Part shown: one piece after another, positions 1-32,000 of the stretch
How the letters are laid out: every line of letters starts with the position of its first letter
Position numbering within the stretch: the stretch's first letter is position 1
Made by a program: the position numbers and the translations under genes
Origin: Nonlabens ponticola
GTDB lineage: Bacteria; Bacteroidota; Bacteroidia; Flavobacteriales; Flavobacteriaceae
Assembly (NCBI RefSeq): GCF_003966335.1
Contig: NZ_CP034549.1
Location: 1,290,001-1,322,000, forward strand
Reading direction: 5' to 3'
Length of the DNA stretch: 32,000 bases
Notes under the pieces: generated by a model
Database searches by the model: none
What the model was told of the DNA's origin: nothing
The model's input: the letters and a program-made list of their open reading frames with translations, nothing else

Positions 1-663
1 GGTTCGTTCCCTATGGGAATGCTTGAAGATTGTAGGTATCCAGTCCAGGGTCATAAAATCCTTGAAGTAAACTCCATCAACATGCTGATTGACTTGGACA
101 AAATCTGGCTCACCATTAAAACAATAGAATTTATAATCAATCAAGTCATCCATGCCAGGTTGCACCAGTAGTTTTTCTATCAAAATACGACGCTCGATGT
201 TTTTGTAGGCCCATTCTAGACCGCGACGCATGTAGTAATCTTCTTTGAGATATTTTCTAAAGAAAGCATTGAATTCTTTGCGGTTTACTTTGCTTTTGTC
301 TAGAATAATCTTGTTGCGTCCTGCGCTGTGATTGACTTTGGCAACAAATTGATCTGGTAAGTCATCCCAATTAATATCTTCTGGGCGCTTATAGATACCG
401 TAAACTTCATTCAGGTAGGATTCACCTATCCTTGACTTAACAAACTCGCGCACCTTGACCTTATCAGCGAGTGTTGTGATCATGGGATCGTGCAAGTACA
501 TCTTCATCCACGTGATCTTTTCATTGATCAATTTAGGATCTTCAAGATCAAGCTCGTGGTTATTATAATACTTATAAAAAGCCTTATAAAAATGCTCTTT
601 GGACAACAGTGGTGCCCATCTCAAAAACTTAAACCATTTGCGTTGTAGCGTTGCTTTTATCAC
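1..663 (-). CDS. TupA-like ATP-grasp family protein (partial; C-terminus outside window)
   Basis: Reverse-strand ORF is open to the window edge and is absent from the ORF track because it is truncated. Translation from GTG at 663 reads VIKATLQRKWFKFLRW...NEKITWMKMYLHDP...FVAKVNHSAGRNKII...DYKFYCFNGEPDFVQV, which resembles TupA-like ATP-grasp amidoligases of polysaccharide loci. An in-frame stop lies upstream near 744-746 and there is no ATG before the GTG. Confidence 0.65.
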   Translation of the reverse strand, partial: MIKATLQRKWFKFLRWAPLLSKEHFYKAFYKYYNNHELDLEDPKLINEKITWMKMYLHDPMITTLADKVKVREFVKSRIGESYLNEVYGIYKRPEDINWDDLPDQFVAKVNHSAGRNKIILDKSKVNRKEFNAFFRKYLKEDYYMRRGLEWAYKNIERRILIEKLLVQPGMDDLIDYKFYCFNGEPDFVQVNQHVDGVYFKDFMTLDWIPTIFKHSHRERT

Positions 664-789
664 GTCTATCCTTTGATTTGAACAAAAATAGGCAATTGAA
701 AATTCTAGCCGTCGATGCTTTGTAAGGCGATACCACTTTAGCAGTTAAAACGGTAAATTTGCAGGCAATTCATTTAATGTTGTCGATGT

Positions 790-1548
790 ATGTCTATGGT
801 AGAGAGGTTTGAGAGTATTACGCTTTCGCGAAAGCGTGTTCACCACATTCTACAAAACTTCAAAAAATCGTCTCAACAACTGGGCGACGACCGTAACGCG
901 ATTAGGATAGTGGAAGATAAAGGCAAAAAACTCGTTGTAAAGTCATTCAAGATTCCAAATGCCGTCAACAAATTGGCCTACCGATTTTTAAGAGATAGCA
1001 AGGCAAAAAGATCCTATGAAAATGCAGTCTATCTACAGCAACATAATATAGGAACCCCAGCACCACTGGCTTATCTAGAGCGTGTCGATACGTTGTCTTT
1101 TAAAGATAGTTATTACATAAGCGAGTACGCTGAGCATGATTATACCTATAGAGAATTGATCAACGATAATACTATAGAAAATAAGGAAGAAGTCCTGAAA
1201 GCCTTTACAGCTTTCATGTTCAAGATGCATGAGGCGCATATTTATTTCCTGGATCATTCACCTGGCAACACGTTAATCAAAAAAGTAGGAGATAGCTATG
1301 AGTTTTTCCTGGTGGATCTCAACCGCATGAAATTCTATGATATACCCTATGAAGATCGATTGAAAAACTTTGAACGCCTGTCACCTAAAAAATGGATGTA
1401 CGACATCATGGGTGCAGAGTATGCTAGACTTTCAGGAAAGGATCCAGCTGAATCTATTGCTACTATGTGGTCTTATACACAGAAGTTTCAAGAGAAATAT
1501 CATCGCAAGAAGCGATTCAAAAAAAAGCTCAAGAGTATATTCTCGTAA
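790..1548 (+). CDS. Lipopolysaccharide kinase (Kdo/WaaP/InaA) family protein
   Basis: 252-aa ORF with a kinase-like core (KKLVVKSFK ... IYFLDHSPGNTLI ... FFLVDLNRM), typical of Kdo/LPS-core kinases. It sits among LPS glycosyltransferases. Confidence 0.7.
   Translation: MSMVERFESITLSRKRVHHILQNFKKSSQQLGDDRNAIRIVEDKGKKLVVKSFKIPNAVNKLAYRFLRDSKAKRSYENAVYLQQHNIGTPAPLAYLERVDTLSFKDSYYISEYAEHDYTYRELINDNTIENKEEVLKAFTAFMFKMHEAHIYFLDHSPGNTLIKKVGDSYEFFLVDLNRMKFYDIPYEDRLKNFERLSPKKWMYDIMGAEYARLSGKDPAESIATMWSYTQKFQEKYHRKKRFKKKLKSIFS
817..836. repeat. Iterated palindrome copy 1 (ATTACGCTTTCGCGAAAGCG), inside the LPS-kinase gene
   Basis: Exact 16-nt palindrome at 821-836. Read in frame as I-T-L-S-R-K-R. Confidence 0.95.
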
Positions 1549-2316
1549 TTACTTGAGATTACGCCTGTACAACCACAGCTTTACATAGCGCATAAAAATC
1601 ATGTAACCGCGCAGGTAAGCAATTACAAAACCTACAAAACCATCCAAGAATCCACGTTGTAAAAAATAGTGTTTGAAGAATCCGTAAGTGGGCTTTATAA
1701 GCATATGAAAGGCTGTGATCTTACCTGTTTTCTTATCATAATCCTGTGCCTGTAGGCTGGCATATCGTTGTAGTTTCACAATATGCTTATCAATGTCGTT
1801 ATACTTGTAATGCAAGAATTTTTGATTTAGCGACTCTACGCGGCCATCGGTCACAATCTCTGCATGCACGTGTAGATCTAGGTAGCGACATTTTGATTTT
1901 TTGAAGAATCTAATGACTTTATCATTCTTCCAGCCGCTGTACCGTACTTGTTTGCCCATGAAAAAGTTGCGACGTCCTATCCAGAATCCGGCTAGGTCAT
2001 CATCATTTTCTTCTTCAAGTTTTTTAATGATTTCTTCCTGCAATGCTGGCGTCACGCGCTCATCTGCATCGACAAGTAGGATCCATTCATATTTTGATTG
2101 GGGTATGGCCCAGTTTTTCTGGCTGGCACTGTGTTCATACTCTCTTTGAAGAACGACGTCTACATAAGGTTGAGCAAGTTCAACGGTCCTGTCAGTGCTA
2201 AAGCTATCTACCAGCATCACTTCATCACAAAAGGAAACACCCTTCAAGACCTCTATAATATTGTGCTCCTCATTGTAACATGGGATTAAGGCTGTGATTG
2301 GGTATTTCTTCATCAA
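1549..2316 (-). CDS. Glycosyltransferase family 2 (LPS core, WaaE/KdtX-like)
   Basis: N-terminus ITALIPCYNEEHNI ... LVDSFSTDRT ... LLVDADERV is the GT2 Rossmann/DXD signature. Its stop directly abuts the stop of the convergent kinase gene. Confidence 0.85.
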   Translation of the reverse strand: MMKKYPITALIPCYNEEHNIIEVLKGVSFCDEVMLVDSFSTDRTVELAQPYVDVVLQREYEHSASQKNWAIPQSKYEWILLVDADERVTPALQEEIIKKLEEENDDDLAGFWIGRRNFFMGKQVRYSGWKNDKVIRFFKKSKCRYLDLHVHAEIVTDGRVESLNQKFLHYKYNDIDKHIVKLQRYASLQAQDYDKKTGKITAFHMLIKPTYGFFKHYFLQRGFLDGFVGFVIAYLRGYMIFMRYVKLWLYRRNLK

Positions 2317-2399
2317 AATCTAGCGTGCTTTCTGACAAAAATAGGCTGTAGGTTGGAAATGATGCAGGTATTGTGGACTTTTATAAAAAATTGTCCAAA

Positions 2400-3230
2400 A
2401 TGCCCAGAAAGCCTATCATCTCGTTGATTTTGAGTACTTATAATTCACTAGAATGGCTCAAAAAGACCTTATGGAGTTATGAGCATCAAATCTTTAGAGA
2501 GTTTGAGATCATCATTGCGGACGATGGTTCGGGAAATGAGACGATAGACTTTATTAAAGAGTACACTAGTCAAAGCGACCGTGTCATTAAACATGTGTGG
2601 CATGAGGATGATGGTTTTCAAAAAAGTAAAATTTTAAATAAAGCCATACTCGCCTGCGCAGCAGATTATGTGGTGATGAGTGATGGTGATTGTATCGCTA
2701 GAGAAGATTTTCTACAGATACATTATGAACGCAGAGAGCCAGGTTATTTTTTATCGGGCGGTTATTATAAATTACCACTAGAGTTGTCACAACTCATTAC
2801 CAAGGAGGACATTCTTACACAACGATGCTTTGACCTAGACTGGCTTCATTCTAAAGGTTTACCTGAGAGTTTTAAGAACAAAAAGCTATCAAGTGGTTTT
2901 GTGGAAGCAAGTGTTATGGAAGCAATAACGCCAACAAACGCTAGCTGGAATGGACATAATAGTAGTGGTTGGTTAAAAGACATCATCAAGGTAAATGGGT
3001 TTGATGAGCGCATGCAATATGGCGGTCAAGATCGTGAACTAGGCGAGCGACTTTACAACATCAAGATCAAGTCAAAGCAAATTAGATATAGTGCTGTTTG
3101 CTTGCATCTGGATCATTCTAGAGGATACAAAAACGAGGAAACGCTCAAGAAAAATAAAGCAATACGCAAGGCAACTCGCAAGGAGAAAAGACAATTTACT
3201 CCTCATGGAATTAACAAAGAAGTATCTTAA
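2400..3230 (+). CDS. Glycosyltransferase family 2
   Basis: MPRKPIISLILSTYNSLEWL ... IIIADDGS ... SDGDCI are GT2 motifs. The track ORF starts at GTG 2373. I prefer ATG 2400 because GT2 proteins normally begin a few residues before the (I/L)xxTYN strand. Confidence 0.8.
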   Translation: MPRKPIISLILSTYNSLEWLKKTLWSYEHQIFREFEIIIADDGSGNETIDFIKEYTSQSDRVIKHVWHEDDGFQKSKILNKAILACAADYVVMSDGDCIAREDFLQIHYERREPGYFLSGGYYKLPLELSQLITKEDILTQRCFDLDWLHSKGLPESFKNKKLSSGFVEASVMEAITPTNASWNGHNSSGWLKDIIKVNGFDERMQYGGQDRELGERLYNIKIKSKQIRYSAVCLHLDHSRGYKNEETLKKNKAIRKATRKEKRQFTPHGINKEVS

Positions 3231-4291
3231 TAATGATACTGTATGAATTGATCTAAGGATTTGATGATCAATCCAGCATCAAAATTTTGATACATTTCTA
3301 GACTGTTTGACTTGAATGCGGCTGGTTTTTTATCACCGTACAATTCTGGTTTCAAATCTTTGAGGTGGACTGATAGGTGTTGCTCACCATCTTCTGAAAT
3401 GTTCCATGCCTCTTGTGGTACCCATGGACTGTAGATAGAGAAACTAGGGATATCAAGTGCTTTGGCCATGTTTATGGCGCCACCTTCATTACCTATGATT
3501 GCTGTGCAGTTTGCCAACACTTTTAAGAAGTCTCGCAAGCTGGCTGTAAAATCATCTATTAAAATATGTTCACGAGTTTGTGGTTTGCACAGATGGTAGA
3601 TGGCAAACGCATCATCTTTTTGTGAAGGAATGTAGTTAAAGAAAATCTGTGTGTTGGTTTTCTCAACTAGATGATTTAACAATTGTGCCATGGTCGCAAA
3701 TGGCAAGGTTTTGACCTCACTGGATCCCAAAACGCTTATCATCGTAATCGATTTGTCTAGCTGCGCGCCACTTTGTTCTAACCACTGCTTCCCAGATTCT
3801 ACCTCGGTTTCAGTGAGATGTATGCGTGGCTTTACACTGTAGTCGATATCATCAGTAATTGGTTCCAGCAATCGCAAACGACTGCCTATGGCCCAACCAC
3901 TAGGGAACTGTTGCTTATCTGCCTGGTCACTTACCTTTTCTTGATAGGCAAGAAAACCAAACCATTTATCATATCCTATTTTGTGCTCTGCCTTGAGTAG
4001 TGAGCAAAGAAAGCCACTGTTATTTTTGCTATAAGCATCAAATATGTGCGTGTATTTATTGTTATTCAGCTTTCGCGAAAGCGTAATTATTCCAGCCAAA
4101 CTGCTAAATTCCTGTGGCTTGACAAGTATCAAATTGTCAATCGCTGGATGCCCTTGAACTACAGGAACAGCGTTGTGCACAATCAAGTAATCGACAATCG
4201 CATTAGGATTAGATCTTTTCAACTCGTCTGCAACCACGGTGCTGGTGAGCACGTCGCCTAGCATCTTATATTGAATAAGCAGAACGCGCAC
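3227..4291 (-). CDS. Glycosyltransferase family 9 (LPS heptosyltransferase-like)
   Basis: N-terminal RVLLIQYKMLGDVLTST and C-terminal IGNEGGAINMAKAL are GT9 hallmarks. The GTG start at 4291 overlaps the dapD stop by 1 nt. The stop overlaps the convergent GT2 stop (TTAA at 3227-3230). Confidence 0.8.
   Translation of the reverse strand: MRVLLIQYKMLGDVLTSTVVADELKRSNPNAIVDYLIVHNAVPVVQGHPAIDNLILVKPQEFSSLAGIITLSRKLNNNKYTHIFDAYSKNNSGFLCSLLKAEHKIGYDKWFGFLAYQEKVSDQADKQQFPSGWAIGSRLRLLEPITDDIDYSVKPRIHLTETEVESGKQWLEQSGAQLDKSITMISVLGSSEVKTLPFATMAQLLNHLVEKTNTQIFFNYIPSQKDDAFAIYHLCKPQTREHILIDDFTASLRDFLKVLANCTAIIGNEGGAINMAKALDIPSFSIYSPWVPQEAWNISEDGEQHLSVHLKDLKPELYGDKKPAAFKSNSLEMYQNFDAGLIIKSLDQFIQYHY
4069..4087. 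repeat. Iterated palindrome copy 2 (GCTTTCGCGAAAGCGTAAT), inside the GT9 gene
   Basis: Exact 14-nt core at 4069-4082. On the coding (minus) strand it reads I-T-L-S-R-K-L. Confidence 0.95.
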
Positions 4292-5106
4292 TAGACGGCT
4301 ACATCATATTCTCTCAAGGCATCGTTGAGTGAGGTTTTCTTATTAGTGCTTTCCTTGCGCGTTCCTATAATGAGCGCGCATGGTACGTTGTAGGTTCCGG
4401 CTGAGAATTCCTTGGCATAACTACCGGGAATAACTACCGATCGTGCAGGTACAACTCCTTTCATTTCTTTTGGCTTATCGCCGGTGACGTCAATAATTTT
4501 GGTACTTGCTGTTAGGACGACATTAGCACCTAGAACGGCTTCTTTCTCTACGCGTACACCTTCTACCACGATGCATCTAGAACCTATAAAAGCGTTGTCC
4601 TCAATGATTACCGGCGCAGCTTGTAGTGGCTCAAGAACACCACCTATACCAACGCCACCACTTAAGTGAACATTTGCACCTATTTGCGCACAACTACCTA
4701 CGGTTGCCCAAGTATCTACCATGGTACCTTCAGAAATATGAGCGCCTATGTTGACATAACTAGGCATCATGATCACACCTTTTGAAATATAAGCACCGTG
4801 TCTCGCCACAGCGTGCGGTACAACGCGTATCCCTTTTTCTTTATAACCAGTCTTGAGTGGTATTTTATCGTGAAATTCTAATGGGCCACATTCAATGGTC
4901 TCCATTTTCTGGATTGGGAAGTAGAGCACCACGGCTTTCTTGACCCATTCATTGACTTGCCATGAACCTTCAATAGGTTCTGCAACGCGCAGTTCACCTA
5001 GATCAAGTAAATTGACAACACTGCGTATAGCATTTTGAGTTACTGGATTTTCTAACATGGAGCGGTCGTCCCATGCGTTTTCTATGACATTCTTAAGTTG
5101 TTCCAA
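4291..5106 (-). CDS. dapD: 2,3,4,5-tetrahydropyridine-2,6-dicarboxylate N-succinyltransferase
   Basis: Near-colinear similarity to E. coli DapD over long blocks (MPSYVNIGA...EGTMVDTWATVGSCAQIG.NVHLSGGVGIGGVLEPLQA.P.IIEDN.FIG). Confidence 0.93.
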   Translation of the reverse strand: MEQLKNVIENAWDDRSMLENPVTQNAIRSVVNLLDLGELRVAEPIEGSWQVNEWVKKAVVLYFPIQKMETIECGPLEFHDKIPLKTGYKEKGIRVVPHAVARHGAYISKGVIMMPSYVNIGAHISEGTMVDTWATVGSCAQIGANVHLSGGVGIGGVLEPLQAAPVIIEDNAFIGSRCIVVEGVRVEKEAVLGANVVLTASTKIIDVTGDKPKEMKGVVPARSVVIPGSYAKEFSAGTYNVPCALIIGTRKESTNKKTSLNDALREYDVAV

Positions 5107-5245
5107 AGCGTGGTTGTTTTATATCCCAAAGATAAAGCACCGGTAGTTATTTTTGCTTGACTTCACAGTACGGTGTGGATCGATTTGCATGACTGCCTTA
5201 ACTTGAGATACTAGTGTTTGCAGCTGTTTTACCGCTTTAAATACC

Positions 5246-5253
5246 TATTTTTG
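5246..5253 (+). promoter_or_regulatory. Bacteroidota -7 promoter box TAnnTTTG (TATTTTTG) upstream of ruvX
   Basis: Exact match to the TAnnTTTG consensus, 8 nt before the ruvX ATG at 5262. Confidence 0.4.
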
Positions 5254-5261
5254 CAGCGATT

Positions 5262-5681
5262 ATGGGACGTATACTAGCTATAGATTACGGTAAAAAGCGC
5301 ACGGGCATCGCGGTGACTGATCCACTGCAAATGATTGCTAGCGCCCTATGCACCGTAAAGACCTATGAACTCAAGAAATTTCTAGAAGATTACCTTAATC
5401 AAGAAGAGGTTGAAGCCATTGTGATAGGTGAGCCCAAACAAATGGATTATACCGATAGTGAATTGGGTGGTGTGATTAATGCTTTTGCTGGCGAGCTCAA
5501 GGAAAAATATCCGCAGTTGAGTATTGAGCGCGTAGATGAGCGTTTCACTTCAAAAATGGCATTCCAGTCCATGATTGATAGTGGTATGAAAAAGAAACAA
5601 CGTCGCGATAAAGGCATGGTTGATCAAATTGCCGCTGCTATTATCTTGCAAACCTATCTGGATAAAAAACAACGACATTAA
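5262..5681 (+). CDS. ruvX: Holliday junction resolvase-like protein RuvX (YqgF)
   Basis: MGRILAIDYGKKRTGIAVTD ... VDERFTS ... DQIAAAIILQTYL is the YqgF/RuvX signature. Confidence 0.9.
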   Translation: MGRILAIDYGKKRTGIAVTDPLQMIASALCTVKTYELKKFLEDYLNQEEVEAIVIGEPKQMDYTDSELGGVINAFAGELKEKYPQLSIERVDERFTSKMAFQSMIDSGMKKKQRRDKGMVDQIAAAIILQTYLDKKQRH

Positions 5682-5692
5682 AAAGTGAGAAT

Positions 5693-6283
5693 ATGATTTT
5701 ACCTATTGTGGCATACGGCGATCCTGTCTTGAGAAAAGAAACAGTAGAGATCGATGCAGATTATCCCAAGTTACAGGACTTTATTGCCAACATGTGGGAA
5801 ACGATGGAAAATGCCAGTGGTGTAGGTCTTGCCGCACCGCAAGTGGGCGTTGCAGTACGTGTATTTGTAGTAGATACCGCACCATTTAGTGATGATCCCA
5901 ATTTATCTTCAGAGGAGCAAAAAGAACTGGCTGCCTTTAGAAAAGTATTTGTCAATGCACAAATTGAGGATGAATCTGGTGATGAGTGGATTTTTAATGA
6001 AGGTTGTTTGAGTATTCCCAATGTGCGTGAAGATGTCTCAAGGCAGGAAAATGTCACTATCACTTACTATGATGAGGAGTTTAAAAAACATACAGAGACT
6101 TATGATGGACTTATCGCACGTGTTATCCAACATGAGTACGATCATATAGAAGGAATTTTATTTACTGATAAAATCTCCAGCCTTAAAAAGCGTTTGATTA
6201 AAAATAAACTGAATAATATTTCCAAAGGAAAGACTAGCGTTGACTATCGCATGCGTTTTCCTGATGTGAAAGGCCGCAGATAA
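5693..6283 (+). CDS. def: Peptide deformylase
   Basis: All three deformylase motifs are present: GVGLAAPQ, EGCLSIP, HEYDHIEG. Confidence 0.95.
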   Translation: MILPIVAYGDPVLRKETVEIDADYPKLQDFIANMWETMENASGVGLAAPQVGVAVRVFVVDTAPFSDDPNLSSEEQKELAAFRKVFVNAQIEDESGDEWIFNEGCLSIPNVREDVSRQENVTITYYDEEFKKHTETYDGLIARVIQHEYDHIEGILFTDKISSLKKRLIKNKLNNISKGKTSVDYRMRFPDVKGRR

Positions 6284-6294
6284 CTTGTGTTTTA

Positions 6295-6302
6295 TATATT
6301 TG
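6295..6302 (+). promoter_or_regulatory. Bacteroidota -7 promoter box (TATATTTG)
   Basis: Exact TAnnTTTG match 22 nt upstream of the ATG at 6325. Confidence 0.4.
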
Positions 6303-6324
6303 CGCCGCTTAAAAAAAGAACTTC

Positions 6325-6735
6325 ATGAGTCTAGATAATATTTTATCGATCACTGGTAAACCAGGTTTATATCAATTGAAAAATAAAGCCCGCAGTGGTT
6401 TTGTAGTTCAGTCTATCGTGGACAATAAGACCTCGATTGTAGGTATGAACCACAATGTGAGCGTTCTCAAGGATATCTCGATCTACACTTATGATGCAGA
6501 GATGCCATTAAAAGATGTTTTCAATAAAATGGCAGCCAAAGAAGATCAAGGCCCAGCGATCAATCATAAAAGCAGTAAGGAAGAATTGTCTGCCTACTTC
6601 AATGAAGTGCTTCCAGAATATGATGAGGATCGTGTTTATCCCAGTGATATTAAGAAAGTAGTGCAGTGGTACAACATCTTACAAAAGAATGATTTACTGC
6701 CTAGTGAAGAAGACGCTGCAAGTGAGGAAGAATAA
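6325..6735 (+). CDS. Conserved hypothetical protein (DUF5606-like)
   Basis: 136-aa ORF (ILSITGKPGLYQLKNKARSGFVVQS...) of the type commonly found just downstream of def in Bacteroidota. It has an acidic C-tail and no known function. Confidence 0.6.
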   Translation: MSLDNILSITGKPGLYQLKNKARSGFVVQSIVDNKTSIVGMNHNVSVLKDISIYTYDAEMPLKDVFNKMAAKEDQGPAINHKSSKEELSAYFNEVLPEYDEDRVYPSDIKKVVQWYNILQKNDLLPSEEDAASEEE

Positions 6736-6757
6736 TTCCTGCAGCTACTCAATAATA

Positions 6758-6794
6758 AAAGAGCTTCTACTGTGGTAGAGGCTCTTTTGTTTTT
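6758..6794 (+). terminator. Rho-independent terminator
   Basis: 13-bp stem (AAAGAGCTTCTAC / GTAGAGGCTCTTT, one G-U), TGTG loop, then a T-rich run. Lies 23 nt after the stop at 6735. Confidence 0.75.
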
Positions 6795-6796
6795 CA

Positions 6797-6831
6797 GCTT
6801 TCCTGCCTGTCCGGCAGGCAGGCGCGAAAGC
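6797..6831. repeat. Split copy of the GCTTTCGCGAAAGC palindrome carrying a nested GC-rich hairpin
   Basis: GCTTTC (6797-6802) + 21-nt insert CTGCCTGTCCGGCAGGCAGGC (6803-6823) + GCGAAAGC (6824-6831). The inner 8-bp stem is CCTGCCTG/CAGGCAGG. Located between convergent genes. Confidence 0.85.
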
Positions 6832-6844
6832 TAACGCACGACCA

Positions 6845-7555
6845 TCATTTCTTAAAAAACGGAATGCGGTACTGTATTCCATACGTGTAACCAACGCCTA
6901 TCTCGTTAGTATCAAAAGTTCTCCCAAATCCTGGCACAAAAAGATTATCAAATCCATCAGGTTGATCTTCATTGACCAGTCTTTTAAGCTGCACGTTTGC
7001 CACCATGTATAAGTTGTCAATCAATTCTACCTTGACGCCAACTTGCAGTTCTATCCAGAACGCAGTAAGGTTGTTAAATTCCTGCTGCGCTTCAATGCTG
7101 TCAATAGGGAAATAATTATTATCCTGATTGATGTCAAATCGATCCAGCTGCTGCGAGAATGTGCTAAAACCTGTCCTAAAACCTGCGTAGATCATGTTAT
7201 CCATGTTTACCCAGTTGCGATAGAGATTAAAGTCTGCACCAGCTTTAATAAATGATCCATCGGTTTCAAAATCAACAGCAGCACTGGTGCGATCTATACT
7301 TTCAGTACCTATCTCACCGGCAACATACCAACGATCTGTAAGTCTATAATCGGCTAATAGTTGGAAACCTGTGTAATCATCATCCAGAGCCGTTCGCAAT
7401 GGTGAGGCAATGTCGAGTCCTATTCTCAAGCCATAGGTAACGATGTTATAAGTGGAATCTTGTGGGACTTCAAGTGCCTCTTGAGGTTGCTGTTGCTGCG
7501 CATGACTAAAGCTACACAGTATCATGAAAAGTAGGCTAATGGCGTATCTCAACAT
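6845..7555 (-). CDS. Outer-membrane beta-barrel protein (DUF6048-like), signal peptide
   Basis: Signal peptide MLRYAISLLFMILCSFSHAQ, alternating beta-strand pattern, C-terminal aromatic-rich strand (YGIQYRIPFF). The start overlaps the upstream gene by 20 nt. Confidence 0.65.
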   Translation of the reverse strand: MLRYAISLLFMILCSFSHAQQQQPQEALEVPQDSTYNIVTYGLRIGLDIASPLRTALDDDYTGFQLLADYRLTDRWYVAGEIGTESIDRTSAAVDFETDGSFIKAGADFNLYRNWVNMDNMIYAGFRTGFSTFSQQLDRFDINQDNNYFPIDSIEAQQEFNNLTAFWIELQVGVKVELIDNLYMVANVQLKRLVNEDQPDGFDNLFVPGFGRTFDTNEIGVGYTYGIQYRIPFFKK

Positions 7556-8045
7556 GAATATCTTGATTGTCGTTAATTTCAGTTTCTAACACGATGATGC
7601 TATCAATCCATGGATCGTCTGCATTAGGCTGTAAAGTTGTTATGAGATTTTCATAAACGCTTTTAAAGCCGCAGGCGCGTGAAATATATTCTTGATCTAC
7701 CTCATATTCAAACGCTACATCATCAAAACTGTCCACTTGATTTAGAGACTGTATAAAAGTAAAGTCTGTCAATCCTTGATCGCTGCGCAAGGGTAGCGCA
7801 ATAGAGTCCACCTGTGTCAAACTAGTGGCGCCATCGCGATTAAGCGGAGCAAATTCATCGCGATCTACCTCATTCACTCTGAGACTGGCTACATCCTTAC
7901 GCTCACTGGGATTGAGCCTATCGGTAAAAATGACAATCATTCTGGGTGTGGTGTCATCTTCTGGAATACACAGGTCGTCACGCTCACAAGATGAGGTCGA
8001 TAGACCAATCAAAGCTATAAAAATGATTATGATACGATTATTCAT
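7536..8045 (-). CDS. Lipoprotein of unknown function (DUF6452-like)
   Basis: Lipoprotein-type leader IIFIALIGLSTSSC. The 8-nt start overlap with the upstream gene and 20-nt overlap with the downstream gene imply co-translation. Confidence 0.6.
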   Translation of the reverse strand: MNNRIIIIFIALIGLSTSSCERDDLCIPEDDTTPRMIVIFTDRLNPSERKDVASLRVNEVDRDEFAPLNRDGATSLTQVDSIALPLRSDQGLTDFTFIQSLNQVDSFDDVAFEYEVDQEYISRACGFKSVYENLITTLQPNADDPWIDSIIVLETEINDNQDIHVEIRH

Positions 8046-9516
8046 TGATAAGTTGCTCTAGGATTGTTCTTGTAGGCCCGTAGCTGGGACGATGAATATA
8101 GTCAGATTTTACGATCTCACCATCTTTATTGATTATCGTGTATGTTGGGAAACCTTCAATATTCAAGGCCTGCTGCATCCATACAGATTGTTCATCTTCT
8201 AGAAAATAGTGTACACCTTTAATCTCATATTGCGCGATGCTGGGTAAATACGTTTCTTTTCTGCTATTATGACATAGGTAAACAAAGTACACTTGATCTT
8301 GATAATCTGCATGCAGCTTTTTAGACGCATCTTTAAATTCCTGAATGCACGGCTGGCACCAGGTAGCCCAGTTATCTATGTAAATAACCTTACCATTTGC
8401 AGCCCTGATAAGATCATCAAGAAATGCGCTGGACGATTCGGCATTAAATTCTTCTATAATAGCCTCTTCTGGAAGTGCTGGATCTTCTAGTAATTTTTTG
8501 AGTTCATCATATCTATCAGCCAATTCCTCATAGAGCTGTTTTTCTTCAATAAAATCTTGAAGCTGCTCACGAGTATCTTCAAAGACCTTGAGGTCTTGAT
8601 CATCAAAGCTGCGCATGATTAATTTATGGGCGACATAGGAGTGAAGCAGTCGCCTGTCCTCATTGCTCAAAATAAGTTTAACTGCTTTGATGTCGTTTTG
8701 AGTTTTGTCAAATATGGGTTCTTCGGATCCTTGTACGGCCGCCCGCATAGGATAATGGTACGACAAATTGTAAATGAGCCTCGATACTAGATTTGTGTTG
8801 ACCAGATCATCATTTTCCAGCTCAGGAATATCAGCGACGAAATCAAAAAATGAATCGTCAGGATCTGGAGCTGGATAACCTCTATAATTTCTATAATTGA
8901 CATAATCGATGAGCGTTGCTGCTGCAAAGTACTTTTCTTCGGCGCTGGTGTATTTTTCAAAAAGCGGTGTGGTTTCCAACTCATTAAACTGCTTATTGTA
9001 CATGGCGACTGGTCGCTGATCTAACAAATATTGTTTAAGGTCCTGTGAGCCATTTTCTAGCTCAAGGTCATAGAACTCGTCAATGCCCAGAGACATTTCC
9101 TCGCGATAAGCTTTCAATAAACGATTCTCTTTAGAACGATCACCTTTAAATTCAATGCTGTTGGAATATTCTACTGGATTTATGTGATCCACAAAATTGA
9201 TATGAATGGAGTCGCCTGGAACGGCTATGATTGGCATGACATTATATGCGGTAATCATTACTTCTTGAGGCTGTTTGATGTCAACGATTGCTTTAAAAGA
9301 GCCATCAGTTTTTACCTTGATATCTTCTACCTGCATGCTTGCCGTAGTGTAATCATAAAACCGCAAGCTCACAGCATTTCCTGCGGTGCTATCAGTTACC
9401 GTGATCTTACCAGCAATAATTGTTTCTGCGTCAACGTCATACTCGATGGATTGATCTTCCACGCAAGATGAAAGCAGCAATACAAAACCTACAAGCAACA
9501 TTATTATTCTATTCAT
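8038..9516 (-). CDS. TlpA/ResA-family thiol-disulfide oxidoreductase lipoprotein with long N-terminal extension
   Basis: Leader LLVGFVLLLSSC. C-terminal thioredoxin fold with WATWCQPC (CxxC) and ...GFPTYTIINKDGEIV. About 370 aa of N-terminal region is uncharacterised. Confidence 0.8.
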   Translation of the reverse strand: MNRIIMLLVGFVLLLSSCVEDQSIEYDVDAETIIAGKITVTDSTAGNAVSLRFYDYTTASMQVEDIKVKTDGSFKAIVDIKQPQEVMITAYNVMPIIAVPGDSIHINFVDHINPVEYSNSIEFKGDRSKENRLLKAYREEMSLGIDEFYDLELENGSQDLKQYLLDQRPVAMYNKQFNELETTPLFEKYTSAEEKYFAAATLIDYVNYRNYRGYPAPDPDDSFFDFVADIPELENDDLVNTNLVSRLIYNLSYHYPMRAAVQGSEEPIFDKTQNDIKAVKLILSNEDRRLLHSYVAHKLIMRSFDDQDLKVFEDTREQLQDFIEEKQLYEELADRYDELKKLLEDPALPEEAIIEEFNAESSSAFLDDLIRAANGKVIYIDNWATWCQPCIQEFKDASKKLHADYQDQVYFVYLCHNSRKETYLPSIAQYEIKGVHYFLEDEQSVWMQQALNIEGFPTYTIINKDGEIVKSDYIHRPSYGPTRTILEQLINE

Positions 9517-10933
9517 TGCCTCTCAATTCTAGCATGACAACATTCTCGACATGGTGCGTTTGTGGGAACATATCTACCGGTTGTAGTTTTGTAATTTCAT
9601 ACTTCTCATCTAGTAACGCAAGATCACGTGCCTGTGTTGCACTGTTACAACTTACATATACTATGCGTTGCGCCGCAAGAACCAGTAGTTGGGCCACGAC
9701 ATCCTTATGCATACCATCACGCGGTGGATCTGTTATCACCACATCAGGTTTGCCGTGCGTCGCTATAAAGTCCTCATTGAAAACGTCTTTCATATCACCT
9801 ACATAAAAACTAGCGTTCTCTATATTATTATTACGAGCATTTTCTTGAGCATCTGCAATCGCCTGTGGTATAGACTCGATGCCTACTACTTTTTGAGCCT
9901 TTGCAGCAACGAATTGGGCGATGGTTCCCGTACCTGTATATAAATCATAAACCGTTTCATTGCCTGTAAGTCCTGCAAAATCTCTGGTGATGCGATAAAG
10001 TTCCAGCGCTTGTTGAGAGTTGGTCTGGTAAAAGGATTTGGCACTTATCTTGAATTTCAAATGTTCCATTTGCTCCATGATGTGATCCTCGCCGTCGTAT
10101 AAAATCACGTCTTGATCATAAATGGTGTCATTTGCCTTCTCATTGATGATATATTGCAGCGATTTTATCTCAGGAAATTGATTTTTGAGATGTTCCAGTA
10201 AGGCTATTCTATGCTGTTTATGATCTTCAAAAAACTGGATGACAACCATTACTTCGCCGGTCGACGCCATGCGCAACATCAACGTTCTCAAGGTACCGTG
10301 CTTTTCTCTTGGGTTGTAGTAGGATATCTGTTCCGCTTTCGCGAAAGCGTGCACACTTAAACGAATACGCTCACCAATAGCTGGGTGCAAGTGACATTCA
10401 TCCAGGTGCAAGATCTTGTCCCACATGCCAGGAATGTGAAAACCCAGTGCTTTTTTATCATCGATCTCAACGTCAGATTGTATTTCTTCTAGCGTCAACC
10501 AGCGATTTGCAGAAAAGCTGAATTCCATCTTATTGCGGTAATAGTATTGCTCACTACTACCAGCGATAGGAGTGATCTCTGGCAATTCAAGATGACCTAT
10601 GCGCGTGAGATTTTGCACCACTTCTTTTTCCTTGAAATATAACTGGCTCTCATAGGTCATGTGTTGCCACTTACAGCCGCCACAAGTGTCAAAATGCTTA
10701 CAAACGGGCGTCGTCCTGCGGTCTGACTTCTTGTGAAAGTTTGTGACCTTGCCCTCATAGAAGGATTTACGTTTTTTGAAGGTAGTTATGTCAACAACAT
10801 CTCCAGGAACGGCATCAGTTAGGAAAATGACTTCGCCAGCTTCTGTTTTGGCAACGCTTTTTCCTCGCGCACCAGCATCGACAACGGGTACATTTTCAAA
10901 TGTTTTTTGGGCTCTTCTTCTTCGTTTTGACAT
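9509..10933 (-). CDS. rlmD: 23S rRNA (uracil-C5)-methyltransferase RlmD/RumA family
   Basis: TRAM-like N-domain, Fe-S cysteine cluster CKHFDTCGGCKWQH, SAM motifs DLYTGTGT and DPPRDG, catalytic VYVSCN. The track start is 10999. I prefer ATG 10933 (MSKRRRRAQK...) because the extra 22 residues look non-conserved. Confidence 0.88.
   Translation of the reverse strand: MSKRRRRAQKTFENVPVVDAGARGKSVAKTEAGEVIFLTDAVPGDVVDITTFKKRKSFYEGKVTNFHKKSDRRTTPVCKHFDTCGGCKWQHMTYESQLYFKEKEVVQNLTRIGHLELPEITPIAGSSEQYYYRNKMEFSFSANRWLTLEEIQSDVEIDDKKALGFHIPGMWDKILHLDECHLHPAIGERIRLSVHAFAKAEQISYYNPREKHGTLRTLMLRMASTGEVMVVIQFFEDHKQHRIALLEHLKNQFPEIKSLQYIINEKANDTIYDQDVILYDGEDHIMEQMEHLKFKISAKSFYQTNSQQALELYRITRDFAGLTGNETVYDLYTGTGTIAQFVAAKAQKVVGIESIPQAIADAQENARNNNIENASFYVGDMKDVFNEDFIATHGKPDVVITDPPRDGMHKDVVAQLLVLAAQRIVYVSCNSATQARDLALLDEKYEITKLQPVDMFPQTHHVENVVMLELRGNE
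10329..10349. repeat. Iterated palindrome copy 4 (TGTTCCGCTTTCGCGAAAGCG), inside rlmD
   Basis: Exact 16-nt palindrome at 10334-10349. The coding strand reads A-F-A-K-A-E-Q. Confidence 0.95.
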
Positions 10934-11084
10934 AGAATGCAAAATTAAGCCAATCTGTAACAAATGCCGTTTGACAGGTGATAAAACTAGCAAGTTCATG
11001 ACTTAGCTGGTAACAGATTTTATCCCAGCTTTAAGGATAAGCAGCGACAAGGTTTTGTAAATTGCAATAAACTGAAATATTTAC

Positions 11085-12359
11085 ATGGAGTCCACAATAG
11101 CAAGCAAATCACAAGAATATATAGAACTAGAAAATGAGCACGGCGCGCATAATTATCATCCACTGCCAGTAGTCCTGGATCGTGGTGATGGCGTATATGT
11201 TTGGGATGTAGAAGGAAAGCGCTATTATGACTTTTTAAGTGCCTACAGTGCTGTAAATCAAGGGCATTGTCATCCAGCGATTGTAAATGCGATGAATGAG
11301 CAGGCACAAACCCTGACACTTACCTCGCGCGCTTTTCACAATGATAAGCTAGGTGTTTATGAAAAGTACATGACAGACTATTTTGACTTTGACAAGGTGC
11401 TGCCCATGAATACCGGTGCAGAAGCTGTTGAAACTGCTATCAAGATTGCCCGTAAATGGGCCTATGAGAAAAAAGGTGTGCCAGAACATCAGGCACAAAT
11501 CATCGTGGCTGAAAATAACTTTCATGGTAGAACTACAACCATCATAAGTTTCTCAAACGATGAAGGAGCAAGAAAAAACTTTGGACCCTATACTCCGGGA
11601 TTTATCAAGGTAGCTTATGATGATGTTGATGCACTAGAGAATGCGTTAAAACAAGAGAATGTTGCTGGCTTCCTTATTGAGCCTATTCAAGGAGAAGCTG
11701 GTGTTTATACGCCAGATGATAATTACATGCGTGAAGCACGTGAGCTTTGTAAAAAGTATGAAGCACTGTTTATCGCAGACGAGATTCAAACAGGAATTGC
11801 TAGAACTGGAGCCTTGCTAGCCGTTTGTGGTAAATGTACGTGTCAAGGACACTGCGAGCGTCAACAAACCTATGCTAGACCTGATATTTTAATTTTAGGT
11901 AAGGCTTTATCAGGTGGTGCCTATCCTGTTAGTGCTGTCCTAGCCGATAATGATATCATGAATGTAATCAAGCCAGGTCAACATGGTAGTACCTTTGGAG
12001 GTAATCCAGTGGCCGCCGCAGTTGCCATGGCAGCGCTAGATGTGGTAAGAGATGAGTCATTAGCGCAAAATGCGAGAAAACTAGGAGAGCATTTCAGAAA
12101 ACGAATTAACGAATACATATCAACTACAGATACCGTGACGCTGGTAAGAGGTCGTGGTCTGCTCAACGCCATCGTTGTGAACGATTCAGAAACATCTGAT
12201 ACGGCATGGAATATATGTTTGAGATTGCGCGACCATGGTTTATTGGCAAAACCTACCCATGGTAACATCATACGATTTGCGCCACCGCTGGTCATGACAA
12301 TGGAACAGCTCGATGAGTGTATTGATATTATCATCAAGACACTTAAGGAGTTTGAATAA
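11085..12359 (+). CDS. rocD: Ornithine--oxo-acid aminotransferase
   Basis: Class-III aminotransferase with OAT-type blocks ([46 protein letters not shown]). Carries an extra Cys-rich segment before the PLP lysine (see findings). Confidence 0.9.
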
Positions 12360-12381
12360 ACATTTAGAATTTCTATGAACT

Positions 12382-12411
12382 AAAAAAGGAATGTGATAGC
12401 GTTCCTTTTTT
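12382..12411. terminator. Bidirectional Rho-independent terminator
   Basis: A6-GGAATG...CGTTCC-T6 hairpin between the convergent stops at 12359 and 12416. Confidence 0.7.
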
Positions 12412-12415
12412 GTTT

Positions 12416-12802
12416 CTATTCTTCTGGTTTTCTTGATGGAGCATCGATCTCGTCCGCTTGTTCTGCATTTTTTGACTGCTCGATAAAAGTGTCTGGTAGT
12501 CCTAGGGTTTCCATGATTTCTACTTGTCTTTCTATTCGCTCTTCTTCACTATAAGCGATGTAGTGATAAGCGATCAAGGCTACCATGATGCTGCATAGGG
12601 TCACAGATGCCAGCGCTACCTTTCTTGCCTTACGCATAGCATCACCGTTAGAGAAAATATCTGGATTGCGTTTGATTTTACGCAAACCAGAGTTTGCCAT
12701 CATGAGCGCGATGATTGCAGGAACAATACCTAGACCAAAACAACAACCCAATATTCCCAGAGCAGATAGAGTGTAAACGGACGTCGTATTGAGTTTTTGC
12801 AT
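12416..12802 (-). CDS. CCC-motif membrane protein paralog 1 (GCC variant)
   Basis: MQKLNTTSVYTLSALGILGCCFGLG... Two TM helices flank a basic loop (KIKRNPDIFSNGDAMRKARK), followed by an acidic C-tail. Paralogous to the next two genes. Confidence 0.7.
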   Translation of the reverse strand: MQKLNTTSVYTLSALGILGCCFGLGIVPAIIALMMANSGLRKIKRNPDIFSNGDAMRKARKVALASVTLCSIMVALIAYHYIAYSEEERIERQVEIMETLGLPDTFIEQSKNAEQADEIDAPSRKPEE

Positions 12803-12845
12803 TATATGATATTATTGGAAAGACAAAAATGGCAAATTTTAAAAT

Positions 12846-12875
12846 AAAAAGGGAAAGCGATGGCTTTCCCTTTTT
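12846..12875. terminator. Rho-independent terminator between CCC paralogs
   Basis: A5-GGGAAAGC-GATG-GCTTTCCC-T5, 21 nt downstream of the stop at 12896 on the minus strand. Confidence 0.7.
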
Positions 12876-12895
12876 CTAATTTATACCGGATTAGT

Positions 12896-13264
12896 TTACA
12901 TACAGCCTTCCTGTTCCATTGCATCATAGAACGGTGCAAGTTGCTCGTCAGTTACATCAGGATTATTCTTAGCAAAATCTATATACCATTCATAAATCTC
13001 ACATTTGTTATCAAATTGCGAGAAGAAGATGATATATCCCACCAATACAACTGCTGAAAGAACTAGAGCCACAATGGCAACAATTCTAGCGTTTTTCATG
13101 GCCTTGCCATTCTCATATTGCTCTGGATTTTCTTTATACTTTGATGATCCTTTTTGAGCTATGAATAAGGCAATGGCACTAGGAATGATACCTAGTCCTA
13201 CACAGCAACAGATAAAACCTGCAACGGATAGAATGTAAATGGCGGTTGTATTGAGTTTTTGCAT
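12896..13264 (-). CDS. CCC-motif membrane protein paralog 2
   Basis: MQKLNTTAIYILSVAGFICCCVGLG... Same architecture as its neighbours, but with a divergent Cys-containing tail (KCEIYEWY...EQEGCM). Confidence 0.7.
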   Translation of the reverse strand: MQKLNTTAIYILSVAGFICCCVGLGIIPSAIALFIAQKGSSKYKENPEQYENGKAMKNARIVAIVALVLSAVVLVGYIIFFSQFDNKCEIYEWYIDFAKNNPDVTDEQLAPFYDAMEQEGCM

Positions 13265-13275
13265 TTATGTTGCTA

Positions 13276-13641
13276 TTACTCGTCCATACTAGCTTCAGCA
13301 TCCGCTCTTGCCTGGTCGATTACCTCTTGAGGTACACCTATCATTTCCATGATTTCAAGAGTTTGCTCCAGCTGCTCTTCTTCTGTAGTTGTGAAATAGT
13401 TAAAAGCAGTCCATGCTGTTACAAGTCCAGAAACTATAAGAGAAACTAGAGCTACGGTTCTAGCTGTTTTCATAGCTGGTCCATTTGAATATTGTTCTGG
13501 ATTCTCAGCGTATTTTTTCAATTCTTTGTTGGCGATAACAAAGGCGATTATAGCGGCGACTAATCCTAGTCCCCAAGCGCAACAGCACAGAAAACCTACA
13601 ATAGAAAGTATGTAAACTGTGGTTGTATTTAATTTTTGCAT
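13276..13641 (-). CDS. CCC-motif membrane protein paralog 3
   Basis: MQKLNTTTVYILSIVGFLCCCAWGLG... The tail EEEQLEQTLEIMEMIGVPQEVIDQ parallels the paralog 1 tail. Confidence 0.7.
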   Translation of the reverse strand: MQKLNTTTVYILSIVGFLCCCAWGLGLVAAIIAFVIANKELKKYAENPEQYSNGPAMKTARTVALVSLIVSGLVTAWTAFNYFTTTEEEQLEQTLEIMEMIGVPQEVIDQARADAEASMDE

Positions 13642-13651
13642 AATGGTTGGT

Positions 13652-13933
13652 TTAAAAAATGGTTATTTTAATAATATAACTGGTTATAATGGTGCCAATG
13701 GTAATGATGGTCGCCCATAGCTTTATGTGCTCAGTACCCTTAACCTTATAGAATAAATCAAATGTAAGGAAAAACAATAAAAACCCTAGAGGAAATAATC
13801 CAGGGTACATTAAAAACGAGTCGATGATCTCGCCCTTGAATAAAAGAGAAATGGACCGCTGGATACCACATCCAGGACAGTCCATTCCTATTATTTTTTT
13901 GGTCATGCAGGGCAACATCCATTCATCCTGCAT
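13652..13933 (-). CDS. DUF2752-like small membrane protein
   Basis: N-terminal CPGCGIQRS zinc-knuckle-like motif followed by two or three TM helices. Separated by 10 nt from the first CCC paralog. Confidence 0.65.
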   Translation of the reverse strand: MQDEWMLPCMTKKIIGMDCPGCGIQRSISLLFKGEIIDSFLMYPGLFPLGFLLFFLTFDLFYKVKGTEHIKLWATIITIGTIITSYIIKITIF

Positions 13934-13947
13934 GCTCTGTACTCTTA

Positions 13948-15882
13948 TTAGTTAGACACGCTAACTTTAGTAGATATTTCTTGCTCATCTTGAGTCGTTA
14001 CTCTCACGATATATATTCCAGCAGCATAGTTGGACGTATTAAACGTGTAACGCTCCGCTAGATCACTATTGCTTTCACTAGTAATTAGTCTACCAGCAAG
14101 ATCGTAGATAGAGATATCGGCTACATCTTGCATGTCGCGATTTAGAACTGTAAGAGTTGCATTGGTGTTGTTTTGGAAAATATTGAAGCTATCTTCATTA
14201 GCTAGAACATCATCGTTGCTTAATGTGCTTTGCTCTTCGAAAACAATGCTGTAACGATCTTCAAACGTTCCTTTCTCTACAGTGATTTCGAAGCTGTCAT
14301 TTAAAATGTCGTGATACGTGTTATTCAACTTATCGTGTATGAAGATGTCTTCTGTATCAAAATTGATCATGTCATAAACACGTACATCAAAAGTAGAAGT
14401 AGCTTCTTGAGATGCGAATCCTAGTGGCACATCAGTTTCCTCTTTATTGAATGGTACCGTTTGTATAACAAACTCATTGTTTGCTAGAGGCATAAACATA
14501 TCCGTGGCAACACGATTTGCTGCATTACTTCCTTCTAGACCACGATCCCAACCTATGGTACTATCATCACCAAAGGCAAGCGTGATACTTCTGTTATACT
14601 GACCGTTGATAAATGCATTAATCTTAATTCTAGATCTCATGGGAGTACCATTGGAATCTAATGCTTGAACACTAGATGATCCAGGAGCAGATTTAAATAA
14701 ACTTGATGTTGGGTTTTCCCTAACGAAAACACGATGAGAATTTTTAAAAGTAGCATATCCGTCAGTGTTGAGTGTAAAACCATCCTCTACATTTCTTTGG
14801 ATAACAAATCCTTGACCTATCGCAGCATATCTTCTGGAGGCCGTATTACCTACTGGTGTAATACCGCCATCTCTTCCTACAGATCCACTCAAGGGCTCGC
14901 CGCTAGAATCATATCTTCTAAATGTTGCATTTTCATACATACCATCTGTACCATCAGTTGCGGTTCCTGGAGTATAAACACCATAACCACCTTCATAATC
15001 TACCAATTTGTGTGTAGTAGGTTGAGAATCCCAGAAATAAGCCTCAGCCGAAATCTCTGTATTTTCTAATAAAAATGTTTTTAAGTCAAGTGCTGATGGA
15101 TATGGATTACCAACTAATGAAAAATCACCAGCTTTTACACCTACGGTGATATCACCAGAATTAGGAATACCTCTAAAATCATATCGTTGTCCAGAGCCTA
15201 GTTCAGATGACTCAATGTTTGGTCCAGTTCCTAAAACGCCTTTCATAGTGAAACCATATCCTGGTAAAACGATCGCCGTTGGGTCTGCAAAAGCTTGCCA
15301 CCCACTATAACCGCCACCACCGCCAGAACCATCACCTACGCTATTGTAACTGTATAACCACCTTGAAGCAATACGTAGATCCTTAGTCACTATCGTTGGA
15401 CCGCTTTCAGTAGAAGGATTTGTAAAATCTTGCTCATCTGTCCGACCATCATTTCTTGATCTTTCATATAGTCTAGCGCGGTTTGCATCAATTACCAGAT
15501 CAGTTTCTCTAGCAAATCCTTCCATCAATAGTGGATAGTAAATCTGCGTGTTAGAAAATCCAACTCCAGAATTTACAGGAGCACTCCAATAGTTGTAGGT
15601 AAAATTATCTGCAACACCTTCTTGAAATACAGAAAAAGTTCCAGCGCCGCCGTTAGCTGTCGCGTTTGGCTCTAACTGTATCAGTTGCGCCTCATCGCGC
15701 ATGTAAATTGCAGATCCAGGTGTATCTGCCACCTCATCAGGTGCGTCGCGCAATACAATACCTTGCTTCACGACGATGTCGGTTCCTTTTGAGTAAATGA
15801 AGGCATTATTGTTTACCTGTACCTGCGCCATCGCAAGGCTGGTAGTGAATAATGCAACTAGAATTATGGTAATGTTTTTCAT
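13948..15882 (-). CDS. Secreted protein with T9SS type A C-terminal sorting domain
   Basis: Signal peptide MKNITIILVALFTTSLAMAQ. The last ~80 aa (LTVLNRDMQDVADISIYDLAGRLI...AAGIYIVRVTT...KVSVSN) match the Por/T9SS CTD pattern. The body has no domain I recognise. Confidence 0.75.
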   Translation of the reverse strand: MKNITIILVALFTTSLAMAQVQVNNNAFIYSKGTDIVVKQGIVLRDAPDEVADTPGSAIYMRDEAQLIQLEPNATANGGAGTFSVFQEGVADNFTYNYWSAPVNSGVGFSNTQIYYPLLMEGFARETDLVIDANRARLYERSRNDGRTDEQDFTNPSTESGPTIVTKDLRIASRWLYSYNSVGDGSGGGGGYSGWQAFADPTAIVLPGYGFTMKGVLGTGPNIESSELGSGQRYDFRGIPNSGDITVGVKAGDFSLVGNPYPSALDLKTFLLENTEISAEAYFWDSQPTTHKLVDYEGGYGVYTPGTATDGTDGMYENATFRRYDSSGEPLSGSVGRDGGITPVGNTASRRYAAIGQGFVIQRNVEDGFTLNTDGYATFKNSHRVFVRENPTSSLFKSAPGSSSVQALDSNGTPMRSRIKINAFINGQYNRSITLAFGDDSTIGWDRGLEGSNAANRVATDMFMPLANNEFVIQTVPFNKEETDVPLGFASQEATSTFDVRVYDMINFDTEDIFIHDKLNNTYHDILNDSFEITVEKGTFEDRYSIVFEEQSTLSNDDVLANEDSFNIFQNNTNATLTVLNRDMQDVADISIYDLAGRLITSESNSDLAERYTFNTSNYAAGIYIVRVTTQDEQEISTKVSVSN

Positions 15883-15994
15883 AAAAAACGTCTATACTTA
15901 TTACAAAAATATACTCTTTAAATGAGTAATATCGTTAATTTCAGGCATATTACTACCTAAATACAAATAGGTCGGCAAAATACATATAAAACCG

Positions 15995-16186
15995 ATGAAC
16001 GAAAACAATAAGCAGCTATTTAACGGTATTTTAATTATCGTTGGTGGTGCGTTACTCATTTATACTCTGACAGTTACCACGGCAAGCATCTATACTCAAA
16101 TCTTGGGTATCATCTTTCTCATGGTAGGTGCTTATCGCGCTAGTAAACATTGGTCTATTCATAAAAATGACCATCTAGATGAGTAA
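15995..16186 (+). CDS. Small two-TM membrane protein
   Basis: 63 aa with two hydrophobic helices (LFNGILIIVGGALLIYTL / ILGIIFLMVGAY). Its stop overlaps the ATG of the Smr gene (ATGAGTAA). Confidence 0.45.
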   Translation: MNENNKQLFNGILIIVGGALLIYTLTVTTASIYTQILGIIFLMVGAYRASKHWSIHKNDHLDE

Positions 16187-16709
16187 GTTCAAGAAAGGAG
16201 ATCAAGTGCTGGTAATTGACGATGATGTGAGTGGTGTGGTAGCTTTCGCGAAAGCGGAACAAGTAACCATCCTATCCACAGACGACATAGAGTTACAGTA
16301 TCATGAACAGGAATTGATACTAGATCAGCGTTTCAATGTCAAGGGCATCGTACCTATGAAAAAGGAAGTTGTTAAAAAATCAAAGCGCCGCATACAATCA
16401 CGTAAAAAAGCAGCGTTCATACCAGCGGTTGAGGTAGATCTACACATACACCAATTGACCGATAAATCGCAGTACATGGACAATTACGACATGCTCAACC
16501 TGCAAATCGACACCGCTAGAGATAAAATTGAATGGGCAAAAAGAGAACGAGTACCCAAACTCATTTTTATCCATGGAGTAGGTGAAGGCGTCCTAAAACA
16601 GGAACTAGAATTCCTGCTAGATCGCTATGAGTATCTCAAATACTATGATGCCGACTATCAAAAATACGGTCTAGGTGCTACCGAGGTTTACATCTATCAG
16701 AACAGCTAG
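16179..16709 (+). CDS. Smr (MutS2-related) domain protein
   Basis: C-terminal VEVDLHIHQL...KLIFIHGVGEGVLKQEL is the Smr-domain DLHG/HGxG pattern (here DLHI). Confidence 0.75.
   Translation: MSKFKKGDQVLVIDDDVSGVVAFAKAEQVTILSTDDIELQYHEQELILDQRFNVKGIVPMKKEVVKKSKRRIQSRKKAAFIPAVEVDLHIHQLTDKSQYMDNYDMLNLQIDTARDKIEWAKRERVPKLIFIHGVGEGVLKQELEFLLDRYEYLKYYDADYQKYGLGATEVYIYQNS
16242..16261. repeat. Iterated palindrome copy 5 (GCTTTCGCGAAAGCGGAACA), inside the Smr gene
   Basis: Exact 14-nt core at 16242-16255. Reads A-F-A-K-A-E-Q. Identical over 20 nt to the reverse complement of copy 4. Confidence 0.95.
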
Positions 16710-16712
16710 AAT

Positions 16713-17618
16713 CTAGTCCTCTACAAATTCTGGTGTAACTGTAATTGAAATACCTGATGTAGTGAAAGATCCAAAATCTAATTGGTCAAAGACCAATTCC
16801 TTGCCTTCGCCATTGAGTACCAGATTTTGAAAATCAAATTGGAGTGCGCTGCGTCTAGTATAGCTATTAGGTCTGTATTCGTTTATAGGCGTTGACGCTT
16901 CGGCTCTAATTTCTGCGTTTAGATAAAACGGCGTTTCATCTTCATCTAGATCATCTCGAGGGTCCAGATTACCATTGAGGTCTTCCTGTATTGTTGGGAT
17001 GCCATCGCCGTCATCATCAGGATCTAGATAGTTAGGTATATTATCGCCGTCTGTATCTAGACTCAAGTTCATCGATATCTGTCCATTGACGATTACGACG
17101 CCTTCTTGATTTGTGGGGACATTGTCACCATCATCGTCTGTATCAATGTTATCTGGTAATCCATCATTATCTGAGTCTAGACCTGATTCAAGATCTGATG
17201 GTATGCCATCGTTATCATCAAGCGAAAAAGTAGTCGTGGTAATAATAAAGGTTCCGTTCTCTGCATCAAAGGATTCTGTTACTCGAGGTGAGACCGGTGG
17301 TACATTACCGCAAAAATAGTCTCTATCTGGAGCAGCGTTGTATCGACGATAATCAACAATGTTGTCGTTGTTTAAATCAAAGTCACTATAAGTACCATCA
17401 ACCGTTAAAATATCATCGCTAGTAGAAAATTCAAGAGAAAGGCTTTCAAAATTGCTCTGGTCAATTTTATAGAATACGTAGTCTCGATCTCCTGTTGTAG
17501 CGGTAGGCAAACAGGCCTGTAGTGCCACGCCGTCAAAATCCAAATCCTCGACAACGATGTCACCGTCATCACAAGATAAGATGATGCTGGCAATTAATAA
17601 GGGTAATATCTTTTTCAT
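16713..17618 (-). CDS. Lipoprotein with thrombospondin type-3-like calcium-binding repeats
   Basis: Leader LLIASIILSC. Repeated DxDxDGxPDxxD units (DSDNDGLPDNIDTDDDGDNVP, DTDGDNIPNYLDPDDDGDGIP). Confidence 0.7.
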   Translation of the reverse strand: MKKILPLLIASIILSCDDGDIVVEDLDFDGVALQACLPTATTGDRDYVFYKIDQSNFESLSLEFSTSDDILTVDGTYSDFDLNNDNIVDYRRYNAAPDRDYFCGNVPPVSPRVTESFDAENGTFIITTTTFSLDDNDGIPSDLESGLDSDNDGLPDNIDTDDDGDNVPTNQEGVVIVNGQISMNLSLDTDGDNIPNYLDPDDDGDGIPTIQEDLNGNLDPRDDLDEDETPFYLNAEIRAEASTPINEYRPNSYTRRSALQFDFQNLVLNGEGKELVFDQLDFGSFTTSGISITVTPEFVED

Positions 17619-17679
17619 GAATTCAAAGGTAAGCGATCAGTTTGAAGTTGATAAACGTTTAATATGTAGGTAGATTATA

Positions 17680-17687
17680 TACTTTTG
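17680..17687 (+). promoter_or_regulatory. Bacteroidota -7 promoter box (TACTTTTG) immediately upstream of the start codon
   Basis: Exact TAnnTTTG match ending 5 nt before the ATG at 17693. Confidence 0.4.
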
Positions 17688-17692
17688 CAAAC

Positions 17693-18847
17693 ATGAAGCA
17701 AGTTTATCTAGACAATGCTGCCACCACACAAATGCGTCCTGAAGTTGTGGAGCGCATGGTGCAAGTCATGAGTGAGGTGCATGGTAACCCTAGTTCAACA
17801 CACAGCTACGGTCGTAGTGCAAAATCGTTGATTGAAACAGCTCGTAAAAATATTGCAAAGCAACTTAACGTCACCGCAGCAGAAATCATTTTTACCTCTG
17901 GCGGCACTGAGGCTGATAATCTAGCTATCCATAGTTGCGTGCGTGATCTAGATGTAAAACGCATCATCACCACTGGTATTGAGCATCATGCAGTGGTTTA
18001 TATTGTGGATTATTGTGCAGCAAAATATGGTACAACTGTACAGCATGTCAATCTGCAAGAATGCGGTACGCCAGATTATGAGCATCTAGAAAAACTACTT
18101 AACGCTAGTGATGAAAAAACGCTGGTTTCTCTCATGCATATCAATAATGAGATAGGTAATCAACTAGACCTAGATCGAGTAGGTAAGCTGTGTCGAGAAC
18201 ATGGTGCATTATTTCATAGTGATTGCGTACAATCTATAGGACACTATGAAGTAGATCTTAAAAATACACCTGTAGATTTTACGGCGGTGAGCGCGCACAA
18301 GTTTCATGGACCCAAAGGTGTTGGTTTTGCTTTTATACGTAAAGGTACTGGACTCAAACCATTGATTTTGGGTGGTTCCCAAGAGCGCGGCATACGTGCT
18401 GGTACAGAGAGCGTCCATAATATAGTGGGCATGGATATCGCGCTACAAATAGCGTACGATAATCTTGAAAAAGAGCGTGCTTATGTACGAGGTCTCAAAG
18501 AGTATTTTAAGCAAGAGCTAGAGAAGCAAATACCAGCGGTAAAATTCAATGGAAAATGTGGCGATCATGAAAACAGTACGTACACCTTGCTCAATGTTTG
18601 CTTGCCATGCGATGCAGACAAAGCTGCCATGCTATTATTTACCATGGACTTGAAAGGAATTGCCTGTTCAAAAGGTAGTGCCTGTCAAAGCGGTAGCCAG
18701 AAAGGATCTCACGTTTTATCGCAAGTCCTGAATGATGAGGATCTCAACAAACCAAGTTTAAGATTTAGCTTCTCGATCTATAATACTAGAGAAGAGCTGG
18801 ATTATGTTGTTGGTGTTTTGAAGGAGTATTTGGACAGCCTAAAGTAA
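17693..18847 (+). CDS. Cysteine desulfurase (class V aminotransferase, NifS/IscS-like)
   Basis: VYLDNAATT, FTSGGTEADN, PLP-lysine motif SAHKFHGPKG, and a catalytic Cys region (SKGSACQSG). Confidence 0.9.
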   Translation: MKQVYLDNAATTQMRPEVVERMVQVMSEVHGNPSSTHSYGRSAKSLIETARKNIAKQLNVTAAEIIFTSGGTEADNLAIHSCVRDLDVKRIITTGIEHHAVVYIVDYCAAKYGTTVQHVNLQECGTPDYEHLEKLLNASDEKTLVSLMHINNEIGNQLDLDRVGKLCREHGALFHSDCVQSIGHYEVDLKNTPVDFTAVSAHKFHGPKGVGFAFIRKGTGLKPLILGGSQERGIRAGTESVHNIVGMDIALQIAYDNLEKERAYVRGLKEYFKQELEKQIPAVKFNGKCGDHENSTYTLLNVCLPCDADKAAMLLFTMDLKGIACSKGSACQSGSQKGSHVLSQVLNDEDLNKPSLRFSFSIYNTREELDYVVGVLKEYLDSLK

Positions 18848-18898
18848 TTTTCAAGCATTCTAGTCGTCTTGTTGTAATAAAGTCATTTGATAATTTAA

Positions 18899-18928
18899 CT
18901 GACGACTGACAACTGACAACTGACGACT
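18899..18928. repeat. Heptanucleotide tandem repeat (CTGACRA)x4
   Basis: CTGACGA CTGACAA CTGACAA CTGACGA CT, between the convergent stops at 18847 and 18934. TAGTCGTC at 18861-18868 is complementary to GACGACTA at 18922-18929. Confidence 0.8.
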
Positions 18929-18933
18929 ATTAA

Positions 18934-21414
18934 TCAGAACCTCATCGCCAGCCTGAAATTAAGAACTCGTGGCGTCAAAAAATTAGGTATAGCTATCTGG
19001 CGTGAATTGGCGATGTCGCGTACCCATATATTAGTAATGCTATTTTGGTTGTCGAACATGTTGTACAGCTCAACGCCTATAAATACTTCATCAAATTTTG
19101 AGAAGGTACGGCTGTCATTCTGCGCATCCTTGAATACATAATTGATACCCACATCCGCACGACGATAATCTCGCAGTCGGAATTGGAAGTCATAAGGATC
19201 TGCATAATTGGGTGAGCCACCAGGTAATCCAGTATTATAAACAAGGTTCAAGTACATGCGCACTTGAGGTATGTTGGGCACATAATCCTGAAAAAGCATT
19301 GCAAATTTTAATCGCTGGTCTGTAGGTCTAGAGATAAAGCCGCGATCGTTTAGGTTTTCCTCAGTTTTAAGATAACCAGCAGATATCCAACTTTCCGTGC
19401 CTTTGATGAATTCACCATTTAAGCGTAGATCGGCTCCATAAGCGTAGGCAGTCGCCTCATTGTTTGCACGATAGCGTATGCGTACATTTTCTAATGTGTA
19501 TGTGTTGACGTCGCTTAAATTTTTATAATAAGCCTCGCTCGTCAACTTAAAAGGTCTATCATTCCAGCTAAAACTCCAGTCATTACCCAGTACAAGGTGA
19601 AAGGATTGCTGTGCCTTAACATCTGGCACAACGGCTCCATTTTCATCGCGCAATTCTCTATAAAAAGGTGGTTGGTGATAAATACCTGTCGATAGCCTAA
19701 AGAGCATGTCCGTATTTGCCCAATCCGGTTTGATAGCAAACTGACCACGCGGCGAGAATACCGTTTGGGTAACACTCTCGATGCCATCACCACTTACATT
19801 CCAGGTATGTGTACGAGCTCCTAGATTCCAGAATATCTCATGATCACCTAGATAACCGCGACTGCTGTATTGCGCAAAGGCTTGTAATCGTTGTATGTCC
19901 ACATCATTATCGGCTCTAATACTAGTAAAAGGCACCAGCGGCGCGCTAAATGGTGTGTAGGGTTCATCATTGCGCAAGTCTGCAAATGGTGGTCGCACGC
20001 TAAAACCAGCACTGTCAATCACCGTGTATTCTCTCACACGATCGCGTATATTCTCCACATTGACTTTAACGCCCCATTCCAGCAGATCGCTCTCCTTTTT
20101 GCCATCGTCAAATACATAAGTACCTCGATGCTCAACAGTCCCTATAAGTGCATCAAGATCATTGCGACCATGCTCTAATTCTGATCCTATTCCTGTGACA
20201 AAATCTACCTCACCTAGATCGTCGCTACCTATATCGGTATTAGGCCTGCCCAATCCATATCTGGCTAGAATGTCATAATGCTCTTGCTCTTGAGTCAAAT
20301 AAACGCTACTGATAAACCTCAAATTAAGCTGTTCACTTACATCATAACTAGCCTTGAGCGCTCCAAAATAAGTTTCATACTGGTCTTCTTCCTGTCCATC
20401 ATAATTAATGACCACTGCCTGTGGTTCTTGTACGGTACCAAAGTTTGTCTGTCGATCTTCTGGTTCAAAATCATAACTGTTGACAGCAATGTTTCCCAAA
20501 AAATCCAGCTGAAACTTTGGTGTGATCTGGTAGGTCAAATAGGCTTGCGCATCAAAGAATCGCGGCACGGCGTTGGCCTGTGTTTCTCTTGAGTTGATAA
20601 ATAGACTGTTGTCCCTATAGCGCAGTCCGACAATGGCTGTTAACGCTTTCGCGAAAGCGGTACCCTCTACAAACGCACTTGCACCCAATAAGCTGGCGTC
20701 TATACCAGCGCCAAAATCTGTAGGGCGTCTATAATCAATATTCAAGACGCTACTCAATTTATCGCCATATTTTGCCTGGAAACCACCTGCTGAAAAATCT
20801 ACCGAACGCACCAAATCAGAATTTACCACACTCAAACCTTCCTGTTGACCGCTGCGTATCAAGAATGGACGATATACCTCGATCTCATTAATATAAATCA
20901 AGTTCTCGTCATAATTACCGCCACGCACTGCATACTGCGTGCTTAATTCATTATTGTTATTCACGCCAGGTAAGGAAAGAAGGATGTTCTCAATACCTGG
21001 CTGCGCGCCTGGAATACGTCTTAAAAGTTCTGGTTCAATAGTGGTAATACCTCTAAATTCTCTAGTATTTCTATTAGTAATGACAACCTCTGCAAATTGC
21101 TCAACATTCACATCAAGCACTGGGTTGAATTCAAAAATCTCACCTGGCTTCAAACGCAAGTCTTTAATGACAACAGGTTTAAAATTGATGCTGGTAAACC
21201 TTATTTCTAGTGATTGATTTGATGGCACTTGTAATTGATAGAAACCAGTGGCATTACTTGCAGTTCCCGTGCTTGAATCGTTGGCTAGTGAGATATTTAC
21301 ATTAGCAATAGGTTGCTGATCCTTATTGAGTACAACACCTTGAAACGTAGCAGTTTGCGCCAGACTTGCTTGAATTAAAAATAAAGGTAATAGGAGTAAA
21401 AGTAAATTTCTCAA
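18934..21414 (-). CDS. TonB-dependent receptor with N-terminal carboxypeptidase-regulatory-like domain
   Basis: Signal peptide, a CarboxypepD_reg-like beta-sandwich (FQGVVLNKDQQPIANVNISL...TGFYQLQV), a plug domain (VRGGNYDENLIYINEIEVY) and a terminal aromatic residue (...LAMRF). Confidence 0.88.
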   Translation of the reverse strand: MRNLLLLLLPLFLIQASLAQTATFQGVVLNKDQQPIANVNISLANDSSTGTASNATGFYQLQVPSNQSLEIRFTSINFKPVVIKDLRLKPGEIFEFNPVLDVNVEQFAEVVITNRNTREFRGITTIEPELLRRIPGAQPGIENILLSLPGVNNNNELSTQYAVRGGNYDENLIYINEIEVYRPFLIRSGQQEGLSVVNSDLVRSVDFSAGGFQAKYGDKLSSVLNIDYRRPTDFGAGIDASLLGASAFVEGTAFAKALTAIVGLRYRDNSLFINSRETQANAVPRFFDAQAYLTYQITPKFQLDFLGNIAVNSYDFEPEDRQTNFGTVQEPQAVVINYDGQEEDQYETYFGALKASYDVSEQLNLRFISSVYLTQEQEHYDILARYGLGRPNTDIGSDDLGEVDFVTGIGSELEHGRNDLDALIGTVEHRGTYVFDDGKKESDLLEWGVKVNVENIRDRVREYTVIDSAGFSVRPPFADLRNDEPYTPFSAPLVPFTSIRADNDVDIQRLQAFAQYSSRGYLGDHEIFWNLGARTHTWNVSGDGIESVTQTVFSPRGQFAIKPDWANTDMLFRLSTGIYHQPPFYRELRDENGAVVPDVKAQQSFHLVLGNDWSFSWNDRPFKLTSEAYYKNLSDVNTYTLENVRIRYRANNEATAYAYGADLRLNGEFIKGTESWISAGYLKTEENLNDRGFISRPTDQRLKFAMLFQDYVPNIPQVRMYLNLVYNTGLPGGSPNYADPYDFQFRLRDYRRADVGINYVFKDAQNDSRTFSKFDEVFIGVELYNMFDNQNSITNIWVRDIANSRQIAIPNFLTPRVLNFRLAMRF
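20644..20659. repeat. Iterated palindrome copy 6 (CGCTTTCGCGAAAGCG), inside the TonB-dependent receptor gene
   Basis: Exact 16-nt palindrome. The coding strand reads T-A-F-A-K-A-L. Confidence 0.95.
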
Positions 21415-21423
21415 TACTGCGAT

Positions 21424-23163
21424 TTAACTCTTTCGGTTGAATGTGGCCTCAAATTTAGTGCTATTTCCCACATTATCTGTAACGATGACCTTGAGTTCAT
21501 TATTGCTGTCGGTCACTACGCCATCGGCAAAATCGTGTGTCAAACTATTAGTCTTATAGTCATATTCCATCAAGATGAATTTGCCATTTACCGTAGCTCG
21601 GTAGCCGTCAATACCAGAGTCTTTATCGTCAATAGATAATTTAAGCGTTTTATTCTTGCTTATCCATTGACCATCTTTAAAATTGATTGTTTTAATGGTG
21701 GGCGCCTCGGTATCTTTTCTCACGCTATAAGTTCCCAAAGTTCTGGTGTAAGCGGTCAAGGTATTTCCCTTGAGTTTTGACCGCACGTGATACGCAGCGC
21801 CCCATGATGTGATTCTTGCGAGGTAGTATTTGCTCATGTCATCACCTTTCTTGCTATTCATATCATACGATATGATCATGTTTTTATGCAACGGTATCAC
21901 ATCGTGATGAATCTTGAGCGTGTCGGTATGTTGTTTGATGTTAAGCAAGGCGTCTTCATATAAACTACCTGTTGGTATGGTAAGGTCAAATGCTCCTAGG
22001 GTCTTAGTGAAGGTTTGTTGTGCAGGCACATAAGTAGCGTCACCGGCGTCTACCATTTCAATTTCTGTAGCTTCTTCATTGTAAATGTCCAGCAGCAGGA
22101 CGCTTTCATTACCCTTGAAATCTTGGATTTCTGCCTTGAATTGATGCGTTGTCCCAGGATCAACTAGCGTTAGTTTACCATTGTCGATAGTCTTGCCATA
22201 CAAACTTAAGGGACTGCCGTCAGGAACGTAGAATTTGGAAATTCTGCTCTTGGAATTTTTGAAATGTTCATAATCAATCATTTGATTGATGTATCGTGTC
22301 TCGGCAAATGTGTATTTGTCAAACGTCATTTCAAAATTCTTCTTACCGTTGAAATACGTATTGACATGATAGATCCCATTCTGGTTATTAGCCGCATCTA
22401 GTCGATCGTTGGTATTGACACCTATACCTATTTTTCCATATGCGCTAAATTTCTCAGTCTTGAACTTGCCATCTTTTAGAGGAATCACGCGCAATAATTT
22501 ACTCTCATGTTTGCCATTTATAGTCGCATCATCACTCAATGGATATGCTTTGACTTGCTTAACAAGAGGTCTTCTAGAATCTGCCACATCAATCCCAAAC
22601 ATAAATGGATTCATGGGTCTGGCGCTGCTGTCGCGTATTTCAAAATGTAAATGCGGGCCACCACTGCCACCAGTATTACCGCTATAGGCAACTACTTCAC
22701 CTTTATCCACGCGCAAGTCCAGATCATCAGGATATAATTGGATGGTATAACTCTCCGCAGCATATTGTTTTTTCTTGAGGTATTCTTCAATGCGTGGTGA
22801 GAAGTTCTTTAAATGCGCATAAACTGTTGTGTAGCCGTTAGGATGCGTTATATAAAGTGCCTTACCATAGCCGTAGTGTTCAATCTTGATACGACTCACA
22901 TATCCAGAAGCTGCTGCGTACACTTTGGCACCAGTGCGTTGGTTTGTTTTAATGTCTAGACCGCTATGAAAGTGATTGGAACGCAACTCACCAAAGGTTC
23001 CGCTTAATTTGAGCTCTATATCAAGAGGATGCTGGAAATAATCCTGTGGTAGATTTTGTATAGTTTGGCTTTCGCCGAAGCGTAACATAAAAAAAGCAAG
23101 GAAAACAAATAGGAAGTATCGTGACTGCATGACTAAATATAGAGCGTGAATAATGGATGACAA
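21424..23163 (-). CDS. M23 family metallopeptidase
   Basis: HFHSGLDIKT and GGPHLHFEIRD zinc-ligand motifs. The alternative start at 23130 (MQSRYFLFVFLAFFML...) gives a cleaner signal peptide. Confidence 0.88.
   Translation of the reverse strand: MSSIIHALYLVMQSRYFLFVFLAFFMLRFGESQTIQNLPQDYFQHPLDIELKLSGTFGELRSNHFHSGLDIKTNQRTGAKVYAAASGYVSRIKIEHYGYGKALYITHPNGYTTVYAHLKNFSPRIEEYLKKKQYAAESYTIQLYPDDLDLRVDKGEVVAYSGNTGGSGGPHLHFEIRDSSARPMNPFMFGIDVADSRRPLVKQVKAYPLSDDATINGKHESKLLRVIPLKDGKFKTEKFSAYGKIGIGVNTNDRLDAANNQNGIYHVNTYFNGKKNFEMTFDKYTFAETRYINQMIDYEHFKNSKSRISKFYVPDGSPLSLYGKTIDNGKLTLVDPGTTHQFKAEIQDFKGNESVLLLDIYNEEATEIEMVDAGDATYVPAQQTFTKTLGAFDLTIPTGSLYEDALLNIKQHTDTLKIHHDVIPLHKNMIISYDMNSKKGDDMSKYYLARITSWGAAYHVRSKLKGNTLTAYTRTLGTYSVRKDTEAPTIKTINFKDGQWISKNKTLKLSIDDKDSGIDGYRATVNGKFILMEYDYKTNSLTHDFADGVVTDSNNELKVIVTDNVGNSTKFEATFNRKS
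23068..23085. repeat. Degenerate palindrome copy (GCTTTCGCCGAAGCGTAA), in the signal-peptide codons of the M23 peptidase
   Basis: Two mismatches to the core. On the coding strand TTACGCTTCGGCGAAAGC reads L-R-F-G-E-S, the third reading frame of the motif. Confidence 0.6.
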
Positions 23164-23246
23164 AAGCTTTTCAAAGTTTGTTCCATAAATATTTGAATTG
23201 TCTATTGGGAAAGGTATTTTTGATATAACCGCATTATTTTGTCGTT

Positions 23247-23534
23247 ATGTCCCAGTTTTTGAACCAGATTAACCAGATTGAACTCAAGATCAGGACATTG
23301 ATTGAAGAGAATAATAGACTTGCGCAGGAACATGCTGCTAGTCAAGAACGTATCGCAAGTCTTGAAAAGGATTTGAATGATGCTCAAGAAACTCTTAAAA
23401 CAAGCAACGAGCACATCGTTGCACTCAAGACGGCAAATGCGATGCTAGGTAGTGATGATTATAAAGCAAAAACAAAGCTCAAGATAAATGCGCTGGTGAG
23501 AGAAATTGACCAATGCATTGCACAACTGGCTTAA
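23247..23534 (+). CDS. Coiled-coil protein (ZapB-like, putative cell-division associated)
   Basis: 95 aa with heptad-rich sequence (IELKIRTLIEENNRLAQEHAASQERIASLEKDLNDAQETLK), directly upstream of zapA. Confidence 0.5.
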   Translation: MSQFLNQINQIELKIRTLIEENNRLAQEHAASQERIASLEKDLNDAQETLKTSNEHIVALKTANAMLGSDDYKAKTKLKINALVREIDQCIAQLA

Positions 23535-23538
23535 TATC

Positions 23539-23826
23539 ATGGATAAACTCAAGATCAACATATCGATTGCAGATAGAGTCTATCCTTTGAATATAGATCC
23601 TTCTAAAGAAGAAGGATTGCGCAAGGCGGCAAAAAGTATCCAGGAAATGATTACCCAACTGGAGAAAAGCTATGCCGTGCGCGATAAGCAAGATGTTCTT
23701 GCCATGTGTGCGCTGCAATTTGCAGCAAGATCAGAGCAAAAAAATATTGATAGTGATGCCCATGGTAGCGAGGCACTAGAACGATTACAGGTTCTGGACC
23801 AGCTACTACAGCAGCATATATCATAG
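23539..23826 (+). CDS. zapA: Cell division protein ZapA
   Basis: MDKLKINISIADRVYPLNIDPSKEEGLRKAAKSIQEMI... has ZapA-type N-terminal strands followed by a coiled coil. ATG 23539 is preferred over the track start 23506, which overlaps the upstream gene. Confidence 0.75.
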   Translation: MDKLKINISIADRVYPLNIDPSKEEGLRKAAKSIQEMITQLEKSYAVRDKQDVLAMCALQFAARSEQKNIDSDAHGSEALERLQVLDQLLQQHIS

Positions 23827-23849
23827 ACGTTCTTTAAATACAACAGTTA

Positions 23850-24018
23850 CTACCTGCACTTGTTTCATTTTTTGGTGAACTCAACACATAATTCTTTAAA
23901 AAAGGTGAGTCGTGGTTGTAAAAGCAAGCCGGCCTAGAGCCGGATCCTTGATCAGCCAGTTAGCCTTAAACTTTATTTAAGGAGTTCATACAAAACCCTA
24001 ACTCGTGCAGGTTTTTTT
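23850..24018 (+). ncRNA. Candidate structured small RNA, 6S-like (6S-Flavo-type) between zapA and rny
   Basis: ORF-free segment. Long-range closing helix ACCTGCAC (23852-23859) / GTGCAGGT (24005-24012) followed by T7. Nested helices are TGAACTC (23876-82)/GAGTTCA (23982-88), TGGTTG (23913-18)/CAGCCA (23953-58), CAAG/CTTG, and apical CCGGC-CTAGA-GCCGG (23929-43). The overall shape is a rod with internal loops. Confidence 0.45.
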
Positions 24019-24031
24019 ATATATTAATTCC

Positions 24032-25606
24032 ATGGATACAACAACTATCATAGCGGCCGTAGTCGCTCTTATTATAGGTCTAGCAGTAGGCTTTTTTATT
24101 GCAAAGTCAATCGTCGAGAAAGGCAAGGCCTCACAACTCATCGCAGATGCTAAAAAAGAGGCAGCATCAATAGTCAAAGATGCCGAGGTGGAAGGCGAGA
24201 AAATCAAATCTGAAAAAACATATCGAGCCAAAGAAAAATTTATTGAGCTCAAGGCAAAGCATGAGAAAGAAATCATGCAGCGCGAGAAGAAAATAGGCGA
24301 CAGCGAGAAACGCACCAGAGATAAGGAGTCTAAGGTTTCTAGCGAACTAGCCAACAGCAAGAAACTCAACCAGTCGCTAGAGAGCAAGCAAAAAGATCTT
24401 GATGAGAAGCGTAGCGCTATTCTCAAGAAACAAGAAGAGACTGAAAAGATGCACCAGCAGCAAATCAAGCAGCTTGAGGTAATCAGTGGTATGTCTGGAG
24501 AAGATGCTAAAAAACAGCTAGTAGAATCGCTTAAAGACACTGCGCGTACCGAGGCTATGTCTATTGTTCAAAGCACTATTGAAGAGGCAAAGCTTACCGC
24601 ACAACAAGAAGCTCGCAAGGTGATCATCAATACCATACAACGCATAGGAACTGAAGAAGCAGTTGAAAACTGCGTATCAGTATTCAATCTAGAAAGTGAC
24701 GATGTCAAGGGACGTATCATTGGTAGAGAAGGACGTAACATTAGAGCTATTGAAGCCGCTACTGGTGTAGAAATTATTGTGGATGATACTCCAGATGCTA
24801 TCATACTTTCTTGTTTTGATGCAGTGCGTCGCGAGGTAGCTAGACTATCACTACACAAGTTGGTGACTGATGGTCGTATTCACCCAGCACGTATTGAAGA
24901 AGTAGTGCGCAAGACCAGAAAGCAGATTGATCAAGAAATTGCTGAGGTAGGAAAACGTACGGTAATCGATTTAGGAATTCATGGTTTACATCCAGAATTG
25001 ATCAAAATGGTAGGACGTATGAAGTACCGTTCATCTTATGGTCAAAACCTATTACAACACAGCCGCGAGGTGGCAAAGTTATGTGGTACCATGGCATCAG
25101 AATTAGGGTTGAACCCCAAACTTGCCAAGCGCGCTGGACTGTTACATGATATAGGTAAAGTACCTGAAACTGAGGATGAGACTCCACACGCAATCCTAGG
25201 AATGAAACTAGCTGAAAAACATGGTGAAAAAGGAGAAGTGTGCAACGCTATTGGTGCTCACCACGATGAGATAGAGATGACATCCTTATTGTCACCTATT
25301 GTGCAGGTATGTGACGCGATAAGCGGCGCGAGACCAGGCGCGAGACGTCAGGTGTTAGATTCTTACATCCAGCGATTGAAAGATCTTGAGGATATAGCTT
25401 TTGGGTTTAATGGTGTTGAGAAAGCTTATGCTATCCAAGCAGGTAGAGAATTGCGAGTAATGGTAGAAAGTGAAAAAATAAGTGATGAGAAAGCTGGACA
25501 ACTATCTTTTGAGATTTCACAAAAAATCCAGACCGATATGACTTATCCAGGTCAGGTAAAGGTCACCGTTATACGAGAAACCAGAGCGGTAAACATTGCT
25601 AAGTAA
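24032..25606 (+). CDS. rny: Ribonuclease Y
   Basis: N-terminal TM anchor ([22 protein letters not shown]), a Lys/Glu coiled coil, a KH domain ([15 protein letters not shown]) and an HD domain (LLHDIGK ... GAHHDE). The GTG 24005 start in the track would run through the RNA helix and T-run, so ATG 24032 is preferred. Confidence 0.93.
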
Positions 25607-25631
25607 TCACAGGACTTAAAATTATAGAACT

Positions 25632-25659
25632 AAAAAACCGCTCAACTGAGCGGTTTTTT
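25632..25659 (+). terminator. Rho-independent terminator of rny
   Basis: A6-CCGCTC-AACT-GAGCGG-T6. Confidence 0.8.
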
Positions 25660-25842
25660 GCTTTCAGGCCCCTAATCCTGAAAACTTAGATCAATTTACT
25701 TTTTGTAGCCCCTTAGGAGAAACAAGTTTCTCACTACTTTCCATAAATTGATATAACAAATACTGCCTTTAATTGAGATCAATGCGTTGAACGTGTGCAT
25801 TGCTATTTTAAAGACATGGTAAATATCACTAGAACTTTAGGT

Positions 25843-25871
25843 AAAAAAAATACCCTTTAAAGGGTATTTTT
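25843..25871. terminator. Rho-independent terminator (serves the minus-strand reductase gene; symmetric)
   Basis: A8-TACCCTTTAAAGGGTA-T5 palindrome, 22 nt beyond the stop at 25893. Confidence 0.75.
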
Positions 25872-25892
25872 ATACTCAGTATTGTACGAATT

Positions 25893-26840
25893 TTACTCGT
25901 CATAAATATTTTCATATCCCTTTTCTGGCACCTCAAAGAATTTACCGGTCACATATCTATAGTGACGATCTAATCCAGCGAGGTCTTTCATGTCCTGTTC
26001 GTCAAAATTTACCGCAGCACTGGCAATGTTGTCCTTAATATGTCCTTCACTGGTAGATTTAGGTATTACTGCCGTACCGCGCTGGTGCGACCATGCAATG
26101 AGAATTTGTCCTGGCTCTACATTATGCTTATCGGCTAGGGCTTTTACTGTCTCTAGCTCCAGCATGTTGGGTTCATTTTCCTGTTTCATACCATCAGATC
26201 TATCGCCGCTACCCAACGGTGAATAGGCAGTAAGATGGATCCCTTGTTTTGAGCAATACTCAAAAAGATCATTTTGTTGTAATAATGGATGCAATTCCAC
26301 TTGATTCATTTCAGGAACCTCGTTGGTTTTGGAAAGTAGATCCTTAAGCTTAGTAACAGAGAAGTTGGAGACACCTATGTGTTTTGCAAGTCCCTTGTTT
26401 TTGAGCTCAATCATCGCATTCCAGGTGTCTATCACTGGCGCTTCTTGTGGTGTTAGAAAATCTTTAGGACCTTCTGGATTCATCACATCTGGTTTGAATG
26501 CAACGGGCCAGTGCATCAAGTAAAGATCTAGATAATCCAGTTGCAGATCTTTCAATGTTTTTTCAATGGCAGGCTGTACATCTTTAGGTAAGTGTGAATT
26601 GTTCCACAATTTTGAAGTAATCCAGACATCCTCGCGTTTGATCTTGCCTTCACTGAAAACCTCTGCAAATGCCTCGCCTATTTCTGCCTCGTTGCCATAG
26701 ATCAATGCACAATCAATATGACGATATCCAGCGTCCAGTGCCATTTTTACAGCTTGTTTGACCTCTCCAGGTTTGGATTTCCATGTTCCTAATCCTATTG
26801 CGTCAAGCTCGTCGCCGTTCTTAAATTTTAATGTTTTCAT
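25893..26840 (-). CDS. Aldo/keto reductase family oxidoreductase
   Basis: GLGTWKS, GYRHIDCA, LDYLDLYLMHWP, IGVSNF and PKS...H motifs of the AKR family. Confidence 0.9.
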   Translation of the reverse strand: MKTLKFKNGDELDAIGLGTWKSKPGEVKQAVKMALDAGYRHIDCALIYGNEAEIGEAFAEVFSEGKIKREDVWITSKLWNNSHLPKDVQPAIEKTLKDLQLDYLDLYLMHWPVAFKPDVMNPEGPKDFLTPQEAPVIDTWNAMIELKNKGLAKHIGVSNFSVTKLKDLLSKTNEVPEMNQVELHPLLQQNDLFEYCSKQGIHLTAYSPLGSGDRSDGMKQENEPNMLELETVKALADKHNVEPGQILIAWSHQRGTAVIPKSTSEGHIKDNIASAAVNFDEQDMKDLAGLDRHYRYVTGKFFEVPEKGYENIYDE

Positions 26841-26860
26841 GAATTTTTTTTGACAAGTTA

Positions 26861-26879
26861 GCTTTCGCGAAAGCGTAAT
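26861..26879. repeat. Iterated palindrome copy 7 (GCTTTCGCGAAAGCGTAAT), intergenic
   Basis: Exact 14-nt core at 26861-26874. Lies 21 nt upstream of the reductase ATG (26840) and 100 nt downstream of the xerD stop, both on the minus strand. Confidence 0.95.
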
Positions 26880-26978
26880 CCCAATAATCCACCACCGTTT
26901 GACATAATTTTAATAGCAAATCAAAATGCAGGTTAACAGGTGAGCATCGCTATTCTGACTAATATTGTAAGAAACTAA

Positions 26979-27884
26979 TCACTCAAACGTGTTGCGAGGA
27001 TGGTGTTTTTGCAGCATTTCATGAAGGTAGGCGCGATCCATGTGTACATATATCTCAGTCGTTGTGATACTCTCATGACCTAGCATGAGTTGGATTGAGC
27101 GCAGGTCGGCGCCATTCTCTAATAAGTGTGTGGCAAATGAATGCCTGAATGTATGCGGGCTTACTTTTTTCTTGATTCCAGCCGTACGCTTTAGGTCTTT
27201 TACAATGGTAAAAATCATGGCTCTGGTAAGACCCGTGCCGCGACGATTCAAGAAAACCGTATCAGTATGTTGCGGTTGGATAGGTAAGTGTACGCGTACC
27301 TGATTCAAATAATCGTCCATAATTTTTATGGTGGAGGCTCCTATAGGTACAAAACGCTGTTTGTCACCTTTACCGGTTACTTTGATAAAACCATCTGGAA
27401 AAACCAGGTCGCTGATCTTGAGGTTAATCAATTCAGACACTCGCAGGCCGCAACTGTATAGCGTTTCTAGAATCACACGATTGCGCTCGCCATGAGCCGT
27501 AGATCGATCGATGGCGGCAATAAGTTGATCAATTTCTTGTGTACTCAAGGTATCTGGCAGCTTGCGTCCTAATCTGGGCGATTGAATAAGCTCCATAGGA
27601 TCGTCCTCTCTATAATCTTCTAGCATCAAGTAATTAAACAAACCTTTTAAACTGCTGATAGCGCGTGCTTGAGAACGTGGACTCACCGTTGCGGCTAGAT
27701 GATGAATAAATAGAATAAGCCCATCATGTTTAATGGTTTTGGGATCGTATCCAGATTCCTGTTGATCAATCCATTCTATGAATTTCTCAAGATCACGCCG
27801 GTAGGCAGCGATGGTATTTGCAGCCATACCGCGCTCTAATTGCAAGTAGATTTTATAGTCTGTGAGCGCTTGTTGCCAGGTCAT
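26979..27884 (-). CDS. xerD: Site-specific tyrosine recombinase XerD
   Basis: Full RHRY catalytic set in Xer-like context (ETLYSCGLRVSEL ... HTFRHSFATHLLENGADLRSIQLMLGHESITTTEIYVH). Housekeeping size (301 aa). Confidence 0.88.
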   Translation of the reverse strand: MTWQQALTDYKIYLQLERGMAANTIAAYRRDLEKFIEWIDQQESGYDPKTIKHDGLILFIHHLAATVSPRSQARAISSLKGLFNYLMLEDYREDDPMELIQSPRLGRKLPDTLSTQEIDQLIAAIDRSTAHGERNRVILETLYSCGLRVSELINLKISDLVFPDGFIKVTGKGDKQRFVPIGASTIKIMDDYLNQVRVHLPIQPQHTDTVFLNRRGTGLTRAMIFTIVKDLKRTAGIKKKVSPHTFRHSFATHLLENGADLRSIQLMLGHESITTTEIYVHMDRAYLHEMLQKHHPRNTFE

Positions 27885-28014
27885 GTTAAATGAGAACTAG
27901 CGTGAATTTACAATATGTCCACGCTAGATTCCTAATATTTCAAATCGTTAAAAATCATGTAAATTCTATCTGCAATCTTAGCGAATTTTTGGGATTGTGA
28001 TATTGTCGAGTGAA

Positions 28015-28022
28015 TAATTTTG
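28015..28022 (+). promoter_or_regulatory. Bacteroidota -7 promoter box (TAATTTTG)
   Basis: Exact TAnnTTTG match 21 nt upstream of the ATG at 28044. Confidence 0.4.
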
Positions 28023-28043
28023 CCGCAAATAAACATTCAAATT

Positions 28044-28643
28044 ATGAAAAAAGTATTTGTAACAGTAGCAATCGCTTTAGGTTTTATTTCAACGAGTATA
28101 GCTCAGGAAATTGACTTTGGAGTTCAGGTAGGGGCAAATTTTGCAAAATTATCTGGTGAAGATATTGAAGATGCAGATGGTCGTACAGGATTCAATGTGG
28201 GAATCACCGGTGAGGTTCAAACGTCTCAACAATTTGGAATTCTAGTGGGTGCGATTTACTCGCAGCAAGGACTTGATGGTGAGGTTTTTGGAGAAGAAGC
28301 TACCTTAAAGCTGGACTATATCAATGTTCCTGTGTTGGCAAAGTTTTATTTAGGAGGTTCAGGTCTGGCTCTCGAGGCAGGACCACAAATTGGTTTCCTT
28401 GTCAATGATGAAATCGAAGTTAATGGAACTGATTTTGATCAATCCATATTTGAAGCTCAAAATATCGACTTTAGTGCTGGTGGTGGCATGTCATACAAGT
28501 TTAAGGAAGGTACCACACTTGAAGGTCTTGCCTTTGGAGCACGTTATATGATTGGTCTAAATAATGTTTATGAAGACAACGAGACCTTTGATGATGATGT
28601 AACAAACTCGGTTCTTTCAATCAATTTAGGATACAAGTTCTAA
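28044..28643 (+). CDS. Outer-membrane beta-barrel (porin-family, OMP_b-brl_2-like) protein, paralog A
   Basis: Signal peptide MKKVFVTVAIALGFISTSIAQ, alternating strands and a terminal ...INLGYKF. The track start TTG 28020 is replaced by ATG 28044. Confidence 0.75.
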   Translation: MKKVFVTVAIALGFISTSIAQEIDFGVQVGANFAKLSGEDIEDADGRTGFNVGITGEVQTSQQFGILVGAIYSQQGLDGEVFGEEATLKLDYINVPVLAKFYLGGSGLALEAGPQIGFLVNDEIEVNGTDFDQSIFEAQNIDFSAGGGMSYKFKEGTTLEGLAFGARYMIGLNNVYEDNETFDDDVTNSVLSINLGYKF

Positions 28644-28666
28644 CAACTGAAATCAAACTTTTTATT

Positions 28667-28696
28667 AAAGCCGCTCTTCTAGAGCGGCTTTTTTTA
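28667..28696 (+). terminator. Rho-independent terminator
   Basis: AAAGCCGCTCT-TCT-AGAGCGGCTTT followed by a T-run. Confidence 0.8.
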
Positions 28697-28848
28697 TCAT
28701 TTGATAATTCTATTTGAGCTTTGAAAGAAGTTCAGCTTTTTGTAGCTAATTCATTGAGAATAGATGTAAGATATTCTTAATAGTATTGTAAACCGTAGTG
28801 AAAGATTTTTGTAAAATGATCATATTGCAACTTTAAACTTTATAAGTC

Positions 28849-29448
28849 ATGCGTGTTACTATTCTACTTTCCGTTTTGTTTATTTCATCTCTTTGCCATG
28901 CTCAATTGTCTGGTGATGTGACTGTGACGCCATTTATAGGTATTTCTAATAGTGTATTTGCCTCGAGCGCTGATGTTGATTACAAGTCACAACAAGGAAT
29001 ATCTGCAGGTATTACGGGTAATTACTTCCTGTCAGAAAGTTGGAGTTTGAGAACAGGAGTAATGTACACTTCTATGGGTGGTGAAGAAAAGGCCACTGGA
29101 CGCGAGGAGCGATTGGGATACATTGCTGTTCCTGTAAACATTAGTTTGCACGTCACTAAATACAAGGATTTATCATTCAACTTTGGACCTATGTTTCTTT
29201 TTAACACTGCCTCTGAAGAAATGAGGAGTGACAACAATGAAGTAGAACAAGACTTTATCACTAACGATTACGATTTTGGTGTCAATCTTGGAGTAGGTTA
29301 TCGCATACCTCTTGACGATAGGTTTGATTTATATTTTGACGCCCAAGGTTATGCTGGGTTTATTGATGTTTATGATAATGTCAATGAATTGTTTGAGGTG
29401 CGCAATTTTGCTGTAGCAGTGCATGTTGGCACCCGTATAAAATTATAA
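28849..29448 (+). CDS. Outer-membrane beta-barrel protein, paralog B
   Basis: Signal peptide MRVTILLSVLFISSLCHAQ. Shares SWSLRTGVMYTSMGG / YIAVPVN / GVGYRIPL blocks with paralog C. Confidence 0.75.
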   Translation: MRVTILLSVLFISSLCHAQLSGDVTVTPFIGISNSVFASSADVDYKSQQGISAGITGNYFLSESWSLRTGVMYTSMGGEEKATGREERLGYIAVPVNISLHVTKYKDLSFNFGPMFLFNTASEEMRSDNNEVEQDFITNDYDFGVNLGVGYRIPLDDRFDLYFDAQGYAGFIDVYDNVNELFEVRNFAVAVHVGTRIKL

Positions 29449-29468
29449 CTAAGCACGCGATTTTGCTG

Positions 29469-29492
29469 ATTACGCTTTCGCGAAAGCGTAAT
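29469..29492. repeat. Iterated palindrome copy 8, full 24-nt perfect palindrome ATTACGCTTTCGCGAAAGCGTAAT, intergenic
   Basis: Perfect 24-nt inverted repeat, 21 nt after the stop of OMP paralog B and 74 nt before the ATG of paralog C. Confidence 0.95.
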
Positions 29493-29565
29493 TGAAAATC
29501 ATATTCTCATATCATCATGATGAATGGTTTTATGCTACTTTAGCACCTTTTTAAAACCAACCATT

Positions 29566-30174
29566 ATGAAAACAACTATTACCACATTACTTTTATTATT
29601 AGCAGGTGTCACATTGAATGCGCAGGCAAACGACAAGGGAGACATCACGATTGCACCGCTTTTGGGAGTAGCATTTAGCACCTATTCATCTAGTGAAGAC
29701 GTCAGTTTTGACGCTCGTACCGCAATAGCTGCTGGCGCGACTGTTGACTTTTATTTAAGTGATAGATGGAGCCTTAGATCTGGTCTTTCATATGCACCTT
29801 ACGGTGCCGAGGATGATTTTGGCAATGTTGACAAAATCAATTATTTGAAAATCCCATTAAATGCTAACTGGCATTTTGGAGGTAAGCGCAATTGGTATTT
29901 GAATTTTGGTTTCTCAGCAAATGTCCTGTTAAATGCGAAAGGTGAACTAGAAGATGGTCAAGAAATTGACCTTGAAGATTTTATTGAACCATTTGATCTG
30001 GGTCTTGATCTAGGTATAGGATACAAGTTTTACATTAGTGAGGACGTGCAATTCTACGGTGAGTATCAGGGTTACACAGGGTTCTTAAATCTTCTCGACG
30101 TCGGGCCAGATGTAGATGTAGAGTTGCGTAATGCAGCGTCAATTTTCAATGTAGGTGTGATACTCAAGTTATAA
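29566..30174 (+). CDS. Outer-membrane beta-barrel protein, paralog C
   Basis: Signal peptide MKTTITTLLLLLAGVTLNAQ. Contains RWSLRSGLSYAPYG / YLKIPLN / GIGYKF blocks. ATG 29566 is preferred to the track start 29524. Confidence 0.75.
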   Translation: MKTTITTLLLLLAGVTLNAQANDKGDITIAPLLGVAFSTYSSSEDVSFDARTAIAAGATVDFYLSDRWSLRSGLSYAPYGAEDDFGNVDKINYLKIPLNANWHFGGKRNWYLNFGFSANVLLNAKGELEDGQEIDLEDFIEPFDLGLDLGIGYKFYISEDVQFYGEYQGYTGFLNLLDVGPDVDVELRNAASIFNVGVILKL

Positions 30175-30217
30175 GAGGCCTTAAAGAACCATATTTTAGC
30201 TTTCAAATAAGATTACT

Positions 30218-30649
30218 ATGAAACTACTTATCATAAACGGTCCCAACCTTAATTTGCTAGGGAAACGAGAGCCTGACGTATACGGTAATAAAAGCTTTGA
30301 TGACTTTTTTGCTGACTTGCAGTTTCATTTTAAGGATATCGAGCTTGCCATGTTTCAATCCAATATTGAAGGTGAATTGGTCGACGAGCTGCAACAGGCA
30401 AGCGAGAGAGGATTTCATGGCATTGTACTCAATCCTGCCGCTTACACGCACACATCAATCGCGGTAGCAGATGCTGTCGCGGCAATTAGCATACCCGTGG
30501 TCGAGGTGCATATCTCAAATGTGATGGATCGCGAACGAATAAGACACACTTCGTACGTCTCAAAAAATGCCAGTGGAACCATCTCTGGTTTTGGCCTGGA
30601 CGGTTACAAGTTAGCCATACAAGGACTCAAACAGCAATTGAAAGCTTAA
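30218..30649 (+). CDS. aroQ: Type II 3-dehydroquinate dehydratase
   Basis: MKLLIINGPNLNLLGKREPDVYG ... NPAAYTHTSIA ... EVHISN are canonical AroQ motifs. Confidence 0.93.
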   Translation: MKLLIINGPNLNLLGKREPDVYGNKSFDDFFADLQFHFKDIELAMFQSNIEGELVDELQQASERGFHGIVLNPAAYTHTSIAVADAVAAISIPVVEVHISNVMDRERIRHTSYVSKNASGTISGFGLDGYKLAIQGLKQQLKA

Positions 30650-30671
30650 TTGCCAATAACTTTTACGAATA

Positions 30672-30707
30672 AAAAAAGCCCTTTTTGAAATATCAAAAAG
30701 GGCTTTT
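30672..30707. terminator. Bidirectional Rho-independent terminator
   Basis: 12-bp stem AGCCCTTTTTGA-AATA-TCAAAAAGGGCT flanked by A and T runs, between the convergent stops at 30649 and 30727. Confidence 0.8.
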
Positions 30708-30726
30708 CATTTTGAGTAATCGCAAC

Positions 30727-31074
30727 TTATAGTCCAGGATAGTTACCTGTCAAAATATCAATCAAGTCGATAATTGCCCAGATGCCTAATCCACCAAAAG
30801 TTAGGATATATAAAATGTTCCAACCTACAGGGCTGCCTAAGTACCATCTGTGTCCAGCAACGAAGCCAAGGAAAAACCACAATACTGTAGCGATAGTTTG
30901 ACTTTCTTCCCACACCACAGCGGCTGGAGATGATAATACAGTTGTTGTTTCTTCTACAGCAGTTTCTACATTTATAGTAGTCACCACATTGCGCTCCACA
31001 GGAAAGGAAGCATAACTGATAGAGCTGATAAGCATGAAGATACTTACTACAGCAAGTGTAAAGTTTGATTTCAT
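30727..31074 (-). CDS. TM2 domain-containing membrane protein
   Basis: Signal/anchor helix followed by GFVAGHRWYLGSPVGWNILYILTFGGLGIWAIIDLIDI, the TM2 two-helix pattern. Confidence 0.7.
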   Translation of the reverse strand: MKSNFTLAVVSIFMLISSISYASFPVERNVVTTINVETAVEETTTVLSSPAAVVWEESQTIATVLWFFLGFVAGHRWYLGSPVGWNILYILTFGGLGIWAIIDLIDILTGNYPGL

Positions 31075-31120
31075 AAAAAGGTTTGTTTGTTAGTTATCTT
31101 TACCAAATATACCCAAATTA

Positions 31121-31999
31121 ATGAAAAGCCTTACAACGTTTCTTTTGCTTTTTAACATGCTCGCGGCGACCTCTCAAACTGTTGAATACAGCGGTTTAAT
31201 AGCCTTACCAGACAGCACATTCATAACGTACAAGGTGGATATTATAGAAAATGATGGCTATATTTCTGGATATTCCTACACAGATCTCAATGGTCCTCAT
31301 GAGAGCAAGAATAGTATTGTCGGTCGCTATGATGATAAATCAAATCATCTAGAATTTAGAGAAGTTGATTTGATCTATACCAAGTCGCCCATCGACGAGC
31401 TGGATTTTTGCTACGTCTACTACAGTGGACAAATGCGTCGATTGAATGGTAAATCTAATCTTGAAGGCAACTTTAAAAGCTACTACGATGATCTGGAACC
31501 ATGCATCAATGGAGAACTCATGCTACAAAGTGCGGAAAAGGCAGAGCGCAAATTAGAAAAATTGAAACGTAAAATCGATAAGACATCAAGGATCGCAGAC
31601 AGTGTAAAGCAACGACTTAATGAAAGTTCATTCTTTAATGTCAATAAACGCCAAGGCTTAAAAGGAGGCGAGACGCTCAATGTCTTATGGAATAGTAAAG
31701 TAGCCTATCTTGAAATCTGGGATCCAGGAACGGTAGATGGTGATGCAATGTCCATTTCACTGAATGGAAAAACCCTAGAAAAAAGCTATGCACCTAAAAA
31801 GTCCAAGCGCAAAATACCATTGATTCTCGACAAGGATCAAAGTAAATTAACTCTTATCGCCTTGACAGAAGGAACTGAGCCACCCAACACTGCTCAAATC
31901 AGACTTACCGATGGAAACGGCAAAGAAATAAGCATGCTGTCCAGTTTTAAAGTAGGCGAGAAAGTTGAGGTAGTTTTCTACTTCAAAGACTTGAAATAA
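31121..31999 (+). CDS. Secreted hypothetical protein
   Basis: 292-aa ORF with signal peptide MKSLTTFLLLFNMLAATSQ, a central Lys-rich helix and no domain I recognise. Confidence 0.55.
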   Translation: MKSLTTFLLLFNMLAATSQTVEYSGLIALPDSTFITYKVDIIENDGYISGYSYTDLNGPHESKNSIVGRYDDKSNHLEFREVDLIYTKSPIDELDFCYVYYSGQMRRLNGKSNLEGNFKSYYDDLEPCINGELMLQSAEKAERKLEKLKRKIDKTSRIADSVKQRLNESSFFNVNKRQGLKGGETLNVLWNSKVAYLEIWDPGTVDGDAMSISLNGKTLEKSYAPKKSKRKIPLILDKDQSKLTLIALTEGTEPPNTAQIRLTDGNGKEISMLSSFKVGEKVEVVFYFKDLK

Positions 32000-32000
32000 A

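Follow-up and report, generated by a model that had tools for sequence, protein, structure and literature searches.

A long perfect palindrome scattered through Nonlabens and Dokdonia genomes is a probable lineage-specific signature motif

The 14-nt perfect palindrome GCTTTCGCGAAAGC occurs in seven exact copies (at 822, 4069, 10335, 16242, 20645, 26861 and 29474) in a 32,000-nt stretch of the Nonlabens ponticola genome (contig NZ_CP034549.1, positions 1,290,001 to 1,322,000; referred to below as the window), together with an eighth copy that a 21-nt hairpin splits in two and a relic with two mismatches. It is very probably a lineage-specific signature palindrome of the USS or HIP type that is held under constraint at the level of DNA, and not a mobile element. 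The motif appears not to have been described before, and we know of no hyperabundant signature motif in Bacteroidota.

Our search recovered the same positions as the first-pass annotation of this DNA, including the relic at 23068; no copy with exactly one mismatch is present in the window. Perfect symmetry spans from 14 nt to a maximum of 24 nt (29469-29492). As had been noted, five of the copies are genic and three lie in spacers. The first genic copy (820..837, core 822-835) is an exact one within an 18-nt perfect palindrome, ACGC...GCGT, and makes up codons 11-16 (TLSRKR) of a Kdo/WaaP-like kinase ORF (790-1548, plus strand). The exact copy at 4069..4082 is read as TLSRKL in a GT9 heptosyltransferase ORF (3227-4291, minus strand); orthologous copies are found in N. 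dokdonensis, L124 and L125, and BBFL7 has ACTTGCCCAAAAAC (TLAQKL) at this position. Three further exact copies are read as AFAKA: in rlmD (copy 10334..10349, gene 9509-10999, minus strand), where the DNA of the copy is identical in five of the seven syntenic genomes; in a Smr-domain ORF (copy 16242..16255, codons 22-26 of ORF 16179-16709, plus strand), with orthologous copies in five other genomes that are exact or one to two mismatches off; and in a TonB-dependent receptor ORF (copy 20644..20659, codons 253-257 of ORF 18934-21414, minus strand), where BBFL7 and L124 have exact copies and L126 has one with two mismatches. The relic, GCTTTCGCCGAAGC (23068..23081), is close to the 5′ end of an M23 peptidase ORF (21424-23163, minus strand). 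Among the spacer copies, the exact one at 26861..26874 is located 20 nt upstream of the start codon of an aldo/keto reductase gene and 104 nt past the end of a xerD-like gene, the exact one at 29469..29492 is the 24-nt perfect palindrome ATTACGCTTTCGCGAAAGCGTAAT flanked by two OMP beta-barrel genes, and the split copy (6797..6831) lies in a convergent spacer 3′ of a DUF6048 gene.

These numbers are far above background. Some 1e-5 to 1e-4 copies of GCTTTCGCGAAAGC are expected in the window; with the copies masked during training, an order-5 Markov model predicts 1.6e-5 exact copies, and without masking 0.03, compared to seven seen. Dinucleotide shuffles give 0.07 matches at no more than two mismatches. 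Over-representation is at least 1e5-fold with models of order 0-5. The first-pass annotation would have given up its finding had the frequency not exceeded a k-mer expectation; since the copy count is well above that of the order-5 model, the finding stands. In a larger sample, 30 copies were counted in 160.6 kb (1e-4 to 5e-4 expected), i.e., about one per 5.3 kb, a density that extrapolates to ca. 550-750 copies per genome. This is in the range of USS and DUS, which number hundreds to thousands of copies per genome at an excess of at least 200-fold.

The motif is abundant across the marine flavobacteria Nonlabens and Dokdonia. In a search of 185,579 species genomes, about 80 of the 120 stretches listed belong to these two genera and close uncultured relatives, and among the matches listed the motif is confined to this one lineage. 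Copies are spread widely over a single chromosome, as can be seen in Dokdonia sp. R86516, with matches at 0.88, 1.38, 2.15 and 2.82 Mb. The mismatch spectrum is sharply peaked, with 151 exact copies, 13 with one mismatch and 15 with two. The unit is the whole dyad and not the half-site: outside full copies, 7-nt half-sites are at expectation (12 seen, 14 expected).

Copies arise in place through point substitutions where the local protein or spacer tolerates them. The AFAKA peptide of rlmD aligns without gaps to DFANA or NFANE of other genera, and codon alignments of ruvX and the GT9 gene show the motif built from substitutions, amino-acid changes included. Coding copies are equal in length to motif-less orthologues and have residues in common with them, which leaves no room for an insertion; the gap-free protein and codon alignments of orthologues with and without the motif match the origin of USS and DUS by mutation and recombination rather than insertion. 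The copies are preserved to the letter by a force that works on the DNA sequence, either selection or molecular drive. Orthologous copies are 100% identical, compared to 41-57% identity of synonymous third positions elsewhere in rlmD, and synonymous sites around orthologous copies are saturated. Orthologous sites are all-or-none, being either perfect or at least four mismatches away. As with HIP1, a hyperabundant palindrome is conserved at orthologous sites within and between ORFs. No stem variants with compensatory changes were found among the copies; it is the exact sequence and not the pairing that is conserved.

Sixty-nine percent of the copies are inside ORFs and about 31% are intergenic, the density in noncoding DNA being 3.3-fold above that in coding DNA. 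Coding copies show a reading-frame bias (AFAKA 60, FRES 20, LSRK 20). The copies also repel one another along the chromosome: spacing is evener than random both in the window (CV 0.32-0.33, p = 0.002-0.008) and in 43 independent blocks (KS p = 2.7e-5). An initial remark that the copies are not regularly spaced holds in that there is no fixed period, but the spacing is significantly evener than chance would give. Even spacing, under-representation in coding DNA and frame bias, which together characterize USS and DUS, are all seen here.

The extended consensus is TGATTAC-GCTTTCGCGAAAGC-GTAATCA, with information falling off outward over about 28 bp. Neither shared sequence beyond this limit nor target-site duplications were found. 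The earlier statement that the copies are not part of a longer shared element overlooks the weak extended consensus and a compositional signature of the flanks. The signature is about 30 nt long and symmetric: on each strand the 5′ side is C-poor (9% C) and the 3′ side is G-poor (9-12% G), the strand running into the site being G/T-rich. Flank preferences differ between Nonlabens and Dokdonia, symmetrically on both sides of the site, and complementarity at the ±2 positions is above that predicted from column frequencies. At orthologous sites without the motif the skew is weaker (n = 5). The flank signature and the genus-specific preferences are new observations of this analysis; the symmetric skew stands on its own and may point to a single-stranded intermediate.

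Substitution origin, conservation, even spacing and frame bias are hallmarks of USS/DUS and HIP1, and we therefore judge the motif to be a new, unusually long palindromic variant of this class. The first-pass annotation had likened it to HIP1 and uptake sequences rather than to REP or MITE elements, a view supported by the substitutions in place of insertions, the mostly intragenic location with its frame bias, the orthologous conservation and the restriction to one lineage. USS of Pasteurellaceae and DUS of Neisseriaceae are likewise at least hundreds-fold over-represented, originate by mutation and recombination, are located in ORFs in about two-thirds of cases (65%), where they are biased in frame and leave a mark on the encoded peptides, show a spacing evener than random, and are conserved at orthologous sites with some turnover and with lineage-specific “dialects” (Findlay and Redfield, PMC2817400). 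They differ in having asymmetric cores of 9-12 nt as opposed to a perfect palindrome of 14-24 bp, and our motif is further set apart by the lack of enriched solitary half-sites, by its mirror-symmetric C-poor/G-poor flanks and by its Bacteroidota host.

HIP1 of cyanobacteria (GCGATCGC) is also a hyperabundant palindrome of genes and spacers, with non-random spacing and conservation between genomes beyond what codon usage predicts (PMC5861425, PMC4390886); its function was long unknown and is now linked to transformation (bioRxiv 10.1101/2024.09.10.611283, 10.64898/2026.06.24.733823). Our motif is not HIP1 itself: the sequence is unrelated, nearly twice as long and 5-15 times less dense, it occurs in two genera and not across a phylum, and no cognate methyltransferase is known for it, whereas HIP1 has the GATC and CGATCG orphan methyltransferases. 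Chi shares with the motif a density of about one per 5 kb, location in genes, a G/T-rich strand running into the site and, possibly, a role in marking resident DNA for recombinational repair; Chi sites are, however, asymmetric, 5-8 nt long and strongly skewed with respect to replication strand, while the motif is an orientation-less dyad.

Hyperabundant signature motifs such as USS, DUS, HIP1 and Chi are rare, and each has opened a view on discrimination between self and foreign DNA or on chromosome organisation. The present one would be by far the longest of them, perfectly palindromic, and is strong enough to alter amino acids in housekeeping proteins (RlmD, RuvX and heptosyltransferase). 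Owing to its length and exactness, a reader protein should be directly fishable with a 28-mer bait, and the narrow phyletic range of two genera makes comparative identification of a cognate gene feasible.

As to function, we tentatively favour, as a plausible rather than a probable reading, that the motif is a tag of resident (“self”) DNA that is read at a DNA-uptake or homologous-recombination step. The reader would be a sequence-specific factor with twofold symmetry, or one that recognizes a hairpin present on both strands. Alleles bearing the motif would have an advantage in uptake, protection or recombination and would spread in this way, in parallel to the accumulation of USS/DUS and to what is currently proposed for HIP1; the flanks could stop the hairpin bases from pairing elsewhere in single-stranded DNA, or help a single-strand-binding recombination protein to load. 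Within the class Flavobacteriia, Riemerella columbina is naturally competent and prefers its own DNA (PMC7965970), and HIP1 is reported to boost transformation and proposed to be an uptake or Chi-like signal (bioRxiv 10.1101/2024.09.10.611283, 10.64898/2026.06.24.733823). No report of competence in Nonlabens or Dokdonia was found in the literature searched, and no competence machinery or receptor gene (e.g., ComP, ComEC, DprA) is encoded within the window. Several points speak against an uptake role: known uptake sequences are 9-12 nt long and non-palindromic, a 14-24-nt perfect dyad without solitary half-sites suits a dimeric duplex-binding protein at least equally well, a strand-specific flank skew is not predicted, and conservation is no guide to whether a cellular function is selected or drive is at work. 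On the supporting side, not one copy is found in a lytic Nonlabens phage (6.7 expected at host density). The motif does occur at host-like spacing in two prophage-like stretches, L179 and L215, the latter with genes for portal, protease and capsid, and the argument that it is absent from foreign DNA therefore comes down to one lytic phage. Should the motif indeed be an uptake or recombination signal, natural transformation is predicted in abundant marine flavobacteria, and the motif could serve as a practical aid when Nonlabens and Dokdonia are to be engineered genetically.

Possible but less likely is that the reader is a dimeric protein that associates with the nucleoid or organises the chromosome, with a function like that of Noc/NBS, SlmA/SBS or MatP/matS. 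Sites every few kb would then be selected for folding, segregation or occlusion, a role that Xu, Lawrence and Durand argued for HIP1 (PMC5861425). The perfect dyad without half-site enrichment, the gradual, footprint-like decay of information, the even spacing and the occurrence across whole chromosomes all agree with such a protein, and the symmetric genus-specific flanks with their excess ±2 complementarity look as if a protein co-evolves with its site. On the other hand, the extrapolated number of sites per genome is roughly ten-fold above that of known NBS, SBS or matS, and, with the strand-specific skew extending 30 nt to either side, the footprint would have to be about 74 bp, a large one for a simple helix-turn-helix dimer. 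The sites of parS and NBS are themselves perfect dyads of 14-16 bp with a TTTC...GAAA architecture, NBS being scattered through genes. When compared by eye to TGTTNCACGTGAAACA and ATTTCCCGGGAAAT (consensus sequences taken from general knowledge), the motif differs in bases and its half-site is shifted by one position, placing it outside the parS/NBS family; it also has about ten-fold more copies and is dense across chromosomes without clustering near the origin, unlike the few, origin-proximal or Ter-excluded copies of parS/NBS.

It is rather unlikely that the motif acts as a signal in single-stranded DNA, being read during replication, restart or recombination, e.g., as a site kept clear of SSB where primase or PriA can land, or acting as an exonuclease barrier, or else being read in RNA from either transcribed strand. 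The signal would be the d(GCGAAAGC) mini-hairpin or a longer hairpin with a 5-11-bp stem, present on both strands. The first-pass annotation correctly described this mini-hairpin as exceptionally stable: its Tm is 76.5 °C, and such mini-hairpins are exonuclease-resistant and occur at the phage G4 origin, ssiA and phage N4 promoters (Kimoto and Hirao, PMC13037366). The further claim that single strands would fold at every copy is less certain: nearest-neighbour models give only about -2 kcal/mol for the 14-mer, though mini-hairpins are beyond the reach of such models. The 14-mer is one of the two most compact layouts with GCGAAAGC on both strands, and the flank skew is strand-specific, mirror-symmetric and, with n = 5, weaker at motif-less orthologous sites. 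With the real outer flanks in place, the core hairpin has a higher predicted probability (0.52 as opposed to 0.41 with RNA parameters, 0.68 as opposed to 0.61 with DNA parameters; p < 0.001), a gain that disappears once flanks are swapped. Yet a one-strand signal needs no full dyad; GCGAAAGC on its own shows no meaningful enrichment, which means that the mini-hairpin by itself is not what is selected, and the alternative compact arrangement, GCGAAAGCTTTCGC, has zero occurrences. Several copies have weak predicted hairpins (-3 to -5 kcal/mol, z about -1), compensatory stem variants are lacking, there is no T-run, intergenic contexts are background-like, and none of the copies matched an Rfam 15 covariance model, not even with the cutoff relaxed to E ≤ 1. 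In its boldest and equally doubtful form, this would be a chromosome-wide strand-symmetric signal whose mini-hairpin is insulated by C-free 5′ and G-free 3′ flanks and so folds whenever the DNA is single-stranded, where it would stop exonucleases and load a recombinase like a structural Chi, or keep SSB off a priming or restart site; transforming or broken DNA carrying it would survive and recombine preferentially. To our knowledge, a self-DNA mark based on such a hairpin would be without precedent.

We consider it improbable that the palindrome is left behind by the activity of a methyltransferase, a restriction system or biased repair, as Elhai modelled it for HIP1, with methylation-directed repair at the internal TCGCGA or CGCG steadily turning near-matches into the motif. 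The core does contain both sequences, HIP1 abundance tracks orphan methyltransferases (PMC4390886), and all-or-none orthologous sites would suit a conversion process. Outside palindromes, however, TCGCGA is at expectation (23 seen, 21.8 expected) and CGCG is close to it (287 seen, 236 expected); the internal sites are therefore neither avoided nor in clear excess, a further difference from HIP1. Known short-patch repair and type II recognition come nowhere near a specificity of 14-22 bp, and long-term orthologous conservation argues for maintenance and not for continual regeneration.

Transcription terminators or operators of a global regulator are very improbable: some copies are 20-40 nt upstream of start codons (26861, 29474), but most are intragenic, and the tandem, divergent and convergent contexts of intergenic copies (31:10:8) are like the background (246:87:56). 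Intrinsic terminators were rejected, since a terminator scan called other hairpins and not the motif copies, which have no T-run, the 26861..26874 copy among them.

Just as improbable is a mobile or mobile-derived repeat, be it a REP/RAYT element, the footprint of an excision or a minimal MITE in which two terminal inverted repeats abut. REP/BIME, MITEs and Rickettsia palindromic elements are also short multi-copy palindromic repeats, and the TTAC flank resembles the IS608 target sequence; those elements, however, are mostly extragenic insertions, whereas the motif is made by substitutions, is mostly intragenic, shares no sequence past its extended consensus and has flanks that differ between genera. 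A nested insertion is seen in the split copy, which reads GCTTTC[CTGCCTGTCCGGCAGGCAGGC]GCGAAAGC and has a GC-rich hairpin of 21 nt, CCTGCCTG-TCCGG-CAGGCAGG (6802-6822), lodged in its centre. The first-pass annotation was right to count it as an eighth copy: at the matching site, 13-16 nt past the DUF6048 stop codon, N. antarcticus (L121:14117) carries the copy unsplit.

The exact 14-mer GCTTTCGCGAAAGC is present at positions 822, 4069, 10335, 16242, 20645, 26861 and 29474 of the window, as the first-pass annotation had stated, and the two further sites described there were likewise recovered: a split copy at 6797-6831, which reads GCTTTC, then 21 nt, then GCGAAAGC, and a relic with two mismatches at position 23068. 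A search of the window for one-mismatch copies returned none. At 820-837 and 29469-29492, flanking nucleotides make the palindrome longer without breaking its symmetry, giving 18 and 24 nt respectively. With the copies masked during training, an order-5 Markov model predicts 1.6e-5 copies in the window against the seven exact ones, which bears out the claimed over-representation; unmasked training still yields only 0.03 expected copies, and dinucleotide shuffles of the window give 0.07 matches with up to two mismatches. The assignment of copies to genes and spacers was also correct. The genes of the window serve ordinary housekeeping and envelope functions (LPS-core glycosyltransferases, dapD, ruvX, def, rlmD, aminotransferases, a T9SS substrate, smr, a TonB-dependent receptor, an M23 peptidase, RNase Y, an aldo/keto reductase, an xerD-like gene, OMP beta-barrel genes and aroQ), and none of them suggests itself as a partner of the motif. 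The RlmD encoded here is 100% identical to the Nonlabens ponticola protein. Immediately upstream of the RNase Y gene, at 23879-23987 on the plus strand, is a gene for 6S-Flavo RNA (Rfam RF01685, 99.3 bits). Region 28020-30174 holds three paralogous OMP beta-barrel (OMP_b-brl_2) genes in tandem, the second and third of which are separated by a palindrome-bearing spacer.

A collection of 185,579 species, each represented by one genome, was scanned and contained at least 120 motif-bearing stretches. Among the 120 listed, about 80 come from Nonlabens, Dokdonia, the flavobacterial strain BBFL7 or uncultured Flavobacteriaceae, and the flavobacterial ones frequently carry two to three copies per 8 kb; the others are lone matches spread over many phyla in a chance-like manner. 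Listed matches that fall on one chromosome are dispersed along it, as on the 3.37-Mb chromosome of Dokdonia sp. R86516 (0.88, 1.38, 2.15 and 2.82 Mb). In seven syntenic loci selected independently of the motif (the window and L121-L126), 30 exact copies occur in 160.6 kb, i.e., one per 5.35 kb. The motif was also seen, at apparently lower density, in contigs labelled uncultured Aquimarina (L110:157 and 1090, a pair separated by 933 bp; L071:7055), Leeuwenhoekiella (L112, L030) and Altibacter (L107); its range may extend beyond Nonlabens and Dokdonia, or these labels may be mistaken. In the literature searched we found no published description of the motif: neither the 14-mer nor its 12-nt centre appears in any paper, the 10-nt centre appears solely in one unrelated study of absent words, and genome papers on Nonlabens and Dokdonia do not mention it.

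No copy at up to two mismatches is found in the 35.7-kb lytic Nonlabens phage P12024S, for which host density would predict 6.7 (P = 0.0013). Two IMG/VR stretches, L215:1-12060, which encodes portal, prohead protease and capsid proteins, and L179:1-11283, contain three copies each, with host-like flanks and spacing, and in such prophage-like stretches the palindrome is also found within structural genes. Apparently, the motif is gained or retained by resident temperate elements and not by virulent phage, the latter being represented by one lytic phage.

Alignments of motif-bearing genes with their homologues indicate how copies arise. In RlmD, the motif-encoded AFAKA aligns without gaps with DFANA, NFANE and KFALD of other genera. 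Codon alignments match AFAGE (GCT TTT GCT GGC GAG) with AFAKA (GCT TTC GCG AAA GCG) in ruvX and TLAQKL (ACA CTT GCC CAA AAA CTC) with TLSRKL (ACG CTT TCG CGA AAG CTG) in the GT9 glycosyltransferase gene; in both, the motif was assembled through point changes, amino-acid changes among them, with no indels. The pressure behind the motif is sufficient to remodel housekeeping proteins. Across the syntenic genomes, the rlmD site is exact in five of seven, has one mismatch in BBFL7 and is absent from L126; the smr site is exact in three, with one mismatch in two and two mismatches in one; the TonB-dependent receptor site is exact in three and has two mismatches in one; the GT9 site is exact in four and absent from BBFL7; and the ruvX site is exact in three and unrecognisable in three. 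Sites are therefore perfect, near-perfect or at least four mismatches away. Identity in the flanks of these five sites is just 66-80%, and synonymous third positions elsewhere in rlmD show 41-57% identity, i.e., are effectively saturated. As judged from sequence comparison, these all-or-none states point to strong selection or drive at the DNA level with a recognition threshold.

Out of 162 copies, 69% lie wholly within ORFs; ORFs account for 88% of the DNA, and motif density is 3.3 times higher in non-coding than in coding DNA. Coding copies are read as AFAKA (60), FRES (20) or LSRK (20) and lie preferentially in the 5′-terminal third of their genes (KS p = 0.012, a value inflated by start-codon uncertainty). 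Intervals between the seven exact copies of the window have a CV of 0.33 (p = 0.008); once the split copy and the relic are counted as well, the value for the nine sites is 0.32 (p = 0.0016), and all gaps are at least 2.4 kb (p = 0.0003). In 43 independent 8-kb blocks with two or more copies the smallest gap is 856 bp, and minimum gaps exceed the prediction of uniform placement (KS p = 2.7e-5). Copies mutually repel along the DNA.

The uptake sequences of Pasteurellaceae (USS) and Neisseriaceae (DUS) originate by mutation plus recombination and not by insertion, are spaced more evenly than random and leave an imprint on peptides; 65% of USS lie within ORFs, with frame bias (Findlay and Redfield, PMC2817400). 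The motif is like them in origin, spacing, ORF share, frame bias and peptide imprint. With the cyanobacterial palindrome HIP1 it shares conservation and a function that long stayed obscure (PMC5861425, PMC4390886); recent reports describe HIP1 as transformation-enhancing and propose an uptake or Chi-like signal (bioRxiv 10.1101/2024.09.10.611283, 10.64898/2026.06.24.733823). The motif is set apart by its length of 14-24 bp, its perfect palindromy, its lack of free half-sites and its skewed, mirror-symmetric flanks. The first-pass classification as a HIP1- or uptake-sequence-like element is sound in view of substitution origin, constraint, context and spacing, and we consider it very probable that the motif is a previously undescribed variety of this kind of element. 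Among its candidate roles, that of a putative self-DNA tag in uptake or recombination is the most probable, at somewhat less than even odds. Riemerella columbina, of the class Flavobacteriia, is naturally competent and prefers its own DNA; no uptake sequence was found there at k up to 10 (PMC7965970).

An alignment of 150-162 copies from the window and flavobacterial loci gives the consensus T-G-A-T-T-[A/C]-C, core, G-[T/G]-A-A-T-C-A, in which information declines outward; 5′ of the core Dokdonia prefers [G/T/A]TAC and Nonlabens TT[C/A/T]C. Exact copies strongly dominate the mismatch spectrum (151, against 13 copies with one mismatch and 15 with two). Solitary 7-nt half-sites are at expectation (12 observed, 14 expected), and the alternative arrangement GCGAAAGCTTTCGC does not occur in the seven syntenic loci, which indicates that the selected unit is the whole dyad, neither the half-site nor the GCGAAAGC mini-hairpin alone. 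Since solitary half-sites are neither scarce nor in excess, a template-switching origin of palindromes from half-sites was rejected. In the seven syntenic loci, GCGAAGC, the 7-nt mini-hairpin word, is scarce together with its complement (1 observed, about 9 expected). That the copies are candidate sites of a dimeric chromosome-organising protein is possible, if rather unlikely. A putative reader of the motif is expected to be easy to capture.

The symmetric skew of the flanks is newly recognised here. On each strand, C is scarce in the 5′ flank (9%), which is rich in G and T, and G is scarce in the 3′ flank (9-12%), which is rich in A and C; TGT, GTG, TTGT, TGTG and GGTT are enriched words. 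The skew is limited to about 30 nt and is maximal 11-20 nt from the core (GC skew about +/-0.5). It accompanies coding and non-coding copies alike; in coding ones it is greatest at third codon positions, and amino-acid use is shifted too. Motif-less orthologous sites tend to be less skewed (n = 5, a small sample), a trend by which the skew would be a consequence of the motif or co-evolved with it rather than pre-existing.

A putative single-strand hairpin signal is an improbable reading. Its chief hint comes from modelling: real outer flanks lift the predicted probability of the single-stranded core hairpin, under RNA parameters from 0.41 to 0.52 and under DNA parameters from 0.61 to 0.68 (p < 0.001), and with swapped flanks the gain disappears. 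The nearest-neighbour energy of the core alone is weak (about -2 kcal/mol, z near 0); standard parameters fail to capture the Tm of 76.5 °C of d(GCGAAAGC) (Kimoto and Hirao, PMC13037366). An extended hairpin was rejected: complementarity above column-frequency expectation is restricted to positions +/-1 and +/-2, with no register-specific pairing past them, and total folding energy is the same with real, re-paired or distant flanks.

That the motif is a by-product of methylation or repair is highly doubtful. No link to a restriction site was supported, as TCGCGA outside copies is at expectation and CGCG close to it. The seven syntenic loci (160.6 kb) strongly avoid TTCGAA (6 observed, 52 expected) and contain TCGA, CCGG and GGCC less often than expected; this scarcity suggests restriction-modification pressure, e.g., of the AsuII/BstBI type. 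A mobile element is scarcely credible given the gap-free protein and codon alignments and the lack of common sequence past about 28 bp; apart from the motif itself, the window and the 120 listed motif-bearing loci share no similarity. A terminator or operator function has equally little to recommend it: intergenic copies lie between tandem, divergent and convergent genes in a ratio of 31:10:8, matching the background of 246:87:56, no T-runs accompany them, and a terminator scan calls no copy, the true terminators of the window being other hairpins. A known RNA family was likewise dismissed, as no copy has an Rfam match. Methylation or repair, mobile-element, terminator/operator and unlisted explanations are, taken jointly, unlikely.

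Split copies are not a frequent class. Besides the 21-nt insert of the window, the sole indel variant in 813 kb is at L041:4985, where a single base is inserted right of the centre (GCTTTCGCG-A-AAAGC). The insert of the window (6802-6822) belongs to a family of GC-rich hairpins, CCTGCCTG...CAGGCAGG, with variable loops, whose other members are at L046:5107, L047:4131, L039:3176 and L007:2906 and 3277. The window member sits precisely in the middle of the palindrome, and those of L046 and L047 are bordered by apparent remains of a palindrome (…CCGCT, insert, AAAGCG…). For this element, insertion or breakage may occur preferentially at the palindrome centre. Two other strong hairpins of the window, which differ from the palindrome, resemble canonical terminators: AAAGCCGCTC…GAGCGGCTTT at 28667-28691, followed by a T-run, and AAAAGCCCTTTTTGA… at 30674-30707, which is called on both strands and may be bidirectional.

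Follow-up and report, generated by a model that had tools for sequence, protein, structure and literature searches.

Analysis of a 32-kb window of the Nonlabens ponticola chromosome (the whole stretch of DNA analyzed here) revealed that the five intact in-gene copies of the palindrome GCTTTCGCGAAAGC are unexceptional representatives of a highly iterated palindrome found throughout the clade. The combined evidence makes it very probable that this word is written by base substitution and kept at the DNA level; it may serve as a signal that marks self-DNA or is read by a dimeric protein. The word is genuine and seems to be new to the literature, in which our search found no relevant paper on the word, its core or a flavobacterial highly iterated palindrome. 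Very few bacterial clades are known whose own genes contain a single exact word in hundreds of copies, and the origin and reader of such words are still debated for HIP1 and were long debated for uptake sequences.

Abundance, taxonomic range and anatomy

The N. ponticola chromosome contained 637 exact copies of GCTTTCGCGAAAGC (633 once the assembly overlap was removed) compared with 0.006 expected from base composition, making it by far the commonest 14-mer in the genome, with a mean interval of about 4.5 kb (0.22 per kb). In the window, seven exact copies and one copy with two mismatches were present (Table 1), compared with 0.07 expected from shuffled sequences. The genome-wide mismatch spectrum was steep, with 637, 80 and 26 copies at zero, one and two mismatches, respectively, and C-to-T and G-to-A changes were present among the decayed copies. 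All 38 of the other Nonlabens species genomes searched matched the gene block, and each of the 26 that were counted carried 312-858 copies. Within a sample of 266 genera of Flavobacteriaceae, only two genera besides Nonlabens were rich in the word, and no copies were counted in sixteen other families. The rlmD neighborhoods of about 75 other genera contained no other iterated word, and the 10-mer core occurred no more often than background in about 145 other genera, apart from a weak excess in three.

The word has an exactly palindromic core of 14 bp that carries 28 bits and is embedded in a weaker symmetric context with TTAC upstream and GTAA downstream (22 bp with these arms). Outside the arms, the 5' flank on both strands was C-poor and G/T-rich to about -19, in genes and spacers alike, and the whole symmetric footprint spanned about 50 bp. 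The flanks were degenerate, falling into several word families rather than being copies of one sequence, and identity between copies ended where the degenerate consensus ends, about 12 nt out.

Table 1. Copies of the palindrome in the 32-kb window
Copy	Positions	Core start	Strand	Gene or location	Reading	Remarks
Kinase	817..839	822	+	Kdo/WaaP-type kinase, 790-1548	I-T-L-S-R-K-R, codons 10-17	Exact core 822-835; canonical 5' arm ATTAC
GT9	4069..4082	4069	-	GT9 glycosyltransferase, 3227-4291 (minus)	I-T-L-S-R-K-L, residues about 68-74	Exact core
rlmD	10335..10348	10335	-	RlmD-like U5 methyltransferase, 9509-10999 (minus)	A-F-A-K-A, residues 218-222	Exact core; C-terminal end of predicted helix 207-222
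Smr	16242..16255	16242	+	Smr-domain protein, 16179-16709	A-F-A-K-A-E-Q, residues 22-28	Exact core
TonB receptor	20645..20658	20645	-	TonB-dependent receptor, 18934-21414 (minus)	A-F-A-K-A-L, residues 253-258	Exact core
Decayed	23068..23081	23068	-	M23 peptidase, 21424-23163	F-G-E-S	GCTTTCGCCGAAGC, 2 mismatches; canonical GTAAC arm retained
Intergenic	26861..26874	26861		Between aldo/keto reductase and Xer-type recombinase genes		Exact core
Intergenic	29469..29492	29474		Between two OMP beta-barrel genes		24-bp perfect palindrome ATTACGCTTTCGCGAAAGCGTAAT

Reading frames and shared sequence

An earlier, sequence-only reading of this DNA had proposed that the in-gene copies use only two peptide readings. 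The readings were as claimed within the window, with ITLSRK at two copies, AFAKA at three and F-G-E-S at the decayed one, but the restriction to two proved to be a small-sample effect. Genome-wide, all three frames were used (AFAKA 226, LSRK 107 and FRES 91, with 213 intergenic copies), these counts being approximate since genes were called by a longest-ORF heuristic. That a copy is "in frame" carries no information, because every position of an ORF is read in some frame.

The strings of 19-20 nt reported as shared between unrelated genes were also real, with 171 copies of ATTACGCTTTCGCGAAAGC and 27 copies of TGTTCCGCTTTCGCGAAAGC genome-wide; this identity arises because of the extended consensus together with avoidance of in-frame stops. 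Translation of the consensus gave ITLSRKRN in the LSRK frame, and LRFRESVI. In the AFAKA frame the downstream arm GTAA was never used, with GGAA (38) and GCAA (25) found instead; because G-TAA would be a stop, the arm becomes G-GAA, G-CAA or G-AAA (AFAKA-E/Q/K). Each copy is drawn toward the same extended consensus, with the reading frame setting which arm variant is permitted. In annotating these genomes, recurrent AFAKA, LSRK and FRES peptides should be read as products of the DNA word, not as protein motifs.

Equal-length replacement at orthologous sites

Comparison with orthologs showed that length was unchanged in all five host proteins, upholding the suggestion that the word replaces sequence rather than inserting into it. 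The kinase and its N. ulvanivorans ortholog showed no insertion-sized length difference, with one 1-aa alignment gap nearby, and GT9 orthologs within Nonlabens carried either the exact word (IISLSRKL) or a one-mismatch form (IIMLARKL) with no indel. At rlmD, no indel was found in 80 orthologs, and the word was exact in four of five other Nonlabens loci with one mismatch in the fifth. The Smr copy overwrites a variable segment of the same length, being exact in three other Nonlabens and having two mismatches in N. antarcticus, while about 35 other genera had unrelated residues at this site and no gap. Similarly, the TonB-receptor site was exact in two other Nonlabens, and other genera had residues such as VSKDSKF in the same columns without a gap. 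Relatives provided a wider set of 87 aligned genic sites, of which 47 were exact in N. ponticola and 40 were absent, and 31 of the 40 absent-site comparisons were gap-free.

These alignments bear on whether the word could be a mobile mini-element of the REP/RAYT, MITE or Rickettsia-palindromic-element type, with in-frame insertion into genes. Like REP elements, the word has a short conserved head, the tetranucleotide TTAC, beside a palindrome and is present in hundreds of copies. However, REPs lie outside genes, are imperfect palindromes and require a Y1 transposase, whereas the Nonlabens word is perfect, about two thirds of its copies are intragenic, its flanks are not copies of one sequence and the N. 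ponticola genome had no Y1 (RAYT) transposase gene (no PF01797 match). The likeness that had been drawn to the Rickettsia palindromic elements holds in that palindromic DNA is read through in frame inside unrelated proteins, but it fails on length, since those elements insert roughly 100-150 bp and lengthen the protein by a peptide segment, and the Nonlabens word overwrites an equal length. With ortholog alignments and the lack of a Y1 transposase both contradicting it, we rejected insertion of a mobile element as highly improbable.

The same comparisons addressed the converse possibility that AFAKA and ITLSRK are ancestral protein motifs under selection, with the nucleotide identity being coincidental. 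At rlmD, F219 and A220 are nearly invariant and the F-A of AFAKA is ancestral across the family; in Leeuwenhoekiella, a distant genus, FAKAE is encoded by other codons. In contrast, the Smr, TonB-receptor, kinase and GT9 sites were not conserved outside Nonlabens, a third of all copies were intergenic and the codons were identical in every copy. The intergenic copies and the alignments contradict selection on the peptides, an explanation that we regard as scarcely credible. Thus, the proposal that the word spreads at the DNA level stood in that the shared feature is DNA rather than a conserved peptide, but not in the insertion or copying between copies that it had invoked.

Origin and maintenance of copies

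Within Nonlabens, orthologs kept the 14 bases exact while synonymous sites, invariant inside the word, varied in the neighboring flanks, as the flank comparison suggested by the earlier reading revealed. Of 28 Nonlabens sites, 22 were orthologous with sites of N. ponticola, compared with only 4 of 20 Dokdonia sites. The intergenic copy at 26861 was conserved in N. ulvanivorans strains, with a G-to-A variant in one TARA scaffold; across three N. ulvanivorans-like sequences (96-98.5% identity) sites were stable, and this single-base change was the sole close-strain polymorphism seen. The corresponding search for newly gained copies in Dokdonia recovered only the same strain. We conclude that base substitutions very probably create the word in place where the protein tolerates AFAKA, LSRK or FRES, with no change in length, and that once formed it stays letter-perfect at the DNA level while adjoining synonymous sites randomize.

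A competing route is short templated patch conversion, in which gene conversion or repair would replace blocks of 14 to about 38 nt, at equal length, from other copies or a dedicated template. Consistent with this route, mismatch counts in N. ponticola at the relatives' sites were bimodal, either 0 or 4-8 of 14 bases with hardly any values in between, the genome-wide mismatch spectrum was very steep, and 84 half-site pairs shared at least 12 nt of flank compared with 15 from an independent-column model. However, the excess of long shared flanks was traced to duplicated DNA and a few preferred words such as TTTTGGGATTAC, where identity ends, leading us to reject copying between copies, and the degenerate flanks with their several word families do not point to a single template. 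In addition, a DNA divergence of about 26% would by itself produce 4-8 differences, the one close-strain polymorphism was a single base, and published models of uptake-sequence drive reportedly yield similar patterns from point mutation alone. All species relatives were about 74% identical to N. ponticola at the DNA level, divergences at which single-step substitution and a short templated patch look alike and cannot be told apart. On balance, we consider patch conversion improbable and favor substitution.

The composition of the core, which contains TCGCGA and two CpG, and the C-to-T and G-to-A changes among decayed copies raise the possibility that the word is a by-product of a DNA methyltransferase and very-short-patch repair acting on TCGCGA or the CGCG core, an origin that has been proposed for cyanobacterial HIP1. 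However, the genome had no Vsr, C5 methylase or Dam-type methylase, and its three N6/N4 methylase genes all lie inside low-GC islands that lack the word. The 14-bp core with its context of about 50 bp also far exceeds any methylase site, and even spacing is not predicted, making this origin very unlikely.

Distribution along the chromosome

Copies were spaced more evenly than random, with a coefficient of variation of inter-site spacing of 0.63 compared with 1.0 expected at random and never below 0.89 in 1000 simulations, and only 1.3% of gaps below 1 kb compared with 20% expected. Density was uniform at 14-26 per 100 kb, except that low-GC islands lacked the word. The intergenic share was 33% compared with 9.9% at random positions, a 3.4-fold enrichment, and the genes adjoining closely spaced site pairs were housekeeping genes. 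Carriage of the word by phage was rejected: the lytic Nonlabens phage P12024S (35.7 kb) had no copy at up to two mismatches compared with about eight at host density, no flavobacterial phage matched a 36-nt consensus query, and hits in an IMG/VR scan were mostly single and at chance level.

Several of these features resemble a Chi-like signal for an AddAB helicase-nuclease, in which the G/T-rich 5' flank would be a RecA loading zone that can be used from either side. An AddAB-like gene pair is present, about one copy per 4.5 kb is similar to the density of Chi in E. coli, the G/T-rich flank occurs on both strands and the word is missing from the lytic phage. Known Chi sites, however, are short (5-8 nt) and asymmetric, are read on a single strand and are aligned with the direction of replication, whereas the Nonlabens word is a perfect 14-bp dyad with no orientation bias relative to replication, its flanks being equally strong toward the origin and toward the terminus (p = 0.71). 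A Chi-like role is therefore very unlikely.

Possible functions and comparison with known systems

The perfect dyad, the symmetric footprint of about 50 bp, the uniform density and the even spacing point to a dimeric protein that would recognize double-stranded DNA, and the benefit per site appears to saturate near one site per 2-8 kb. Judged from sequence, a recombination-coupled drive or an uptake-sequence-type tag of self-DNA is a serious possibility, although short of probable; a site under selection for a chromosome-organizing or repair protein seems somewhat unlikely, and other functional explanations share what is left. We tentatively suggest that the word may be the signal of a pilus-independent self-DNA system of marine Flavobacteriaceae, either an uptake or recombination drive or a chromosome-organizing factor, with a dimer reading double-stranded DNA. 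If so, DUS/USS and HIP1 would be joined by a third class of independent standing.

HIP1 (GCGATCGC) of cyanobacteria is likewise a perfect palindrome that exceeds its expected frequency by orders of magnitude across the genome, is clade-specific and is maintained at the DNA level in genes in all frames and between genes. In contrast to the 8-bp HIP1, the Nonlabens word is found in Bacteroidota, is neither GCGATCGC nor a described alternate HIP, is 14 bp long (22 with arms) and about 5-20 times sparser, and is strongly evenly spaced with a roughly 50-bp symmetric flank bias. The proposed link of HIP1 to a cognate methyltransferase also has no counterpart in N. ponticola, which lacks a conserved methylase or Vsr.

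The uptake sequences of Neisseriaceae (DUS) and Pasteurellaceae (USS) are similarly clade-specific exact words present in hundreds of copies in genes and spacers, with frame use shaped by peptide tolerance, an extended weaker flank and spacing more even than chance. They differ in being asymmetric 9-12-mers at about one per kb that are read by type IV pilus machinery, whereas the Nonlabens word is a fully symmetric 14-mer with a density of 0.22 per kb. No secretin or pilus (T2SSE) ATPase was found above cut-off in the genome, and thus the known uptake-sequence machinery is absent. The genome does encode ComEC, DprA and a ComEA-like protein, which are near-universal, and to our knowledge natural transformation has not been described for these genera. 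No reader protein was found. The word is unusually informative: its 28-bit core is perfectly symmetric, its copies are evenly spaced and, among the genomes sampled, it is limited to three genera. Because of this, and because the genome lacks pili, a conserved methylase and RAYT, the word is well suited to a search for its reader protein.

In a further parallel to DUS and USS, recently acquired islands lack the word, whereas DNA that has passed to other genera carries it. In practice, the word can therefore be used as a watermark to recognize DNA that has left the clade.

The palindrome is a genome-wide word

Analysis of the window revealed seven exact copies of the 14-bp perfect palindrome GCTTTCGCGAAAGC, at positions 822, 4069, 10335, 16242, 20645, 26861 and 29474, and a copy with two mismatches at 23068, with 0.07 copies expected from dinucleotide shuffles. 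The identities of the five host genes were confirmed with Pfam, and both the peptide readings of the in-gene copies and the 19-20-mers common to unrelated genes were as the sequence-only reading had stated. This observation is real, and is one facet of a word found throughout the genome.

Genes of the window that host copies of the palindrome
Gene product	Position	Strand	Basis
Kdo/WaaP-type kinase	790-1548		Pfam
GT9 glycosyltransferase	3227-4291	minus	Pfam
RlmD-like U5 methyltransferase	9509-10999	minus	Pfam
Smr protein	16179-16709		Pfam
TonB-dependent receptor	18934-21414	minus	Pfam

The chromosome of the genome containing the window (G000; contig C1, 2.87 Mb including overlap, 40.7% G+C) carries 637 exact copies, making the word by far the commonest 14-mer, against 0.006 expected from base composition. 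Positions 1-36700 of this contig are repeated in its last ~35.5 kb at 99.7% identity with small indels, an untrimmed circular overlap that counts four palindromes twice, so that the unique count is 633 and the true chromosome size ~2.8366 Mb.

Each of the 38 additional Nonlabens species genomes searched matched the gene block of the window, and all 26 other Nonlabens genomes counted for the word held 312-858 copies each. In a survey of 300 genomes covering 266 Flavobacteriaceae genera, the word was abundant in only two additional genera (409 and 797 copies); the 10-mer core did not exceed background in about 145 other genera, and sixteen other families of the same order had zero copies. Matches in named records came from Nonlabens and Dokdonia, and we found no description of the word in the searchable literature. 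A weak, scattered excess was seen in G067, a 2.4-Mb genome from another genus of the family, with 14 exact copies, 42 copies of the 10-mer core compared to 5 of a control word, and many NNTTTCGCGAAAGC variants, which could be remnants of a system since lost or the result of repeated import.

An extended consensus and the reading frame account for shared flanks

The core is embedded in a wider symmetric consensus: of 1274 half-sites, 326 have TTAC immediately ahead of the core, and 46 copies have the full 22-mer. On each strand a less strongly conserved 5' flank (consensus AAGGTTTTTGATGATTAC) is C-poor and G/T-rich to about -19, with C at 2-10% compared to a background of 20%, in genes and spacers alike. 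Translation of the consensus in the LSRK frame, ATT ACG CTT TCG CGA AAG CGT AAT, gives I-T-L-S-R-K-R-N, the commonest residue at each position, and that in the FRES frame gives L-R-F-R-E-S-V-I. In the AFAKA frame, where GCG TAA would be a stop, the GTAA downstream arm occurs in zero copies, and its substitutes, GGAA (38 copies), GCAA (25 copies) and also AAAA, yield AFAKA-E/Q/K. Genome-wide, the canonical arm (ATTAC plus core) is present in 171 copies and the stop-avoiding arm (TGTTCC plus core) in 27. Unrelated genes thus have 19-20 nt in common because of the extended consensus and a frame-dictated arm, and since these suffice, neither 19-20-mer needs transfer between genes.

Pairs of half-sites with at least 12 nt of common flank numbered 84, compared to 15 predicted by an independent-column model, as might be expected from copy-paste between copies. 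This excess was traced instead to two sources: duplicated DNA, comprising one repeated locus and the assembly overlap, and a small set of favoured words, for example TTTTGGGATTAC (7 copies), outside which the sequences show no relationship. Flank sequence is degenerate rather than copied from one element. Copies could also be written by short templated patches, but nothing in the data requires them.

Copies replace sequence in their host genes

Comparison with orthologs upheld the earlier suggestion of replacement rather than insertion. RlmD showed no indel at the word site in 80 orthologs, and the F-A of AFAKA predates the word there because the family consensus at the site is already K-x-F-A-x-x-N; in a predicted structure (mean pLDDT 84.6) helix 207-222 has the peptide at its C-terminal end. 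In the Smr protein (VVAFAKAEQ vs IVTKVKNNV) and the TonB-dependent receptor (GTAFAKALT vs AVSKDSKFS), a variable segment was overwritten at equal length. The GT9 gene showed no length change at the site, and the kinase no insertion-sized change, with only a 1-aa alignment gap nearby. When 87 genic sites of relatives were mapped onto G000, the orthologous codons carried the exact word at 47; 31 of the 40 sites lacking it were gap-free, the nine gaps falling in poorly aligned stretches, and mismatch counts were bimodal (0 or 4-8). Judged from these alignments, copies replace sequence and are not inserted, which removes the proposed analogy to Rickettsia palindromic elements.

With each copy assigned to its longest open frame (minimum 120 codons), there were 226 AFAKA, 107 LSRK and 91 FRES copies, with 213 intergenic or short. 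The claim of only two peptide readings therefore did not extend beyond the window, where it is a sampling effect, although the preference for AFAKA is real (chi-square p = 2e-17). Intergenic copies made up 33% compared to 9.9% of random positions, a 3.4-fold enrichment. As seen in the kinase, the first fifth of open frames was enriched, with 151 of 424 genic copies within the first 10-20%. This bias may stem from greater tolerance in N-termini and signal peptides, or from non-coding DNA upstream being scored as part of an open frame.

The word is maintained at the DNA level

Among Nonlabens RlmD genes (84% identity between the G000 and Nonlabens antarcticus proteins), flanking codons differ synonymously (TTA/TTG, GTG/GTC/GTA/GTT, TAC/TAT), and synonymous positions inside the word show zero variation. 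Sites in other Nonlabens were orthologous with those of G000 in 22 of 28 cases, at about 74% DNA identity; for Dokdonia this held for only 4 of 20. The Dokdonia rlmD gene (L197:10195) has its own copy at other codons, reading TLSRKR near residue 65 compared to AFAKA at 218 in Nonlabens, which is turnover with density preserved. Comparison of three N. ulvanivorans-like sequences (96-98.5% identity) showed stable sites, the sole difference being one G-to-A change in the CpG.

The mismatch spectrum in G000 was steep (637, 80 and 26 copies with 0, 1 and 2 mismatches). In the variant GCTTCCGCGAAAGC the fifth base is C instead of T, which changes K to E when read in the AFAKA frame. This variant, also found in RlmD of N. 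ulvanivorans, accounted for 23 of the 80 one-mismatch copies and may be a tolerated second form of the word.

Spacing, candidate machinery and exported DNA

Spacing between sites was far more even than random (CV 0.63 vs 1.0; lowest of 1000 simulations, 0.89), with 1.3% of gaps below 1 kb compared to 20% expected. Site density was uniform from origin to terminus, and flank strength was independent of replication direction. The nearest parallels to the word are HIP1 and DNA uptake sequences, but it is a member of neither; it is longer and sparser, with perfect symmetry, even spacing and a roughly 50-bp symmetric context, and occurs in a different phylum. We propose that a putative dimeric protein would read the word as double-stranded DNA, with a benefit that may saturate per few kb.

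G000 (99.99% complete) has ComEC, DprA, a ComEA-like protein and an AddAB-like pair, and showed no secretin or pilus/T2SS ATPase over the cut-off, so that any function of the uptake-sequence kind would depend on a receptor that is not a type IV pilus. A REP/RAYT origin is disfavoured by the absence of a Y1 transposase in G000. The methylase/Vsr model is likewise disfavoured, as the genome has no Vsr, C5 methylase or Dam-type methylase, and all three of its N6/N4 methyltransferase genes lie inside word-free low-GC islands (G000:C1:2547535-2589630 and 1671708-1685083; 33-35% G+C), which probably represent restriction-modification systems of recent acquisition. No copy with up to two mismatches is present in the 35.7 kb of the lytic Nonlabens phage P12024S, compared to about 8 at host density.

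The largest word-free gaps were low-GC islands or a tandem-repeat gene. Among these stretches, G000:C1:22900-34400 contains long tandem arrays whose repeat units measure about 408 and 381 bp and is probably one giant repetitive gene.

Outside the window, a ~27-kb heavy-metal resistance cluster (G000:C1:2521985-2548894), encoding P-type ATPases, CzcA/B/C-type efflux and a multicopper oxidase, holds 8 palindromes. Counterparts with 75-95% DNA identity, including a palindrome pair exactly 933 bp apart, are present in four other genera otherwise without the word (loci L327-L331), which makes the word a marker of DNA exported from the clade.
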